Virus genome (UHGV): UHGV-1373008 | Length of the DNA: 45,385 nt | Direction: 5' to 3' (one strand) | DNA from: a virus | Shown: piece by piece, positions 1 to 45,385 of the stretch | How the letters are laid out: every line of letters starts with the position of its first letter | How positions within the stretch are numbered: position 1 is the stretch's first letter | The notes under the pieces: model-generated | What the model saw: only the letters and a program-made list of their open reading frames with translations | Told to the model about the DNA's origin: nothing | The model's database searches: none | Program-made: the position numbers and the translations under genes

Positions 1-1079
1 GTTCCGCATCATCACCATCTTGTGATGATGTATATGCATTCAACTCAACAGTAGAAAGCGCAGATCTTGTTCGTTCTTACTATGCGATTGGTTTTATAGC
101 CAACTCTACAAACTGTGGCTTTGATACAGCGGTTCTTCTAAAACCAATGACAGTTGATAGTATTAATGGATCTGGTGCAGCAACAAACTACACTGAAAAC
201 TGCGTAATCAGAAATATAAACATACCAGATTTAGGGTTAACTTCATCATCTGAAGGCGTTTTATTAAATAACTCTAAAGGTTGTTTAATAGAAAATATTG
301 ATATCAGGAATTGTAAAAACGTAGTTAGTACATACTATACCGTCGATTCATACAATGACACTGCAAAACCTAATATTTTAAGGAATATTAGTGGTCAAGG
401 CGTTAACATTATAGCAATCAGGGCTAAATATGCACACATTGAATCATTTGAAGGAGTAGGTACATACACGAATGAAGTTCAATTTGCAAACAACAATGCA
501 TCAGGCAATACCATAAATAAAAAACCAAAATCAATTGGTTTTGGTGGGACTAACTTACAGTCATGGTTTTTAACAAATAATACGGTAAAAGGATGGTCAC
601 GAAAATATTTTTATATTCGGCCATCCGAAATTTTGTTGAACGATAAAGTAGACACTTTTTCATGGAATGAAAATAAACTTGTCGCAACAAAATCAGGAGT
701 AAACCTTTACTTTATGTGGCGAGTTCCTGACGATATCAATGCAATTGATGATATTCGCGCTTTTATTAGATTTAACACTGCCGTAGATCAAGATGCCTCT
801 GTTGCTGGATCTACAGTAGAGGCAAGTTTGATACAAATGGTCGCTTTCGATGGTAACATTGGTGAAACACCATATGTTGCTTTTTCAAACAGCAAGGTTG
901 CAACAGCGGGTGTAGAAGACACAACGGTAGTAACGCAAATGGGTAGCAATGTACCAGGTTTGGTTTATATGGATGATACTACACATGGTTTATCCTATAG
1001 CTGGTATGTGCTGTTTAAAATGACAAATAATGTCAACAATAACTACATGAAAGAAATCAGAGTAGCGGGGTATAACTAA
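1..1079 (+). CDS. Tail spike/fiber protein, C-terminal part (probable receptor-binding or depolymerase domain). Partial here; the ORF is open from position 3 and is in frame with 44308..45385 across the window junction
   Basis: Frame 3 is open from window start to the stop at 1077-1079. The 1-nt remainder of the 44308..45385 ORF plus 'gt' at positions 1-2 completes a codon. The protein is N/S/T/G-rich and repetitive, as in beta-helix tailspikes. Confidence 0.6.
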   Translation, partial: SASSPSCDDVYAFNSTVESADLVRSYYAIGFIANSTNCGFDTAVLLKPMTVDSINGSGAATNYTENCVIRNINIPDLGLTSSSEGVLLNNSKGCLIENIDIRNCKNVVSTYYTVDSYNDTAKPNILRNISGQGVNIIAIRAKYAHIESFEGVGTYTNEVQFANNNASGNTINKKPKSIGFGGTNLQSWFLTNNTVKGWSRKYFYIRPSEILLNDKVDTFSWNENKLVATKSGVNLYFMWRVPDDINAIDDIRAFIRFNTAVDQDASVAGSTVEASLIQMVAFDGNIGETPYVAFSNSKVATAGVEDTTVVTQMGSNVPGLVYMDDTTHGLSYSWYVLFKMTNNVNNNYMKEIRVAGYN

Positions 1080-1348
1080 TGACCGGTTCAGAATCAAGAA
1101 AAGCACAAGATCTCTTCTTTGGTATTATTGATTATTACGCTAATCTTTCAGGTACAGACATAACTGAAGATCAGTTGAAACAACGCGATGAAATAATGAA
1201 AAGTGGATCTATAGAATGTGATGATTCTTTAGATAGTGAAATCTTAGATTTGCAAGATCAATTTCTTGCAAAAAAAGAAAGTAACATCATAAATAAAGAT
1301 CAAATAGCGATAGTTGAAAAAGCACTATCGCTATTAAAAAAATCTTAA
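1079..1348 (+). CDS. Hypothetical acidic 89-aa protein, translationally coupled to the tailspike (TAATGA overlap)
   Basis: ORF track. The ATG overlaps the tailspike stop. A terminator follows. Confidence 0.5.
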   Translation: MTGSESRKAQDLFFGIIDYYANLSGTDITEDQLKQRDEIMKSGSIECDDSLDSEILDLQDQFLAKKESNIINKDQIAIVEKALSLLKKS

Positions 1349-1364
1349 TTATCATACTGGTAGT

Positions 1365-1400
1365 AACGTGCATCTCATTTGATGCACGTTATATTTATTT
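1365..1400. terminator. Rho-independent terminator (AACGTGCATC-loop-GATGCACGTT followed by ATATTTATTT)
   Basis: Perfect 10-bp inverted repeat followed by a T-rich tract; lies between convergent genes. Confidence 0.7.
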
Positions 1401-1482
1401 AAATCACTCAGAATGGGATATCATCATCAAAATCCATCGGCGGCTCGTTTGCCGGTGGTTTTGGTGTGTTTGATGGTTTCAT

Positions 1483-1941
1483 TCAAAAACTATCAATTTG
1501 TATACTCTTATCATGAGGCTTTTTCAAAGGGTAATGCGTTGCTCTCCAGTCATTGAATGCCATCATGGCTGCTTCCCACCCAAGGCATACGCACACAAAG
1601 CACCCTGCTCTTTTACTTGCCTCGAGATAATCAAGCTGACCATCCTCCCATTCACTAAGTGTATGGTCTCTCCTCTTCATCTCAATGACAAGTGATGGGT
1701 TCCCAGGGATTATTATATCTGAAGCTCCTTTGTTTAAAGCTCCTTTCTTTTTTAAGTTATTAACTTCGTGCGCTCTTCTCTTCCCCTCGTTTGGGACGTG
1801 AAGAACAAGGCGCCCAAAACTGTCAGGATACATTTTCTTCAACTGATTTATGAATGTTACAAGTTCAGCATCTTCTACGGGACATTTTTTATTGCGGTAG
1901 TCCTTTTCACCATAAATCTTTAACCACTCAGGGAAAATCAT
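1483..1941 (-). CDS. VRR-NUC domain nuclease (PD-(D/E)XK)
   Basis: Motif ...SDIIIPG...LVIEMKRRD... matches the D...E-x-K core of VRR-NUC. ATGA start/stop overlap with the upstream helicase; typical position in the Sak4/helicase/primase module. Confidence 0.7.
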   Translation of the reverse strand: MIFPEWLKIYGEKDYRNKKCPVEDAELVTFINQLKKMYPDSFGRLVLHVPNEGKRRAHEVNNLKKKGALNKGASDIIIPGNPSLVIEMKRRDHTLSEWEDGQLDYLEASKRAGCFVCVCLGWEAAMMAFNDWRATHYPLKKPHDKSIQIDSF

Positions 1942-3800
1942 AACTCACCCCAGTACATACCTTTCACATTGTAATATTTGCTGCCTTTATCCTTTCTGAA
2001 CATAATGGCAGTAGGATATGTAGCATCTTCTCTTCTCGATAGTGCTTCATCTATTTCTAGTACCTCTCCAAAAGATTTAATACTGAAGTCCTCCCATTCT
2101 CTTCTTTGCCACGCCTTTTCTGCCATGGGTTTAAAGAATTTGTTAACGAACCATGGCGACTGCTCAATAGCAAACTTAACTACCAACATATCATCACCAC
2201 TGCTTACATAGTGGCGAGTTATACTCATCATTGTAACTTTTGATTGCTTGGTTGCATCAGGCGCAGAGTCAAGCCTTGCCGCCTCTTCCTGTAGCTTCTG
2301 GTTAGGGTCGATTATTTCTGCTTTACAACTCACGCAGTTACGCGCAGCAATATCATTTTCAAAACCACAATCAGGACATTCTTTGAATGACCATTTATAC
2401 GTGCAACGACGCATTTCACGCAGCGCACCAACCATAATATAGTTCTTACAGCGGCGCCCAAAGTGTCCTGGCATTGGCTTTTGTCCTATCTTTTCGCCAG
2501 ATTTATCATAAATATCTACCATTATTCTGTCACCAGCGAGATCAAGCCAATATCCCTCACTGTCCATCTCAAGGCCTTCTGGATTTGGACGCACTCCAAA
2601 TTCATTAACAAATCCGCACGATGGGCATTTTACTTCCATTGGAACAGATGGTTTTTTTCGTGTTGCTTTAATCTCAGGAGTAAACAGGTCTCCTGTCTCC
2701 GCAAAATGACGCTCTATGTTTCCTGCATAGTCGCTAACGAGAAAGTTTTCCTTACCTTCGTAGAGCCTGGTTCCACGACCTATTATCTGCTGATACAGTC
2801 GCGGTGACTCTGTGGCGCGCATTACAGCAATATGATCGCAATGTGGCACATCGACGCCAACCGTAAGTATATTCTGGTTGACGATGTATTTAACTTTCTG
2901 AGCCTTAAAATCTGATATAGCCTTGTTGCGCTCAGCAGTAGGCATATCACCGAAAACATAACTATAACTACCTGGCGGAAGAGATTCCATGATCTCCATG
3001 GCATGTTTTTTCGTGCTGGCGAAAATCATAGTTCCCCGGCGATTCACTGATCGCTTGACGATATCCTCAACAATGCGAGACGTCTTGCGTCCTTTGCCAA
3101 CCATGGCGCGCTCTACGGATGCCGTTGTATAGCGCCCAAGTTTATCCTTCTCAAGGCCAGAGGTATCATATTCTTCTTCTACGTGCTCAGTAACTGGAGG
3201 CGTCAGATAGCCATTATCAATCAGGAATTTTGCCTCAAGCTCATAAACAACCTTGTCATAGTAAGGGTCAATCGCTGTCTCTTCTTCGGTTGGCCCATCA
3301 ATATAGTGCTCTTTATAGATATAACCAGTGCCAAGGCGATAAGGAGTTGCGGTCATGCCAATGATGCGCAGCTTTGGGTTTCGACGCCTCATCTCATTAA
3401 TAATAAATTTAATGGTTGGAGTGATGCCGTCGCACTCATCAATGATGACGGCGCCATATTTATCTCCGAACATTTCAATAGAGTTTTTGATTGTGACAGG
3501 AGAGCCAAAAACAACAGGGTGGCGCAGATTTTTAGGGCCAGCCTTGGCGCTGAACATGCTTGCTGGCTCGCCAGTAAGAAGATATTTAGCCCTATTTTGC
3601 AAAACCAATTCTGAACTCGGAGCGATACACAGCACACGTTTTTTACTCATCTCATAGATGCGCGCTGCAAGCTCAGCGACAACCATTGACTTACCTGCGC
3701 CAGTAGGAAGGATAATAACGCATGATGAGATGGTGCTTCTAATGTGAGCCATAGCCGCGTCAACCGCTTCCTGCTGGTATGGCCTTAGCGTATATTTCAT
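1938..3800 (-). CDS. DEAD/DEAH-box (SF2) DNA helicase with C-terminal double zinc-ribbon
   Basis: Walker A ILPTGAGKS and motif II IIDECDG. C-terminal CPSCGF...CPDCGF...C..C. RBS GAGAGGACA upstream of the ATG at 3800. Confidence 0.8.
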   Translation of the reverse strand: MKYTLRPYQQEAVDAAMAHIRSTISSCVIILPTGAGKSMVVAELAARIYEMSKKRVLCIAPSSELVLQNRAKYLLTGEPASMFSAKAGPKNLRHPVVFGSPVTIKNSIEMFGDKYGAVIIDECDGITPTIKFIINEMRRRNPKLRIIGMTATPYRLGTGYIYKEHYIDGPTEEETAIDPYYDKVVYELEAKFLIDNGYLTPPVTEHVEEEYDTSGLEKDKLGRYTTASVERAMVGKGRKTSRIVEDIVKRSVNRRGTMIFASTKKHAMEIMESLPPGSYSYVFGDMPTAERNKAISDFKAQKVKYIVNQNILTVGVDVPHCDHIAVMRATESPRLYQQIIGRGTRLYEGKENFLVSDYAGNIERHFAETGDLFTPEIKATRKKPSVPMEVKCPSCGFVNEFGVRPNPEGLEMDSEGYWLDLAGDRIMVDIYDKSGEKIGQKPMPGHFGRRCKNYIMVGALREMRRCTYKWSFKECPDCGFENDIAARNCVSCKAEIIDPNQKLQEEAARLDSAPDATKQSKVTMMSITRHYVSSGDDMLVVKFAIEQSPWFVNKFFKPMAEKAWQRREWEDFSIKSFGEVLEIDEALSRREDATYPTAIMFRKDKGSKYYNVKGMYWGEL

Positions 3801-3854
3801 AATGTCCTCTCGAATGAAAAAGGGCCACGAATGGCCCTTGGTTACTTATTTAAA

Positions 3855-4391
3855 TCAAAATGGTACATCATCGTCGAAGTCAACAGGCGGATCTTCATCC
3901 TGCGGCTTTACCGTTTGCTTTTGTTGCTTTGCTGCTGGAGCGGATTTAGTCTGCTGGCGGCCAAATACCCCGGCAACGTAGTTGCCTGACTTCTGCTTAT
4001 CGTCAGACTGCCATACGCGAAGCAGGAGGATCATCGGGCGGTTAGCCAGAGCGCTTGCGATAGCAAAATCAGTAGGCTCTTTCCCTGACGCCATCAATTT
4101 ACCTCCAGCGTTTGCGTCAATTGCTGCAAGCATGCTGATGGCGTTATCGCGCTGCTTGTCCTTCTGGCTGAAAACCTTCAGCTTCTGGAAGATGATACGA
4201 TTTTTGTAATCACCGTCCAGGATGCGCCATTTAAGGTTAAAGAAGCGCTCACCTTCCCATTCATCGTCCTTGCACTCCTCCACTGCTGCCAGTACGCGGG
4301 TGCCGTCAGGAATAACTTCAAAACCACCACCAGCCTCAAATTCAGACTTTGACTCAACTTCTTTACCGTCAGAAAGATTCCAGAAACCCAT
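3855..4391 (-). CDS. DUF669-like phage replication-module protein with SSB-like acidic C-terminal tail (..DFDDDVPF)
   Basis: The C-terminus mimics the bacterial SSB tail (DDDIPF). Sits in the conserved Gp157/Sak4/DUF669/helicase order. RBS GAGAGGACA. Confidence 0.6.
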   Translation of the reverse strand: MGFWNLSDGKEVESKSEFEAGGGFEVIPDGTRVLAAVEECKDDEWEGERFFNLKWRILDGDYKNRIIFQKLKVFSQKDKQRDNAISMLAAIDANAGGKLMASGKEPTDFAIASALANRPMILLLRVWQSDDKQKSGNYVAGVFGRQQTKSAPAAKQQKQTVKPQDEDPPVDFDDDVPF

Positions 4392-4407
4392 TTTTATGTC
4401 CTCTCGA

Positions 4408-4887
4408 TTATTTGATGATCAGCTTTGGTTTTCCATCGGTGATGGCACAACCTTTAATTTCAGTTCCGGCTTTCAGTGCTGCTTTAATCGCTGCATTATC
4501 TGCCGATACTTTTACAACACGATACTGCTCTGGCAACTGCTCAACCGGGACAAACACATCCAAAACAGGAGATGGTTTGCCAAGCGTTATGCTGAACAGC
4601 TTGCCTTTGATATTCGTTTTTCCAGATGCAAGCATGTTCTGACGAAGATAATCTTTCAGGTTATCTATCTTCGCAGTCAGCACCCGCTTGCGTTCTGACA
4701 TGCGTTCAATCTCAGCCTTCATGCCAGCTTCATCCGCCTCAAGCTCGCTGATATAAGCTGCCACCATTTCGGCCTTTCCTTCAAACTCCTCCTCAATCAG
4801 GTTAATGGTATCTTCAATCTGCTCGCGCGGAATATCTTCCATCGCAAGCAGTTCGTTAAGCTGTTTCGTTATTTCGTAAAGACGCAT
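4408..4887 (-). CDS. Sipho_Gp157-like protein (coiled-coil N-terminus)
   Basis: About 160 aa. Composition and position next to the Sak4 ATPase are as in Streptococcus phage gp157 family modules. Confidence 0.5.
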   Translation of the reverse strand: MRLYEITKQLNELLAMEDIPREQIEDTINLIEEEFEGKAEMVAAYISELEADEAGMKAEIERMSERKRVLTAKIDNLKDYLRQNMLASGKTNIKGKLFSITLGKPSPVLDVFVPVEQLPEQYRVVKVSADNAAIKAALKAGTEIKGCAITDGKPKLIIK

Positions 4888-5698
4888 AATACTTAATCTC
4901 TGTCATAAGTGGATTTTCGCCTTTATCAAACTGAATCTCAGGTTCAAGGTTGAAGCGATTTTTCGCATTGACGTAACCAACCCGGCCATCACCAGAGGTG
5001 ACAAGTACACGCTGCCCTGTCTGCACAACTTTACCGAACTTAGTTACCTGCCCTTTTTTATCTGTCTCAGTACCCTTCACAAACTCCTCATTGCGGATAT
5101 AGATAACAGCATCGCTAAGCGCAACGTAACCATCAATACTGGCTTCGTGCATATTGAGGGTGTAAACGGTGTACTCGTCAGAATCCGGTCTGTTCTTCAT
5201 CTTACGTATGCCAGCATGCGCAAGATAAATGATGCTCATACCTTTGTTGGAGCGCAGATACTTGCAGGCGTTAATAATTTCAGCATGCATCTCCGCCACA
5301 ACCAGATAGCCCTTGTTGTAACCACCGGCCGCTGCACCAACGTTATCTACTCCATAGTTTTCGCAAACCTCATGCTCAAACATGGCGTGGAGGCTGGTGA
5401 TGGAATCGATAACCAGCGTTTTATAGTCATGCTCTTCTGTAATAAGAGCGCGCAACTGTGACAATAAGTCTTCTTTTGTGCTCGTCTTGCGCTTTGCATC
5501 AGCTCGCTTCAGAACAGGGAATGAATCAGGCTTGTTTTCTTCGTCCCAGTCGTCGAATACGCCGGTAATCTCTTCCGCCTGAATGAAAACAGGCTTAGGG
5601 AATAGCGCTGCAAGAGTCGTCTTGCCAACGCCAGGCGTGCCGACAAGAGTAATGATAGGTGCAACTGGTTTTGGTTTTTGAATCATTGATAAGCTCAT
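4856..5698 (-). CDS. Sak4-like AAA_24 ATPase (RecA-fold recombination/replication ATPase)
   Basis: Walker A GTPGVGKTT. The track ORF begins at a GTG (5716); the ATG at 5698 is preceded by the strong RBS GAGAGGACA, so I place the start at 5698. Confidence 0.75.
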   Translation of the reverse strand: MSLSMIQKPKPVAPIITLVGTPGVGKTTLAALFPKPVFIQAEEITGVFDDWDEENKPDSFPVLKRADAKRKTSTKEDLLSQLRALITEEHDYKTLVIDSITSLHAMFEHEVCENYGVDNVGAAAGGYNKGYLVVAEMHAEIINACKYLRSNKGMSIIYLAHAGIRKMKNRPDSDEYTVYTLNMHEASIDGYVALSDAVIYIRNEEFVKGTETDKKGQVTKFGKVVQTGQRVLVTSGDGRVGYVNAKNRFNLEPEIQFDKGENPLMTEIKYYASLRNNETA

Positions 5699-5741
5699 AG
5701 TGTCCTCTCGAATCACTCAGCGTTGTTGCTGGTGTGAGTAA

Positions 5742-5770
5742 AAGATACGACAGGACATTCGTCAGGTCAA
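5742..5770 (-). promoter_or_regulatory. Leftward early promoter (TTGACC-N17-TATCTT) for the replication/recombination operon
   Basis: -35 is the reverse complement of 5765-5770; -10 is the reverse complement of 5742-5747. Back-to-back with the rightward promoter. Confidence 0.55.
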
Positions 5771-5774
5771 TAGC

Positions 5775-5803
5775 TTTACATAAAAATATTTTGCGTTTAT
5801 CAT
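5775..5803 (+). promoter_or_regulatory. Rightward early promoter (TTTACA-N17-TATCAT) for cro-like/primase
   Basis: -35 at 5775-5780 and -10 at 5798-5803. RBS AGGAGG before the ATG at 5830. Confidence 0.55.
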
Positions 5804-5829
5804 TCTTCTATAAATTAGCAGGAGGAAAG

Positions 5830-6072
5830 ATGAAAACCATAGCTGAACAAATCAAAGAAATGGAAAAAAAGGCTCTCGATGCTCTTATTGAGCACATGGG
5901 AGGGCAGGCATCGCTTGCGCGATTCCTTGGCGTTTCTCGTCAATCAGTAAACGAATGGGTTTCCCGTGGGCGCATCAGCGCAACGGCTGCCATAGAGGTA
6001 GATAAGCTAACCAACGGACTTTTTAAAAAGGAAGATTTGCGCCCAGCAGTTACTCAATGGAGAGCAAAATAA
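5830..6072 (+). CDS. Cro/YdaS-like HTH transcriptional regulator (DUF1019 family)
   Basis: Internal ATG with RBS GCAGGAGGAAAG. The sequence GGQASLARFLGVSRQSVNEWVSRGRIS is a typical YdaS/Cro-type HTH. Confidence 0.7.
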   Translation: MKTIAEQIKEMEKKALDALIEHMGGQASLARFLGVSRQSVNEWVSRGRISATAAIEVDKLTNGLFKKEDLRPAVTQWRAK

Positions 6073-8390
6073 TGACAGGATATAAGGATTATCACGCCGC
6101 CGGATTCCCAATTATAGGAATCTACCCAATGGATCATGACAGGAAATGCACCTGCGAGCGTCCTGAATGCGACGCAGCAGGCAAACATCCCATAATGTCA
6201 AACTGGCAATGTGGAATCATATGGGAAGATGACCAACTTGAAAACATGCGTGAGTTTGGCCAGCTAAACAGTTTCGGCGTGCTGGTCGATGGCTATCTTG
6301 TCGTAGATGTTGACCCGCGAAATGGTGGCAATGAAGGGTATGAGGCGCTTTGCGAGGCGCTTGATATGGAGCTTGCCGATGAATCAGGATTTGTGGTGAA
6401 CACCGGTGGTGGCGGCAAGCATATTTATTATAAATTGCCGGATGGAGTGAAGCTCAATTCTCACGACAAGCGATTCAAAGGAATTGACTTCAAGTCTTCA
6501 GGCTTCGTGATAGGGTGTGGATCATTCCATAAATCAGGCAACTTTTATGAAGCTGAGCATGGCTCTCCGTCATCCATAACAGAGCCACCATCGTCACTTG
6601 TTGAGCTATTGCAACGAGCAGAGCGCGAGGAATTTTCACTCGGCGCCGAATCGTTTTCCATGCAGGAACTTCAGGACATGCTGAACCACATTAACTGTGG
6701 TGAAGATTATGAGGACTGGATTCGCGTTGGCATGGCAATTCATGAGGCAACAGATGGCAACGGATTTGATCTGTGGGACTCATGGTCATCACGCTTCTCA
6801 AAGTATGACCCATCTGATATGGATTACCATTGGCACTCATACGGCAAAGGAAATGGCGACCGCGTCACTGCCGCCACGCTTGTTCATCTTGCGGAAGAGG
6901 GTGGATGGGTCCGTGCAGTATCATTTCAGGCATCGCCAGAAGAAATTGCATTGCTTGAGAAGTTTGAGAAAAAAATGGCGATGGGTGTTGGTGAATGCCC
7001 AGTCGATTACAAGTCTGTTGATGTGCGGTTTCCGCCAGGTTTCGTGGGAAAGCTAACGGAGTGGATTAACAGAAACTGCGCAGAGAAAAGAGAATATCTT
7101 GCAGCTCTGGCAGCCATCCATGCGGCATCAATCATCTGCGGCGCCTCTTCAGATATTTACCTTACCAATCGTAAGGCTGTGCCAAATCTTTTTTCTATTG
7201 GCATCGCGGGGTCTGGTTCAGGAAAGGGTGACGTGCTTGCGGCTCTGCAAAAAATTATCGACTGCTCAGGACTCAGCAAGACAGTGGCCGGCAAAATCCG
7301 TTCTGAAAGAGCCATATATGAGGGACTGGCAGCTAATCAGATGTTTAACCTCATTATGGATGAGATTGGCATCAAACTCGGCAGCGTGGTTGGGCAAAAG
7401 GTCAGCGAGTACAACATGGCCACGGCTGGCGCACTGATGGAGTCTTACACCGCAGAAATACTGTACTGTGACCAGCGCATCACTGATGAATACGTCAAGC
7501 AGTTTGAAAAAAGGCTTGGCAACCTCATGATGATGATCGAAGAAAACGAGTTGCAGGCAGATCCTGTCGATATTAAGCGTCAGTTTGAAGATGTGATTAG
7601 TCGTATAGATGGTGCGATACGAAATCCTTTCTTTTCCATGTTTGGCGTTTCGACTGATGACCAGTTTAAAAAACTCATTACTGAAGAGAACATAAAATCA
7701 GGTCTCATGGGCCGCGCCATGATTATGCAGGAGCTTCAGGAAATCGCAGACGAAAACGAAGACGTGGAATACTGCGACCTGCCAATGCCTATGCAAATGA
7801 CCATAAAAACAATAATAAATGGCACTACTGCTGGTTATAAAAACTGGACAGAATCAATCATAAGCAGCAAAGAAAGGAGAGCAATAAAGGCAACGCCAGA
7901 GGTTTCAGCAATGGCAAAAGAGTTTTTTTCATGGCTCAAGATGATTGCCCGCCAGCACGTAGAAAATGGCACAGGCTATCAACCGTTGATTAACCGGTGC
8001 GCTGTAAAGGTGGCAAAGATAGCTGGAATTCTTGCCTGCGATACTGGCGTTATCACAATGGAGCATCTGCGGTATGCCGTTGCGCTCACCATCAAATCAA
8101 CAAGCGATTTAATGATGCGGGCTGATAGTTTGTCAGGGGCTAACTCCAAGAGCAACGACAGGCGCGTTGAGGGGCTTGAATCGCTTGTCCGCGAGTACGT
8201 CAAGCGTGGAATGGCCCGTAAAGCAATCATTATTGGCGTGGCTAAGGATGGAAACTATAAACGAGCTGACTCTGAGCGCATGCTGGATAAGCTCATTGAA
8301 GACGGCGAGGTTATTGAGGATAAAGAGGCCAAGCGCACAAGCAACAGGGCCATCATCTACAAATTAGTTAATGATGAGGTAAGCATATGA
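6072..8390 (+). CDS. Bifunctional primase-polymerase (PrimPol N-terminus) fused to a D5/P4-alpha-type SF3 helicase
   Basis: N-terminal region VVDVDPRNGG...GGGGKHIYY (prim-pol). Central Walker A GIAGSGSGKGD. TAATG overlap with the cro-like stop; RBS GGAG. Confidence 0.7.
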   Translation: MTGYKDYHAAGFPIIGIYPMDHDRKCTCERPECDAAGKHPIMSNWQCGIIWEDDQLENMREFGQLNSFGVLVDGYLVVDVDPRNGGNEGYEALCEALDMELADESGFVVNTGGGGKHIYYKLPDGVKLNSHDKRFKGIDFKSSGFVIGCGSFHKSGNFYEAEHGSPSSITEPPSSLVELLQRAEREEFSLGAESFSMQELQDMLNHINCGEDYEDWIRVGMAIHEATDGNGFDLWDSWSSRFSKYDPSDMDYHWHSYGKGNGDRVTAATLVHLAEEGGWVRAVSFQASPEEIALLEKFEKKMAMGVGECPVDYKSVDVRFPPGFVGKLTEWINRNCAEKREYLAALAAIHAASIICGASSDIYLTNRKAVPNLFSIGIAGSGSGKGDVLAALQKIIDCSGLSKTVAGKIRSERAIYEGLAANQMFNLIMDEIGIKLGSVVGQKVSEYNMATAGALMESYTAEILYCDQRITDEYVKQFEKRLGNLMMMIEENELQADPVDIKRQFEDVISRIDGAIRNPFFSMFGVSTDDQFKKLITEENIKSGLMGRAMIMQELQEIADENEDVEYCDLPMPMQMTIKTIINGTTAGYKNWTESIISSKERRAIKATPEVSAMAKEFFSWLKMIARQHVENGTGYQPLINRCAVKVAKIAGILACDTGVITMEHLRYAVALTIKSTSDLMMRADSLSGANSKSNDRRVEGLESLVREYVKRGMARKAIIIGVAKDGNYKRADSERMLDKLIEDGEVIEDKEAKRTSNRAIIYKLVNDEVSI

Positions 8391-8770
8391 TCCGCGTAAT
8401 TCAGCAAAGCGATATCTTTGCATACAGCCAGTATGAGGCTGAGTGCGAGCCAGAAGCAGCGCTAAACATGATGACTGGACGCAACCTCATGGAGGTCTAC
8501 TATCACAGTGTGCCAGTGTTTCGTTGCAATATGGGTCACAGCATAGAGGATGATGTATTTTTCTGCCGCATAAACTACAAGGGCAACACGGCCTTCATTT
8601 CACAGCCTTATCGTGATGTGGCGAAAAAATGCGGCAAGTGGACTCCAGATGAGCATTTCGCTGGCAATGCCGTGGCAAACTTCTGCGATGTGTTTAGCAT
8701 CGACCGTGAGGAACTGAAGCGATATCTGGATGCCAGGCGCAGCAGGGATAGTGCGGTTAGTCCATTTTGA
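8387..8770 (+). CDS. Hypothetical protein (127 aa), ATGA-coupled to the primase
   Basis: ORF track; start/stop overlap with the primase. Confidence 0.5.
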   Translation: MIRVIQQSDIFAYSQYEAECEPEAALNMMTGRNLMEVYYHSVPVFRCNMGHSIEDDVFFCRINYKGNTAFISQPYRDVAKKCGKWTPDEHFAGNAVANFCDVFSIDREELKRYLDARRSRDSAVSPF

Positions 8771-8782
8771 TGAAAAAGAAGA

Positions 8783-8806
8783 AGCCCACGAAAGTGGGCT
8801 TTTTTG
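8783..8806. terminator. Bidirectional rho-independent terminator (AGCCCAC-GAAA-GTGGGCT followed by TTTTTG)
   Basis: Stem-loop plus T-tract between convergent genes. Confidence 0.7.
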
Positions 8807-9379
8807 TTAGTCAAACTGCGTCAGGTTGTATTCTGTGACGTTTATGTACTGTTTCAGTACGACGTCATGCGGAGCGCCGCTTTCTTTTATGGCTGCGTCG
8901 ATTATTGTTTTTTTATCGGTTGTGTTTTTCATTATTTCAATAATGATACCCCTAACCATCCTTGCACGAGCCAGATGCTCATCAGGCGGGAGCTTTGAGT
9001 CTTTCTTGATTTCTGGCTTAGAGCTATCCTCAACCGAACCAAGTACGTAGACTATTGCTCTGTTGCTGCCTATCTTTCTATTGCTATCAATCTTTATGGA
9101 ACCATCAGTAACCATAAGGTTTAGCATTTCTGAAACTTTTGTTTTGCTGGCGCTCTCTATGCCAGCCGCTGTTGAAATCAATTTTTTCTTTGTCATCCCA
9201 CCAGAGTCCCTGACAAGAGAGATGATTCTTTCCCTTACCGCAGAGTCTTTATCAGTCCTTGTGGTTGATAACATCTCAACGACAGAAAGTATTCTTGATC
9301 TCATGTTACCAATGTCTTTTTCATAGGTAGCCTGCATCAACATAAAAACAACTGCATCTTTCTTCATAGTCACCTCCAC
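8807..9379 (-). CDS. Hypothetical low-GC protein (190 aa), possibly two winged-helix-like repeats (..NRAIVYVLG..)
   Basis: Strong RBS GGAGGTGAC. AT-rich codon usage unlike its neighbours. A promoter-like TTTACT-N17-TAGATT lies upstream. Confidence 0.5.
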   Translation of the reverse strand: MEVTMKKDAVVFMLMQATYEKDIGNMRSRILSVVEMLSTTRTDKDSAVRERIISLVRDSGGMTKKKLISTAAGIESASKTKVSEMLNLMVTDGSIKIDSNRKIGSNRAIVYVLGSVEDSSKPEIKKDSKLPPDEHLARARMVRGIIIEIMKNTTDKKTIIDAAIKESGAPHDVVLKQYINVTEYNLTQFD

Positions 9380-9610
9380 TGGTTTAGGCTAACAATCTAA
9401 CCTAAAATCATCTTAAAGTAAATGTGACCTTTAGAGCATTTCTTATGAAAAAAAACAGCATAATGAAGAATCCTTTAATCATGCGGCTTGCGTGGATTTT
9501 TTTGTGTGGTATCATTTTCTACGTAAGCAGCAATAACCATCCATGAAAGAAGAGAAGACTTTCAAAACGACTTTCGAAACAATCATTAATTGTTGATTTT
9601 TAAGAATAAA

Positions 9611-9714
9611 AAATCCGAAAGCCTAAAAACCGAAAGATTCTCGATCAAAATCCAAAAAAAATCATCTAACTTTAGAAAATAAATCCCACCCAGTTTTTAG
9701 GATTTTCGGGATTT
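9611..9714. repeat. Cluster of five AAATCC/GGATTT hexamer repeats (three direct, two inverted) plus duplicated CCGAAAG
   Basis: Read directly from the sequence. Confidence 0.6.
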
Positions 9715-9924
9715 AGGCCTACAACCCGCATCAATCCTCGCTTTCTATCGTCGTGACGCAAAAAACGTTCGGGACTATAGAGACCCCTATAAGACCTTTT
9801 TTTCTCCTTCAATACTTACTAATTATTTATATATAAACAATAGACTTTAAAACCTCTTAGAGAGATAGTAACTCACGTTACAAAAATATTAGCTTGCTAT
9901 TGTTTATTTATTTTCATCATCATA

Positions 9925-9953
9925 TTGACGTAGATTGAGCGCCATCGTATAGT
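9925..9953 (+). promoter_or_regulatory. Promoter TTGACGTAGATTGAG-N8-TATAGT (a consensus that recurs across this phage) driving the rightward small-gene array
   Basis: -35 at 9925-9930, 17-bp spacer, -10 at 9948-9953. RBS AAGAGGTG before the ATG at 9985. Confidence 0.6.
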
Positions 9954-9984
9954 TACCACACCAACAACAAAGAGGTGATGAAGA

Positions 9985-10206
9985 ATGAAAAAAGGACAAA
10001 TTGTTACAGCAACAGAAGTAAAACTTGGCTCAGGCGGCTATCTGACAGAGGGTAAGTCTTATGAGATTGTTTCTGCTATTGGTGATGAATGCCAGTACGG
10101 AAAAATAAAAACAGAATTTGGATTCGAAATCGTAAATGATATGGGTACGAAAAGCTTCTGCCTGTACCCAGAATGCCTTCACGCTAAATGGAGTATTTCA
10201 GAATGA
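9985..10206 (+). CDS. Hypothetical protein (73 aa)
   Basis: ORF track; RBS. Confidence 0.5.
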   Translation: MKKGQIVTATEVKLGSGGYLTEGKSYEIVSAIGDECQYGKIKTEFGFEIVNDMGTKSFCLYPECLHAKWSISE

Positions 10207-10388
10207 CCAAAGCAATCTACACGCGCACTCAACTGGAACCAGAAATGGGCGCAGTGAAAGCGCAAAACTTTATGATGGCGCAGGCGATGCATTCATACAG
10301 CAACGGTAAGCGCGTCTGTCGCGTTTTTAGTGGCGAAGGCAAGCATAGAGTGCTTGAGCAGGTTATCGTGTCATCTGGTGGAAACTAA
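10203..10388 (+). CDS. Hypothetical protein (61 aa), ATGA-coupled
   Basis: Internal ATG overlapping the upstream stop. Confidence 0.4.
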   Translation: MTKAIYTRTQLEPEMGAVKAQNFMMAQAMHSYSNGKRVCRVFSGEGKHRVLEQVIVSSGGN

Positions 10389-10403
10389 ACCGGTTTAGCA
10401 ACG

Positions 10404-10682
10404 ATGAATAAATTACTGGCAGTGGCTTTACTGGTTATCGCTAACGCGGCAAGCGCTGAAACGATATGGGTCACGAAGTACGCGCTGACCCGTGGCATTC
10501 AGAAGTACGAAAGCGCACAGCTATTCGCAGATGGTCAGGTGGCTGTGGTTGGCGATGTTTACTTTAAACGTGGTGAATACTGGCTTGATGAGCAACAGGC
10601 AAAAGAGCATGCAGAGACTTTGCGGCAACGCCGTGTATCTGCGCTGATGCGTGAGCTTGAGCGTTTACAGGCGGTTAAGTGA
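10404..10682 (+). CDS. Secreted hypothetical protein with Sec signal peptide (MNKLLAVALLVIANAASA)
   Basis: N-terminal signal peptide with an AxA cleavage site. Confidence 0.55.
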   Translation: MNKLLAVALLVIANAASAETIWVTKYALTRGIQKYESAQLFADGQVAVVGDVYFKRGEYWLDEQQAKEHAETLRQRRVSALMRELERLQAVK

Positions 10683-10688
10683 GGATTT

Positions 10689-11138
10689 ATGGATATCGAA
10701 ATTAAAGAAGTTCAGGAAATTATTAAAAACCTTGAGAGTAGTGGCGAGCTATCAATCAAAGAGGAAAAATACCTCAAGGTGGCAAAGCTGTGCATGCAGG
10801 TGGTTGCGGAAAATGTGGGGATAAAGGGGGCAATCCATCAACTAAAAAATATTGATTATCAAAATGAAAGCATGAATGACGTGACATTGGCAGAAGAGAT
10901 TGGGTTCAATGCAGCTGTGATGGCCATGTATCGCTGGGTTCCTAAAACCCCCGGCTACGATGCGATCGGTGGCGGGGTTAAGGCTGATGGAGTGGATGAG
11001 TTTTCGAAAACTCTAGAGGGGGCCGCTGACATTTGTGGTAAGTCAAAAGCATGGGGGGCGCAAGAAAATTTACTTGATTTTGCTGAGCGTGGATTCGACT
11101 TCGCCAAGCAGCTGCGCGAGGGGGCTAATCATGACTGA
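10689..11138 (+). CDS. Hypothetical protein (149 aa)
   Basis: ORF track. Confidence 0.5.
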   Translation: MDIEIKEVQEIIKNLESSGELSIKEEKYLKVAKLCMQVVAENVGIKGAIHQLKNIDYQNESMNDVTLAEEIGFNAAVMAMYRWVPKTPGYDAIGGGVKADGVDEFSKTLEGAADICGKSKAWGAQENLLDFAERGFDFAKQLREGANHD

Positions 11139-11550
11139 TATCACCGAACTGGCGCAGAGCATGAAAGCGGCGGCAGAGAATGCCGGAATAGAGCAATGGG
11201 TTAACAATCGCGGAGAGGTAAACACAGCCGATTATGGGGTGGATGGTGGCATGTATATCGACCACATTTGCGACTGTGAAATCGTCGGAACAGAAAGCCC
11301 GTGTGCAGAGTTCATTGCCCTGGCTAACCCTGCCAACGTTCTTGCGCTGGTAGAGGCGCTGGAGAAGGCGCAGCGGAGCATCGCCGAGCTGGAGTCACGC
11401 TTAAACTCTGCTGACAAATTGCAGGACAGTGCATTCCGTAGTGGATTGCAACACGGCTTTAGTCTCGGACAGACAGATGACCAAAAAGGTTATGAGCAGA
11501 GCATGGCCGCTTATAGCTCCCACACTGGCATCAAGGTGGAGGCTGAGTAG
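11131..11550 (+). CDS. Ead/Ea22-like early protein (putative)
   Basis: ATGA-coupled internal start. Coiled-coil segment LALVEALEKAQRSIAELESRL is typical of the Ea22-like family of enterobacterial phages. Confidence 0.45.
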   Translation: MTDITELAQSMKAAAENAGIEQWVNNRGEVNTADYGVDGGMYIDHICDCEIVGTESPCAEFIALANPANVLALVEALEKAQRSIAELESRLNSADKLQDSAFRSGLQHGFSLGQTDDQKGYEQSMAAYSSHTGIKVEAE

Positions 11551-11868
11551 ATGAAACCTGCAAATTTTGCCCCTGTGTACTGCGCACTTTATCCGGCACT
11601 GGCAGAGATAGCCCGCAAGCACGGTTACGCAATGGCTATTCACGGAACGATGGCGCGTGACTTTGACCTTATTTGTATCCCGTGGGTCGAGACTCCATCA
11701 AAACCTGAAGAAGTCGTGGCAGAAATCACCGCAACATATGCGACTACAGATATCACTAACCCTGGCTACAAGCCTCACGGTCGCCTGGCCTATTCCGTCT
11801 GCTTTGGGTTCGGTGAGTTCTTTGCTGACATGTCGTTTATGCCTGTTATCGAAGGAGCCAACCAATGA
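11551..11868 (+). CDS. Hypothetical protein (105 aa)
   Basis: ORF track; directly follows the upstream stop. Confidence 0.5.
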   Translation: MKPANFAPVYCALYPALAEIARKHGYAMAIHGTMARDFDLICIPWVETPSKPEEVVAEITATYATTDITNPGYKPHGRLAYSVCFGFGEFFADMSFMPVIEGANQ

Positions 11869-12278
11869 CCAAATCAACCATAACCAGAGCGCGCATGCAG
11901 GAAATGCTAGAGTGGTGTGAGGTCTTCCGCCGCCACCCTCGCCTAGATGACATTGCCGAGGCTATACGCATGGCGCTGGCCGCAATGGACAGCGAGCCGG
12001 TTTTCACTCTTGAAGTTTCGCAAGCAGACTACAAAGGACAGAAACTGGGAAATCACTTTGGGTTTATCACTCTTGATGCGGCGCGTAATTTGAAAGAGGG
12101 AAGTTACCAGCTCTATCGCCACGCGCAGCCAGCGCCGGTAGTGCCGGATGGTTACGTGATGGTTCCGAAGGAGCCTACGGAGGAAATGCTACAGGCTTCC
12201 TATCGTGAAGCGGCTGTGTATAGCCCCACGGCTTATCGAGCGATGATTGCAGCCGCCCCGCAGGAGGGAAAACAATGA
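11865..12278 (+). CDS. Hypothetical protein (137 aa)
   Basis: ATGA overlap. Confidence 0.5.
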   Translation: MTKSTITRARMQEMLEWCEVFRRHPRLDDIAEAIRMALAAMDSEPVFTLEVSQADYKGQKLGNHFGFITLDAARNLKEGSYQLYRHAQPAPVVPDGYVMVPKEPTEEMLQASYREAAVYSPTAYRAMIAAAPQEGKQ

Positions 12279-12367
12279 AACCCTACATCATCCGAAGACT
12301 GATTGCCGCATCACTGCTGGCATTCTGGATTGCTGCTGCACTGGCCGCCTACTTTATCTTGAGGTGA
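12275..12367 (+). CDS. Small hydrophobic peptide (30 aa, one predicted transmembrane segment)
   Basis: ATGA-coupled. Sequence MKPYIIRRLIAASLLAFWIAAALAAYFILR. Falls below the ORF-track size cutoff. Confidence 0.3.
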   Translation: MKPYIIRRLIAASLLAFWIAAALAAYFILR

Positions 12368-12370
12368 TTT

Positions 12371-12529
12371 ATGCTGTGGAGCGACATTCAGGCTGCATGC
12401 GAAGAGGCCGACTTTCTTTATGAGGATACTGGTAAGCATCATGACGTCATTCAGGTTGGCAGCATGATGATGGTGGTTGAGCATAACAGCATGCTTCGGC
12501 ATATGTACTCAACTACGAGGTATCAGTAA
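12371..12529 (+). CDS. Small hypothetical protein (52 aa)
   Basis: Open frame between coupled genes; TAATG overlap with the next gene. Confidence 0.3.
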   Translation: MLWSDIQAACEEADFLYEDTGKHHDVIQVGSMMMVVEHNSMLRHMYSTTRYQ

Positions 12530-12723
12530 TGCCGCAGAAATCAAAGCAGGAGGTATGGCAGAGCGCTCAGCTCGAAGGTGTTAACCATTTCATAGCAGCA
12601 ATCGCAAAAGCCTTTCCTGATGCTATTGAGGTAGTTCACGTTCAAAGCAATAACTGTAATGTTTGGTGTTATGCGAAAACTGATGTACAATCATCTCATC
12701 AATCATCACCCACCACCCTTTAA
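12529..12723 (+). CDS. Hypothetical protein (64 aa)
   Basis: ORF track. Confidence 0.45.
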   Translation: MPQKSKQEVWQSAQLEGVNHFIAAIAKAFPDAIEVVHVQSNNCNVWCYAKTDVQSSHQSSPTTL

Positions 12724-12747
12724 CCCGCTTCGGCGGGTTCTTTTTTT
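12722..12747 (+). terminator. Rho-independent terminator (AACCCGCTTCGGCGGGTT + TTTTTTT)
   Basis: GC stem, GCTTCGGC loop region and a 7-T run. Confidence 0.75.
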
Positions 12748-12804
12748 ATCTACGCCATGTGGTAAGATATGTCCTATGCGAGTTACTCAAAGGACACATA
12801 TAAA

Positions 12805-13248
12805 ATGGCAAATCCGAACCCTAAGCACAAATTTTCATCAAGCAATCAGCCGCCACCAAGAGGAAAAAGCTACAGAACTGTGCTTCTTGAAGCATTGCGT
12901 GCTGCAAATACTCCGATGAATGAGATTGAATTCGTCACGTACTACATCAATAAGGCGATGGCATGCGAAGACGCTCAGGCTACTGGCATGCTGCGTGAGA
13001 TATTCCTGCGACTTAACCCAATTCCAAAGCCTGTAGCGCCCCCTGTTGAGTTTGATTTTCCTGCTGACGGCACACCTGTGCAGAAGATGGATGCGATTAT
13101 CAAGGGTGTCTCTACTGGCGTTGTTCCGGCCGACATTGGCAAGATGATGGCGGACATTCTGAAGGCAGGGCTTGATATCGAAGAGGTAACAGAGCTTGCG
13201 GCGCGCCTTGAGCGACTGGAGAAGTTACTGGAGCAGCAGAATGGATGA
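12805..13248 (+). CDS. Putative terminase small subunit
   Basis: Position immediately upstream of the large terminase. RBS AAGGA before the internal ATG. Size about 147 aa. Confidence 0.45.
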   Translation: MANPNPKHKFSSSNQPPPRGKSYRTVLLEALRAANTPMNEIEFVTYYINKAMACEDAQATGMLREIFLRLNPIPKPVAPPVEFDFPADGTPVQKMDAIIKGVSTGVVPADIGKMMADILKAGLDIEEVTELAARLERLEKLLEQQNG

Positions 13249-13387
13249 TGAGGAAAATAATTACAAATCAAAATGTGATGAGATACTGTTACCGCGCAAC
13301 AGCAGTAATCGCGGCGTTACTTTTGATAAAGCAATGACGGATGAAGAAGTGATGGACATTTTGCAGGGGCTAATCAATGGCTCGTAA
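13241..13387 (+). CDS. Small hypothetical protein (48 aa) overlapping the TerS end and TerL start
   Basis: ATGGATGA overlap. Confidence 0.25.
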   Translation: MDDEENNYKSKCDEILLPRNSSNRGVTFDKAMTDEEVMDILQGLINGS

Positions 13388-14801
13388 ACGCCTGTCAGCA
13401 CTGGCAATAGAAAAGCTGGAGGCGCAGGTGGATGATGCGATGACCGATGTGGCAGAGTCGGCCATCTTCGGCATCTGCGATATGCAGAAGAACGTCATCA
13501 AGCGCCTCAGAATGACCGCTACGGGCGTGGAGGATGTCACCAGTGAAACAACGCAAGAAGACCACTTAATCCCCGCAAAACTCGAAAGGCTGCTTTATCC
13601 GAAGCGTAATAAGGTTGTCTTTGGTGGTCGAGCATCAACAAAGACCCGTACCGTGGCAACCATACTCACTGAGTCCGCGAGATTCAGGCCTGAGCGTATT
13701 GGCTGTTTCCGCGAAATTCAGCAGTCTATCGAGGATTCCAGCTATCAGGAGCTGGTAGATGAAATCGACCGCAAAGGCGAATCATCGGAATATCGCTGCA
13801 TCGACGGCAAGATAACCCACAAGCGAACCAAATCAAAATTCAGATTCCGTGGCCTCTATCGCAACATCACCGGCGTCAAGGGTTTTGCCGGGATATCGAA
13901 AGCATGGGTGGAGGAAGCTGAAAACGTCAGTCAGGCGTCATGGGACATCCTTGAGCCAACCATCCGAGCAGAAGGTTCTGAGATATGGGTGACGTTCAAC
14001 CCCAACAAAGAAACCGATGCCACTTGGACTCAGTGGGTGGCGCCCTATTACGACAAGATGGTTGATGGCATCTACGAGGATGATGACACATTAATCATTG
14101 AGTGTAATTACCGAGACAACCCGTGGTTCTATGACACCCCGCTCCCAGCATCCATGGAGAAAATGAAGGCGGTAGATTTCGACCGATATCTCTGGATTTG
14201 GGAAGGAAAATTTAATAAACGAAGCGATGAGCAGGTATTCGGCGGCAAATGGCGCACCGCATCGTTTGAGATTAATCCTGAATGGCATGGCCCGTATCAC
14301 GGCATGGACTTCGGTTTCTCTGGCGACCCTGCTGCGATGGTTGAGGTATGGGTGGAAAACCTGCCCGGCGACCGGAGGAACATTTATATTAATCGTGAGT
14401 ATGGCAAGGTTCATCTTGAGATTACCGACCACCCGGCAGCAATGGACCAGGCATTTCCGATGGCGCGCAAGGCTCGATGGTATGCTGACTCCTCAAGGCC
14501 GGAAACCATCAGTCACATCAAGCGCGCTGGCTTTGACATTCATCCCTGCAACAAATGGCCCGGCAGCGTTGAGGATGGCGTGACATGGCTCAGGGGTTGC
14601 GACAACATCATCATTCACGACCGCTGCACTGAAATGAAAAACGAGGCTGCGATGTACAGCCATAAGGTCGACAAGAATACAGGTCTTGTGCTTACTGAAA
14701 TCGTTGATAAATACAACCACTATTGGGATGCCGTGCGCTATGCGCTGAATGACTATATTGTGCAGCGTGGCTCTGGTTGGATTAGGAGGAGCAGGAGATA
14801 A
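13377..14801 (+). CDS. terL: Terminase large subunit
   Basis: ATPase motif GGRASTKT and C-terminal nuclease region; 474 aa. Confidence 0.8.
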   Translation: MARKRLSALAIEKLEAQVDDAMTDVAESAIFGICDMQKNVIKRLRMTATGVEDVTSETTQEDHLIPAKLERLLYPKRNKVVFGGRASTKTRTVATILTESARFRPERIGCFREIQQSIEDSSYQELVDEIDRKGESSEYRCIDGKITHKRTKSKFRFRGLYRNITGVKGFAGISKAWVEEAENVSQASWDILEPTIRAEGSEIWVTFNPNKETDATWTQWVAPYYDKMVDGIYEDDDTLIIECNYRDNPWFYDTPLPASMEKMKAVDFDRYLWIWEGKFNKRSDEQVFGGKWRTASFEINPEWHGPYHGMDFGFSGDPAAMVEVWVENLPGDRRNIYINREYGKVHLEITDHPAAMDQAFPMARKARWYADSSRPETISHIKRAGFDIHPCNKWPGSVEDGVTWLRGCDNIIIHDRCTEMKNEAAMYSHKVDKNTGLVLTEIVDKYNHYWDAVRYALNDYIVQRGSGWIRRSRR

Positions 14802-14803
14802 GA

Positions 14804-14830
14804 TGAAGCCCCGTTGTCGGGGCGGTTTAG
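14804..14830. terminator. Bidirectional terminator-like hairpin (GCCCCG-TTGT-CGGGGC)
   Basis: Stem-loop between convergent genes; short T-tract. Confidence 0.45.
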
Positions 14831-15154
14831 TTATGCGTTGATGATAAAATTAAACGCGCCAGTTTTTCCTGTTTTCTCAACGTATTCAGCGTATTTCTGG
14901 TTGATTCCACCTTTAAAACTGTCAGCCATCGGCGTAAGGATTTCATACATTGCCGCAGCAAAGGTGGAGCGCTTATCTTCGTCAAATGCCAGGTATTCAT
15001 TAGTCATCTGCTGCTGCTTCTGGAAGAAAGTCATGATTTCCTCATGGATAACTACCATCACTTCCGCGTCAGTCATTTCAGCAGTAACACGCGCCTTAAC
15101 ACCCTCAACGATGAACGGCGCTACTTTTTTGAACTGGTTCAGGATGTTTTCCAT
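14831..15154 (-). CDS. Hypothetical protein (107 aa), part of a minus-strand moron
   Basis: ORF track; own upstream promoter region (15155-15243). Confidence 0.5.
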   Translation of the reverse strand: MENILNQFKKVAPFIVEGVKARVTAEMTDAEVMVVIHEEIMTFFQKQQQMTNEYLAFDEDKRSTFAAAMYEILTPMADSFKGGINQKYAEYVEKTGKTGAFNFIINA

Positions 15155-15243
15155 TTTGATTTACTCGCTTATCTTCGGCATCGCGCCGCCTCAATGATTA
15201 CAATCTACATCAACCACGAATCAACGGCAACATTTATAATAGA

Positions 15244-15534
15244 TTATTTATAAAGCCAGCAATGAATCCCCGCATTGCGCATTGCGGCATAAATCACGTC
15301 ATCAGACACGACCGCCATTGCCACCCTGTCAGCGTCAATCTGCTGGTGCGAGGCCATAATGTCATCATAGAAGACGTCGTTAGCATGCAGCCACTCATAC
15401 GCATGCTTCGCCTTCATGATAAGCACATCATGCCCGGCAGAGTAGAGCGACTTAGCCAGCGCAACGTTGCCAGCAATAGCATTGCCCTCCGCATCACGCA
15501 GCACACCATCAAGCTCGAAAATGACACATTTCAT
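15244..15534 (-). CDS. Hypothetical protein (96 aa; N-terminal FELDGVL resembles HAD motif I)
   Basis: RBS GGAGA. Promoter TTGACG-N17-TAGATT upstream. Confidence 0.5.
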   Translation of the reverse strand: MKCVIFELDGVLRDAEGNAIAGNVALAKSLYSAGHDVLIMKAKHAYEWLHANDVFYDDIMASHQQIDADRVAMAVVSDDVIYAAMRNAGIHCWLYK

Positions 15535-15560
15535 AAGATTTCTCCGAGAGGTTTCATTTT

Positions 15561-15589
15561 AATCTACGCCATGCTAGAATCTACGTCAA
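15561..15589 (-). promoter_or_regulatory. Promoter TTGACGTAGATT-N11-TAGATT (minus strand) with two copies of the AATCTACG(C/T)CA motif
   Basis: -35 is the reverse complement of 15584-15589; -10 is the reverse complement of 15561-15566; 17-bp spacer. Confidence 0.55.
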
Positions 15590-15623
15590 GGCGCATTGAC
15601 ATAACTACATCACCGGGGGCATC

Positions 15624-15863
15624 ATGAAGGCATACTCATCTTTTTCGTGGGAGCAGAAGGAAAAAATATACTCACTCGCAAGAGCTGGTGTGTCTGATGA
15701 TGCTCTGTGCGAAAGGTATGATGTGGATGAGGCCATCCTGCTGCGCATGTATGATGAAGTGCTGTGTGAGTTGCAGCGGAGACGTGGATACAGTGGGCTG
15801 AAGACGATTAATGATTTCTTTCGGAATGTTGAGATAAATAACGATGAGGGTGGTGATTTATGA
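15624..15863 (+). CDS. Hypothetical protein (79 aa)
   Basis: ORF track. Confidence 0.5.
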   Translation: MKAYSSFSWEQKEKIYSLARAGVSDDALCERYDVDEAILLRMYDEVLCELQRRRGYSGLKTINDFFRNVEINNDEGGDL

Positions 15864-16027
15864 TTATTGAAGGAAGGATTTTTACCGACTTGTCTGCCAG
15901 AGAGGTAACAAGTCAAGTGTCAATGAACATCAATCAAGATGGCGACGCAATAGTCATCGACAAACACCAGGCCGCGCAGCTTATCGAAGTCCTGCAACGC
16001 TGGGTTAATGGCGAGGAGATTGAGTGA
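15860..16027 (+). CDS. Small hypothetical protein (55 aa), ATGA-coupled
   Basis: Open frame below the track cutoff. Confidence 0.3.
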   Translation: MIIEGRIFTDLSAREVTSQVSMNINQDGDAIVIDKHQAAQLIEVLQRWVNGEEIE

Positions 16028-16245
16028 TGAAAGCTGTCAAAACAATCCTGTTCTGCATCATCAATCCGCACCTGATTGTGATGCTGGTATTCGCTGCCAT
16101 GCTTCTTGGAGCAAGGAAGTCACTTTATTATCTTTCCGACAAGCTGAATGATGCTGCACGTTACATTCAGAGTGTTGACTATAAACTCGCTGCGAAGTCG
16201 CAGCCAGCATGGTTCAGATCGCTGGTTGATGATGAGGCGAAGTGA
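16024..16245 (+). CDS. Membrane protein (N-terminal transmembrane segment, 73 aa)
   Basis: ORF track; hydrophobic N-terminus. Confidence 0.45.
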   Translation: MMKAVKTILFCIINPHLIVMLVFAAMLLGARKSLYYLSDKLNDAARYIQSVDYKLAAKSQPAWFRSLVDDEAK

Positions 16246-16427
16246 TGTCGTATTTCTTCCTGATATTCGTAATCACAAGCAACACGTCCAATATGCAGGT
16301 GGTGCCGATGCAAAGCATGGAGCAGTGCAGGGCGGCCATTACGGCAATGAAAATCGCTGAGGAAAAGCGGACGTGGAATGATGTAAGTCCAAATGTTGAC
16401 AATTTGCAATGCGTTGAGGTGAAGTGA
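16242..16427 (+). CDS. Hypothetical protein (61 aa)
   Basis: ORF track; coupled. Confidence 0.4.
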   Translation: MMSYFFLIFVITSNTSNMQVVPMQSMEQCRAAITAMKIAEEKRTWNDVSPNVDNLQCVEVK

Positions 16428-16624
16428 TGACAAGAAAACAGATTCATGATGTTGCGGTTGGTTGCAGGAAGTGGATTGAGGAGATATGGTTTAAGCCTGG
16501 ATTCAGTGGAAAGCGCTATAAATTGTACGCCAAATGTCGCGGTTTGGTTCTTGGGGATAGAATAGAGCTTGCTATATTCCATAACAATGACCAGGCCCTT
16601 CAAGAGAGAGCCTTTGGTGACTGA
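16424..16624 (+). CDS. Hypothetical protein (66 aa)
   Basis: ORF track; coupled. Confidence 0.4.
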   Translation: MMTRKQIHDVAVGCRKWIEEIWFKPGFSGKRYKLYAKCRGLVLGDRIELAIFHNNDQALQERAFGD

Positions 16625-16635
16625 TACCATGCTAT

Positions 16636-16665
16636 AATCCCATCCATGCGATGGGATTTTTTATG
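16636..16665 (+). terminator. Rho-independent terminator (AATCCCATC-CATGC-GATGGGATT + TTTTTAT)
   Basis: 9-bp stem plus T-tract. Confidence 0.7.
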
Positions 16666-16673
16666 GTGACGAA

Positions 16674-18116
16674 ATGTCAAAGTTAGAGGCGGTAAACGCC
16701 TATATTCAGCAGCGAGTGGCGAACAATAACAGGCTCATCGAGCGGCAGCGTCGGGAGTTTAGCGGTGTAAACATAGACCAAAAGCACACCAGACTGTATG
16801 TCGAATGTGGCTACCCTGAAGAAATCACCGCCGAAATGTTCCGCTATGCCTATGAGCGCTATGCGCCGGCAGCCGCTGGCGTTAATCGCGTACTCGATAA
16901 GTGCTGGCAGACTCCGCCGCAAATCCTCGAAGAAGGCGCCGATGATAAAGCAAGCACTCCGTGGGAGAAAGCCGCCAATAAGCTGTTTAAGCGCGCTGCG
17001 CCGTTCATTAAGGATGCAGACCGCCGCAACCTCATTAACCGCTACTCGGGCCTAATCCTGCAAATCCGCGACGGAAAGCAGTGGAATGAGCCGGTGGACA
17101 CCACGAAAACAAAACGCATCAAGGATGCTGCCATTGTCCGCTACATTCCGGCGTGGGAAGAGCAGCTCCGCGTCAGTGAATGGGAAAATGACGAAGCCAG
17201 CGAAGACTATGGTCAGCCGAAGATGTACGAATATCAGGAGTCGGTAGTCGGCGCCTGCAACAGCGACGGTAAGCCAACGCGCTCCCTGAGTATTCACCCT
17301 GACCGCATCATCGCGTTCGCTGAGGGCGCAATGGATGGCTCCATTTACTCTGGCGTTCCGCTTCTGCGTGCCGGGTATAACCACCTCATCGACATGGCTA
17401 AAGTCACCGGCTCAAGCGCCGAGGGCTTCCTGAAGAATGCAAGCCGACAGCTCAACGTTAATTATAATAAAGACAACGTTTCCGCTCAGTCTCTGGCGCA
17501 GCAAATGGGCGTGCCGCTGGAAGAACTGGCTGATGTGCTCAATGAGGATGTGGCGCGCCTGAATGAGGCGATTGACGCGGCAATGTTCACGATGGGCGCA
17601 GATGTCAAAGTGCTCTCAGTTACGCCAGCAGACCCAAGCCCAACGTGGACTATTGCAGCCAACCAGTTTGCGGCATCCATCAAGAAGCCATTCACCATCC
17701 TGTTTGGTCAGCAGACTGGCCGCCTTGCATCCGATGAGGATAAAACCGACGACGCCATGAGCGCCAAGCAGCGCCGCGAGGACTGGCTGGACTACATCAT
17801 CTCGGTATTCATTGACCGGATGATTTCCTTTGGCATTCTGGATAAGGCGCCAGAAAGCGGTTATTACTGCAAATGGGACGACCTGCTTGCACCTTCCGAG
17901 CTGAACAAGGCCGACCTGCTGGTTAAACTTGCCACTGCAAACAAATCCGTATTCGACGCAGGTCAGATGGCCCTGATGACAGCAGATGAGATGCGCGGAA
18001 TTGTCGGTATGGAGCCTCTGGAGGAGCAGCTTCCTGAGGGATTACAGGAAGGTCAACAGCAAGACCAGACAGACGACCAACAGCGGAGCCAGACCGATGC
18101 GCCTCCTAAAAATTAA
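16674..18116 (+). CDS. Portal protein
   Basis: 480 aa. Position after the terminase and before the MuF-like gene. Q/D-rich acidic C-terminus. Confidence 0.6.
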
Positions 18117-19041
18117 TGCCCGGCTTCCGCAGCCAAAATTAAGCATGAGCCTGACAGACCCACTCGGCGCAGTGGGTCGCGTCAACAAGATGGTGCGCGA
18201 TGTTGACGCCAGGTATGTGACGCTAAAATCGCAGGTTGCCGGATTGTTCCGCACTATTCCTGTGGCGACCGGCAATGCGGATACTGGAAATTATTATTAT
18301 GATTTCTCCGCCTACCGCGCATCGACATTCTTTGATGAACTTCAGCGCATTCTTGATGGTCAGCTGCTGGAAGGCGATGACTTCACGCACGGAAGGCTAT
18401 GGGCATCATCCTATGTCAGCGATGCCATGTATGCTGGCACGCAGAAGGCAAACTCAGACCTTGGCGACCTGTCGTCGGCATACAAAGACAGCAGGCCGCT
18501 TGCTGAAATACTGTACTCTCAGCCGTATCTCGACAGGCTTCAGCTTGCGTACACTCGCACGTATAACGATTGGGGTGGCCTTTCAGATTATACCCGGCAG
18601 CAGGTGGCGGAAGTCATCACTGCTGGCATTGCAAATGGCGACGCTCCTGGAGTGGTTGAGCAAAATATCGTTAATCGCATGGACGTATCAAGGAGCTATG
18701 CGCGATCAATTGCTCAGACTGAAATCACCAACACCCTGCGTGAGGCTAACAGGCGCGAAGTGAAAGAGGCACAGGTCACGCTTGGTATGGATACCATCAT
18801 GCTCTGGCAATCCGCGCTGATGAAGACCACCCGCGTCACTCATGCCGCGCGTCACGGGAAGTATTACACGCCTGAAGAGATTGATGAGTTCTACAGCGAA
18901 GGTGCAAACCGCCGTAACTGTCACTGCGCACAGACTCCAGCGCTGGTGATGGATGGCAAGCCGGTTATACTCGAGAAGACCCAGGAAAGGCTCGATAAGC
19001 AGCGTGAGGCATGGCAGGGCGCACATAAGAAAGCCGCCTGA
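18097..19041 (+). CDS. Head morphogenesis protein (Phage_Mu_F / SPP1 gp7 family)
   Basis: C-terminal motif [17 protein letters not shown]...NCHC. Internal ATG with RBS GGAG. Confidence 0.75.
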
Positions 19042-19055
19042 TGGCGGCTTTTGTT
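19031..19055. terminator. Bidirectional terminator (AAGCCGCC-TGAT-GGCGGCTT + TTGTT)
   Basis: Stem-loop between convergent genes. Confidence 0.65.
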
Positions 19056-19176
19056 AACGTTTTTTAATGAACCCTCCGCAACCACATTTTGGGCACATCG
19101 TATATCGAATGCCTGGCTTTTCAATTCTGTCGCGGTTGTGATGTTCGTGCTTGCACGCTACGCAGATGATGATCAT
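19054..19176 (-). CDS. Small zinc-ribbon protein (40 aa, C-x2-C...C-x2-C)
   Basis: Minus-strand open frame; TAATGA-coupled to the upstream 300-aa gene; ends at the terminator. Confidence 0.35.
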   Translation of the reverse strand: MIIICVACKHEHHNRDRIEKPGIRYTMCPKCGCGGFIKKR

Positions 19177-20078
19177 TAATCCTCCAGCTTCACGCCTGGA
19201 ATTTTACCTGCTGCGATGGCGTCATAAATTTCCTCTGCCATATCACTGTGGTTATCTTTTCGCTTAGCATTTGTCATTGCGCCATAAATCTTATCGCAGA
19301 TATCATCGCGCTTCCGATCTGCTTCGGTGCGGAGTGGGCGTAACTTGATATCTGTCGGATGGTAGGCGCACTCAGTATCCCCAGTGGAATCACCCTGTGT
19401 TTCAATGATTATTGTATGCTTGCTGATGTAGCGAATTACGCCACTGTCCCACGGCTCACCGGCCCATGAATATTCACACTCAACCCCAACCGGCGGATGG
19501 CCTTCACCACTCCAAACCGGCGCGGCATCCTGACCTATGCACTCATTCAGGTCGGCTTCGTCATCTGCCCTGGTGATGCCAGCATAAGCATTCCATGCAG
19601 CAGCGCGCACCTGTTCTGATTTCGTCGGCTGGTGCAGGCGGTAGGCGATGATGTTGGAGCCTTGCCAAATGTGCTCCCATGAATACTCGCCAGCGGGGTA
19701 TCCTGATTGTACATATCCTTTCTCAAGTTTGACATCCACAACTGTGTTTGTGCTAACTGGCGGGTTCTTGCCACCACCCCACTCAATCCAGCCGTCATTT
19801 TTGGCAGCCAGCGCGGCTTCGTACTGTTCGCGGGTGATGATGGCGGTGGCGTAGTCAACAGGTTCTTCGCAATCAAGTAAGGCACCTGAAAGCCAAGAGG
19901 CACCATGGTCAGCTCCATCGTCCTCGAAGATTGAAACGTCGTCACCAGTCATCGCTGGTGCGCCACCAACAGTGAAACACACCCTACTGAAACGTTTTGC
20001 ATAGACAGCGTGTGACGCCTTCGCTGGCCAACCATCACGCTTCGGTAATTCTTCAACCAAAATATCAATCAGCTTCAT
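19176..20078 (-). CDS. Hypothetical protein (300 aa, acidic, W-rich), moron
   Basis: ORF track. Minus strand within the morphogenesis region. Confidence 0.55.
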   Translation of the reverse strand: MKLIDILVEELPKRDGWPAKASHAVYAKRFSRVCFTVGGAPAMTGDDVSIFEDDGADHGASWLSGALLDCEEPVDYATAIITREQYEAALAAKNDGWIEWGGGKNPPVSTNTVVDVKLEKGYVQSGYPAGEYSWEHIWQGSNIIAYRLHQPTKSEQVRAAAWNAYAGITRADDEADLNECIGQDAAPVWSGEGHPPVGVECEYSWAGEPWDSGVIRYISKHTIIIETQGDSTGDTECAYHPTDIKLRPLRTEADRKRDDICDKIYGAMTNAKRKDNHSDMAEEIYDAIAAGKIPGVKLED

Positions 20079-20205
20079 TTCTTATCTCCGTTATAAATAC
20101 TTTTAAGTTCGCCCATCACATTCAGCCATGCTGCATGCTCATCCATGCCGCTCATCACCAGCCTTACGTAGCGATTGCGGGCCTTAAACATCAGGCGCGG
20201 GCACA

Positions 20206-20496
20206 TTATTTGTCGCCCATCGTTGACAGGCAGACTTCACGGGCGACAGCGGCCACTTCTTTCGGTGTCTTGTCTGTCATTTTGTATGCCCCATCAACGA
20301 TGGCCTTGCTGAGTTGGTTAAATTCAGCGCTATACTGGCCTCCAGAAGAAACCATCAGCGCGAGCTGCTTTGATACGCCAGCATCACGGGCTTCTGCTGC
20401 CGCTTCACCGAACTCACCAACTGCATTGCAAAACTCGCCAGCCGACGCACCAAATGAAGCCATTGCGAATACTGCTGCTGCGATTAATTTTTTCAT
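20206..20496 (-). CDS. Secreted small protein (Sec signal MKKLIAAAVFAMASFGASA)
   Basis: Signal peptide; RBS GGAGAG. Confidence 0.55.
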   Translation of the reverse strand: MKKLIAAAVFAMASFGASAGEFCNAVGEFGEAAAEARDAGVSKQLALMVSSGGQYSAEFNQLSKAIVDGAYKMTDKTPKEVAAVAREVCLSTMGDK

Positions 20497-20517
20497 TTTT
20501 TACTCTCCTGTGTTTGT

Positions 20518-20572
20518 GTATCTACATCATCGCTTACGATTCAATCTACGTCAAGTATTTTTATGATATAAT
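20518..20572. promoter_or_regulatory. Divergent regulatory region: two AATCTAC(A/G)TCA motif copies, with TTGACG on the minus strand and an extended -10 TGATATAAT on the plus strand
   Basis: Motifs at 20518-20529 and 20541-20555; extended -10 at 20564-20572. Confidence 0.5.
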
Positions 20573-20611
20573 GACACATGGGTTAGGAAGTTATCGGTTG
20601 AGGAAATCATT

Positions 20612-21340
20612 ATGTCAAAAAAAATGTCAAACGAAGACTTTGTGGCATCAGCCAGGGCAGCACACGGGAGTAGATTCAGGTACGAAAAGTGCGTTTATGA
20701 CGGGAAAAAGAAAAAATTAATAATAATTTGTAGGATGCACGGGGCTTTCCTCACTCATCCAGATACCCACTTAAAGGGAAAACATGGAGGATGTGATAAG
20801 TGTGCAAGGATTCAGCATGGCAGGAGATCATCAGAAAGGTGCAGGAGCAAGGTGAGAGACCTTGATATTTCCGATATCGTTAAATATGAACCTGAAACGG
20901 GTGATTTTACTTGGGTTAAGAACACAACAATTCGAGACTCAATAGGAAGGAAGGTTGGTAGCAAAACTAAGAATGGTTATATTGAATGTCAGATTCAGGG
21001 AGAGAGGTACTTACTACATAGACTGGCTTGGTTTATGCACTATGGATCATGGCCGCCAGGTGAGATAGATCACATTAATTGCATCAAAACAGATAACAGA
21101 ATTAAAAATCTTAGGCTTGCCACTTTTTGTGAAAATCAACAAAACAAGGGCATTTCAGAAAGCAATAAGTCAGGCGTCAAAGGCGTCTGCTGGGACAAAA
21201 GGTTATCAAAATGGAAAGCCAGGGTCTACGCATCAAGGGTGTTGGTGGCAGAGAGGGTATTTGACGACCTGAATGAAGCCGCAGAGTGGATAAAAAATGT
21301 TAGAATGAGACACCACAAAGAATTTTCCCGGGAGGCTTAG
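20612..21340 (+). CDS. HNH homing endonuclease with C-terminal AP2 DNA-binding domain (paralogue 1 of 3)
   Basis: HNH core LHRLAWFMHYG...IDHIN..TDNRIKNLRL. AP2-like segment SGVKGVCWDKRLSKWKARV. Confidence 0.75.
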   Translation: MSKKMSNEDFVASARAAHGSRFRYEKCVYDGKKKKLIIICRMHGAFLTHPDTHLKGKHGGCDKCARIQHGRRSSERCRSKVRDLDISDIVKYEPETGDFTWVKNTTIRDSIGRKVGSKTKNGYIECQIQGERYLLHRLAWFMHYGSWPPGEIDHINCIKTDNRIKNLRLATFCENQQNKGISESNKSGVKGVCWDKRLSKWKARVYASRVLVAERVFDDLNEAAEWIKNVRMRHHKEFSREA

Positions 21341-21341
21341 G

Positions 21342-21776
21342 GTGAAATTATCTCAAAAGGGCATTGAACTAATTAAACAATTCGAGGGTTACAGCTCGAA
21401 GGCATATCCAGACCCAGCCACTGGCGGAGCGCCGTGGACTATCGGTTACGGTACAACCAAAGGCGTTAAGCCAGGCATGGTTATCACCGCACAGCAAGCG
21501 GAAAAGATGCTGCGTGACGACGTAGCGAAATTTGAAAGCGGCGTCTCGTCACTCATCACCGCCCCAACAACTCAGGGCCAGTTTGATGCAATGGTGTCGC
21601 TGGCCTACAACATCGGGCTTGGTAACTTTGGCAAATCAACTCTGCTGAAAAAGCATAACTCCCGCTGCTACACCTGCGCCGCAGACCAGTTCCGGGTATG
21701 GAATCGCGCTAATGGCAAGGTCATGAACGGACTGACCAAGCGCCGCGCAGATGAACGTCAGGTCTACATGTCATGA
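21342..21776 (+). CDS. Endolysin (GH24 lysozyme, T4/P22 type)
   Basis: Matches EGYSSKAYPD..G..WTIGYG and the catalytic region of P22 gp19-like lysozymes. Confidence 0.8.
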   Translation: MKLSQKGIELIKQFEGYSSKAYPDPATGGAPWTIGYGTTKGVKPGMVITAQQAEKMLRDDVAKFESGVSSLITAPTTQGQFDAMVSLAYNIGLGNFGKSTLLKKHNSRCYTCAADQFRVWNRANGKVMNGLTKRRADERQVYMS

Positions 21777-22018
21777 GGCGCCTAACTAACTGGCTTATCG
21801 GCATTTGGGCGTCATTCTGCTCGCTGATTCAGCTCTGGCCTGACGCTATGGTTCATGTATGGGCATTCATGCCGGAAGACTTAAAGTCTTCCATTCCACC
21901 GATTGCGGTCAAGGCGATCAGCTACAGCATCCTTATTGCCTCGCTGTTTGGAAAAATGCACGGCATGAAGAAAGAGATTAAGGCGCTGAAAAATGATTCT
22001 GCAAATCCTCAAGGCTAA
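21773..22018 (+). CDS. Putative holin (81 aa, two transmembrane segments, charged C-terminus)
   Basis: Two hydrophobic segments. Position within the lysis cassette. Confidence 0.45.
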   Translation: MRRLTNWLIGIWASFCSLIQLWPDAMVHVWAFMPEDLKSSIPPIAVKAISYSILIASLFGKMHGMKKEIKALKNDSANPQG

Positions 22019-22487
22019 CTGGAAAGTTGTTGCGGCCATTATCGGCGTAGCACTGCTGGCGCTGATTATCTACGGGAAGTGGGTCAATTACGGGAAGGAG
22101 AAATATAACTCTGGATATCTGGCCGCCGTAGAGGCACAGAAGGTCAAAGACAAAGAGGCAAGCGAACAACATGAGCAAGACAAAAAGACCATCGAGCAGG
22201 AAGCGCAAGGCCGCATTGATGCCGCGCGTGCTGATGCTTCCGCTGCTGCTGTTAAGTCTGGCAGGTTGCAGCAACAGCTCGCCACAATCAGAAAGCAGCT
22301 CCTCGATTATTCCAGAACTGAGTCCATTGGCAATCCAGCCGCCAGTACCGGAGTTTTGCTCTCCCAACTGCTCAGCGAATCTGTCGAAAGAAATCGACAA
22401 CTGGCAGAATATGCTGACTCAGCAAGAGAAGCAGGATTGACTTGTCAGGCGCAATATAACTCCCTGCGCAATAAAAAAGCCCCGTAA
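21993..22487 (+). CDS. Rz-like i-spanin
   Basis: N-terminal transmembrane segment plus periplasmic coiled coil; embeds the Rz1 frame. Confidence 0.65.
   Translation: MILQILKANWKVVAAIIGVALLALIIYGKWVNYGKEKYNSGYLAAVEAQKVKDKEASEQHEQDKKTIEQEAQGRIDAARADASAAAVKSGRLQQQLATIRKQLLDYSRTESIGNPAASTGVLLSQLLSESVERNRQLAEYADSAREAGLTCQAQYNSLRNKKAP
22219..22440 (+). CDS. Rz1-like o-spanin lipoprotein embedded in the +1 frame of Rz
   Basis: Lipobox LLSLAGC. Pro-rich mature region. RBS AAGG. Confidence 0.6.
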   Translation: MPRVLMLPLLLLSLAGCSNSSPQSESSSSIIPELSPLAIQPPVPEFCSPNCSANLSKEIDNWQNMLTQQEKQD

Positions 22488-22499
22488 AGGGGCTTTTCT
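22471..22499. terminator. Bidirectional terminator (AAGCCCC-GTAAA-GGGGCTT + TTTCTG, A-run upstream)
   Basis: Stem-loop flanked by an A-run and a T-run. Confidence 0.7.
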
Positions 22500-22500
22500 G

Positions 22501-22755
22501 TCAACCAATAACCATCCAGTCGCTAGCGATCATATCGGTTTGGCTTGCCAGCCATGGCACCAGTTTCCCATCAGCCGTTTTCATGCAGATAAAAGGTAGC
22601 GTATTAAGCCCGTCAATCCCATCAATATCGCACTCAAAGTCCCATGCCCCTCCTGCTATCATGAACAGGAACATACCCTTTCCATTCCACCCATTTCTTG
22701 CTACCTTGCATCCAATTCCCATCTCCTCCAGGGCCTCACCAAAGCTTAAAGACAT
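22501..22755 (-). CDS. DUF2829-family protein (same family as Thoeris anti-defence Tad2)
   Basis: Motifs GWNGKGMF and DGKLVPWLASQTDMIASDWMV match the DUF2829 signature. Confidence 0.55.
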   Translation of the reverse strand: MSLSFGEALEEMGIGCKVARNGWNGKGMFLFMIAGGAWDFECDIDGIDGLNTLPFICMKTADGKLVPWLASQTDMIASDWMVIG

Positions 22756-22764
22756 TTTTACACC

Positions 22765-22971
22765 TCATTCGTATAGTGGTTTCATTTCATAGCCAAACAT
22801 GGCCGCGTTTTGGTGCTCAACACTACCAGCAAACGCCAGATAACGACGTCCACGATTGCTGGTGATGATGTAGGCGATTGGCTCGCCAAGCCTTGGGGCA
22901 TGATAATCTCGCAGGGCTGGTTCGTGTAACTCTATCATGTCAATTTCAATGCGTGGTATTGGATGGTTCAT
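22765..22971 (-). CDS. Hypothetical protein (68 aa)
   Basis: ORF track. Confidence 0.45.
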   Translation of the reverse strand: MNHPIPRIEIDMIELHEPALRDYHAPRLGEPIAYIITSNRGRRYLAFAGSVEHQNAAMFGYEMKPLYE

Positions 22972-23234
22972 TATTTTACTTCCACATTCAGTTTAACCCA
23001 CCCCTTCCCGGGCACACTTTTGATTTTCCCGGCCTTGCGCAGTGCTTGCAGACGCCGGCCCAGAACTCGAAATCCTTCTCCTTTTTTTGTTGCGAAACTC
23101 TCGCACGTGGTAAATACCTTGCTATCAAAATCGCTGCGACCGCGTTCGTAGAAATGAATCTGATAGAATGGAATCGGAGTATCATTATCAATTTTATCCA
23201 AAATTAGCTTATCCAACTCGGCATACTTGCTCAT
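22971..23234 (-). CDS. Hypothetical protein (87 aa)
   Basis: ORF track; coupled. Confidence 0.45.
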   Translation of the reverse strand: MSKYAELDKLILDKIDNDTPIPFYQIHFYERGRSDFDSKVFTTCESFATKKGEGFRVLGRRLQALRKAGKIKSVPGKGWVKLNVEVK

Positions 23235-23701
23235 TTTGCATCCCCATTCAGTTCATTAACAATTAATGTTGCATAGCCAGCAATGTCCTTCCAGCTATCG
23301 TCATATGTCGGGTCGCCATTCAGGATTCGACCGATTTTATGCTGAATCATGTCGAGCGCTTCCTTCTGGCTCGCCGTCAGGTTGTTCCAACCATCAACGT
23401 CGCGCATGGTGTCTTTCAGTGACTGCATGATTTCTGCACCGTCTTTGAATTTGCCATAGCGGCTTCCGCGCTCGGTGATGAGGCGTCCTGTGGGGGATTC
23501 AAATGGCATCCATGGGTCGGGCTCCAGCTCACGATGAGCGATAATAATGTCGCCAACCTTTTCGATATCCTTATCCCGGCCTGCGTAATCCAAACCGAGA
23601 TGGTATACCCTGCCAGTTGATGCTGATTTCACAACAAGAATAGCGCCTGGATGGCCTTCAAAATCTGCTTCACTTCCTTTATGGTATTTGTATTTCATCA
23701 C
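23231..23701 (-). CDS. Hypothetical protein (156 aa)
   Basis: ORF track; ATGA overlap. Confidence 0.5.
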   Translation of the reverse strand: MMKYKYHKGSEADFEGHPGAILVVKSASTGRVYHLGLDYAGRDKDIEKVGDIIIAHRELEPDPWMPFESPTGRLITERGSRYGKFKDGAEIMQSLKDTMRDVDGWNNLTASQKEALDMIQHKIGRILNGDPTYDDSWKDIAGYATLIVNELNGDAK

Positions 23702-23898
23702 TCACCTCTCAACGTAACTTTGTTTTTCTCATCTACGCTGAAATGCTCGCGCACAAACGCATACATTTCTTCGGCGCTCCATTCCCGCATTGCTACATAG
23801 CAGTGCGCGTAATATCTGACATCTCGCAGGCTTAACGGTTGGCGCTTAGCGATAATCTCAGTCAATACTTCCAGTGGTTCTTTGCGTTGTCTCGCCAT
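23698..23898 (-). CDS. Hypothetical protein (66 aa)
   Basis: ORF track; RBS GGAGAG. Confidence 0.45.
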   Translation of the reverse strand: MARQRKEPLEVLTEIIAKRQPLSLRDVRYYAHCYVAMREWSAEEMYAFVREHFSVDEKNKVTLRGE

Positions 23899-23920
23899 TG
23901 TCGCTCTCCTGTGAAAATCA

Positions 23921-23976
23921 TCTTGACGAATCTACGTCAATTAGTCAATACTCTGTGTTGTAGATTGTACCATAAT
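23921..23976. promoter_or_regulatory. Divergent control region: palindrome TTGACGAATCTACGTCAA plus an inverted partial copy TTGTAGATTG and a -10 CATAAT
   Basis: Motifs at 23923-23940 and 23958-23967; CATAAT at 23971-23976. Confidence 0.5.
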
Positions 23977-23994
23977 GATAAAAGGTGGTGTGGA

Positions 23995-24210
23995 ATGAAG
24001 AAGTGGCAGGAGGTGACAGAGGTTCATAAGCGCGATTGCCGGGAGACTCTGCAAATGCTTAATGTGCCGGAGTCAATCATTAAATCTATCGAGCAGCGCA
24101 TTGACCTCGCTGCTATGGAGGCAGCCCATGAAGCCGAGGAAGCGCAAATGTTGTCATGGATGGACAGAACTCTACCGGGCGTTTTACATCGTGGTAAGAC
24201 TACCGATTGA
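23995..24210 (+). CDS. Hypothetical protein (72 aa)
   Basis: Internal ATG with RBS AGGTGG. Confidence 0.45.
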   Translation: MKKWQEVTEVHKRDCRETLQMLNVPESIIKSIEQRIDLAAMEAAHEAEEAQMLSWMDRTLPGVLHRGKTTD

Positions 24211-24293
24211 AGATGATGACGGGTATCTGCATAACCATAGTCAGGTACTCAAATATTATGGCGTTCACTATAAAGTGCTGATGGAGAGAAAAA

Positions 24294-24485
24294 ATGACTA
24301 CTGATCAGGTGTACGAAAAAGAGTTGCTGAACAAGCTGGAAGAACTCGACCGCACTCGCGCATGGGTTGAAAGCGAATTGCGCGAGGTTCGCAACCGCAT
24401 GCAACGGCAGGTTAACCGCGAAATTATCGAATGGCGCGAGGGGCGCCCGCATTTCAGCAATATTGGTGAATGGGTGGCGAAATGA
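24294..24485 (+). CDS. Hypothetical protein (63 aa, coiled coil)
   Basis: ORF track. Confidence 0.4.
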   Translation: MTTDQVYEKELLNKLEELDRTRAWVESELREVRNRMQRQVNREIIEWREGRPHFSNIGEWVAK

Positions 24486-24721
24486 AACCAATGATGAATG
24501 ATAATGGGCTGCTGGAGTGTCCATTTTGCAATGAAATTAGCGTTGGTGTTGCCACTGATGAAGATGGCTGGCAATACATTGAATGTAGTGATTGTTATTG
24601 CCGCACGGATGGTTTCAGAAATCCCAAACTCATGGTTGAAAGATGGAATACCCGCAACGGCCACCTCTACACCGCTGACGACTACAAACAAGATGCACTG
24701 GAGCGCGCAAATGGACTTTAA
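24482..24721 (+). CDS. Lar-family restriction-alleviation protein (zinc-binding)
   Basis: LLECPFCNE...IECSDCYC...ERWNTR matches the Lar_restr_allev signature (CPFCG ... WN.R). ATGA-coupled. Confidence 0.65.
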   Translation: MKPMMNDNGLLECPFCNEISVGVATDEDGWQYIECSDCYCRTDGFRNPKLMVERWNTRNGHLYTADDYKQDALERANGL

Positions 24722-25181
24722 AACGCAAATACTCACGGTGATAGAGCGCTGTGGTGGCGCAACCAATGCCATGATACGCAAGCAGACTGGCATGACAAAC
24801 CGAGCCAGCGTTACAGGCTATCTGATTGAGCTGGAGGGTATGGGATTTATTATTAAAGAGGAAAGCGTCAGCTATGGCAGGCGCTGCTTTAAGTATTTCC
24901 TCAATCCCGATAATACCGCGCTTGACATGGCAATTCAGACGTACCTTGAGGAGAATCCGGGACGCAAGAGCAAGCAGATAGCAGAGGCTGTCGGCGTCAA
25001 CTACACCATCCTGAAAGCGCGTATGCGCTATCTGGCGAGCATTGGTCAGGTTGACCGTGAAATGCTTCCCGGTGGCGCGTGGAAATATTACTGGCAGGAA
25101 ATCATCCCGTTTGGAATGAGTCGTGACAGGATGATGTTTGAAAAGCTGCTTGCCGCGGTGCGCCAGTCATGTGGGCGGTAA
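24711..25181 (+). CDS. Putative DNA-binding protein with two winged-helix (MarR-like) repeats
   Basis: Two repeats of the pattern ..I....GG.T...I.....G.T...V.GYL..LE..G.I. RBS GGAG. Confidence 0.45.
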   Translation: MDFKTQILTVIERCGGATNAMIRKQTGMTNRASVTGYLIELEGMGFIIKEESVSYGRRCFKYFLNPDNTALDMAIQTYLEENPGRKSKQIAEAVGVNYTILKARMRYLASIGQVDREMLPGGAWKYYWQEIIPFGMSRDRMMFEKLLAAVRQSCGR

Positions 25182-25444
25182 AGCATAAATCAGGAACCGT
25201 GCTGTTTATCACCAATTGTGAACGCACGGCCAATAATCGCAGAGAAATGGAGTGGATAGTGGAACAAAGAAAATGCAGAGTAACAATTGAGTGGTTAAAC
25301 GGAAAGAAAAGCACCTTCTTCGCTGATGGATGCGCGGAGATGGATAACAGCATCATGCTTTCAGTTAATGGTACTGATTTGCATATTCCATGGCAAAACA
25401 TGGTTGATGGCGAGATTAAGTATTTTGATGAGGGCGAGGAATGA
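25169..25444 (+). CDS. Hypothetical protein (91 aa)
   Basis: ORF track. Confidence 0.45.
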   Translation: MWAVKHKSGTVLFITNCERTANNRREMEWIVEQRKCRVTIEWLNGKKSTFFADGCAEMDNSIMLSVNGTDLHIPWQNMVDGEIKYFDEGEE

Positions 25445-25713
25445 CAAGTAGAGAGCAGTTTGAAAAATGGGTTGGTGATAGCGTAAATTCTGATGTGCAC
25501 AGGGGTATTATGCTTAGCCGCCATGAGAATGGAAATTATAGCCACCTTGCGACAAGACACAAATGGGATGCTTGGCAAGCATCGCGCGCGGCAATTGAGA
25601 TTGAACTGCCAGAACCATGCTCCCCTGGTGATTTCTGTGTAGACATTCCGGCACAAGCTCATCATGAGGTTGTCGAGGCAATAGAATTGGCTGGATTAAA
25701 GGTGAAAGTATGA
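25441..25713 (+). CDS. Hypothetical protein (90 aa)
   Basis: ORF track; ATGA-coupled. Confidence 0.45.
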   Translation: MTSREQFEKWVGDSVNSDVHRGIMLSRHENGNYSHLATRHKWDAWQASRAAIEIELPEPCSPGDFCVDIPAQAHHEVVEAIELAGLKVKV

Positions 25714-26054
25714 AACTACAACTTAACGAAATCATGGAAGCAACAATTAGCGAGCTGGATGACATTGATATGACGCTTGCCTTTGAGATTGAGGCTATCG
25801 AGCGTCAGCTTGCTGGCAATCAGAATGGAAATAAGGTATGGAGAGAGAAGGCCATGAAGGCAAAGGGACACATGCAGCGCACCCGCGCGCTGGTTCGCAC
25901 TCGCCTTGATAAGCTCTACTACGGCGAAGAAAGAATGTTGCACGGCGCCATTCTGGCTGAAATCCGAAAAACGATGCCTGTAGGGAAATTCATGGATGCC
26001 GTAAACCGCGCAAAAGTTAACTGCGGAATGTTAAATAAGAATAGTCCTCAATAA
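25710..26054 (+). CDS. Hypothetical protein (114 aa)
   Basis: ORF track; ATGA-coupled. Confidence 0.45.
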   Translation: MKLQLNEIMEATISELDDIDMTLAFEIEAIERQLAGNQNGNKVWREKAMKAKGHMQRTRALVRTRLDKLYYGEERMLHGAILAEIRKTMPVGKFMDAVNRAKVNCGMLNKNSPQ

Positions 26055-26098
26055 ATTCTCTTCCGTGGCTGTTACCTTGCATTCAGGAGGTAGCAGCC

Positions 26099-26221
26099 AT
26101 GCCAATCATACTGATATCATTCTTTGCTACTCTTTTCGCTTTTACCGCATCTCCACTTTACCTTCTCGCGTCCGTTTCGTGGTGCATATTCATGGTGTGT
26201 TATAATCCGGGCATAAAGTAA
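26099..26221 (+). CDS. Small hydrophobic peptide (40 aa) with strong RBS AGGAGG; contains the extended -10 TGTTATAAT for the downstream head operon
   Basis: ATG at 26099, 5 nt after AGGAGG. Extended -10 at 26198-26206. Confidence 0.35.
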   Translation: MPIILISFFATLFAFTASPLYLLASVSWCIFMVCYNPGIK

Positions 26222-26236
26222 GCGCGGAGAAAGGTC

Positions 26237-27637
26237 ATGATTGTCAAAATTGGCGACAAGTGGGTCGTTAAATCTAAGGATGGCTCGCACCAGTTTGGCG
26301 AGTACGACACCGAAGAGGCGGCGAAAAAGCGCCTTGCTGAGGTTGAGGCATTCAAGCACATGAATAATAAATTACAGGTTAACATCCTGTACACCATCAA
26401 CTCAGCCAGCAACATCAGTGAAAAAATCATTGATGGCGACCCGCATTATGTCATCAAGAATGTTGTGCCGGTGGTAGATGACATTGTCATGAATGGCGGC
26501 CTGTACCCTGGCGATGAGATTAAAAAATCATTCCATGGGCTTGACGGGAAACCAGCGCCATATGACCACCCGAAGATTGACGGCAAATATGTGTCAGCAA
26601 ACATGACGCGAGCCGCTAATCAGTTCAGCGTTGGTGCATGGATTGAGAACTCATCTCATGACGGCAGCAAGGCGCTGGTAGACCTTTATATTAATAAGGT
26701 AGTGGCTGAGCGCTCTGATAAAGGCAAAGAATTGCTGTCGCGTATTGACGGACTCAAAGTTAATAGCGCCGATGCCGAACCTGTTCAGGTGTCTACCGGC
26801 CTGTTACTCAACCGTGAGCAGGCATCAGGAACTTCCAAGGGTAAAAAATATTCCTGGATTGCCAGGAATATGGAGTGGGATCACCTCGCCATTCTTCCGC
26901 CTGGTATTCCCGGCGCTGGCGGCCCTGCTGATGGTGTCGGTATCTTTGCTGCTAACGGCGAAGATATTGAGCGTGTTGTAGTTAACCTTGAGGAATCGGC
27001 AATGACCGACGAAAGTGCAAACAAAATCAAGTGGTGGCAGCGCGCCATCAATCGCCTGACTGGCAATCAACTGTCATTCACTGATATTACCGAGCAGCTC
27101 CGCAATATCATCAAGGCAGAGACTCAGGCTGATGTATGGCCCTATATCGTCGCCGTTTATGATAATTACTTCGGCGTTGAGATTGACGGCACCATTTATA
27201 TGCAGTCCTACATCGTCCGTGAGGATATGGTAGAATTAGTCGGTGAACGGGTTAAGGCTGTTTATAAGACAGAGCTTGAACCGGTAAAAACAACTCAAGG
27301 GGAAATCTCAATGACTAACGAGGAATTACAGGCTGTATTAGCCGATGCCCTCAAACCGGTTCAGGAATCGTTGACCGCAGTCAACCAGAAACTGGCCGAT
27401 GTGGAGGCGCAAAACAAAACCCTGCGCGACCAGCTGCAAGCCAATGCCGCACAGGAAGAAACCGCAATGCGCGCCGCCATTATGGCTGAGCTGAAGTTGC
27501 CGGAATCTGCTGTTAATGCGCTGACTGGCGAAGCACTGCGTGAAACCTATGCGCTCACCAGTAAAGCGGCTCCGATTTCCGGCGGGTTCCAGCCGAACCG
27601 TGCCGAAGAAGATTTTGATATGGAGGCACCTGAATAA
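26237..27637 (+). CDS. Scaffolding / prohead core protein (possible protease-scaffold fusion; C-terminal coiled coil)
   Basis: 466 aa, between the portal/MuF genes and the decoration/capsid genes. The C-terminal third is a Q/A/E-rich coiled coil. Confidence 0.5.
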
Positions 27638-28101
27638 TGGCTACTATCCGTTATGGCACCATCATCGGCGGCCCGGCCCGCAAAAATGACCCGCAGTTGC
27701 GCGAAGGTCTGATGAACGTCGCCCTGCAACCTGGCGCACTGGTCGACTTCAACTCCTCAGACAAAATCATCGCGCATGCGACTGATGGCGGTCAGGGTTT
27801 CCCCTACGTTCTGCAACACAACTATGTTGGTGGCGGTGACGTGAGTGAAGCTGTACCGGCGAATGCTACCGGCATGGCAGTACAATGCGAATTTGGCGTA
27901 ACGTATCACGCTCTGGTTGCGGCATCCTCCGTGCTGGTAAAAGGTACTCCGCTGGCAAGCGATGGCTCCGGCGCGTTAAAGGTTGCAGAAGCAGGAGAAA
28001 ATATCCTGTTTTATGCGTATGAAGCCTACACCGTAGCATCTGATGGCGCTGAACTCGTTGCAGTTCGTCGTGCTGGCAATGCTGCAATGCCTGCGGCGTA
28101 A
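27637..28101 (+). CDS. Putative head decoration protein
   Basis: 154 aa, G/A-rich. Position between scaffold and major capsid as in lambda (Nu3-D-E order). Confidence 0.4.
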
Positions 28102-28112
28102 GGAGCCGAACA

Positions 28113-29201
28113 ATGGAAAAGATTATCTTTACGAAAGGCCTGATCACCAACTCGCAGGTGGTCAGAGAGCAGTGGCGCCACCTGACTGTTGACCGCAAGG
28201 TTTTCATCAATGGTGAAAACGCTCTGGCGAAAGAATACGGCGTGAACGCCACCGCACTGGTAACGAAAGACTACTGGCGCGAAGTGGACGATGTGACCAC
28301 CCGTGTCTTCCGCAATGAGTCCGGCATGGACATGATGGCCGACCTGATGACGCTGGCGACCAACATCAACATCGGCAAGACCGTGGCAGTTAGCCGTATG
28401 GCTTCCGACGCTGGTAAGGTTGTGCGCACCATCTCCGGGCAGGAGCCTGAAGACCTGGATAAAACCCGCTACTCCTACAGCGGCGATGTAATCCCGATCT
28501 TCAAAACCGGTTATGGCCGTGAGTGGCGTGAGCTGCTGGGTATGCAATCTGAAGGTTTCGACCCGCTGATTGATGACCAGGAAAACACCACCTTCAACCT
28601 GCGCGCAGACATGGCGGATTATCTGCTGGTCGGCGATGCAAGCCTGAACGTGAACGGCGTTTATACTGCTTACGGCATCACCAACCACCCGAACACCGTG
28701 CAGCTTAACCTGAGTGCCTCCGGTACTGGCGAGCTGAACATCGACCTGCAAACTGCAACCCCTGATGAAATCGTTAAGTTCTTCAACCAGGATTTCCAGG
28801 CGGTTCTGGATACGCAGAACGTGTTCGAGCCGGTTACTCTGTGGGTTTCTCCGGCCGTGCGCCGATCCTTCAGCCGCCCGTACTCCAACGCGGCAGGCTT
28901 CAAAGGCGGCACCATTGAGGATTATATCCTCGCATTCGGCAAAACCGGCAACGTTGGCCGCATCGCGTCTATCGGCACCAACTTCAAGCTGACCGGGAAC
29001 CATTTCGTCGGCTATGTGAAGAATGCGCTGTATATCCGCCCTCGCGTCGCTCAGCCGGTATCCACCTATGCAGAGCCGCGTACCACGCCGCACGCTAACT
29101 TTAACTTTTTAACGTGGGCTGCTATGGGTTTGCAAATTCGCCGGGATTTCTCGGGCCGAAGCAAGGTGTTCAACGGCTACGGCACGCAAACCGCGCTGTA
29201 A
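28113..29201 (+). CDS. Major capsid protein (lambda gpE-like family)
   Basis: 362 aa. Position. Strong terminator follows. Confidence 0.65.
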   Translation: MEKIIFTKGLITNSQVVREQWRHLTVDRKVFINGENALAKEYGVNATALVTKDYWREVDDVTTRVFRNESGMDMMADLMTLATNINIGKTVAVSRMASDAGKVVRTISGQEPEDLDKTRYSYSGDVIPIFKTGYGREWRELLGMQSEGFDPLIDDQENTTFNLRADMADYLLVGDASLNVNGVYTAYGITNHPNTVQLNLSASGTGELNIDLQTATPDEIVKFFNQDFQAVLDTQNVFEPVTLWVSPAVRRSFSRPYSNAAGFKGGTIEDYILAFGKTGNVGRIASIGTNFKLTGNHFVGYVKNALYIRPRVAQPVSTYAEPRTTPHANFNFLTWAAMGLQIRRDFSGRSKVFNGYGTQTAL

Positions 29202-29206
29202 AAATA

Positions 29207-29228
29207 AAGGGGCGAAAGCCCCTTTTAA
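29207..29228 (+). terminator. Rho-independent terminator (AAGGGGC-GAAA-GCCCCTT + TT)
   Basis: Stem-loop directly after the capsid stop. Confidence 0.65.
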
Positions 29229-29243
29229 CTATCAGAGGTTATC

Positions 29244-29438
29244 ATGGCTAAATACGAAGTTATCGCCAGCGGAATCTTTGTCAAGGATAAAGACGGTCGC
29301 CTGCGTGAGCTTGCTATTGGCGATATCATTGACGAATCAAGCCCGCACATTGAGTCAAAACTTCGCCCGGTTAGTGAGAAGATTCTGGAAGTGGCAACCC
29401 CACAAGAATCACAGCCAAAGGCGAAGAAAACTAAATAG
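29244..29438 (+). CDS. Hypothetical protein (64 aa)
   Basis: ORF track. Confidence 0.45.
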   Translation: MAKYEVIASGIFVKDKDGRLRELAIGDIIDESSPHIESKLRPVSEKILEVATPQESQPKAKKTK

Positions 29439-29470
29439 AAAAGCCCCGCGAGGGGCTTTGGTTTATTTTA
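29439..29470. terminator. Bidirectional terminator (AAGCCCC-GCGAG-GGGGCTT + TGGTTTATTTT)
   Basis: Stem-loop between convergent transcription units. Confidence 0.7.
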
Positions 29471-29603
29471 GCGTGAACCAAACCTTATCTTCTTTTTCAT
29501 GCAAGTGGTCGCGCTCTTTTGGTTCTGGAAAATCCTTTGGGTCTAACCCCATCTCGCAAGCAGTATCAAAAGAAACATCATCTTCGTCAATGCTGTCACT
29601 CAT
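29463..29603 (-). CDS. Small acidic protein (46 aa), last gene of the minus-strand ParB/DnaN-like operon
   Basis: Open frame starting 3 nt after the DnaN-like stop and ending in the terminator. Confidence 0.3.
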   Translation of the reverse strand: MSDSIDEDDVSFDTACEMGLDPKDFPEPKERDHLHEKEDKVWFTLK

Positions 29604-29605
29604 CA

Positions 29606-30142
29606 CTAAATCCTCATTGGCATAACGATAACTTTTGCAGTCTCTCCAGTAGGCGCACTGATGTTTGCGACGGCGGTGCTGGTGTTGCCATTCAACTCAA
29701 ATAGCACCGCTTCAAATTTCGGGTTAAACAACTTCGCCAGCTTCTCAACATCGGCAAGATATTTGGCATTGAAGCCAATCTGTTCTGCTGGCGCGGCCTG
29801 CTTAGGAATGATGCGATCAATATCAGGGTAATTGCCGTCAACCTCAGAGCAAATACCTGCGCCAACCAGCACATCAAAATTGTTATGATAAGTGACAATC
29901 TTTGCCATGGTATCAATCACCGCATATGAATAATTTTTTGTCGGCGACTTGCTTATCGACACGATGACGTTACTTTTTATTTTGTTTTCATGCTTACTGG
30001 CAATCATGGCGCGATGACCGTCAGTAGCGGCAACTCGACCATCAGGCATAAAGCAAATGCCATTCAGGTAGTAACGCACATCCTGTTTGTCTTGAAATAT
30101 CAAAGCACCTTCAAGGAGTAACTTGCTAACTTTTAATTTCAT
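29606..30142 (-). CDS. Truncated DNA polymerase III beta (DnaN) sliding-clamp homologue (178 aa, roughly domain II plus a shortened domain III)
   Basis: QDVRYYLNGICFMPDG..VAATDGHRAMIAS versus E. coli DnaN QDVRYYLNGMLFETEG..RTVATDGHRLAVCS. C-terminus AKVIVMPMRI versus AAYVVMPMRL. Confidence 0.7.
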   Translation of the reverse strand: MKLKVSKLLLEGALIFQDKQDVRYYLNGICFMPDGRVAATDGHRAMIASKHENKIKSNVIVSISKSPTKNYSYAVIDTMAKIVTYHNNFDVLVGAGICSEVDGNYPDIDRIIPKQAAPAEQIGFNAKYLADVEKLAKLFNPKFEAVLFELNGNTSTAVANISAPTGETAKVIVMPMRI

Positions 30143-30315
30143 CACTTCACCTTTATCATGTGTTGTTTTGCAACCTTCAGGCATTCATCGAAAATCTTGC
30201 CATTCTTTTCACTCTGGTTGCTCCTGTAGTGGGTAATTGCGGCCTCTATAGCCGCGTTGTCGATGCCTGGCAGTTTTTCGCGCAGGTTTTTCTCTATGAA
30301 TTGCTCGTGGTTCAT
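30142..30315 (-). CDS. Small hypothetical protein (57 aa), coupled between the ParB-like and DnaN-like genes
   Basis: TGATG overlaps at both ends. Confidence 0.35.
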   Translation of the reverse strand: MNHEQFIEKNLREKLPGIDNAAIEAAITHYRSNQSEKNGKIFDECLKVAKQHMIKVK

Positions 30316-31130
30316 CACAGCTTCTCCAGAATCGCCAGCACTTCATTCAACTCAGCAGAAGGAAGGCGCAAAAATTCTTCTGTCTCCTGTGCCACATGCC
30401 CCTCGGCTACCACCATGTGATCTGCTTCTTTCAGCAACTGAATCAGGCGGTCAATCGGCTTAACTTTTTTGGCCTTGAGGGTTTTCGCCGTCACCTTATC
30501 TTTTCCCTGCGCTTTCGCTTCCTCAACGGCTGCATCAATAACGTTAACAGCATCATCGCCATGCTCACGTGCTACCGCAACGGCGTTGGCATAGCTGATT
30601 TGGCCTGCATTGATGCGTTGCTTGATGGCATCAGGTACATCACCAAGTGACAGGTGCATCTGCACATCAGAAACTGAGCGACCAACCTTCTTGGCGATTT
30701 CTTCATTCGTCCATCCGAACCCTTTCAGGCGCACATAAGCCTTTGCACGCTCAAGCGGGTCAAGCTGCTTTCCTTGACTGGATGACACCATGAAGGCGAT
30801 TTTATCCGCTTCATCGCCGGTGAAGTCTTTGCACTCAATGCGCGCAATTGGTATTCCGCGCTCAATGGCACGCAGTGCGCCAAGGTAACGATGCTGGCCG
30901 TCAAGAATCTTGATACGCTTTCCGTCGGCATCAGGAATAACAGTTAACGCAGGGATTGGCTGGCCTGATTCCCAGCACTGCGCGAAGTATTCAACGTGCT
31001 GCTCATCGGCTTCGCGGATGTTGTACCCCGGCTCAAGATAAAGCTGATCGACAGGAACCTGATAACCTTTGTTGACCACGATTCCGCCGCGAGTTTCTTT
31101 GTCTGAGTAAATTTTTCCGAGAGATGTCAT
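30315..31130 (-). CDS. ParB/Srx-like nuclease-domain protein
   Basis: ParB N-terminal motif KILDGQHRYLGA. Start at an internal ATG with RBS GAGGAAAAG. Confidence 0.7.
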   Translation of the reverse strand: MTSLGKIYSDKETRGGIVVNKGYQVPVDQLYLEPGYNIREADEQHVEYFAQCWESGQPIPALTVIPDADGKRIKILDGQHRYLGALRAIERGIPIARIECKDFTGDEADKIAFMVSSSQGKQLDPLERAKAYVRLKGFGWTNEEIAKKVGRSVSDVQMHLSLGDVPDAIKQRINAGQISYANAVAVAREHGDDAVNVIDAAVEEAKAQGKDKVTAKTLKAKKVKPIDRLIQLLKEADHMVVAEGHVAQETEEFLRLPSAELNEVLAILEKL

Positions 31131-31137
31131 CTTTTCC

Positions 31138-31254
31138 TCACTTTGATAAACAGATTGCGCTGGCAATGGCGAATCCGATAACGATTAATGCCAGCTTGAT
31201 TTTGAAATTGCGCCATGCTTTCAGGTCTTCTTTGCGGATTTCGTGGCGGATCAT
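31138..31254 (-). CDS. Small membrane peptide (38 aa; charged N-terminus, hydrophobic C-terminus)
   Basis: ATGA-coupled to the upstream gene. Sequence MIRHEIRKEDLKAWRNFKIKLALIVIGFAIASAICLSK. Confidence 0.3.
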   Translation of the reverse strand: MIRHEIRKEDLKAWRNFKIKLALIVIGFAIASAICLSK

Positions 31255-31520
31255 TTTGATTCTCCGAGTGCTTTGGCGATTGCTGCTTTAGCTTTCGAGG
31301 TGTTAACGTAGACACATGCGCGAGCCTCCAAATCCAGCAGCGCTTCCAGCAATTCAGGCGCTGCGGCAATGAGCTGTGCATCATGGATGTTCTGAATATC
31401 TTCTATCGTGTCGTATGGGCCCTCTGCTGGGATATCAACATCTATTGATGTAAGTCTATTGCGAAGTCTCCACGGCCCCGGCGTACCTTTGAATTCATTC
31501 ATCTTCATCACCTCTAACAT
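31251..31520 (-). CDS. Hypothetical protein (89 aa), first gene of the minus-strand operon
   Basis: ORF track. Promoter TTGACG-N17-TATAGT immediately upstream. Confidence 0.5.
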   Translation of the reverse strand: MLEVMKMNEFKGTPGPWRLRNRLTSIDVDIPAEGPYDTIEDIQNIHDAQLIAAAPELLEALLDLEARACVYVNTSKAKAAIAKALGESK

Positions 31521-31530
31521 TTATTGTTGT

Positions 31531-31587
31531 TTCTACGTCATCACTATAGCTACACCCTCAATCTACGTCAACACTTTATGATAAAAT
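31531..31587. promoter_or_regulatory. Divergent control region: minus-strand promoter TTGACGTAGATTGAG-N8-TATAGT (reverse complement of 31543-31571) and plus-strand extended -10 TGATAAAAT (31579-31587); two motif copies
   Basis: Same 15-mer as the promoter at 9925. Confidence 0.6.
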
Positions 31588-31732
31588 TAAACCAACAACA
31601 CTCACCCCGCGCTGTTCCGTCCTGAAAAACGTAAGGCGGCGAAATTGGATATAGCAATCGGCGTTATCGTCATAGCGTTTTCGCTGGTTCAGGTGTACAG
31701 ATGCTGGAAGTTCATCATTCGGAGAATAATTA

Positions 31733-32020
31733 ATGAGAGACGCGTTTCAGCACGCCGCAAACCAGATAATTAGTGGCACTGTCGGCCAGGTAATCGACAA
31801 AGCCGGTTATACATCCATCGGCACGGGCCTTGGCCTGAAGGTGGCAGAGCAGACGCCGGTCGCACAATCATACATTGCCTCAATGATCCCCCATTCGATT
31901 ACCGAGTGGGCAGCGGTAGCCTCTATACTTGGCGCGCTGTCACTGGTGGCAAAAAACCTTTTTGAGATGTGGTGGAAGATTCGGGAGAGTAAAAAGAATG
32001 GCAGCACCGACAGCAAGTGA
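31733..32020 (+). CDS. Membrane protein (two transmembrane segments; holin-like topology), function uncertain
   Basis: Hydrophobic segments. First gene of the tail-proximal operon. Confidence 0.35.
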   Translation: MRDAFQHAANQIISGTVGQVIDKAGYTSIGTGLGLKVAEQTPVAQSYIASMIPHSITEWAAVASILGALSLVAKNLFEMWWKIRESKKNGSTDSK

Positions 32021-32390
32021 ACTTGTCTCCGCCATGGCGTCAAGAGGCGTAACCATCACCACGGCAGACGCAACTGGCATCCTGTGTCTGGTGGCGAGCA
32101 TCACAGAGTGCCTTGAGCTTAATTACCCCGAAGACACATGCAGACAGGATGCAATTCTGCTATGGGCATCTATCCTGATCGCCTCAAATACAGCCGGGAG
32201 ATACATCACCAGCCACCGGGCGCCATCTGGTGCGTCGCAGTCATTTGGCTATGGCAGCAAGCCGTGGATGGCCCTTTACAATCAGATGAAACTACTCGAT
32301 ACGGCAGACTGCACAGGCGACCTTGTGGAAGAGCCTGATGGGGCAGCAAAGCCGTGGTTTCGGGTTGTCACCGGGAGCAAGTGCAGATGA
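31998..32390 (+). CDS. Putative head-tail connector / head completion protein
   Basis: Internal ATG after the upstream stop. Position before the head-tail joining genes. Confidence 0.35.
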   Translation: MAAPTASELVSAMASRGVTITTADATGILCLVASITECLELNYPEDTCRQDAILLWASILIASNTAGRYITSHRAPSGASQSFGYGSKPWMALYNQMKLLDTADCTGDLVEEPDGAAKPWFRVVTGSKCR

Positions 32391-32521
32391 AAACGCAAAC
32401 ATTAACTGTAAATATCGCAATCCGTAAATGGTGCCTGCCACTGCTGGTTATTCTGGTATTGCTGCGCCTTCCTGTTCCGCGCTGGGTTTATACTCTTGAG
32501 GCTGCGCCATGTCAGCAATAG
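32387..32521 (+). CDS. Small hydrophobic protein (44 aa)
   Basis: ATGA-coupled open frame below the track cutoff. Confidence 0.25.
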   Translation: MKTQTLTVNIAIRKWCLPLLVILVLLRLPVPRWVYTLEAAPCQQ

Positions 32522-32853
32522 CCAGATGGACTTACACATATCCATGCACAATCTGGCGGCTTACTGGCAAGGATAAGTATGGCAAACCGACATTCGCCGC
32601 GCCAGAGTCCCTCATGTGTGATTATGGCTTCGATAAGAATCTGACCACCGGCACAGCTGGCAATGAGATTGCACAGAAAAACACATTCTGGACGGAATAC
32701 CAGAATGCGTCTGTTGGCGACTTCATCATGCTTGGCACCATCACCACTGCTGACCCGCTGGCCGCCGGAGCTGACCAGATTAGAAACGTTGTGAATTATG
32801 GCAACACACTAAATCGCAACGACCTGCCTGATTTTGCGCTGGTAACGGGGTAA
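32509..32853 (+). CDS. Head-tail joining / head closure protein (putative)
   Basis: 114 aa; position. Confidence 0.4.
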   Translation: MSAIARWTYTYPCTIWRLTGKDKYGKPTFAAPESLMCDYGFDKNLTTGTAGNEIAQKNTFWTEYQNASVGDFIMLGTITTADPLAAGADQIRNVVNYGNTLNRNDLPDFALVTG

Positions 32854-32856
32854 TGT

Positions 32857-33273
32857 ATGGCCGCCAAAATGCGAGGTATCCAGCAGGCGATTAAGCGCAC
32901 TCAGCAGATAGTCGGTGAGATTACTGGCGAGAAGGCAGTGTCAGCAATAAAAGCCGCCACCTACATCATCAGGACTGAATCGGCGTCTATGACTCCAGTA
33001 GCTACATCTGCGCTGATAAACAGCCAGTTTGACACCGTTGAGGTTAATGGCACTCGCATAACTGGAAAGATTGGGTATGCTGCTAATTACGCCCTGTATG
33101 TCCATAATGCACCTGGTAAACTGCTTGGCACGAATACGCCGCGCACAGGACGGCTCAAAGGAAAGGGTAACGTATGGGATAAGAGCGGCGAGCCTAAATT
33201 CCTTCTCAAGGCTGGCGAAAACACACGCGAGCTTGTCGATCAGGTAATTAAAAAAGAGATGACGCTAAAATGA
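32857..33273 (+). CDS. HK97 gp10-like tail-component protein (putative)
   Basis: 138 aa; position between the head-closure and tail-terminator genes. Confidence 0.4.
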   Translation: MAAKMRGIQQAIKRTQQIVGEITGEKAVSAIKAATYIIRTESASMTPVATSALINSQFDTVEVNGTRITGKIGYAANYALYVHNAPGKLLGTNTPRTGRLKGKGNVWDKSGEPKFLLKAGENTRELVDQVIKKEMTLK

Positions 33274-33653
33274 GAGATATGCTTGAACTTGTCGACCAGT
33301 ACCTTAGCGATGCCGGTCTTTATGATGGGTGGACTTCTCAGCTTGAGTTCTGGAACGATACCGAAGTTGGCACCGAGCGCTTTATGGTGCTGCAATCCAA
33401 TGGTGGCACTAGCGTAAGTAAAGGACTCGGCGGAGATTACTATTTTTCGCTCTATGTTGTCGGCCAGCAGGGTCAGTACAACATCGAAGAGACAAAAGCA
33501 AAGGCGCTTGATGTCATCGCATACATCAAAGAGCATCCAGTTGATAGTTGTATTGGCATGATTCAGTTGCAGGCGCCGCTTGGTCGCCCTACGCTTACGA
33601 CAGAGCAGAGGCCGGTTTATGAATTGTTGCTGAGGGTTGTTTTTGGTGAGTAA
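33270..33653 (+). CDS. Tail terminator-like protein (putative)
   Basis: 127 aa; ATGA-coupled; precedes the major tail protein. Confidence 0.4.
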   Translation: MRDMLELVDQYLSDAGLYDGWTSQLEFWNDTEVGTERFMVLQSNGGTSVSKGLGGDYYFSLYVVGQQGQYNIEETKAKALDVIAYIKEHPVDSCIGMIQLQAPLGRPTLTTEQRPVYELLLRVVFGE

Positions 33654-33730
33654 TGGTTACCGCGACAGGATTCGAACCTGTAATCATCCGATTATGAGTC
33701 GGGTGCTTTAACCAGTTAAGCTAAACGGGA
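33654..33730 (-). tRNA. tRNA-Met/Ile2-like (anticodon CAT) with an imperfect acceptor stem (5 of 7 pairs); possibly a degenerate or pseudo-tRNA
   Basis: D-arm GCTT/AAGC, anticodon loop CTCATAA, T-arm ACAGG-TTCGAAT-CCTGT, encoded CCA. The acceptor has C2/U71 and U7/C66 mismatches. Confidence 0.5.
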
Positions 33731-33733
33731 GTT

Positions 33734-33811
33734 TGGTGCACCATACTGGATTCGAACCAGTGACCTACGGATTAGAAGTCCGTTGCTACTATCCTGCTGA
33801 GCTAATGGTGC
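33734..33811 (-). tRNA. tRNA-Arg (anticodon TCT)
   Basis: Acceptor GCACCAT/ATGGTGC, anticodon stem ACGGA/TCCGT, loop CTTCTAA, T-arm ACTGG-TTCGAAT-CCAGT, CCA encoded. Closely parallels E. coli argU. Confidence 0.85.
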
Positions 33812-33828
33812 GTTGCGTTGTTGATTCG

Positions 33829-33868
33829 AATCTACACCACCAATCAAAACCTGTCAACATGATATAAT
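33829..33868. promoter_or_regulatory. Divergent promoters: minus-strand TTGACA-N17-TAGATT (reverse complement of 33829-33857) for the tRNAs; plus-strand extended -10 TGATATAAT (33860-33868) for the tail operon
   Basis: The minus-strand start site is predicted about 10 nt upstream of the tRNA-Arg 5' end. The motif copy GAATCTACACCA contains the -10. Confidence 0.6.
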
Positions 33869-33902
33869 GCGATTGTTTAGCTAAACACAGAGGATTCTAA
33901 AC

Positions 33903-34658
33903 ATGGCTATTTGTGCAAATGATAACGGCATCATCACAGGTCGCCAGTCTCTCATTGAGCTGGCTGATGGCTGCTGGGATGCTGTGCCAGCAGAGGAAGA
34001 CTGGAAGTTTTTTGCTCCCATGACCTCAAAAGGCGTCGACTTCAGTCCAAGCACCACCACTTCAGAGGCTGATGATGGCGATGGCTTTGTCGCCACGCTG
34101 GTCACTACGGCAGACCTCACCATTTCCGGTGATTTTGAAGTTCGCAAGGCTGACAAGGCTGATGAGTATGGCGTGCACAACCTCATCAAATACTTTGTCA
34201 CCGAAGTAAAAGCGCGTCGCCAGCCGTCGCTGTGGGTTCGCCAGACCACCGGTAATACTGTTGTCGTGGCTTACTGCAACATTACCGCTCTGAGCTACGA
34301 TGGCGGCACCAACGACATCATCACCGGCTCTGTTGAACTCAAGCCGTATGATGGCTCTACCGTTGACGTGTCCAGCATCGAAGACCTGACGCTGACTACT
34401 GATATCAGCGCAACAAAAAGCGTTGCCACTGGCGACACTCTGACGCTCGGTCCGGTGGTTGCGGCTGGCGGTGTAGAGCCTTATACCTACCAATGGTATA
34501 AAGGCACCACGCCGATCAGCAGTGCTAATACCAACACGTTCACCAAGGCCACTGCTGCCGCAGGTGATGCTGGTACGTACTTCTGCCGCGTGATGGACTC
34601 GGCAACCAGTCCTGATTACGTTGACTCTACTAAGTGTGTCGTCACCGTGACCGAATAA
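33903..34658 (+). CDS. Major tail protein with C-terminal Ig-like (Big_2-type) domain
   Basis: 251 aa. C-terminal YQWYKG...AGTYFCRV Ig-fold signature as in lambda gpV. Confidence 0.65.
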   Translation: MAICANDNGIITGRQSLIELADGCWDAVPAEEDWKFFAPMTSKGVDFSPSTTTSEADDGDGFVATLVTTADLTISGDFEVRKADKADEYGVHNLIKYFVTEVKARRQPSLWVRQTTGNTVVVAYCNITALSYDGGTNDIITGSVELKPYDGSTVDVSSIEDLTLTTDISATKSVATGDTLTLGPVVAAGGVEPYTYQWYKGTTPISSANTNTFTKATAAAGDAGTYFCRVMDSATSPDYVDSTKCVVTVTE

Positions 34659-34661
34659 AGA

Positions 34662-34689
34662 AAACCCCCGAAAGGGGGTTTATTTTTTC
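34662..34689. terminator. Bidirectional terminator (AAACCCCC-GAAA-GGGGGTTT + ATTTTTTC)
   Basis: Stem-loop. Confidence 0.75.
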
Positions 34690-34842
34690 AGCAATGAAGA
34701 TACGCGGATTCTCCACAATGACAAGTTAGCGAGCGATACCGCTAACTCCATGTGAATCAATCTAAGTTTTTCAATATCAACAAAGACCGGGGCGTTGTAT
34801 TGTTGATTGCTTCTTATGTACTTTGAAATAGTATCAGCATCA

Positions 34843-35121
34843 TTATTGTCGATGGTCATCACCATTCTCGCTGATTGCAGCATCAAGTTGTCGACGCAAC
34901 ATACACAGCGCGCCATGCGGCATAAACTGATTAGCCATGCCATCGAATATCTGCCGGTTTAATTTATTATCAATCCGCGGCCTTATTGCTGACCAGCACG
35001 ACCGTATAGCGCGATTAACCTGGCGGCGGTCGAGCATTGCGAGTCGCGCAGCTAACTCAATGGTAACGAGCGCGTCAAGATACTGCTCGCAGGCATGGCG
35101 ATTTTCGTTATCCATCATCAT
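34843..35121 (-). CDS. Hypothetical protein (92 aa) downstream of an HNH gene
   Basis: ATGA-coupled to the HNH stop. Confidence 0.4.
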   Translation of the reverse strand: MMMDNENRHACEQYLDALVTIELAARLAMLDRRQVNRAIRSCWSAIRPRIDNKLNRQIFDGMANQFMPHGALCMLRRQLDAAISENGDDHRQ

Positions 35122-35603
35122 TTACCATGGTTCTCATGAAAATTATACTTAACCTCCGCCTTTCTCCTTGCTTCAGCGGCCATATTTAAGTCAGAAAACA
35201 ATCCAAGATGAATCTTTACGCCATCAACTTTTATGTTTGAGGCCCATTTTTTATGTTGCTTATCCCATGAAACACCAGTAACACCTGATTTGTTTGTCAC
35301 CCTGAACTTCATGTTGTGATTATTCTCTTTTGGAGTGACAAGCCTGAGGTTATCTATCTTATTGTTTGTTTTATTGTGGTCTATATGATCAATCTGCATT
35401 CCGTCAGGAATTTTCCCATTATGCATTTCCCAGATGATGCGATGAACAAGATACTTGAAGCCATAGATTCCAACAATCTTATATCCATTACCTCCTACCG
35501 CCTTCACCTCGCCTCCTATTTTCACTCTGTTTGAGGTTCTTATCTTCCAGTAAATAGCCCCATCACAATAATAAAAAATATCTGACCAATCAGTTATTTT
35601 CAT
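35118..35603 (-). CDS. HNH homing endonuclease with AP2 domain (paralogue 2 of 3)
   Basis: HRIIWEMHNG...IDHIDHNKTNN. AP2-like segment SGVTGVSWDKQHKKWAS. Confidence 0.75.
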   Translation of the reverse strand: MKITDWSDIFYYCDGAIYWKIRTSNRVKIGGEVKAVGGNGYKIVGIYGFKYLVHRIIWEMHNGKIPDGMQIDHIDHNKTNNKIDNLRLVTPKENNHNMKFRVTNKSGVTGVSWDKQHKKWASNIKVDGVKIHLGLFSDLNMAAEARRKAEVKYNFHENHGK

Positions 35604-35724
35604 CGAATGTCACCCCTACCATTGCAAGTAATTTTTTCGCCATCAACTCGGCCTCATCATAGGTAAACCCGCAATCAACGTACAGGTCGATGTAAAATCT
35701 CAAATCAACATCAGTCTCGTTCAT
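35601..35724 (-). CDS. Small hypothetical protein (41 aa), coupled upstream of the HNH gene
   Basis: Open frame overlapping the HNH start. Confidence 0.25.
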
Positions 35725-35752
35725 ATGTCAAACCCTCAATCACCTTATGCTT

Positions 35753-35793
35753 TCAATCTACGTCAGTTTTGCGCCCCCTGTCAATGGTATAAT
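35753..35793. promoter_or_regulatory. Motif copy TCAATCTACGTCAG plus plus-strand extended -10 TGGTATAAT (35785-35793) for the tail-chaperone/tape-measure operon
   Basis: Read directly from the sequence. Confidence 0.5.
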
Positions 35794-35821
35794 TACGTCA
35801 TTGTGAAAACAGGATTTAGAC

Positions 35822-36529
35822 ATGAGACAACGCACACCGCTAACAGAAATCGGAGAGATGCGCATCTCCCTGGCTGACAAGTCTTTTTTCTTCAAGCCAT
35901 CATTTGCGGCGATGAATGATCTTGGTTCACCGAAAGAGATTGTCGAGCTGTACGCTACGCTTAATGGCTATGAATACGCGGCCATACTTGGCGCTATTCA
36001 GTCATTGCCGTATGGAGCGCAGATTCAGGTGGCAAAAATCCTGTCACGCCCTGCCTATGGTAAGAAAGTGCTCAGCGCCGCCTGCCTCATCATGCAGTCC
36101 TGTTGCGATGATGATATCTCGGTGCTCATTGGGTCATGGAAGCCAACTCCGCGCGGTGTGAAGTACGTCACCGGAAGAATGCCAGTAAATGACATTATTA
36201 TTATTGCTCGCAACCTGATGGAGCATGGCATCATCGGCAAGTCTCCACTCAAGGTTCCTCAGCGCTCGGAAAACCAAAAGCGCACAACAAGTGAGTTGAG
36301 AATGTCGGATTACATCATCTCAGCTCGCACCCATTTCGGAATCACCCGTGAGGAAGCCGAAGACCTGACCATGACCGAGTATCAGCAGATGATAAAATCA
36401 AAATACCCGGAACCGGAAGGCATGACGCGCGAGCAGTATGATGCGTCTTATGAGCGGGCCAAGCTGAATAAACAGAAACTGAAAGAGAAAGCCGCCAGAA
36501 AGGCCGCTAAAAGCAAAGGAGCAAAATAA
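35822..36529 (+). CDS. Tail assembly chaperone (gpG/GT-like position)
   Basis: 235 aa, immediately upstream of the tape measure gene. Lys-rich C-terminus. Confidence 0.45.
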   Translation: MRQRTPLTEIGEMRISLADKSFFFKPSFAAMNDLGSPKEIVELYATLNGYEYAAILGAIQSLPYGAQIQVAKILSRPAYGKKVLSAACLIMQSCCDDDISVLIGSWKPTPRGVKYVTGRMPVNDIIIIARNLMEHGIIGKSPLKVPQRSENQKRTTSELRMSDYIISARTHFGITREEAEDLTMTEYQQMIKSKYPEPEGMTREQYDASYERAKLNKQKLKEKAARKAAKSKGAK

Positions 36530-39500
36530 TGGCAGAAACAGTTGGCGGCATTATCTATGAGGTTGGCATTGACACATCTCAGTTAGCAGCTGGTAGTCGT
36601 GAATTGCAGTCAATGCTAAATGGACTTAGCGGGAACATGGGGCGACTTGAGGCCAGTGTAAACAGGACAGAGCGCTCTATTGGATCGATGGAACGAACAA
36701 TGTCCAGCCTTTCTGGCGTTGCCAAGGGATTGTTCGCGGCGCTTTCTGTGCAACAGGTTGCGAGTTACGCCGATGCCTGGACTGAACTAAATAACAAGGT
36801 AGCTAACTCGGTTCGTACTGGAGAGACGCAGACCGAAGTTATGCAGCGGATCTTTGATGTTTCACAAGCAACCCAGTCATCCCTTAACGGCACGGCGACT
36901 CTTTACGCCAGACTTGAGCGAGGAACCAGGGCGTACAACACCAGCGCGGAAGATTTAGTCCGCCTGACCACTATTATCAACCAGGGGTTTGCAGTATCCG
37001 GTGCAACAGCTCAGGAAGCTGAGAACGCAATCATTCAGCTATCACAGGGTATCGCTTCCGGCGTTCTGCGCGGCGAGGAGTTTAACTCAGTGTCAGAGCA
37101 AGGCAGCCGCCTCATGGTAGCTCTGGCTGATTCGATGGGTGTTTCTATCGGTCAGTTGAGGGCTATGGCCGCTCAGGGGCAGCTAACAACAGACGTTGTA
37201 GTTAAGGGGCTTCTGTCACAAGGGGATGCAATCGGCAAAGAATTTGCCAACACCACCGTCTCAATCGCCAAGGGATTGCAGGTAGCCGGTAACAACGTAA
37301 CGAAGTTCTTTGGCGAAAACTCGACGGTTAAATCATTTGCAGCAGGGTTCCGAGACTCTGTCATCACAATAAGTGAGAACCTTGAGACGCTGAGCGGCGC
37401 CCTTATCATTGTAGCTGGCATAATGGGAAGTCGGTATGTTGGCGCGCTGGCAATGTCCACTGCCGCGAAAATATCAGATATAGCGGCATCAAGACAGCAA
37501 TTAATAGCTGAGAATCAGCAGGCACAATCAGCGCTTGTGGCTGCAAATTCCGCGCGGAGGAAGGCGCTGGCTGATAAAGAGGCGGCGCTATCATCTCTGG
37601 CGCTTGCTCAGGCTGAATATAACGTAGCAAAAGGCAGCGCAGCCGAGATGCTGGCGCTTGATGCTCTGGTTGCGGCAAAATCAAGAGCGAGCGCCGCGTC
37701 ACTATCCCTTGCTCAGGCTGAAAACGCACAGGCTGCCGCATCAGCGAGAGCAGCATCAGCGGCAAGGGCCGCATCGGTAGGGATTGGACTTGCCAGAGGT
37801 GCACTTTCATTGATAGGCGGCCCAGCTGGCGCGGCAATGTTAGCGGCGGGGGCAATATTTTACTTCTGGCAGAAAGCGCAGCAAGCCAAAGAAGAAGCAA
37901 TCCGCTTTGCCGATAGCCTGGATAAAGTTAACGCCTCAATGAAGGCGATGAACAATACCCAACTCAGGGGGGCGATAGCTGACGCCAATATTTCAATTAG
38001 GGCGCAAGAGGAAGCTATTAGCGATCTGAAGGACACCATTTCAGACCTGCAATCCGATTACGAGAAATATACAACGCTTGCAAGAAAGTACGGGGTTGCC
38101 GAAGATCAAAATAATGGGTTCGTGATTAAGGCAACGGATGCCGCAGACCAGTTAGCTAAAAAGCGTAGGGATTTAGCTGATGCTGAGGAAAAACTAGCAA
38201 GAACTCAGGACACGGCAGCAGAAGCAAGCAGAACCCTAACAAACAATATGCTCACGTCAATGGGTGTGCATGATGGCCTGATTGAGAAAGGCTCGACTCT
38301 TGAGAGGGTGCAAGGGGCGGTGGCAAGAGCATTTGGATTGACTGCTGATGAGATAAATCGAGCAAACCAAGCCGGGCAAAACTTCAACCCCAAATCTTTG
38401 CAGGTGTCAGCCCCGACAAAAGAAGCAGATAAGATAATTCTCAGTCTTGAGGAGCAGAATCAGCTTTTAAAAATACAGGATGAAAGACAAAGGGCAGTAA
38501 CAAAGGCGAGAATGGAGGCAGCTAAGGTAACTGATAACCCCAATCAGATAGCCAGAGCTGGTGAGCTTGCAGGGCAGATATATGATTTAAATGAGGCCGA
38601 GAAAGCAAGGGAAAAATCGCAAAATGATTCTCAATCAGCGGCCAAAAAAGCAGCCACAGAGCAGGAGAATATCGCCAATAAACTTGAGCAGCTTCGCCAG
38701 AAGTCACTGCTTACCGCTGAAAGTACAAGAGAGCTTAGCCGTGAACAGTCAATACTGGCCGCTCAGCAGTCTCTTGGAAAAGGCGCCACTCAGGAGCAAA
38801 TTAACCTTGCAGGACAATATGCAGCCAAGGCATGGGATAACGCCAACGCGCTCAAGGCTCAGGCAGAGGCGGAGAAAAAAAGAGCCGAAGCTGTAAAAGG
38901 CTTTGCTGCATTAAAATCGCAGACATCCCCAATGTTTGCCGTTGAAACAAATTATCAGAAAGATTTAGCAGCGCTCAATGCTTACGCAGTGGCTTATCCG
39001 CAAAAGATAGCGGAAGTTGAACAGGCCAGAGCAGCAATTGAGGAGCAATACCGCCAGCAGCGCCTCGATGCCATGTGGCAGGAGTGGAGCCAGCAGAATG
39101 CGGCTACGCAAGCGGCGGCGGCTGCATTTGATGCTTTTGGGCAAACCGCAAGCAATGCCCTAACTGGCGTTCTGACTGGCTCAATGTCGGTGAGCGAGGC
39201 CCTACAGTCAATAGGGAGCAATGTGTTAAATGCGGTTATTAACTCTTTCGTTCAGATGGGTGCGGAGTGGCTTAAATCGGTAATCATGGGGCAGGCAGGA
39301 ATGGCAGCAGCATCTGCCGCAACCGCCGCTCAGGCAGCAGGAATAGCAGCGGCTATGGCGCCAGCGGCAGCGATGACATCACTTGCTACGGGTGGCGCTA
39401 ACGCAGTACCTGCACAGGCTGGAATTGTTTCCACCGTTGGTGTGGCTAAAGCAATGTCTGTTGCGGGAGCATTAAAGAATGGTGGGCCTGCTCAGGCTGG

Positions 39501-39810
39501 CTCAATGTATCAGGTCGGTGAGAACAACCTACCTGAAATCTTCCAGGCCAGCAATGGCAATCAGTACATGATACCCGGGGACAACGGAAAGGTTATCAGC
39601 AACAAAGACCTTACCGGCGGTGGCAGTGGCATCATTATTTATAATAATGTCACCAATAACAGCGGCGGAGCAACGGCCTCATCAACAGCAAGAGATAATG
39701 GTGACGGCTCTGTTACAATTGAGACCATCGTTGCCGACATAGAAAATGGCGGCCCTATTTCTCAGGCTATTACCAGCAACACCACTGCAACCAGAAGGGC
39801 AACAGAATAA
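36529..39810 (+). CDS. Tail tape measure protein
   Basis: 1093 aa, A/Q-rich coiled coils. TAATG overlap with the chaperone gene. Confidence 0.85.
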   Translation: MAETVGGIIYEVGIDTSQLAAGSRELQSMLNGLSGNMGRLEASVNRTERSIGSMERTMSSLSGVAKGLFAALSVQQVASYADAWTELNNKVANSVRTGETQTEVMQRIFDVSQATQSSLNGTATLYARLERGTRAYNTSAEDLVRLTTIINQGFAVSGATAQEAENAIIQLSQGIASGVLRGEEFNSVSEQGSRLMVALADSMGVSIGQLRAMAAQGQLTTDVVVKGLLSQGDAIGKEFANTTVSIAKGLQVAGNNVTKFFGENSTVKSFAAGFRDSVITISENLETLSGALIIVAGIMGSRYVGALAMSTAAKISDIAASRQQLIAENQQAQSALVAANSARRKALADKEAALSSLALAQAEYNVAKGSAAEMLALDALVAAKSRASAASLSLAQAENAQAAASARAASAARAASVGIGLARGALSLIGGPAGAAMLAAGAIFYFWQKAQQAKEEAIRFADSLDKVNASMKAMNNTQLRGAIADANISIRAQEEAISDLKDTISDLQSDYEKYTTLARKYGVAEDQNNGFVIKATDAADQLAKKRRDLADAEEKLARTQDTAAEASRTLTNNMLTSMGVHDGLIEKGSTLERVQGAVARAFGLTADEINRANQAGQNFNPKSLQVSAPTKEADKIILSLEEQNQLLKIQDERQRAVTKARMEAAKVTDNPNQIARAGELAGQIYDLNEAEKAREKSQNDSQSAAKKAATEQENIANKLEQLRQKSLLTAESTRELSREQSILAAQQSLGKGATQEQINLAGQYAAKAWDNANALKAQAEAEKKRAEAVKGFAALKSQTSPMFAVETNYQKDLAALNAYAVAYPQKIAEVEQARAAIEEQYRQQRLDAMWQEWSQQNAATQAAAAAFDAFGQTASNALTGVLTGSMSVSEALQSIGSNVLNAVINSFVQMGAEWLKSVIMGQAGMAAASAATAAQAAGIAAAMAPAAAMTSLATGGANAVPAQAGIVSTVGVAKAMSVAGALKNGGPAQAGSMYQVGENNLPEIFQASNGNQYMIPGDNGKVISNKDLTGGGSGIIIYNNVTNNSGGATASSTARDNGDGSVTIETIVADIENGGPISQAITSNTTATRRATE

Positions 39811-40283
39811 TGGCTATAGCTTATCCATCATGGCTACCGCTTGCGCAGCGTGCCAGCAAGAACATGACGACTCAAACCCCATTCCGCAGCGATCAGCCTG
39901 CGGTTGGGGCGCCAATATTTCAAAAGTTAACGACCGATGTTGCAGTAACATGGAGTTTGACATGGGTTTTCACGCTCAGGCAGGAGCGGGCATTTATACA
40001 GTGGTTGAGAAGCCCAAACTATCTCAACAAGTGTAATGAATGGTTCACGATGGATATCGATCTTGGTGGCAGCGGATTACAGAATCAGACTTTGCACTTT
40101 ACTGATTACCCCGTGCAGACAAGCATTAATGGCGGCATCGTCACATGGACTGGAAATGTCATCTGTAAAACCCTCAATAACTCCATGGATGAGTTTGATG
40201 ATGTGCTTGTTGAGCTTGATGAGAGATGGTATAGCTTCCTTGATGAAACTGTAAACAGAGAGCTACCAGAACATAGCGATTAA
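39810..40283 (+). CDS. Minor tail protein (gpM-like position)
   Basis: ATGA-coupled to the tape measure gene; 157 aa. Confidence 0.45.
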   Translation: MAIAYPSWLPLAQRASKNMTTQTPFRSDQPAVGAPIFQKLTTDVAVTWSLTWVFTLRQERAFIQWLRSPNYLNKCNEWFTMDIDLGGSGLQNQTLHFTDYPVQTSINGGIVTWTGNVICKTLNNSMDEFDDVLVELDERWYSFLDETVNRELPEHSD

Positions 40284-40771
40284 CAAAACCTGCTAAATTC
40301 GCCAAAAATAACTTTTGCGGCGTTTACATATGCATCGTGGGCTTGCTTTGGAGACAAGAACAAGCCCAAATATTTCTGCTTCCCATTTATCTTTATGCTT
40401 GCCTGCCACTTACCACTTTGCTTGTGAAAGCTAACACCTTTGTACCCCGAGGTGTTATTCACAGTCTTAATTCTATTCATTGCGTTTTGAGATAGCGTAG
40501 CCTCCCTTAGATTGATGATTCTATTGTCGCTCCTAATGCCATTGATGTGATCTATTGCCCTCGATGGCATCTCGCCATTTACATACAGCCACGCCAAATG
40601 GCTTGCTTGATATCTAACCCCATCAATCATTATTGTGATGTAGCTGCTTTTATTTTTCCTTCCGGCAACATCACCATTTTTCACGGAAAATGATTTATTA
40701 ACAAGCCATCTAAAAACACCGCTATCTGCGTTGTATGATAGTAACGACATAAGCTCTTTTTGCGTAATCAT
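40280..40771 (-). CDS. HNH homing endonuclease with AP2 domain (paralogue 3 of 3)
   Basis: SHLAWLYVNG...IDHINGIRSDNRIINLR. AP2-like segment SGYKGVSFHKQSGKWQAS. Internal ATG with RBS GGAG. Confidence 0.7.
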   Translation of the reverse strand: MITQKELMSLLSYNADSGVFRWLVNKSFSVKNGDVAGRKNKSSYITIMIDGVRYQASHLAWLYVNGEMPSRAIDHINGIRSDNRIINLREATLSQNAMNRIKTVNNTSGYKGVSFHKQSGKWQASIKINGKQKYLGLFLSPKQAHDAYVNAAKVIFGEFSRFC

Positions 40772-40949
40772 GGCTATCTCCAAAAAAGTAACGCCCCTGC
40801 CAGGTGGAACATGGTTGCAACAAAACCATACTGGCAAGGGCGTTAAATTTATTGTTGCTTGCTTGCCGTTTCGGGTTCCACGCCTATGCGACATGAGTAG
40901 TGTATGATATATACATCAGTATTTCAAGATTTCCTCAGGAGTATCCATA

Positions 40950-41420
40950 ATGCCAACATTGCGTGAATACCAGTCGAAAAGGCCAAACTGGAAGCTGTAT
41001 GACACCATAACCTTTTATCATTCTTCATTTGGTTACGTCCGGCTGGTTGGCAATGAGTTTTCTGATATTGTACTTGGCGGCCAGACTTACCAGCCAGTGC
41101 GTATGGATGTAACCAGAAGCCAGCAATCGAACACGCCGGTAATAAATGCCACGCTGAAGTTTGCTCGACTGGCAAATGACTTTAAACAATATTTAAAGTT
41201 ATGGTCAGGTTCTGGACGCATTGAGCCTATCACTGCTTTATACCAGCGTTTTGATGAGACTGACAAAAGCACACCATTAAAGCCATATACGCTTTATGTG
41301 AACGATGTGACGCTTGATCAGTCTGATGTAACTGTCTCCATCTCCATAAAGAACCCAATCAATGGCAACGTGGCAAAACTTTATGACATCACAGAATTCC
41401 CCGGACTGCGTACCGTTTGA
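40950..41420 (+). CDS. Minor tail protein L-like
   Basis: 156 aa. Segment [15 protein letters not shown] resembles the lambda gpL core; position. Confidence 0.45.
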
Positions 41421-41436
41421 CGATTTTGAGCGGCTG

Positions 41437-41841
41437 ATGGCTGGAAAACCATATGTTGACAGATGCTGTCACGTTGATGCAGTTGACTGCTGGGGTCTGG
41501 TGGTGCTTTTCTATCGCCTTTGTATGAATGTCAATGTTCATCACGATAATTCATATTCAAGTGGCGGAGATTTTGTCACTTGTTTCAATGGGGAAGTTTC
41601 ATTCTGGAAAGACACAGACCGGCCAAAAATTGGCGATGTGGTGGTTGCCTATCGCGGGAGTCATCCGGTACATGTCGCGCTGTGGTGGGGTCGTGATAAA
41701 ATACTGCATGCGCGAGAAAAAACGGCAGTCAAGACCGACCGCCTTAAAACACTCGAAAAACTATCAACAAAATTAAGGTTCCTGACTTATGCCGGTTATT
41801 CACATCCAGAAGATGCCAGGTGTTCCAAAAGAGACGGGTAA
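41437..41841 (+). CDS. Tail assembly protein K-like NlpC/P60 peptidase
   Basis: Catalytic Cys in DCWGLVV and a His in [10 protein letters not shown]. The start is uncertain (41362 is the alternative). Confidence 0.55.
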
Positions 41842-44269
41842 TGTTCCTGCTGGCACTAATCTGTGGAGATGGCTGGAGAATTCCGGCCTTCCATCTGATA
41901 TCAGGATTGCGCTGAATGGCCGCATTTTTGGCCCTGATGATGAATTGTCGATATCGTTAAAGCAAAACGATATTGTTAACATTTACTGTCAGCCTCACGG
42001 CGCCATTGGCGATCTTATCAGCACGATACTCAAGCCTGTAACTAAGGTTCTTTCTTTTCTGCTGCCAAAAGCATCAACGCCATCAACCAGCACTGGCACG
42101 ACGGTTGAATCACCCAATAACAGCCTGAAATCGCAAACCAATATTGCGCGAAATGGAGAGGCAAGACCTGACAACTTCGGACAGATAAGGGCATTCCCTG
42201 ACCTGATTCAGGAATCGCTTTTTGAATACATTGACGACCTTAAATACGTCACTGAGTTCATGAACTTTGGCCTTGGGAAATACACCATTTCATCGGTTCG
42301 CTATGCGGAAACTAATCTTGGTTCTCTGCCAGGGGCCACTCATGTCATCTACAATCCAGGTGATGTGATTGGACAAATCATTGAGCCTTACCAGTTCGAC
42401 GGACTTGATGGTCAGGAGGTTCCAGGACTGAACGAATCAGAAGATACCCCGATAGAGACAGCGACCACAACATCTGTTACCAGTGGTGATTATGCTGGCG
42501 GTCAGCTGTTAATGGTCATACCAAAAAACACTGATTTCGATTACTTTATGGGGTTGTCTTTGCCTCACTCAGTGTCATTAACAATAAACATTACCTACAA
42601 CTCGACATCCGGGCCAGTTACTGAAAATATTCAACTCAGTGGCAACATCATTTCAGCTGAGGAAACTGAGACGGGAGTAATTCCTGATATTCAGTATTTT
42701 TATAATTTCACCTTCAATAACCTGACCGGCGCAAATCTTGGCAACCTGAGCGGCGCAACCATCAACAACACTTATTTTCAGATTGTGGATAATGAGGCGC
42801 TTGTTGTTGGCCCATATGTTGGGGCTGTGGAATCAACGCAGGTATGGGTTCATGTTCAGTCTGAGCTTGGGCCTACCAGTGGTACGGTAGATTATCTGAT
42901 CAAGGTATGGGCGGTTGATGATAATGGAGATGCCATTCCAGGAACTGAGGAGCAGCTTGCAGACAGTATTGACAACCCATTCAATCAGACAACCAAAACC
43001 TATTATCGCACGTATAAGTTAACTCCTGCTCATGGGCTGGCTAAGTATGCCATCAGCATTGAAAGGACAAACAACTCAAACTCTGGCAACCGCGTAACGT
43101 TGCAGGCGGCGCATGCCATCAATATCCGTGAAAACGTGGTTTATCCAGATGACACTCTGGTTAAAGTGACAGTGAAGGCCACGCTTCAGCCCACATCAGT
43201 TACTGAGCGCAAATATAATGCGCTGATCACCCGATGGACTATCGGATACAACAGAATGACCGGGGCAGTCGACTATACGTTAACTCCATCAAGAAGTTTT
43301 GCAGATTCAGTGCTGCATAACTGGCTTATTACTGCTGGTCAGCCTGAAAGCACCATTGACATAGGAAGGCTCTATGAAATAGCTGATGCGCTGCCTGATG
43401 AGCGTCTTGGGTATTTTGATTACACATTTGATGATGAGGATAAATCGATCGGCGAACGAATTCAGACCATCTGTGATGCAGCTCGCGTAACGGTTTTTTG
43501 GGATGATGGCGTTTTATCTTTTTCAAGAGATGAGCAAAAATCAACTCCTGAAACCGTGTTCAATACCAGAAATACGAAAGCTGATGGCTATAAAATGTCT
43601 TATGACATGACTTTACCGGGGTCATATGATGGCGTAAGTGTTCAGTACCGCGACCCAAACACCAACAAACAGGCTTACGTTTATTATAAAGTTGGCGCTT
43701 CTGGTATCGAACCGGGAGAGCCAACTAAGCCTAAAAAATTCGACATGCTATATGTTCGAAACCTGTACCAGGCAACAGACCGAGCCATGCTTGAGTGCAA
43801 TCGTCTGATGTACTCACGCAGAGGGATGGAGATAAAGGCACTTGCTGATGGCGAGTGGGTAAACGTTGGCGATATGATTTCCGTTGTCGACATTTATGAC
43901 TCAGTGCAGCAGACTGGCGTTATCCGTTCAAGGTCTGGAAACGTATTTACCACCAGTGAACAGCTTACGGCGGGAAGTGGCCTATTTGTGGTTATCACCG
44001 GCGCCAATGGGAATGTGTCAGAACGCCTGGCTTGCACCATTACTGGATTGAATACATTCGAATGTGCATTACCATCTGATTTCGAGTTAAACATTTTTGA
44101 CGGTGTTAATGTTCAGTCAGAATCAAGATATGCCATCTCAACAGAGGTTGAGCTTGACTCAACTTTATGGACAGTCAGCCAGAAAACTCCAGGCACAGAT
44201 GGCGCAGTGTCTCTCACAGTAACTGAGTACAATGACGCCATGTACGCCTACACCAACCCTGTTGCATGA
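41789..44269 (+). CDS. Tail tip / central fiber host-specificity protein (gpI-like N-terminus fused to a gpJ-like body)
   Basis: 826 aa. Position after the K-like gene. N-terminal ubiquitin-like gpI-type segment. Confidence 0.55.
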
Positions 44270-44307
44270 TACAATAGGGCAATTAATGATTACGGAGAAT
44301 GCAGCCG

Positions 44308-45385
44308 ATGGCTACTACCCCAACTAACAAGCCGATTCCCTCTGAAGACCCGCGCGATCTGAAGTTTAACGCCGGGAAGATTGATGAAGAGGTTAACGGA
44401 AGTGCTGATTACTACACCGACAGATTTGGCGTGCAGAGGCTGACGAATACCGGTAGGGATAACCGGTTTCAGACAGCACAAGATGAGCGTGAGGCAGAAT
44501 TTGTTGCATCGCAGGCAGATAAAGAAGCACGTTTTCAGCAATTCCTCTTAAACTCTGGTTATCAGTTTTTAGGAGATTATGAAAATGGACCGTATACAAT
44601 AACTGCGCTTAATCAGGTAATTCGTTATCAGGGTGAATTCTGGCGCTTAAACGCATCAACAACGCCGCCATATACAACTACAGGGATTGATAACACATCT
44701 TGGGCGGTAGATGTGACCCATCTTGTAAGCGTTGGTGATGCAAAATTAAGACAGGATTTAAGTTCAACTACTTTGCCTGGTTTATCATTAGTCGGTCTTT
44801 CTGGTAATGGTAATTTAAACCATCTGCTAGGCAATCATACCTCTCCTGAGGCGTGGGGAGTGGTGCAAAATTCAGAAGCATCAGCTCATGCAAACTCTAG
44901 AAAGATGTTTGACATGTTTGAAAGTTTAAGATCGAAAGGCGGCGGTGTGGTATTCTTTACTCCTGGTAGAACATACTGGATTGACTTTATTCAGTTCGTA
45001 CCAAGTAACGTTGTTATAATTGGCTACGGCGCTACATTAAAGCAAATAAACCCTTTATCAATGTATGGACGCGGTGGTTTTGTGTTTGGTAGCAGTAGGG
45101 AATGGAACTATCAAAAAGCTAAAACGGCATATCTTGCAAACTCCTACCCTGCATCTGTATCTGATTCATCAATGCCTGAGTTGGCTTTAGGTTCATATTT
45201 AAGGGATAACCAATCATATTTACAGTGTGAAAGATGTACTGTGTATGGTTTGCGTATGGAAACAAAATTTACAGATTCTACATATTGGGGTGGTTATGCA
45301 TTTAATACAGTAAACGCGCAACACATCAGATTTTACGATGTTAAAGGAAGTGGTTGGACACAGCTATTCAATTTCGGTAATGATG
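44308..45385 (+). CDS. Tail spike/fiber protein, N-terminal part (partial; continues in frame into 1..1079)
   Basis: ATG at 44308 after GGAGAATG. Open to the window end. The N-terminal anchor domain is followed by a beta-helix-like repetitive region. Confidence 0.6.
   Translation, partial: MATTPTNKPIPSEDPRDLKFNAGKIDEEVNGSADYYTDRFGVQRLTNTGRDNRFQTAQDEREAEFVASQADKEARFQQFLLNSGYQFLGDYENGPYTITALNQVIRYQGEFWRLNASTTPPYTTTGIDNTSWAVDVTHLVSVGDAKLRQDLSSTTLPGLSLVGLSGNGNLNHLLGNHTSPEAWGVVQNSEASAHANSRKMFDMFESLRSKGGGVVFFTPGRTYWIDFIQFVPSNVVIIGYGATLKQINPLSMYGRGGFVFGSSREWNYQKAKTAYLANSYPASVSDSSMPELALGSYLRDNQSYLQCERCTVYGLRMETKFTDSTYWGGYAFNTVNAQHIRFYDVKGSGWTQLFNFGND

Follow-up and report, generated by a model that had tools for sequence, protein, structure and literature searches.

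An asymmetric 13-bp motif, probably a dispersed operator, forms part of about a dozen Klebsiella phage promoters

The window, that is, the whole 45,385-nt stretch of UHGV virus genome UHGV-1373008, is a Klebsiella phage, a Roufvirus-like virulent siphophage. About a dozen of its promoters have built into them a short motif whose core is the asymmetric 13-bp sequence TGAYGTAGATTSA. Recurrence of this motif had been recorded in an initial annotation, and every copy listed there is present, with shifts of at most 1-2 nt; the motif itself appears to be undescribed so far. The copies, and the genes discussed with them, are as follows.

9925-9938 (+), motif copy TTGACGTAGATTGA; TTGACG is the -35 of TTGACG-N17-TATAGT, with the -10 at 9948-9953
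12747-12757 (-), degenerate copy TGGCGTAGATA; a terminator hairpin (12722-12739) lies on one side of it and the terminase operon's extended -10, TGGTAAGAT (12760-12768), on the other
15200-15213 (-), copy TTGATGTAGATTGT; TAGATT may serve as -10, TTGCCG lying 17 nt further upstream
15561-15571 (-), proximal copy TGGCGTAGATT; TAGATT is the -10, the -35 coming from the neighbouring copy at 15576-15589; drives 15244-15534(-)
15576-15589 (-), distal copy TTGACGTAGATTCT; supplies the -35 (TTGACG-N17-TAGATT)
15624-15863 (+), 79-aa protein that all nine relatives share; a further possible regulator
20519-20529 (-), proximal copy TGATGTAGATA, 24 nt ahead of the start of 20206-20496(-)
20541-20554 (-), copy TTGACGTAGATTGA; -35 of the leftward promoter TTGACG-N17-GATGAT
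23927-23940 (-), copy TTGACGTAGATTCG, 32 nt ahead of the start of 23698-23898(-); the left-hand one of two copies set back to back
23956-23966 (+), its inverted partner TGTTGTAGATT, about 29 nt ahead of the ATG at 23995 of a 71-aa gene, 23995-24210(+)
24711-25181 (+), tandem winged-helix ('MarR-like') protein, a secondary candidate regulator; dispensable, and not shared by the whole clade
30315-31130 (-), ParB/KorB-like protein, 271 aa from the ATG at 31130; its operon is headed by two motif copies
31530-31540 (-), proximal copy TGACGTAGAAA, at about +1 to +10 of the distal copy's promoter; conserved in all genera
31558-31571 (-), copy TTGACGTAGATTGA; -35 of TTGACG-N17-TATAGT, heading the leftward operon with the ParB-like gene
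33654-33811 (-), tRNA-Met (33654-33730) and tRNA-Arg (33734-33811), directly downstream of the motif-bearing promoter at 33829-33857
33829-33839 (-), copy TGGTGTAGATT; -10 of TTGACA(33852-33857)-N17-TAGATT, about 19 nt upstream of the tRNA-Arg 5' end (33811)
35753-35766 (-), copy CTGACGTAGATTGA; -10 of TTGACA(35779-35784)-N18-TAGATT, heading a leftward cassette

The frequency of the motif was compared to that in shuffled sequence. The 14-mer TTGACGTAGATTGA, allowing up to two mismatches, has 7 matches where 0.24 are expected, a number reached in none of 100 shuffles, and the core TGNYGTAGA has 15 matches in the window against 2.13 expected (shuffle maximum 6). Thirteen of these 15 are intergenic, although the intergenic set makes up only about 10% of the window (binomial P = 1.1e-11), which bears out the claim of intergenic recurrence at 12 or more sites; shuffles confined to intergenic sequence gave a mean of 0.29 core matches and a maximum of 3. 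The remaining two matches (779 and 6299) lie in coding sequence and are at chance level, as the initial annotation had judged by eye. In the window 12 of 13 copies share one strand orientation, and palindromy is poor: the best self-complement pairs 6 of 10 positions.

The motif is not confined to this genome. Nine relatives, which span five genera (Roufvirus-like L001, L004, L005 and L130; Saltrevirus L002; Deseoctovirus L003; Macdonaldcampvirus L127; Skatevirus L128 and L129), carry it at the same nodes, and each of their genomes has 11-16 matches. Two unrelated lambdoid phages have 3-4 matches each, which is the chance level, none of them at a recognisable promoter node.

Each copy points towards what it heads. 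Followed in the direction in which the motif points, 11 sites have a gene start 15-60 nt further on and, in one further case, the start is that of a tRNA. The statement that all copies lie within 60 bp of a gene start thus holds with one exception: the copy at 12747-12757(-) faces the terminator and is the sole copy lacking a gene in its pointing direction. For 15200-15213(-) the downstream gene, 14831-15154(-), is an unconfirmed ORF; the Tbat1_6 orthologue of this copy heads a leftward cassette. The units headed in the window are the early rightward block (9985 onward, served by the 9925 promoter, "early" being judged from gene content), leftward accessory cassettes, one of which carries a Tad2-like anti-Thoeris gene, the ParB-like operon, and the two tRNAs. 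From pointing direction and start distance, the motif would thus mark early and leftward accessory units and not the rightward late operons, which appear to use extended -10 promoters.

How the motif is built into promoters differs from site to site. A promoter scan returned six intergenic matches at 10 of 12 promoter positions, five of which contain the motif: it serves as -35 at 9925(+) and 31571(-), where the two TTGACG-N17-TATAGT promoters proposed earlier were recovered among the top-scoring sites, and as -10 at 33857(-) (TTGACA-N17-TAGATT, likewise proposed and top-scoring) and at 35784(-), where TTGACA-N18-TAGATT is an addition to the earlier list. TTGACG-N17-TAGATT at 15589(-), a 9 of 12 match also recovered at the top, is a composite: two motif copies in tandem, 17 nt apart, provide its two boxes. 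The motif is therefore promoter-associated, as had been claimed. The idea of one fused promoter element gives way, however, to two registers oriented by the targeted gene, in which either the TTGACG half acts as -35 or the TAGATT half lies in the -10/transcription start region.

A non-circular test of these registers was made over the nine genomes. Among sites of the form TTGAC(A/G/T)-N16-18-TAGATT, 25 of 26 carry TG[AGT][CT]G directly before TAGATT (chance about 0.006 per site); among sites of the form TTGACR-N17 followed by at least five of the six positions of TATAAT, 13 of 17 have TAGA immediately following the -35. Because many of the sites are orthologous to one another, the counts represent only about four to five independent loci. 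In each class, then, the half that sigma-70 can dispense with is kept, which argues for a separate sequence-specific reader. Conservation beyond the needs of sigma-70 had been suggested in the initial annotation, and it is best read as pointing to a dedicated binding factor.

The same nodes carry promoters on the opposite strand. All five extended -10 sequences reported earlier are present: TGATATAAT at 33860 and, for the lysis operon, at 20564-20572(+), after the copy at 20541-20554; TGATAAAAT at 31579-31587, beside 31558-31571; TGGTATAAT at 35785-35793, overlapped by the TTGACA at 35779-35784; and TGGTAAGAT at 12760. A further one, TGCTAGAAT (15572-15580, +), for gene 15624, lies between the copies at 15561-15571 and 15576-15589. 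The nodes are thus compact and divergent, as proposed, but a fixed link between motif and extended -10 box does not hold. The motif centre varies from about -22 to -40, and three of the rightward extended -10 boxes that precede late operons (16630, 26198 and 44267) have no motif: the motif is not a fixed element of rightward promoters. Flanking by GATGAT proved a weak claim, one instance (20554) being simply a candidate -10 box.

Taken together, sequence comparison leads us to regard the motif as a dispersed asymmetric operator-type site, which is probably recognised, at about a dozen promoters of the host sigma-70 type, by one regulator specific for its sequence. If so, a single phage regulator would control early and accessory genes together. 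Other explanations deserve consideration. The sites might need no dedicated factor, being related strong sigma-70 promoters spread by cassette duplication or recombination and kept because they are effective. Parts of the motif are indeed good sigma-70 hexamers with partners at the canonical 17-18 nt, and the entire promoter of the ParB operon, beyond the motif alone, is conserved across genera. Likeness among sites nevertheless ends at 13 bp, the flanks holding about zero information, and the same 13 bp serve in two registers with the part lacking sigma-70 contact retained (the 25 of 26 and 13 of 17 above). Moreover, the back-to-back copies at 23927-23966, which every genus examined has kept, lack good partner hexamers, and the copy at 31530-31540 sits at +1 to +10 – a classical operator position. 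We consider this explanation rather improbable.

Quite unlikely, too, is that the reader is a host (enterobacterial) transcription factor coupling phage early genes to host physiology. Such a factor, as a conserved host protein, would predict the identical motif seen in phages of Klebsiella, Salmonella, Escherichia and Shigella, and none of the phage DNA-binding proteins fits perfectly. Yet the motif is not known to match the consensus of well-known E. coli regulators, including CRP, FNR, IHF, Fis, LexA, Fur, MetJ, NarL, PhoB/PhoP/OmpR-type repeats, CreB, RutR and DnaA, the FNR site (TTGAT-N4-ATCAA) resembling it in the left half only. In most relatives the motif heads replication genes too. 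The window's swapped-in replication module has its own Cro-like regulator and no motif, which fits a phage-internal circuit.

A promoter for a phage-redirected RNA polymerase, by way of a sigma-like factor or MotA/AsiA-like appropriation of sigma-70, would account for the strict orientation to the downstream gene, the narrow start-codon distance and the want of canonical partner hexamers at 23927-23966. It is very improbable: a scan of about 40 proteins and the relatives' annotations yielded no sigma factor, no RNA polymerase and nothing like MotA or AsiA, and two motif positions relative to perfect sigma-70 partners are incompatible with a fixed-position promoter element. Least probable of all is a role in strand-specific DNA processing (as a nick site like those of T5 and phiKMV, a homing-endonuclease target or a module-exchange recombination boundary), for although 12 of 13 copies share an orientation, the genome encodes several HNH endonucleases and the motif lies at conserved/variable cassette boundaries, orientation tracks the downstream gene (early-region copies are rightward in the window and L002) and the exact 17-18 nt registers with -35/-10 partners are left unexplained.

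Under the preferred reading, an operator read by one regulator, the bound protein would sterically block RNA polymerase at motif promoters, and the early/accessory programme would thereby be shut off coordinately or autoregulated. At back-to-back nodes strong leftward promoters overlap the predicted rightward, -35-less extended -10 late promoters, so motif occupancy would be expected to shift the balance between directions. Not every site is explained by plain occlusion of a canonical promoter, given the hexamer-poor pair at 23927-23966.

As to the regulator, the best candidate – tentatively, and from homology and distribution – is the ParB/KorB-like protein. It matches Pfam HTH_ParB (4e-11) and KorB (2.6e-6) and, in the PDB, Spo0J (1.8e-11) and KorB (6.9e-5); between genera its identity is 79-82%, on a level with the capsid proteins, and its HTH does not vary; the gene is kept in the 36.5-kb minimal seszw mutant. 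Against it, ParB-family HTH proteins usually target palindromes and the motif is non-palindromic. In Klebsiella phage VLCpiS13d the gene is replaced by a 20%-identical homologue with a different HTH while 13 motif copies are unchanged, and lambdoid phages with a 43-48% identical homologue lack the motif. Box II is degenerate (GQHRYLGA vs GERRxRA). A less likely reader would be another conserved small phage protein, for example that at 15624-15863, whose confident three-helix N-terminal model is HTH-like, with no significant fold match. The winged-helix protein, proposed earlier, is a doubtful choice: Salmonella phage 64795_sal3 lacks it and still has 12 core matches, and the viable genome-reduced mutant seszw_290L has lost the gene and kept 13 sites. 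The two other regulators proposed with it are poor candidates as well, the Cro-like protein (5734-6072) being found in only one of six relatives and the 8807-9379 protein in none of six. The ParB/KorB-like protein was absent from the initial annotation; its phyletic pattern fits better than those of the three candidates named there.

Several known systems invite comparison. Like the MotA box of T4 middle promoters, the motif is a phage-specific element (of the 9-13-bp kind) replacing or overlapping the -35 of many sigma-70-dependent promoters; the MotA box, however, is fixed at about -30, whereas the motif lies at -35 or at -10/+1, and neither MotA nor AsiA has a detected homologue among the proteins and annotations scanned. 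In phi29, p4 binds between the divergent A2b/A2c and A3 promoters, represses early transcription and shifts it to late. The compact back-to-back early/late promoters, with a late promoter lacking a -35, are alike, but p4 sites are inverted repeats at one locus and the motif recurs at about nine nodes; since its distance to the rightward promoter varies, activation geometry is not conserved, unlike that of p4. The C1 repressor of phage P1 acts at 17-bp Op sites, which are asymmetric and spread through the P1 genome. Here, too, one asymmetric operator occurs at more than ten scattered sites, single or paired and overlapping promoters, and many unrelated operons are placed under one regulator. 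P1 is temperate, however, with C1 maintaining lysogeny, whereas the motif's clade is virulent; the operator sequences are unrelated, and the motif, unlike Op, doubles as -35 or -10. Finally, KorB of plasmid RK2 is a documented ParB-family global repressor (PMC11790492). Its OB site, a palindrome of 13 bp to which a dimer binds, differs from the asymmetric phage motif; KorB acts together with KorA and requires CTP, whereas box II of the phage candidate is degenerate. About a dozen copies of one site per replicon, many at promoters, resemble the arrangement described here, and KorB autoregulates its own operon, as might the window's candidate, which matches Pfam KorB and HTH_ParB and KorB structures.

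The motif – an asymmetric 13-bp sequence joining a TTGACG half to a TAGATT half (oligonucleotide form TTGACGTAGATTGA) – was proposed in the initial annotation from a set of copies, all of which are present in the window. With up to two mismatches allowed, the 14-mer has seven matches in the window where 0.24 are expected; the degenerate core TGNYGTAGA has 15 where 2.1 are expected. Confinement to intergenic DNA, also part of that proposal, is borne out: 13 of the 15 core matches fall within the intergenic ~10% of the window (binomial P = 1.1e-11), and shuffled intergenic DNA yields a mean of only 0.29. An equal frequency inside coding sequence had been named as grounds for abandoning the idea, and just two coding matches exist, a number at chance level. 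From 89 distinct sites, drawn from nine genomes, a matrix was derived whose core is TGAYGTAGATTSA and whose flanks carry no information. The motif is not palindromic: consensus and reverse complement agree at no more than six of ten positions, whatever the offset.

Poorer copies also occur. Two, each with two mismatches, may be weak or decaying sites: TGATGTAGTTA at 15602-15612 (-), inside the 15535-15623 node, and TGATGTATATA at 40908-40918 (-), in the node that precedes the leftward-reading HNH-AP2 gene 40280-40894. A one-mismatch copy (TTACGTAGAAA, (-), ~9518-9528) lies directly downstream of an extended -10 box (TGGTATCAT, 9507) within 9380-9984. These 605 bp of AT-rich non-coding DNA precede the early promoter, have short inverted repeats at 9618-9705 and 9829-9911, and could hold an origin, further early promoters or the first-injected end.

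Predicted promoters were assigned to sigma-70 where -35-like and -10-like hexamers stand 16-18 nt apart and the second and sixth bases of the -10 box are A and T. In a consensus promoter scan the motif is found in five of the six intergenic promoter-like matches that score 10/12. Promoters at 9925(+), 31571(-), 33857(-) and 35784(-) score 10/12, those at 15589(-) and 20554(-) 9/12; the pair of copies at 23927-23966 and the copy at 12747-12757 lack such hexamers. The motif takes up two registers, supplying either TTGACG as the -35 box or TAGATT as the -10 box:

Placement of the motif on predicted promoters of the window.
9925 (+) and 31571 (-): -35 class, TTGACG-N17-TATAGT
20554 (-): -35 class, TTGACG-N17-GATGAT
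33857 (-): -10 class, TTGACA-N17-TAGATT
35784 (-): -10 class, TTGACA-N18-TAGATT
15589/15561 (-): both boxes supplied, by two copies 17 nt apart
31530-31540: second copy, at about +1 to +10 of its promoter, kept in all genera

Conservation of each half was then assessed across nine genomes without presupposing the motif. Where TTGAC(A/G/T) and TAGATT are separated by 16-18 nt, TG[AGT][CT]G immediately precedes the -10 box in 25 of 26 cases (chance ~0.006 per site); where TTGACR is followed after 17 nt by a hexamer matching TATAAT at five or more positions, TAGA immediately follows the -35 box in 13 of 17 – counts that include many orthologues and correspond to about four to five independent loci. 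Because the non-hexamer half is kept in both sets, the half of the motif that has no sigma-70 role is conserved in each class, and it is this conservation of an unread half that forms our main argument: it points to a separate, sequence-specific reader, and it disfavours both an element of fixed position and a plain promoter family. A family of promoters with good hexamers and no factor at all is for this reason quite unlikely. Conservation beyond the needs of RNA polymerase, overlapping -35, -10 or +1, is what a repressor operator would display, and is what was found: judged by comparison of sequences, the predicted sigma-70-type promoters carry a conserved extra element at just these positions. 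Two other comparisons were rejected. The MotA-box middle promoters of T4 need a fixed position at about -30, whereas this motif lies at -35, -10 or +1 depending on the promoter; and a role at the level of RNA does not fit, since Rfam returns two tRNAs only and many copies lie upstream of predicted transcription starts.

The window is essentially the whole genome of a virulent siphophage (45.4 kb), with Aeromonas phage pIS4-A (Roufvirus), Flyfo siphovirus Tbat1_6 and many Klebsiella phages as close relatives (~90-94% nucleotide identity over shared parts). The terminase, portal, lysis, capsid, connector and tail genes form long rightward (+) operons, which are broken up by small accessory genes in short leftward (-) cassettes. 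Neither end of the window (44270-45385 and 1-146) has a complete ORF listed, and ORF 147-1079 is 99% identical to a pIS4-A tail protein: a tail-spike gene probably runs across the ends of a circularly permuted record. Between conserved modules stand three inserted HNH_3 endonuclease genes (20612-21340 (+), 35118-35603 (-) and 40280-40894 (-)), of which one has an AP2 domain. TerL is apparently uninterrupted (13377-14801), as against the 840-aa annotated TerL of pIS4-A. The 71-aa product of 23995-24210 (+), which overlaps an 80-aa ORF (24062-24304 (+)), is 98-100% identical in four relatives; 23995-24210 is probably where the rightward operon that follows the 23927-23966 node really begins, and 24062-24304 is probably not a gene.

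The motif occupies the same intergenic nodes in nine relatives (11-16 matches per genome): the Roufvirus-like phages pIS4-A, Tbat1_6, VLCpiS13c and VLCpiS13d, the Saltrevirus 64795_sal3, the Deseoctovirus C1, the Macdonaldcampvirus Vi II-E1, and the Skatevirus seszw, both wild type and as the genome-reduced mutant seszw_290L. Between the five genera nucleotide alignment is confined to structural genes (~76%), and in aligned orthologous nodes the motif is a conserved island. Two unrelated lambdoid phages, used as a control, have three to four matches each – about chance – and no match in either falls at a promoter node that could be recognised. When viral contigs were scanned for the exact pattern, relatives came up intermixed with chance matches. 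Full-text literature searches on the motif, the clade genera and ParB-like phage regulators found no description of the motif, and found neither transcriptome or 5'-end data nor a published transcription programme for the clade; the GenBank record of Vi II-E1 annotates other repeats, not this one.

Orientation of the motif is consistent. Read as TGAYGTAGATT, it has downstream of it, at 11 sites, a start codon 15-60 nt away and, at one site, the 5' end of tRNA-Arg; the sole exception, 12747-12757, faces a terminator. The units so headed are a block of small genes that starts at 9985 and looks early, leftward cassettes – among them one with a Tad2-like gene (22501-22755 (-), 84 aa; Pfam Tad2-like, Thoeris anti-defence 2, 2.6e-24) – the leftward operon that contains a ParB-like gene, and the tRNA-Arg/tRNA-Met pair.

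Rightward late operons all seem to begin with extended -10 promoters that have no good -35 box, and these look like a second, distinct promoter class of the genome. Rightward extended -10 boxes (TGnTAtAAT) are found at 12760, 15572, 16630, 20564, 26198, 31579, 33860, 35785 and 44267 (+). Five of these promoters adjoin the motif, with its centre (counted manually) anywhere from about -22 to about -40; the boxes at 16630, 26198 and 44267, which also precede late operons, have no motif. Given the variable distance and the three motif-free late promoters, we assign the motif to the leftward and early promoters. A fixed activator geometry at the rightward promoters is ruled out by the same variation. 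At 35779-35793 there is physical overlap between the -35 box TTGACA of the leftward promoter and the rightward TGGTATAAT, an arrangement in which the two predicted promoters must compete for RNA polymerase.

Replication genes provide a further comparison. Most relatives have the motif upstream of these genes as well (for example pIS4-A at 41527 and 44587; Tbat1_6 at 11916, 14294 and 14318). The window and VLCpiS13c have a different replication module and no copy of the motif in it: this module (1483-8770; helicase, SSB-like, Gam-like, Sak4-like, YdaS/P22-Cro-like regulator 5734-6072, P4-type primase 6057-8390) is 95-100% identical to that of VLCpiS13c, while pIS4-A and most relatives carry another module there. 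A foreign module free of the motif fits a regulatory circuit that is internal to the phage and not shared by that module. That a host transcription factor reads the motif is, in our judgement, improbable; a promoter for a phage-redirected polymerase is very improbable, and a DNA-processing site barely credible.

The proteins considered here as readers of the motif are candidates, ranked by phyletic pattern. The initial annotation had put forward three. The first, a winged-helix protein (24711-25181), is missing in 64795_sal3, which keeps 12 core matches, and is deleted in seszw_290L, a viable mutant of 36.5 kb (for its origin see PMC9825161) that keeps all 13 sites; the protein is thus dispensable. 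It has a tandem winged helix, with Pfam MarR and HTH_24 matches below gathering score, and is 33-37% identical across genera. A regulator of MarR type would be expected to be a winged-helix dimer with a palindromic operator and to be inherited together with it, whereas the motif is asymmetric and persists in 64795_sal3 and seszw_290L where the gene is missing. We reject this protein as main candidate, but given the invariant Y-I-K-R-R pattern of its second winged helix it might still act as a reader. Neither the Cro-like protein (5734-6072) nor the 8807-9379 protein is common to the motif-bearing relatives, and both fall away.

A different pattern is seen for the ParB/KorB-like protein 30315-31130 (-), which has both a ParB N-terminal domain and a ParB-type HTH (Pfam HTH_ParB 4.3e-11, KorB 2.6e-6; NCBIfam parB_part 2.5e-11, below that model's cut-off; in PDB, Spo0J 1.8e-11 with residues 53-205 aligned, and KorB 6.9e-5). 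Its identity across genera, 79-82%, equals that of the capsid proteins, and its HTH is invariant; its gene, which sits behind two motif copies, is kept in the minimal seszw genome. An intact CTP-binding box II (GERRxRA) was not found in the protein, the aligned segment being DGQHRYLGA, and there is a weak match to the DGQHR domain; nor was the palindromic site expected for ParB/KorB found, the motif being asymmetric. Because both features were sought and both are lacking, we do not claim membership of the ParB-parS/OB family; the asymmetry and the degenerate box also weigh against this protein as reader. No ParA or KorA partner was seen in the relatives' annotations or among the ~40 proteins scanned. 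Repurposed regulators of the ParB family are known: KorB, Noc, BisD and HerB (PMC11790492; PMC13370423). In the same operon, the 192-aa product of 29606-30184 (-) is annotated in relatives as a RusA-like resolvase or DNA polymerase III beta subunit, has only a sub-threshold Pfam match (beta-clamp central domain, 4.4e-4), and has a homologue that is removed in the minimal seszw mutant.

One relative counts mildly against ParB as reader. In VLCpiS13d (15149-16629) the usual ParB-like gene is reduced to a 31-aa stretch (residues 7-37, 100% identity), and the same operon is headed by gp38 (216 aa), a ParB-like protein with 20% identity over 190 aa (pairwise E = 1e-8) that, from this comparison, looks like a non-orthologous or xenologous replacement; the motifs are unchanged. 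Lambdoid phages with 43-48% identical ParB homologues have no motif, which is uninformative as to ParB specificity. Another possible reader is the 79-aa protein 15624-15863, universal among relatives, whose three-helix AlphaFold model (confident for residues 1-50; overall mean pLDDT 80.7) resembles HTH domains; Foldseek gave no significant fold match, only HTH-like ones (best E = 0.33).

The mechanism that we propose is that a regulator bound to the motif would occlude RNA polymerase, so that early and accessory units are shut off or autoregulated; at overlapping back-to-back nodes it would also alter how accessible the late promoters, which are -35-independent, become. A bolder reading, which we hold to be unlikely, is that a ParB/KorB-family protein, without ParA and with a degenerate CTP box, is the master temporal regulator of this clade of virulent siphophages: in contrast to the ParB proteins known so far, it would read an asymmetric 13-bp site made of -35-like and -10-like hexamers. 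It could then occupy the -35 or the -10 element at about a dozen sigma-70 promoters, shutting units for early, anti-defence and tRNA genes and releasing the late promoters that overlap them.

Those seeking candidate phages for therapy and biocontrol of Klebsiella, Salmonella and E. coli widely isolate members of this clade (Roufvirus, Skatevirus and relatives). For such phages the motif is a map of about a dozen promoters, through which a single cis element could jointly control tRNA, anti-defence and early genes, together with those for replication in most relatives; it also offers a handle for engineering, by promoter/operator swaps or timed expression of payloads. Conserved operator and promoter motifs are already familiar in phages, and the neat point is that one operator serves as either the -35 or the -10 box. 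A ParB-family reader, if true, would raise the interest of the motif: it would extend the family to DNA recognition of a new, non-palindromic kind and give it a new role, in a lytic phage. In its working mode the proposed regulation comes closest to the KorB/OB network of RK2, the dispersed asymmetric operators of phage P1 C1 and the p4 switch of phi29.

Follow-up and report, generated by a model that had tools for sequence, protein, structure and literature searches.

The window, that is, the whole 45,385-nt stretch of DNA analysed here (UHGV virus genome UHGV-1373008), belongs to a Roufvirus-like siphovirus, a group that mostly infects Klebsiella and for which mosaicism is already known (PMC11769527). 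The nearest records are Flyfo siphovirus Tbat1_6, the Klebsiella phages XY3 and KP591P1, and Aeromonas phage pIS4-A. Five minus-strand ORFs, running from 23898 down to 22501, encode proteins of 66, 156, 87, 68, and 84 aa, and the junctions between them either overlap or are spaced by 9 nt. The five packed ORFs confirm the original prediction, in which the gene at 22501–22755 was described as the last of a five-gene minus-strand cassette (22501–23898). On the left side of this last gene, the plus strand carries the genes of an HNH endonuclease, an endolysin, a holin, and an Rz spanin, and, according to the annotation of the closest relatives, the terminase, the portal, and a MuF-like gene lie still further to the left, beyond the lysis genes. 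On the right side of the cassette, a 96-nt divergent region is followed by seven small plus-strand genes (23995–26054), beyond which lie the genes for head decoration and the capsid. The cassette had been placed between the lysis and head modules, which is a fair description but a simplified one, since the seven small genes precede the head genes. In the block diverging from the cassette, a Lar-like restriction alleviation gene (PF14354, 39 bits) is located at 24470–24721 on the plus strand; a gene for a MarR-family winged-helix regulator (phrog_1687) lies at 24711–25181 on the same strand.

The gene at 22501–22755 (minus strand) starts with ATG, stops with TGA, and encodes a stand-alone, minimal DUF2829 domain of 84 aa (MSLSFGEALEEMGIGCKVARNGWNGKGMFLFMIAGGAWDFECDIDGIDGLNTLPFICMKTADGKLVPWLASQTDMIASDWMVIG), identified as Tad2-like by Pfam family PF11195 and by matches in the PDB. 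The motif GWNGKGMF occupies residues 22–29 and the string DGKLVPWLASQTDMIASDWMV occupies residues 62–82; thus, the ORF and both of the strings originally quoted as its DUF2829 signature are present as described. The ATG is preceded, at a distance of 5 nt, by a Shine–Dalgarno sequence, GAGGTG (22761–22766, minus strand), which overlaps the stop codon of the preceding 68-aa gene. In comparison with four close homologs, the ratio of synonymous to nonsynonymous codon changes ranges from 7:1 to 13:1. The gene is real and, because 7–13 changes are synonymous for each nonsynonymous one, it is under purifying selection.

The other four genes of the cassette precede the Tad2-like gene on the minus strand. 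The first gene (23698–23898; 66 aa, phrog_14963) is conserved in the relatives. The second, promoter-proximal and conserved as well (23231–23701; 156 aa), encodes a protein with a C-terminal DUF6378-like helical domain, the match of which reaches 26.4 bits, just under the Pfam cut-off of 27.1. No PDB sequence matches this protein, and AlphaFold2 (AF2) modelled it poorly (pLDDT 58.5). The length of its N-terminal part differs from relative to relative, and one source names its homologs 'nucleotide modification associated domain 1'. The 87-aa gene (22971–23234; phrog_7185) is present in about 11 of 64 relatives. The C-terminal 39 aa of the 68-aa gene product (22765–22971) match phrog_34266, and this gene is found in about 50 of the 64 syntenic relatives, preceding Tad2 wherever Tad2 occurs. 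Scans of the cassette proteins with NCBIfam and PADLOC gave no match.

At the end of the cassette, a G+C-rich hairpin lies at 22475–22497 and folds well on both strands. It is composed of AAAAGCCCC-GTAAA-GGGGCUUUU, the right arm after AAAAGCCCC-GTAAA being also written GGGGCTTTT, with an A-run before and a T-run after it. Folding of the two strands was predicted to yield −15.4 and −17.7 kcal/mol, with z-scores of −3.5 and −2.7, respectively. The Rz stop codon (22485–22487) is situated in the hairpin loop, and the end of the hairpin is separated by 3 nt from the Tad2 stop codon. In addition, a 28-nt stretch over the hairpin is 100% identical in L007, a relative without Tad2. A simple terminator scan missed this hairpin, the extension of the stem having consumed the T-run. 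The hairpin is shaped like a bidirectional intrinsic terminator common to the convergent spanin gene and the cassette, and the bidirectional terminator previously proposed at 22471–22499 is borne out, as a predicted structure, by the folded hairpin and its flanking A- and T-runs.

At the opposite end, the divergent intergenic region (23899–23994, both strands) bears the marks of a control region in its conservation and its inverted repeats. The plus strand contains TTGACG (23923–23928), an 18-nt spacer, and AATACT (23947–23952); the minus strand contains TTGACT (23948–23943), an 18-nt spacer, and AAGATG (23924–23919). Two nested inverted repeats exist in this region, TTGACG/CGTCAA at 23923–23940, with arms 6 nt apart, and AATCTAC/GTAGATT at 23929–23966, with arms 24 nt apart. 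At least 90% of the 42 distinct intergenic versions keep the −35-like boxes of TTGAC type on each of the two strands, and such blocks persist though the flanking proteins drop to 53% amino acid identity. The cores TCTAC and GTAGA are likewise conserved in at least 90% of the 42 versions. In a promoter scan, matches to the consensus promoter were no commoner in the intergenic region than in shuffled sequences; the −10 boxes are weak, and no convincing −10 box exists for the minus-strand promoter. A palindromic promoter node had been proposed at 23921–23976; it is confirmed in part, by the inverted repeats and the conserved −35-like boxes, but the scan shows no excess and the −10 boxes are weak. 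A divergent promoter/operator region with two face-to-face elements is plausible from the sequence, and the inverted repeats may constitute an operator; its regulator might be the MarR-like protein, the gene of which lies about 800 nt downstream.

The absence of a DUF2829/Tad2 profile match was one of the outcomes named as contrary to the original prediction, and the Pfam search instead aligned the 84-aa protein over its full length with PF11195 (DUF2829, renamed "Tad2-like") at an E-value of 2.6e-24 and 86 bits, covering profile positions 2–73 of 73. The gathering score of PF11195 is 25 bits; with a profile score so far above the threshold, a chance resemblance to DUF2829 is excluded at the sequence level. 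In the PDB, a sequence search returned seven distinct sequences with an E-value of at most 1, all of them Tad2 or AcrIIA7 proteins and ranging from 4e-18 to 1.4e-15. The best of the seven is HgmTad2/AcrIIA7 (4e-18), and the others include Myroides odoratus Tad2 (2.5e-17), the 158-aa chain 9kzr deposited as AcrIIA7 (3.9e-16), SPO1 gp34.65 (1e-15), and SptTad2. The AF2 monomer model, built from an alignment of 64 homologs, has a mean pLDDT of 93.3 and a pTM of 0.81, and displays a helix (residues 5–13) followed by strands at residues 17–20, 29–33, 55–59, 65–67, and 80–83. Searching the PDB with this model by Foldseek gave 24 matches at an E-value of at most 1e-3, exclusively Tad2 structures, with TM scores of 0.71–0.79 and identities of 36–44%; the first match after these 24 has an E-value of 0.48. 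The 84-aa protein is a member of the Tad2 family by profile, fold, pocket residues, size, and phage origin. Membership in DUF2829/Tad2, as originally claimed, is thereby upheld, the profile, the PDB sequence matches, the predicted fold, and the residues contacting gcADPR all concurring.

The ligand pocket was mapped with the SPO1 Tad2 sequence from the PDB and the residue lists of Yirmiya et al. (10.1101/2023.05.01.538930). Eight of the ten ligand- or water-coordinating residues of SPO1 Tad2 are identical in the 84-aa protein: W25, N26, T65, D67, W73, S76, T78, and D79 correspond to W23, N24, T60, D62, W68, S71, T73, and D74, respectively. The other two are substituted by the residues of HgmTad2, I63 by M58 and H71 by V66. 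Both the WNG motif (W23-N24-G25) and the W-x-x-S-x-T-D motif (W68, S71, T73, D74) are therefore present. HgmTad2 binds both gcADPR isomers, and mutation of its W21/N22 and S90/T92/D93 lowers gcADPR binding (Li et al., 10.1101/2023.11.15.567273); in the alignment, these residues are W23/N24 and S71/T73/D74 of the 84-aa protein. T82 of HgmTad2, which contacts the adenine, is K64 here. Across the 64 homologs, R20, G22, W23, N24, G25, K26, M28, M58, T60, P67, W68, S71, D74, and D79 are invariant. In helix α1, F5, G6, and A8 are conserved in at least 90% of the same alignment, which is compatible with a tetramer without proving it.

The 84-aa protein was compared with characterised Tad2 proteins. 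In the case of SPO1 Tad2 (gp34.65; PDB 8SME/8SMF/8SMG), an inhibitor of type I Thoeris that sequesters 1''-3' gcADPR, the two proteins belong to the same Pfam family, are of similar size (84 versus 89 aa), share a short β2–β3 loop, and agree in predicted fold (Foldseek TM 0.71–0.79, identity 40–44%). However, the loop is 3 aa shorter here and of another sequence, the AF2 model lacks the α2 helix, and the present phage has a Gram-negative host. HgmTad2/AcrIIA7 (PDB 8KBI–8KBM, 8WJC), a sponge for gcADPR plus cGG/cGAMP, has motifs nearly identical to GWNGKGMF and WLASQTDM, but its insertion between β2 and β5 comprises 41 aa (residues 32–72), in contrast to 21 aa (residues 34–54) in the present protein. 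The second pocket of HgmTad2, occupied by cGG or cGAMP, is formed by this 41-residue insertion together with R31, S47, F70, and N85; of these residues, R31 is replaced by I33 here, N85 falls in a deletion, and nothing corresponds to S47 and F70. Because the insertion domain and the cyclic-dinucleotide (CDN) contacts are missing, binding of cyclic dinucleotides in the manner of HgmTad2 would not be expected of the 84-aa protein, and a dual sponge of that type (gcADPR and CDN) was rejected on these features of the site. ModTad2 (PDB 9EIB/8V3E), a sponge for His-ADPR of type II Thoeris and cUMP of Pycsar, is the top Foldseek match (E-value 2.6e-8, TM 0.79) and aligns over the full length with 39–40% identity. 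Its pocket stretch reads WTPSVSD, whereas the present protein has WLASQTD, as in SPO1 Tad2 and HgmTad2. ModTad2 binds His-ADPR in the canonical pocket and cUMP in a second pocket, and does not block type I Thoeris.

On these grounds, we consider it likely that the protein acts as a sponge for an ADP-ribose signal made by TIR proteins, probably the 3'cADPR of type I Thoeris. We infer the oligomeric state, the ligand identity, an early expression, and the anti-Thoeris effect. Transcription of the operon would probably start at the conserved divergent promoter region (~23919–23952) and would end at the hairpin (22475–22497), with the Tad2-like gene last. In the family model, a homotetramer consists of two V-shaped dimers, with two symmetric pockets at the non-dimeric protomer interfaces; by analogy with the solved homologs, the 84-aa protein would assemble in the same homotetrameric form, and would trap, in its inter-protomer pockets, the ADP-ribose-derived second messenger that the TIR protein produces. 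With the signal sequestered, the Thoeris effector would stay inactive, and the infected cell would not abort the infection. Judged by the pocket residues, 1''-3' gcADPR (3'cADPR) is the most likely ligand, and it is likely rather than certain because the tested family members differ in the signal that they bind. The modest identity to the solved homologs (36–44%) and K64 in place of the adenine-contacting T82 of HgmTad2 also speak against this ligand.

The main rival to this reading keeps the protein as a Tad2-family sponge but assigns it another immune signal as its main ligand, which would occupy either the canonical pocket or a second one formed at the other protomer interface. This signal could be His-ADPR (type II Thoeris), N7-cADPR (type IV), a cyclic mononucleotide (Pycsar), or an enterobacterial TIR product not yet described. 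We regard this as unlikely. The family is functionally diverse: the 18 tested homologs inhibit differing combinations of type I, II, and IV Thoeris, CBASS, and Pycsar, each of CBASS, Pycsar, and the three tested Thoeris types being inhibited by at least one of them (PMC12393519), and ModTad2, with its two pockets, provides a precedent. Furthermore, the characterised members are about equally distant from the 84-aa protein in the Foldseek alignments (36–44% identity), and its β2–β3 loop (residues 34–54; AGGAWDFECDIDGIDG), acidic and containing Cys, is the shortest among the Tad2 proteins compared and divergent in sequence. On the other hand, the WLASQTD stretch follows SPO1 Tad2 and HgmTad2 instead of ModTad2, the CDN site of HgmTad2 is missing, and only about 1% of Tad2 proteins are estimated to be without a functional gcADPR site (Li et al., 10.1101/2023.11.15.567273). 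A bolder version, which we hold to be improbable, is that the short Tad2 clade of enterobacterial phages has a ligand range unlike that of all characterised Tad2 proteins; this might involve a TIR-derived signal of Klebsiella or Enterobacteriaceae not yet described, or a second pocket at the dimer interface. If true, this would make the slot that follows the 68-aa gene a hotspot of counter-defence, and the occupants of families C9 and C21, together with the cassette families C4, C5, and C7, could be new anti-defence proteins.

It is very unlikely that the protein has a non-immune role, as a structural or regulatory accessory in which the DUF2829 fold is merely shared. DUF2829 does also form the C-terminal part of longer phage proteins, as seen in PHROG profiles of 172–262 positions that are matched at their C-terminal ends only. 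Nevertheless, the ligand-contacting residues are invariant across the homologs, which argues for retained ligand binding, and the sporadic distribution in a swap slot is typical of counter-defence, not of core functions. A Cas9-inhibiting anti-CRISPR role of the AcrIIA7 kind is hardly conceivable. As far as is known, the CRISPR systems of Klebsiella and its relatives are of type I and not of type II-A. The best PDB sequence match carries the deposition title 'Inhibitor of Type II CRISPR-Cas system'/AcrIIA7, and the homologs of Escherichia phages Louie and Huey bear the annotation 'anti-CRISPR protein', but this reading was dropped, since the anti-Cas9 activity was irreproducible in vitro and in vivo for AcrIIA7/HgmTad2 itself and for other Tad2 proteins, and AcrIIA7/HgmTad2 was shown to be a gcADPR/cGG sponge (Li et al., 10.1101/2023.11.15.567273), a view that Yirmiya et al. 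share. Tad2 and AcrIIA7 are treated as one family by AntiDefenseFinder (PMC11724313).

Near-identical proteins are already in GenBank, labelled 'DUF2829' or 'hypothetical'. The DUF2829 proteins of Flyfo siphovirus Tbat1_6 (gp56), Acinetobacter phage vB_AbaM_AB4P2, and Klebsiella phage VLCpiS13c (gp17) are 99%, 92%, and 77% identical, respectively, and all three genes occupy the same slot, as the last minus-strand gene of the cassette adjoining the spanin gene. Tbat1_6 and VLCpiS13c, unlike AB4P2 and the window, possess an additional small plus-strand ORF between Rz and the hairpin. Most of the Tad2-bearing relatives carry about 150 nt more between the end of Rz and the hairpin, with an ORF of 47–51 aa (L001 4176–4331, L005 2786–2929, also L041, L046, and L057). 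Literature searches found no experimental work on this close clade, and gave nothing usable on a tested Tad2 of a Klebsiella phage or on the prevalence of Thoeris in Klebsiella. On a wider scale, 350 of 50,697 phage records contain a Tad2-like homolog, and homologs also make up more than 1,000 protein clusters. Species-representative bacterial genomes, when scanned, yielded more than 583 homologs from many phyla; among these matches, no bacterial homolog was closer than 71%, and no prophage source was identified.

The surroundings of the gene were compared in 79 IMG/VR loci, collected through the conserved 156-aa neighbour, together with six GenBank relatives and the window. The synteny of lysis genes and cassette is kept in 64 of these loci. 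In the cassette, the first two genes are constant, while the distal genes occur in 32 arrangements and are drawn from about ten small families (C4, C5, C7, C9, C21, C26, C28, C34, g87, and g68). The Tad2-like gene exists in 9 of the 64 loci, the window included, always directly after the 68-aa gene and adjoining the hairpin; in the other phages, its position is empty or taken by unrelated small genes (families C9 and C21) or by an HNH gene. The term accessory cassette used in the original prediction hence applies to the distal genes, Tad2 included, but not to the cassette itself, which is conserved in the phage group. When families C4, C5, C7, C9, C21, C26, C28, and C34 were scanned, none of the eight gave a credible Pfam match; C7 resembles a membrane protein. 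The families of the swap region are candidates for counter-defence or host-takeover genes.

In the nearest relative, IMGVR_UViG_3300045988_068642, the region 22783–24300 is 99.1% identical to the window, and the Tad2-like gene is absent. The identity breaks at 22497–22782, an interval that takes in the Tad2 ORF with its ribosome-binding site as well as the 3' end of the 68-aa gene, which is divergent. Conversely, in locus L041, the Tad2-like protein is 99% identical while the neighbouring proteins are only 53–67% identical to those of the window. Because such protein identity is found amid flanks so divergent, the comparison indicates that the Tad2-like gene moves between the phages of this group as a small, recently exchanged, and selected module. 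Meanwhile, the Lar-like gene on the other side of the divergent region is likely a second counter-defence gene near the Tad2-like gene, and its closeness suggests a counter-defence neighbourhood.

The phage of the window and the approximately one in seven relatives that carry the gene are probably resistant to Thoeris-type signalling immunity, which bears on the choice or engineering of therapeutic phages against Klebsiella. The relative that has 99%-identical flanks and no Tad2-like gene offers a natural comparison for the contribution of the gene, and the variable end of the cassette offers a compact place in which to seek further counter-defence genes. The family, the fold, and the mechanism are already established, and Pfam or AntiDefenseFinder would label the gene automatically. 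The original reading is thus essentially right, and the result is a sound, routine Tad2 annotation and no new kind of system; the main remaining interest is in the ligand range of the short clade and in the nature of the genes that alternate in the slot.

Several further features were observed in the surroundings of the cassette. The HNH endonuclease gene (PF13392; 20612–21340, plus strand) is situated directly 5' of the endolysin gene and has a GC content of 0.42, compared with 0.475 for the window. This position is vacant in relatives such as RCIP0071 and BUCT610, which suggests a mobile homing-endonuclease insertion. The Rz gene (21993–22487, plus strand) embeds, in another frame, an ORF at 22171–22440 (plus strand) with a lipobox-like LLSLAGC after an internal Met, and this ORF is expected to be the Rz1 outer-membrane spanin. 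In the syntenic loci L007, L011, L013, L017, L028–L031, L036, and L047, the same holin is present with no detectable Rz homolog, and an unrelated spanin gene has apparently taken its place beside the same hairpin. In addition, adjacent genes for tRNA-Met (CAT) and tRNA-Arg (TCT) are located at 33654–33811 on the minus strand, as they likewise are in Aeromonas phage pIS4-A.

Follow-up and report, generated by a model that had tools for sequence, protein, structure and literature searches.

A conserved antisense operon of a Roufvirus-like Klebsiella siphophage encodes an orphan ParB-like protein and a ring-less β-clamp relative with a predicted clamp-binding-motif pocket

The window analysed here, a 45,385-nucleotide stretch of viral DNA (UHGV virus genome UHGV-1373008), is a virulent Roufvirus-like Klebsiella siphophage. 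Between its head and tail modules lies a minus-strand operon which is best explained as an early DNA-metabolism operon, whose DnaN-like protein, here called mini-β, would bind the clients of the host β clamp away from the clamp ring; the probability of this reading is estimated at about 50%. Judged by its sequence, mini-β keeps the pocket of the clamp that receives clamp-binding motifs. The operon is no recent insertion but a conserved, presumably early unit of this phage group, and it encodes an orphan ParB-like protein of the KorB/ParB/Noc type, core in a virulent phage.

A previous sequence-only reading of the window had described a self-contained minus-strand operon inserted between head and tail genes, and as regards its anatomy this description is accurate. 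All six open reading frames are present between 29463 and 31520 with coupled starts and stops (Table 1), the ATGA and TGATG overlaps being directly visible in the operon sequence, and the cassette is flanked by the major capsid gene (28113-29201, DUF6260) on one side and by head-tail and tail genes from 31733 onwards on the other. Likewise, the proposed transcription from an own promoter to an own terminator, antisense to the structural genes, is backed by sequence features at both ends, namely a σ70-type promoter upstream and a bidirectional intrinsic terminator downstream, with RNA folding z-scores of -2.45 on the minus and -4.2 on the plus strand for the latter. The sequence KILDGQHRYLGA assigned to the ParB-like protein is found there as well. 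Two longer gene models were rejected: the 283-aa form of the ParB-like protein starting from TTG is an artefact of the ORF caller, as homologues begin with MTSLGKIY, and the 192-aa form of the DnaN-like protein is too long, so that 178 aa was adopted.

Table 1 Features of the antisense operon and its immediate surroundings (positions refer to the window)
Feature	Position	Strand	Remarks
σ70-type promoter, TTGACG-17-TATAGT	31543-31571	minus	-35 belongs to extended motif TTGACGTAGATT
5'UTR	31521-31542	minus	second TGACGTAGA copy at 31540-31532; ribosome-binding site AGAGGTGA
89-aa protein (phrog_1273), first gene	31251-31520	minus	slot differs between genera
38-aa peptide	31138-31254	minus	start overlaps upstream stop as ATGA
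ParB-like protein, 271 aa	30315-31130	minus	ATG start, ribosome-binding site GAGGAA
57/58-aa protein (phrog_4439)	30142-30318; start 30318/30315	minus	
Mini-β (DnaN-like protein), 178 aa	29606-30142	minus	phrog_3007, E = 9e-56
Acidic 46/47-aa ORF, last gene of the operon	29463-29606; start 29606/29603	minus	variable 3' end
Bidirectional intrinsic terminator hairpin	29440-29459	both	8 pairs, T-runs on each strand
Convergent 64-aa ORF	29244-29438	plus	uses the same bidirectional terminator

The four small proteins of the operon (89, 38, 58 and 47 aa) gave no match in Pfam, NCBIfam or PADLOC, the first of them none in the PDB either and the acidic last one none in PHROG searches. The hydrophobic stretch of the 38-aa peptide is probably a single transmembrane segment, and Tbat1_6, DP01, KlebP_265 and KpV2811 have an annotated 117-bp ORF at this position. 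In the relatives examined, the 57/58-aa gene is always located immediately upstream of mini-β. A 172-aa protein occupying the mini-β slot of KlebP_265 was considered as a divergent mini-β, yet turned out to be a fusion of phrog_4439 and phrog_21746.

The relationship of mini-β to the bacterial β clamp follows from profile comparison, in which the mini-β family profile retrieved E. coli β from the PDB with E = 1.3e-21 (aligned residues 137-295 and 313-366). The mini-β alignment covers residues 137 to about 252 and 313-366 of E. coli β, and mini-β combines domain II of the β clamp with the C-terminal half of domain III. Absent are domain I as well as residues from about 255 to 310, including I272/L273 of the dimer interface. 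Mini-β shares the motifs DVRYYLNG, ATDGHR, DG(R/N)(F/Y)PD and MPMR(L/I) with the bacterial clamp (E. coli P0A988; PDB 1MMI, 2POL), but, at 178 aa compared with the 366 aa and three domains of E. coli β, it cannot make the canonical head-to-tail dimeric ring. Scores against the curated families lie below the cut-offs, with 43.4 bits for TIGR00663 (DnaN; cut-off 137.65), 21.1 bits for PF02767 and 16.3 bits for PF02768, both below 27. An AlphaFold2 model, built on an alignment of close homologues and used for secondary structure only, is poor (mean pLDDT 60.9), and its Foldseek search places β-clamps on top, yet weakly (E = 2.5e-3). The earlier designation as a DnaN fragment is thus right with regard to homology, whereas its connotation of a decayed remnant is not, because mini-β belongs to a conserved family of stable length. 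When clustered at 50% identity, the family amounts to no fewer than 150 clusters, and the top 150 representatives measure 57-250 aa, mostly 170-210 aa. The name RusA-like Holliday junction resolvase, which relatives carry in RefSeq via phrog_3007, was discarded, since Pfam, NCBIfam and PDB searches give DnaN only; among the RefSeq phage records seen, many bear it, apparently as a mis-annotation passed from record to record. In the open-access literature, no report characterising a truncated DnaN of phages was found.

Conservation within mini-β is concentrated on the clamp-binding-motif pocket, taken here as the 18 positions of subsites I and II listed in a review of the clamp (PMC11139829). 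In mini-β of the window, 14 of these are identical to E. coli β and two are conservatively exchanged (V247I, V360I), leaving L177 replaced by A and V344 by T; according to the same review, G174 and V344 are the sole non-conserved residues of the pocket. Over 22 family members, identity to E. coli β amounts to 83% in the pocket versus 28% at the other aligned columns. Six divergent members share 17 invariant columns, 9 of which belong to the pocket (Fisher p = 2e-6). For 136 representatives obtained by clustering at 50%, G174, P242, R152 and H175 are the four most conserved columns, and mean conservation is 0.71 in the pocket compared with 0.36 elsewhere (p = 8e-7). In bona fide DnaN, too, the pocket residues are the best conserved ones, and they lie within the fold-defining motifs RYYLNG, DGHR, GRFPD and MPMRL. 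Part of the pocket retention could therefore be structural, and with a low-confidence model and half of domain III missing, the pocket geometry is a prediction from the alignment. A scan of 69 phage ORFs for clamp-binding motifs (Qφx[LM][FLI] and Qφx[LM]x[FL]) gave nothing convincing; the sole match, QMHLSL in the ParB-like protein, lies within the recognition helix of its HTH, its Q is not conserved, and it is probably due to chance.

The genomic surroundings of mini-β in other phages point to replication. Lambdoid phages carry it between cII and O/DnaB/P, where 17 of the neighbouring ORFs match Phage_CII, 11 Phage_rep_O and 10 DnaB_C, Hafnia phage yong1 being a clear case of the order cII, mini-β, replication gene. 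Serratia phage Eta has SSB, a ParB of 32% identity, a mini-β of 56% identity and a helicase in succession, and Vibrio phage PVP-XSN has mini-β, Dam and SSB. The mini-β gene of EP23 adjoins an Nmad5 nucleotide-modification gene; the 254-aa product of this neighbour had been considered as a ParB and is an Nmad5-family protein. For one lambdoid mini-β locus (L057), E. coli genomes gave no nucleotide-level match, only the O gene being matched. Linkage of ParB to mini-β is limited to 30 of 80 family loci, and some close relatives, e.g., KlebP_265, have no mini-β; hence, the two genes are not obligatorily paired, and this type of phage can do without mini-β. Ten ORFs of the window were scanned, including a DEAD/SNF2-type helicase, a Prim-Pol/PriCT-2 protein and a Sak4-like AAA_24 protein; a replicative polymerase was neither among them nor annotated in relatives. 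With primase and helicases but no replicative polymerase, the phage must use host Pol III.

Taken together with the pocket, this is the setting in which the preferred reading places mini-β. Its two segments would build the hydrophobic pocket where clamp-binding motifs of the QLxLF type dock, the ring-closing parts being gone, and we infer that it would bind such motifs of host proteins off the DNA-loaded ring. Its partners may be Pol III α, the clamp loader δ subunit, Hda, MutS/MutL and the translesion polymerases, which could either be diverted to phage DNA or be titrated. The constant elements of the operon are the promoter with its 5'UTR, the orphan ParB/KorB/Noc-type protein, the 58-aa protein and, in most members, mini-β. 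Manipulation of the clamp-interaction network would then be common to this phage and others exploiting the host β clamp, such as Mu, whose MuC uses β for late transcription (PMC12867686). However, while the proteins of those phages bind the host clamp, mini-β is a phage-encoded copy of the binding pocket of that clamp.

The second conserved product of the operon, the ParB-like protein, consists of a ParB/Srx N-terminal domain with the sequence DGQHR (GxxR kept), an HTH_ParB domain and a small C-terminal domain. It is assigned to phrog_1033 (E = 4.6e-87) and exceeds the cut-offs of HTH_ParB (PF17762, 43.4 bits, cut-off 22.6) and KorB (PF08535, 27.9 bits, cut-off 22.3), whereas TIGR00180 stays under its cut-off (43.7 bits, cut-off 58.45) and PF02195 gave no match at E = 0.01. 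The best Foldseek matches of its AlphaFold2 model (mean pLDDT 83.8) are KorB, ParB and Noc at about 1e-9 over the N-terminal domain and the HTH; isolated ParB/Srx-fold proteins match weakly, and only the N-terminal 90 or so residues (E 0.0035-0.046). The suggestion that the protein may be a nuclease finds no support in these results, in which nothing is specifically nuclease-like. Well founded, in contrast, was the claim that it lacks a ParA partner: no ParA-type ORF with the deviant Walker-A motif KGGxxK[ST] is encoded, and no ParA-binding motif [LFI]G[KR]G[LFI] occurs in the ParB-like protein, which is therefore not a partition protein. Absence of a role in ParA-driven segregation is common to this protein and KorB/Noc, and KorB of plasmid RK2 (PDB 8QA8, 8QA9, 1R71) and the ParB/Noc CTPase clamps have the same N-terminal ParB/Srx fold and HTH. 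Unlike these, however, the ParB-like protein is encoded by a virulent phage, has no identified KorA or TrbA-like partner, and no palindromic operator was found for it. Repeat and palindrome scans of the phage genome revealed neither a repeated palindrome family nor a parS-like site; a perfect 16-bp palindrome at 10998-11013 was dismissed as ParB site, being present in only 24 IMG/VR contigs and not conserved. Regarding nucleotide binding, the P-motif GxxR (G78, R81) is invariant in the alignment, Box II changes from GERRxRA to DGQHRYLGA with the arginine patch cut to GxxR, and Box III from ENxQR to the degenerate SSSQGK. Clamp-like NTP switching by this protein is therefore uncertain. A divergent Box III is common among orphan ParBs, and nucleotide specificity is not predictable from sequence (PMC12704722). 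Most likely, the ParB-like protein binds phage DNA as a dimer. It could serve as a regulator similar to KorB or as a platform on the DNA, and it may cooperate with mini-β.

If regulation were its main task, the ParB-like protein would shut off or time the TTGACGTAGATT promoters, including its own and possibly as an NTP-gated sliding clamp, with mini-β as an unrelated passenger. We regard this as rather unlikely, albeit the strongest of the alternatives, and it is compatible with the preferred reading. What speaks for it, apart from KorB among the best structural matches and the KorB Pfam domain, is the promoter region. The operon promoter agrees with 10 of 12 consensus positions, a match quality which alone is not above chance (3 sites in the region vs 5.7 expected); it is credible because it is invariant across genera and belongs to a phage-specific promoter family. 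Specifically, -35, -10 and 5'UTR are unchanged out to Salmonella Skatevirus BS5, where spacer and upstream DNA differ, and the 9-mer TTGACGTAGATT occurs in 7 exact copies in the genome and in 19 copies at no more than one mismatch (5.5 expected), a count attained by 0 of 100 shuffles. Promoters of this type immediately precede three gene clusters of the minus strand (20496-19176, 23898-23231 and 35724-34843), and another heads the plus-strand unit from 9985, while the placing of a sixth copy, at 15588, is less clear; in total, the motif is found at 6 or more promoters. The 5'UTR is identical in all six aligned relatives, including BS5 despite its different first gene, and harbors a second TGACGTAGA copy 30 nt from the first. 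Both are exact 9-mer matches lying over the -35 and the transcription start, with the ParB-like gene just downstream of this promoter, and the 5'UTR copy may be an operator. KorB and BisD provide precedents for ParB-fold regulators (PMC11790492, PMC12409273). On the other hand, TGACGTAGA is not palindromic, unlike ParB, KorB and Noc sites, the palindrome scans gave no repeated family, Box III and the arginine patch are reduced as described, and the motif may be just an extended -35 element. In the preferred reading, the same promoters would make the region one of several host-σ70-driven units antisense within structural genes, presumably early, to judge by the type of promoter.

According to the sequence-only reading, the cassette has the architecture of a moron or defence/anti-defence cassette. 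As a recently inserted accessory island, it would make products that shield phage DNA against host immunity or keep other phages out, the ParB-like protein being an effector and mini-β a decoy for a defence sensor. This is improbable in view of the relatives. At an identity of at least 60%, about 196 phage records contain the ParB-like gene, compared with about 203 containing the capsid gene. Universality, which had been named beforehand as counting against accessory status, is hence what is observed for this gene. Promoter, 5'UTR and ParB gene hold the same locus in practically all of the Roufvirus/Skatevirus clade, Tbat1_6, DP01, KpV2811, BS5 and Bas81 are syntenic in gene order, and the GC content of the cassette (0.47-0.49) resembles that of the rest of the window. 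Bas81, an E. coli K-12 model phage of the BASEL collection whose members Bas77-81 are Skatevirus isolates, was checked and has the operon. None of the six proteins was matched by PADLOC (E up to 1), no methylase is encoded in the window, and mini-β of other phages resides within replication modules, not defence islands. What remains of the proposed insertion point is a variable hotspot in an otherwise constant frame: promoter, 5'UTR and ParB gene are core, variation being confined to the first two genes and the 3' half. In the first slot, the 89-aa gene gives way to phrog_14587 in BS5 and to a 158-aa ORF in Bas81, and relatives have different content at the position of the acidic ORF. As the variable slots of relatives contain C5-methylase, HNH or endonuclease VII genes and phrog_14587, named an anti-restriction protein, some anti-restriction content does pass through the operon in relatives. 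Besides this variability and the own promoter and terminator, a defence-related role could draw on the Nmad5 gene beside EP23 mini-β and on the frequent fusion or coupling of phage ParB-fold proteins to DNA-modifying enzymes (PMC12704722, PMC13229309). Orphan ParB-fold proteins of phages acting as thymine dioxygenase activators (PMC13229309) or fused to methyltransferases (PMC12704722) likewise have no partition role, and a C5-cytosine methylase is the next gene after the ParB-like gene in close relatives. However, the 5mYOX-associated ParBs are without an obvious DNA-binding domain (PMC13229309), whereas the ParB-like protein described here has a clear HTH, and no DNA-modification enzyme is part of the operon in the window.

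Still less probable than a defence cassette, mini-β might be a true sliding clamp of new stoichiometry, in which four monomers of three βαβββ units each would form a twelve-unit ring serving host Pol III as processivity factor on phage DNA. The predicted secondary structure does fit about three βαβββ-type units, and the kept pocket, the stable family length of 170-210 aa and the replication-module neighbourhoods in other phages speak for it as well. Yet, domain I and the known dimer-interface segment are deleted, no clamp-loader gene is nearby, the monomer model is of low confidence, and lambda-type and Roufvirus-type phages without the gene evidently replicate using host β. A decaying, functionless piece of captured host dnaN, as might be assumed from a protein comprising only about half of DnaN and scoring far below the TIGR00663 cut-off, is effectively refuted: hundreds of phages of unrelated lineages have the ORF intact and with this architecture, the pocket residues show strong position-specific conservation, and its start is in translational coupling with the preceding gene.

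In bacteria, the proteins of replication, repair and translesion synthesis have the β-clamp pocket as their organising hub, which is also a target for antibiotics. If the preferred reading is true, the ring-less pocket of phages would naturally lend itself as competitor or adaptor to the entire network of clamp clients, and it could explain how phages lacking a polymerase bias host Pol III and repair factors to their own DNA. As a tentative generalization, held with somewhat less confidence than the reading for this operon, mini-β may represent a widespread phage class of free-standing clamp pockets without a ring, used for host-replisome takeover by capturing or redirecting host proteins with clamp-binding motifs, perhaps together with a ParB platform, by phages relying on host Pol III, i.e., lambdoid, Skatevirus/Roufvirus, Dhillonvirus, Kagunavirus and Bcep781-like phages. 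For homologues in many of the RefSeq phage records seen, the resolvase name can be corrected, and the ParB-like gene finds its place as a core orphan ParB of the KorB/Noc type in a virulent phage. Mini-β stands at the head of lambdoid replication modules and belongs to a large, uncharacterised family, which, if true to this reading, would stand for a new mode of host-replisome takeover.

With a probability of roughly one half, the six-gene minus-strand cassette between capsid and head-tail genes is an early DNA-metabolism operon, in which the DnaN-like protein (here termed mini-β) would bind host clamp clients away from the clamp ring and the ParB-like protein would serve as regulator or platform. 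The anatomy described in the sequence-only reading, comprising six minus-strand ORFs with ATGA/TGATG couplings, the KILDGQHRYLGA motif, a promoter and a bidirectional terminator, was confirmed throughout. Two start codons were revised, namely those of the ParB-like gene (ATG at 31130, giving 271 aa) and of the DnaN-like gene (ATG at 30142, giving 178 aa), where the respective homologues start as well. By itself, the promoter match is not above chance (3 sites versus 5.7 expected). Support for the cassette promoter comes from its relatives, since the -35 and -10 elements and the entire 5'UTR are invariant across a six-relative alignment reaching out to Salmonella Skatevirus BS5, despite a spacer and upstream DNA in BS5 that are unrelated to those of the window. 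In the cassette promoter, the -35 element falls within a longer motif, TTGACGTAGATT. Seven exact copies of the 9-mer TGACGTAGA are present in the window; allowing for up to one mismatch, there are 19 copies versus 5.5 expected, a number reached in 0 of 100 shuffles. The minus-strand clusters starting at 20496, 23898, 31520 and 35724 and the plus-strand unit from 9985 each have such a copy immediately upstream; for the one at 15588, the placement is less clear. Therefore, the cassette, an independent unit with a conserved promoter, belongs to a family of units with similar promoters, which is the normal architecture of the Roufvirus-like phage group. The promoters beginning at 9925 and 31571 have the start of the spacer and the 5'UTR/RBS in common (…ACAACAA…AGAGGTGATGAAG(A)ATG), and the TTGACGTAGATT extension could be the site of a regulator.

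Coordinates of promoters and further features (window positions unless a locus is named)
Feature	Coordinates	Strand	Remark
TTGACGTAGATT-type promoter	9925-9953	+	
TTGACGTAGATT-type promoter	15589-15561	-	
TTGACGTAGATT-type promoter	20554-20526	-	
TTGACGTAGATT-type promoter	23940-23923	-	
TTGACGTAGATT-type promoter	31571-31543	-	cassette
TTGACGTAGATT-type promoter	35765-35757	-	
HNH endonuclease gene (phrog_99 or PF13392)	35118-35603	-	in/beside structural modules
HNH endonuclease gene (phrog_99 or PF13392)	40280-40894	-	in/beside structural modules
HNH endonuclease gene (phrog_99 or PF13392)	20612-21340	+	in/beside structural modules
272-aa gene (phrog_5335)	L001 4181-4999	+	locus of Tbat1_6
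272-aa gene (phrog_5335)	L002 4182-5000	+	locus of DP01
272-aa gene (phrog_5335)	L010 1684-2502	+	locus of KlebP_265
Nmad5 gene (gp07)	L006 4092-4856		locus of Shigella phage EP23
tRNA-Met (CAT) and tRNA-Arg (TCT)	33654-33811	-	between head-tail genes and major tail gene
σ70-like site TTGACA-17-TAGATT	33857-33829		upstream of the tRNA pair
Low-GC stretches	1-2000, 9001-10000		GC 0.36 vs ~0.48 genome
310-aa ORF	147-1079		no Pfam match; in first low-GC stretch
22-bp near-perfect palindrome	524-545		in first low-GC stretch
29-nt stretch resembling mini-β codons	1353-1391		
Terminator-like hairpin	1364-1391		12-bp arms
Perfect 16-bp palindrome GAGTTTTCGAAAACTC	10998-11013		

The ParB-like protein is an orphan of the KorB/ParB/Noc type. 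Its HTH_ParB and KorB domains score above cut-offs, and its AlphaFold2 model (mean pLDDT 83.8) finds the best PDB matches in KorB (8QA9, 8QA8), ParB (6T1F, 7BNR, 6SDK) and Noc (7NFU) at ~1e-9, spanning the N-terminal domain and the HTH, which are followed by a small C-terminal α/β domain. As proposed earlier, it has no ParA partner, with neither a ParA-type ATPase in the window nor a ParA-binding motif in the protein; for the accompanying proposal of a nuclease, no specific indication was obtained. In contrast to canonical ParB, GERRxRA reads DGQHRYLGA, with the G and the second R being invariant, and Box III (ENxQR) reads SSSQGK. According to a recent survey, phages commonly encode orphan ParB-fold proteins, whose Box III frequently diverges, and the fold is able to bind ATP, GTP or CTP with a specificity that sequence does not predict (PMC12704722). 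Repeat and palindrome scans of the window did not reveal a DNA site of the protein; the 16-bp palindrome GAGTTTTCGAAAACTC, parS-like in look, was rejected because it occurs in only 24 IMG/VR contigs and is thus not conserved among relatives. A less likely explanation, compatible with an early DNA-metabolism operon, is that the protein is a regulator of the KorB kind and mini-β a passenger; it is made attractive by the pair of invariant TGACGTAGA copies at the promoter of the operon itself.

Over 29300-31800, Roufvirus-like Klebsiella siphophages (pYD38-A, pIS4-A, ZCKP8, Tbat1_6 and DP01, among others) cover 86-93% at ~91-93% nucleotide identity, and the rest of the genome is a mosaic match to the same phages (39-60% covered, 86-93% identity). 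Their sister group is Skatevirus of Salmonella and E. coli (PMC11990801). At an identity of at least 60%, the ParB-like gene was found in about 196 phage records and the capsid gene in 203. Every relative inspected carries the ParB gene at the same locus, downstream of and antisense to the major capsid gene, and the GC content of the cassette is unremarkable. The first two slots are occupied by phrog_1273 (the 89-aa first-gene product) and a 38-aa probable transmembrane peptide in the window, by phrog_14587 and phrog_8760 in BS5, and by a 158-aa ORF instead in the BASEL Skatevirus Bas81. The 3' half in relatives contains an inserted C5-methylase, HNH or endonuclease VII gene, and in KlebP_265 the DnaN-like gene is wholly replaced. 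Tbat1_6, DP01 and KlebP_265 also possess an extra 272-aa gene (phrog_5335) between a 64-aa ORF and the cassette terminator. The window has no counterpart at about 29440, which marks the cassette's 3' junction as an indel hotspot. Hence, of the accessory moron or defence/anti-defence insert suggested by the sequence-only reading, only the variable periphery remains, as the ParB core proved universal in relatives; taken as a whole, the cassette is nothing unusual in the Roufvirus-like group. An anti-defence island, with the variable methylase and anti-restriction content of relatives as the one point in its favour, is weakened both by this core status of ParB and by PADLOC, which gave no match for the six cassette proteins, and appears unlikely. 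Two of the three HNH genes in the window sit in antisense islands, and in relatives HNH genes occur within the ParB operon itself. At the position of the window tRNA pair, DP01 carries Met, Arg and Ser tRNAs.

Mini-β is homologous to the β-clamp, though ring-less, and its client pocket is conserved. A six-member family profile matches E. coli β with E = 1.3e-21, the N-terminal part aligning to domain II (residues 137-~252) and the C-terminal part to the final βαβββ unit in domain III (313-366). Missing are domain I as well as residues ~255-310, with the I272/L273 dimer-interface region among the latter, and a ring clamp with new stoichiometry is quite improbable. The β pocket consists of subsite I (R152, L155, T172, G174, H175, R176, L177, P242, R246, V247, V360, M362) and subsite II (H175, N320, Y323, V344, M362, P363, M364, R365), as compiled in a 2024 review (PMC11139829). 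In mini-β of the window, subsite I reads R23, L26, T40, G42, H43, R44, A45, P106, R110, I111, I172, M174 and subsite II reads N125, Y128, T154, P175, M176, R177. Among 22 members from unrelated phage lineages, identity to E. coli β amounts to 83% at the pocket versus 28% at other aligned positions, and 9 of the 17 columns invariant in six divergent members are pocket residues (p = 2e-6). When 1.84 billion representatives were searched exhaustively with a profile, 612 matched at E ≤ 1e-10, and the best 150 of these are all short (mostly 170-210 aa). For 136 of these representatives, pocket conservation is 0.71 versus 0.36 elsewhere (p = 8e-7), with G174, P242, R152 and H175 as the four most conserved columns. 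On sequence grounds, mini-β is a stable short architecture selected for its pocket and not a decaying DnaN remnant; a dead fragment can practically be dismissed. The AlphaFold2 model, based on an alignment of close homologues only, is poor (mean pLDDT 60.9); the pocket is presumably intact in three dimensions, and ligand binding through it is reasonably probable. Elsewhere in the window, a 29-nt stretch overlapping a terminator-like hairpin matches the mini-β KQDVRYYLN codons (30061-30089), read on the reverse strand, at 76% identity; this is probably chance and could otherwise be the relic of a second copy.

Only 30 of 80 IMG/VR loci carry a ParB-like gene within 4 kb of mini-β, and these comprise the window's clade, Serratia phage Eta (in the order SSB, 32% identical ParB, 56% identical mini-β, helicase) and one other locus. 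In the other loci, mini-β has as its most frequent neighbours Phage_CII (17), Phage_rep_O (11), DnaB (10), lambda P (3) and Dam (2), and in Hafnia phage yong1 the genes run cI, cro, cII, mini-β, replication organiser, DnaC-like protein. EP23 (Dhillonvirus), Kagunavirus and Bcep43 harbor an antisense mini-β within the head-gene module, as the sole such gene in the latter two; in EP23 it adjoins the likewise antisense Nmad5 gene, a pairing that hints at a link of mini-β to DNA modification in some lineages. No polymerase was seen near mini-β in the phage loci inspected. Judging by these contexts, mini-β is a module in its own right, linked for the most part to replication and early regions, with ParB as a frequent but non-obligate partner. 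The window itself encodes a DEAD/SNF2-type helicase, a Prim-Pol/PriCT-2 primase, a Sak4-like AAA_24 protein, terminase and portal protein; a replicative DNA polymerase was found in none of ten window ORFs scanned and is not annotated in relatives.

In the proposed early DNA-metabolism operon, host RNA polymerase would transcribe the cassette at an early stage. Off the ring, mini-β would dock onto host proteins through their clamp-binding motifs and either recruit these proteins to phage DNA or titrate them, and the ParB-like protein would bind phage DNA. A motif scan of the window ORFs gave no convincing clamp-binding motif in any phage protein, which points to host partners of mini-β.

Hundreds of deposited genomes carry annotations for the cassette genes, with labels such as "ParB-like partition protein", "DNA polymerase III beta subunit", "possible moron" or "RusA-like Holliday junction resolvase". 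The last is the name of mini-β in every relative's RefSeq record examined (e.g. NC_071143 gp74, NC_054646 gp16, NC_016566 gp08), apparently via its PHROG, phrog_3007. Pfam, NCBIfam and PDB return β-clamp homology only, so the RusA label looks like a propagated mis-annotation. A functional study of the cassette genes was not found in the open-access literature. The novel element is a pocket-only variant of the β-clamp, a family that carries a specific, testable prediction.

Follow-up and report, generated by a model that had tools for sequence, protein, structure and literature searches.

The window (the whole 45,385-nt stretch of DNA that was analysed) is a sipho-phage genome of ~45 kb, near Klebsiella phages XY3, DP01 and RSU-F4K5 and ‘Vibrio’ phage pYD38-A. 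Between its major capsid gene (28113–29201, plus strand) and the head-tail genes lies a five-gene antisense operon that includes a shortened homologue of the beta sliding clamp DnaN, here called the mini-clamp. A promoter-like site is followed by an 89-aa gene, a ParB-like gene, a 58-aa gene, the mini-clamp gene, a 47-aa ORF and a terminator hairpin (Table 1). Promoter-like sites in the region are not more numerous than expected by chance, which leaves the operon promoter candidate weak. The first-pass annotation of this DNA had already placed the gene in a moron operon with a ParB-like gene; in this window the two do share a small antisense operon, which lies inside the head-gene block.

None of the five operon proteins was matched by PADLOC. 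The 89-aa first gene was considered as a homologue of the ‘anti-restriction’ gp19 of Seszw_1, a candidate that was dropped because similarity was absent. The true start of the ParB-like protein is probably the ATG at 31130, giving 271 aa as annotated in RSU-F4K5. The 58-aa gene occurs in 149 phage records. Wherever its position was checked (STGO-35-1, Sa179lw, DS8 and ZCKp20p), it lies directly 5′ of the mini-clamp gene, of which it is a clade-specific companion. The 47-aa ORF was rejected as a conserved partner; it recurs in just one other phage record and is a lineage-specific add-on.

The mini-clamp ORF ends with a stop codon at 29606 on the minus strand, and its longest reading is 192 aa from an ATG at 30184. 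The 178-aa reading begins at the ATG at 30142, which has a Shine–Dalgarno-like AAGGTGA 5–11 nt upstream and shares one base with the stop codon of the 58-aa gene (TGATG); annotated relatives use the same start. The DnaN-like motifs that had been picked out by eye, QDVRYYLNGICFMPDGRVAATDGHR and a C-terminal end reading VIVMPMRI, are both present in the 178-aa protein. With a dN/dS of 0.16 (against two relatives), the gene is under purifying selection.

Table 1. Features of the antisense operon and of the mini-clamp protein, in positions of the window
Feature	Position	Strand	Basis or remark
Sigma-70-like promoter candidate, TTGACG-17-TATAGT	31543..31571	−	Upstream of operon
89-aa first operon gene, phrog_1273	31251..31520	−	PHROG match
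ParB-like protein	30315..31166	−	HTH_ParB/KorB, DGQHR box
58-aa gene, phrog_4439	30142..30318	−	Translationally coupled, directly upstream of mini-clamp
Mini beta-clamp CDS, 178 aa	29606..30142	−	DnaN domain II and C-terminal half of domain III
KQDVRYYLNG, aa 19–28 (beta loop II, H148–Y154, and L155)	30059..30088	−	Family conservation
ATDGHR, aa 39–44 (beta T172/G174/H175/R176)	30011..30028	−	Putative cleft subsite I
Loop replacing helix alpha2 of domain II (beta 196–207), aa 64–72	29927..29953	−	AF2 DSSP
VDGNYPDIDRIIP, aa 101–113 (interdomain connector, beta 237–249)	29804..29842	−	
IGFNAKYL and helix, aa 122–142 (beta 317–332)	29717..29779	−	Putative cleft, N320/Y323
IVMPMRI, aa 172–178 (beta C-terminal strand V360–L366)	29609..29629	−	Putative cleft subsites I and II
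47-aa acidic ORF, candidate coding	29463..29606	−	Overlaps mini-clamp stop codon
Bidirectional intrinsic-terminator-like hairpin	29440..29459	.	Closes operon

The similarity of the mini-clamp to DnaN is far beyond chance. A phmmer search against the PDB returned enterobacterial beta clamps at E 8.4e-13 to 5.6e-12, and a family profile built from 84 homologues matched E. coli DnaN significantly both in hhalign (probability 99.4 %, E 1.6e-21) and in hmmsearch (E 1.2e-29). The AF2 model computed from the same alignment is confident (pLDDT 96.7, pTM 0.90), and its top 50 Foldseek matches in the PDB are all beta clamps, which places it in the DNA clamp fold. These profile and structure comparisons bear out the proposal that the gene encodes a truncated DnaN homologue of ~1.5 domains. 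Full-length models of DnaN score the protein below their cut-offs, as expected for a fragment: TIGR00663 gives E 2e-11 and 43.4 bits (cut-off 137.65 bits), and PF02767 (21.1 bits) and PF02768 (16.3 bits) both fall below the Pfam cut-off of 27. PF00712 had no match in the Pfam scan of the protein. Domain count, interface and score cut-offs thus all place the mini-clamp outside the DnaN equivalog.

The short form is widespread. A word-indexed search found 422 close homologues, and all of the matches listed (120 of the 422) are 178–193 aa long. In an exhaustive search, 1856 cluster representatives scored at E <=1e-3, of which 132 reached E <=1e-10. Among the 150 highest-ranking of the 1856, almost all are 170–220 aa long and aligned end to end, and the sole full-length DnaN in this group (369 aa) ranks second from last. 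The architecture recurs in more than 130 clusters at 50 % identity. By tblastn the gene is present in 254 sequenced phages, with 28–92 % identity to annotated phage proteins. The carriers are chiefly phages of Salmonella (102), Escherichia (64), Klebsiella (26) and Vibrio (14), and further hosts include Burkholderia, Shewanella, Proteus and Erwinia. BFVD likewise holds many phage proteins of 180–250 aa with the mini-clamp fold (TM 0.8–0.9). Longer members (P0236, P0238 and P0192) still have half of domain III, their extra length being a C-terminal tail. Lengths, distribution and dN/dS together indicate that the short form is old and kept by selection, rather than the product of a recent truncation.

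Profile alignment of the mini-clamp family with beta covers beta residues 137 to ~250 and then ~313–366. Domain I, beta ~251–312 and the second helix of domain II are absent, and what stands for domain III is one beta-alpha-beta-beta-beta half-domain that carries the motifs of the C-terminal half. HMMER also allows an alternative register in which the mini-clamp aligns to beta 245–303; this reflects the internal repeat of clamp domains. From the IGFN..Y and VMPMR motifs, the unit that is kept can be recognized as the C-terminal half of domain III. The ‘shortened domain III’ of the first-pass annotation is therefore indeed shortened, its exact extent is one half-domain, and the loss of a domain II helix has to be added to it. 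The AF2 model has just two long helices, aa 7–16 and 126–139, and DSSP finds no helix between the strands at aa 59–63 and 73–77. In beta, helix alpha2 of domain II carries the pore residues R197/K198. One of the three pore helices expected is thus deleted in the mini-clamp model, as it is in most of the family.

The losses fall on the parts of beta that make a ring. A clamp review lists I78, F106 and R103 on one side of the beta dimer interface, opposite I272, L273, E298 and E304 on the other. I78 and F106 belong to domain I, and I272, L273, E298 and E304 to the missing half of domain III, so that every interface residue listed lies in an absent part. These losses accordingly remove both sides of the dimer interface; the earlier statement that domain I is absent holds, and the protein lacks what a canonical ring requires.

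What is kept centres on the hydrophobic cleft in which beta binds clamp-binding motifs (CBMs). The clamp review lists 18 residues of the beta CBM cleft, 17 of which have counterparts in the mini-clamp sequence, most of them identical; V344, whose mapping is uncertain, was omitted from the count. Conservation was measured over the 84 homologues, a diverse set with 23 % mean identity. In this set the cleft residues make up 10 of the 15 best-conserved columns (hypergeometric p 7e-9), and their mean conservation is 0.76 against 0.38 for other positions, a value reached by none of 100,000 random sets of 17 positions, although the homologues were gathered by sequence search, which favours those that keep DnaN motifs, so that cleft conservation is partly ascertainment. 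Judged by these columns, the putative CBM cleft is what the family conserves best, and the mini-clamp appears to keep both subsites I and II.

The counterpart of beta P242 (P106) is invariant (84/84). It is followed by those of G174 (G42, 99 %), R152 (R23, 96 %), P363 (P175, 95 %), M362 (M174, 94 %), H175 (H43, 93 %), Y323 (Y128, 90 %), L155 (L26, 89 %), T172 (T40, 89 %) and R365 (R177, 85 %), and N125 is conserved in 75 % of the homologues. In beta, H175 bridges the two cleft subsites. The interdomain connector segment VDGNYPDIDRIIP carries counterparts of cleft residues P242, R246 and V247, with R or K at position 110 in 86 % of the homologues. Loop II of beta contacts DNA and contains the essential residues D150 and R152. 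The corresponding KQDVRYYLNG of the mini-clamp holds counterparts of both, as well as of cleft residues R152 and L155, and its columns are also well kept among the homologues (D21 92 %, Y25 92 %, K19 74 %, or 76 % with K and R combined).

The family is also basic. The pI is 8.8 for the mini-clamp and, as a median, 8.5 for its family; E. coli beta has a pI of 5.25, and the segments of beta that correspond to the mini-clamp have one of 6.1. The charge difference is moderate, with a net charge of +3. Exposed lysines are shared as K or R through much of the family: K19, the counterpart of beta H148 in loop II (76 %), K134 (77 %), K137 (67 %) and K142 (70 %). When the internal repeats of beta, three in number, are aligned by hand, K134 would stand at the position of pore residues R80/R205. 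A raised pI in viral clamp homologues that lack a loader has been connected to direct DNA binding of the UL42/UL44 kind (Kazlauskas & Venclovas, PMC3201878).

No DNA polymerase gene was found in the window. The only ORFs longer than 474 aa are those of a PrimPol/PriCT_2 primase, an SNF2-type helicase, the tape measure and a tail protein, the last two named by synteny with RSU-F4K5. The replication module is of the Gp157, AAA_24, DUF669, helicase and primase type. No clamp-loader gene was found among the scanned ORFs of at least 130 aa, and the window holds no methylase homologue. The SSB-like protein of this phage ends in DFDDDVPF, a copy of the hub tail of host SSB; together with the mini-clamp, this points to imitation of host replication hubs as a recurrent trait of the genome.

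Gene contexts in other phages were sampled from encoding contigs and annotated phage records, a small sample with no statistical control. The gene forms an antisense island in the head modules of Dhillonvirus EP23, Kagunavirus fFiEco02 and the myovirus Bcep781, and lies among structural genes in Shewanella phage 1/41. Elsewhere it is found between primase, C5 methylase and helicase genes (Erwinia phage Gungnir39), after a Dam-type methylase and adjoining primase and helicase (IME279), next to Dam and SSB (Vibrio phage PVP-XSN), upstream of replication protein O in one context, between RusA and NinX in the nin regions of lambdoid phages, and adjoining a C5 methylase and Lar in one prophage. A placement outside the replication module, taken at first as a pointer to an accessory role, is therefore not a property of the family, since homologues lie beside primase and helicase, SSB and replication protein O. 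Nor is the pairing with ParB general: the survey of related phages confines it to the ~46-kb sipho-phage clade of the window and to Skatevirus and Deseoctovirus relatives. DNA methylases of different classes lie no more than two genes away in about nine of some twenty contexts, and Lar or ‘anti-restriction’ genes are nearby in several. No neighbour gene is conserved family-wide in the contexts sampled. A methylase as obligate partner was ruled out by the window, which has none. Dhillonvirus EP23 encodes a family-A polymerase, and the window has no polymerase gene; the mini-clamp is thus not tied to a particular polymerase. No polymerase gene was found in the stretches read of lambdoid carriers either.

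Cleft and loop II kept, ring-making parts lost and positive charge gained: this combination is best fitted by a module that does not form a ring and that may bind CBMs, probably while on DNA, a reading that is held with middling confidence. The mini-clamp would be a stand-alone client-docking module of the beta clamp, an open arc made up of domain II with both its halves and of the C-terminal half of domain III, three half-domains that could not close a canonical ring. Most likely it would draw host proteins of DNA metabolism off the host clamp by capturing their CBMs; candidate clients are the alpha, epsilon and delta subunits of Pol III, Hda, Pol II/IV/V and MutS/MutL. Because the family is basic and lysines are kept at pore-facing positions, capture may take place while the protein is bound to DNA, so that it would work as a tether or adaptor that needs no loader, comparable to herpesvirus UL42, and not just as a sponge in solution. 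In this way a host client could be fixed to phage DNA with no clamp loader involved, or clients could be drawn off the host clamp. Four ideas had been offered for the fragment at first, and titration of clamp-binding proteins is the one favoured here, as the putative CBM cleft is the best-kept part of the protein; the effect on the host that it implies is something we infer. A decoy for a defence system, another of the four, would be in keeping with the anti-restriction and methylase genes that recur as neighbours, and has no PADLOC match behind it. Against the favoured reading, a general CBM sponge would also affect Pol III, which this polymerase-less phage needs.

It also counts against this reading that convincing CBMs were found neither in phage proteins nor in neighbouring methylases. 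CBM-like motifs among the window ORFs amount to an internal QMHLSL in the HTH region of the ParB-like protein and matches in unlikely ORFs, and those among replication proteins and the EP23 polymerase to a weak N-terminal MSLSMI in the AAA_24 protein.

The mini-clamp could instead be a true sliding clamp and processivity factor, copies of which assemble into a closed ring that is loaded on phage DNA and holds a polymerase. Within a clamp domain, a pseudo-twofold axis relates one half to the other, and we infer that four copies of three half-domains could supply the 12 of a normal ring, for example by dimerization through the orphan half-domain followed by a tetramer. Loop II and basic helix residues are conserved, some homologues lie within replication modules, and a two-domain form of E. 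coli beta, beta*, is said to trimerize. Nevertheless, all known interface residues and one of the three expected pore helices are missing, the latter in most of the family as well, AF2 gives a confident and self-contained monomer, the basic pI points away from rings that depend on a loader, and the scanned ORFs of the window supply no loader gene; a ring is accordingly an unlikely reading. A role as a poison subunit, pairing with host beta monomers to block ring closure or loading and so shut off host replication, was among the initial proposals (to co-assemble with or poison the host clamp) and is now disfavoured. Although the protein is a homologue of a self-associating one and phage inhibitors of beta exist (Twort gp168 with beta, PDB 7evp), the two surfaces through which beta meets beta, domain I and the N-terminal half of domain III, are absent, and the helix beside the free edge of domain II is deleted. 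Carriers in which no polymerase gene was found (the window and the lambdoid contigs) would, moreover, presumably need working host clamps. This makes poisoning very improbable.

Another reading takes the clamp fold to be reused apart from clamp clients, as a partner of methyltransferase, ParB-like or anti-restriction genes in an anti-defence or DNA-modification accessory, with the cleft binding a ligand other than a CBM or conserved for structural reasons. The frequency of nearby methylases, the Lar or ‘anti-restriction’ genes and the way in which the gene sits like an antisense island within the head modules of four distant lineages are in keeping with it. On the other hand, the window has no methylase homologue, no neighbour is shared across the family, PADLOC gave no match, and the conserved residues are those of a surface cleft whose function is known and in which drift would be expected without use; reuse of this kind is therefore doubtful, if less so than a ring. 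Decay is the remaining explanation, in which the gene would be a functionless fragment of a captured dnaN. The truncation relative to DnaN would suit it, as would the homologue in Edwardsiella phage PEi21, which appears split into two small ORFs. It is effectively excluded by the conservation data, namely the dN/dS value and an architecture shared by hundreds of diverged phages in more than 130 clusters; the confident AF2 fold and the coupled start with its ribosome-binding site also speak against it.

Compared with known systems, the putative CBM-binding module would come closest in its action to the face of beta on which clients bind, with UL42 as a possible second parallel. E. coli DnaN has 366 aa in three domains and is acidic, whereas the mini-clamp has 178 aa in 1.5 domains, is basic and lacks the dimer-interface residues. 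UL42 and UL44 consist of two full domains and have a dedicated viral polymerase partner; factors of this open type bind DNA directly by a basic face and hold a peptide of the polymerase in the groove. The mini-clamp shows no detectable sequence relationship to them and has no known partner, and its DNA binding is predicted. Beta*, described by Skaliter et al. and Paz-Elizur et al. in 1996, is reportedly an internal-start product of dnaN made of domains II and III, two complete domains that are reported to trimerize into a six-domain ring. The mini-clamp resembles it as a naturally shortened beta without domain I in which the client cleft is kept, but lacks the half-domain needed for the trimer interface. 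Twort gp168 (PDB 7evp) and Mu MuC (PMC12867686) show that the clamp–client network is a phage target; MuC uses a CBM to enlist the host clamp (PMC12867686). Both of these precedents are on the ligand side, as ligands of the clamp, and the mini-clamp would be a copy of the receptor side.

In its fullest and more tentative form, the proposal is that an ‘open clamp’ that needs no loader occurs in many phage lineages. This remnant of beta would be a monomer that binds DNA, would have the client cleft as the only part kept, and would either pull a chosen host client onto phage DNA or strip clients from the host ring. It would be the equivalent of UL42 in bacterial viruses and, with the SSB-tail mimic, part of a general strategy of copying host replication hubs. 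Candidate clients of such an open clamp are the Pol III core or a CBM-bearing repair, regulatory or defence protein. In bacteria, DNA replication and repair have their central docking hub in the beta clamp, which is also a drug target. If true, a docking groove without a ring would be a natural tool for rewiring this hub. It could show how phages that lack a polymerase commandeer host replication or blunt repair and defence, and, as a minimal soluble scaffold, could help to study clamp-binding ligands or to screen for them.

The gene had been presented at first as more novel than it is. Members of the family are routinely annotated as ‘DNA polymerase III beta subunit’ in GenBank (‘DNA Pol III b subunit fragment’ for Bcep781 gp15), and several sources name the close homologues ‘DNA polymerase-3 subunit beta’. 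Short phage polIII-beta homologues covering ‘the second and third domains’ were already reported in 2011 (PMC3201878), a report that contains no analysis of the function or cleft of the short forms and is the one relevant mention in a literature search that found no functional studies of short phage beta homologues. In contrast to the 2011 description, only half of domain III is present here and a pore helix is lost; what seems new is this finer anatomy of half a domain III, a lost pore helix and cleft-centred conservation. The mini-clamp is thus a real, ordinary-to-find and functionally unexplored gene of a family that has been annotated for two decades. By profile match (E 9.2e-56, residues 1–178 on profile positions 1–186 of 190) it is assigned to PHROG 3007, the short phage polIII-beta-like proteins. 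In PHROGs and RefSeq the family goes under the name ‘RusA-like Holliday junction resolvase’. A RusA identity was rejected, as PF05866 gives no match at E up to 1 and true RusA proteins are separate neighbours in lambdoid contigs; the RusA-like name was probably taken over from the true RusA genes beside which the family lies in lambdoid nin regions.

The DUF669 SSB-like protein of the window ends in DFDDDVPF, a near copy of the C-terminal hub tail of Escherichia coli SSB (MDFDDDIPF), and its homologue in the close Klebsiella phage relative RSU-F4K5 ends in DYDDDIPF. With this tail and the mini-clamp, the phage carries sequence-level copies of the docking elements of SSB and of beta, the two hubs of bacterial replication. 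For the AAA_24 (Sak4/RecA-like) protein, an internal ATG is the probable start; the N-terminus would then read MSLSMIQ, with a weak resemblance to a clamp-binding motif. RSU-F4K5 shares this N-terminus, but so close a relationship makes the comparison uninformative.

Four distant lineages carry the mini-clamp gene in antisense orientation, inserted within the head-morphogenesis gene block: the clade of the window, Dhillonvirus, Kagunavirus and the myovirus Bcep781 (the last three represented by loci L010, L011 and L012). In the phages checked within the clade of the window, the mini-clamp gene lies directly downstream of the 58-aa gene (phrog_4439), which is found in 149 phage records, is left unannotated in some RefSeq entries (e.g. 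Seszw_1) and may be a clade-specific partner of the mini-clamp. The adjacent ParB-like protein carries HTH_ParB, KorB and DGQHR box features, with a weak match to the DGQHR (DndB-like) domain; in relatives its annotated length is 271 aa, matching an ATG start at 31130. In roughly half of the sampled contexts, a DNA methyltransferase gene is located no more than two genes from the mini-clamp gene, and these methyltransferases belong to unrelated classes (C5, Dam-like); no methylase homologue was found in the window.

Features discussed in the window and in other phage or prophage loci carrying mini-clamp homologues (L handles)
Feature	Location	Strand	Remark
AAA_24 (Sak4/RecA-like) protein	window 4856-5716	-	
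DUF669 SSB-like protein	window 3855-4391	-	C-terminus ...PPVDFDDDVPF
58-aa gene (phrog_4439)	window 30142-30318	-	translational coupling to mini-clamp gene
ParB-like ORF	window 30315-31166	-	listed start TTG at 31166
Antisense insert in head-gene block	window 29463-31571		
Methyltransferase genes near mini-clamp	L001 17745-18674; L020 4078-5193; L013 4631-5296; L008 8659-10164		
Methyltransferase genes, further loci	L024 1759-2460; L021 3272-4024; L025 2163-2501		
Homologues labelled RusA-like (examples)	L010 3998-4510; L012 3977-4558		
PEi21 homologue	L026 2501-3028		

Across RefSeq and PHROGs, mini-clamp homologues (PHROG 3007) are labelled 'RusA-like Holliday junction resolvase'. This identity was rejected, as similarity to RusA is absent; the label probably derives from genuine RusA genes that neighbour the family in lambdoid nin regions.

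Three longer members of the family (P0236, P0238 and P0192) have an extra C-terminal tail beyond the MPMR motif. It includes an aromatic motif (EW[YF]YGP or SWAYNSP), which might bend back and occupy the cleft as a ligand in cis. In Edwardsiella phage PEi21 the homologue is apparently divided between two small ORFs in the annotation, with a match to just 80% of the query; the copy may have decayed, or a sequencing error may have shifted the frame.
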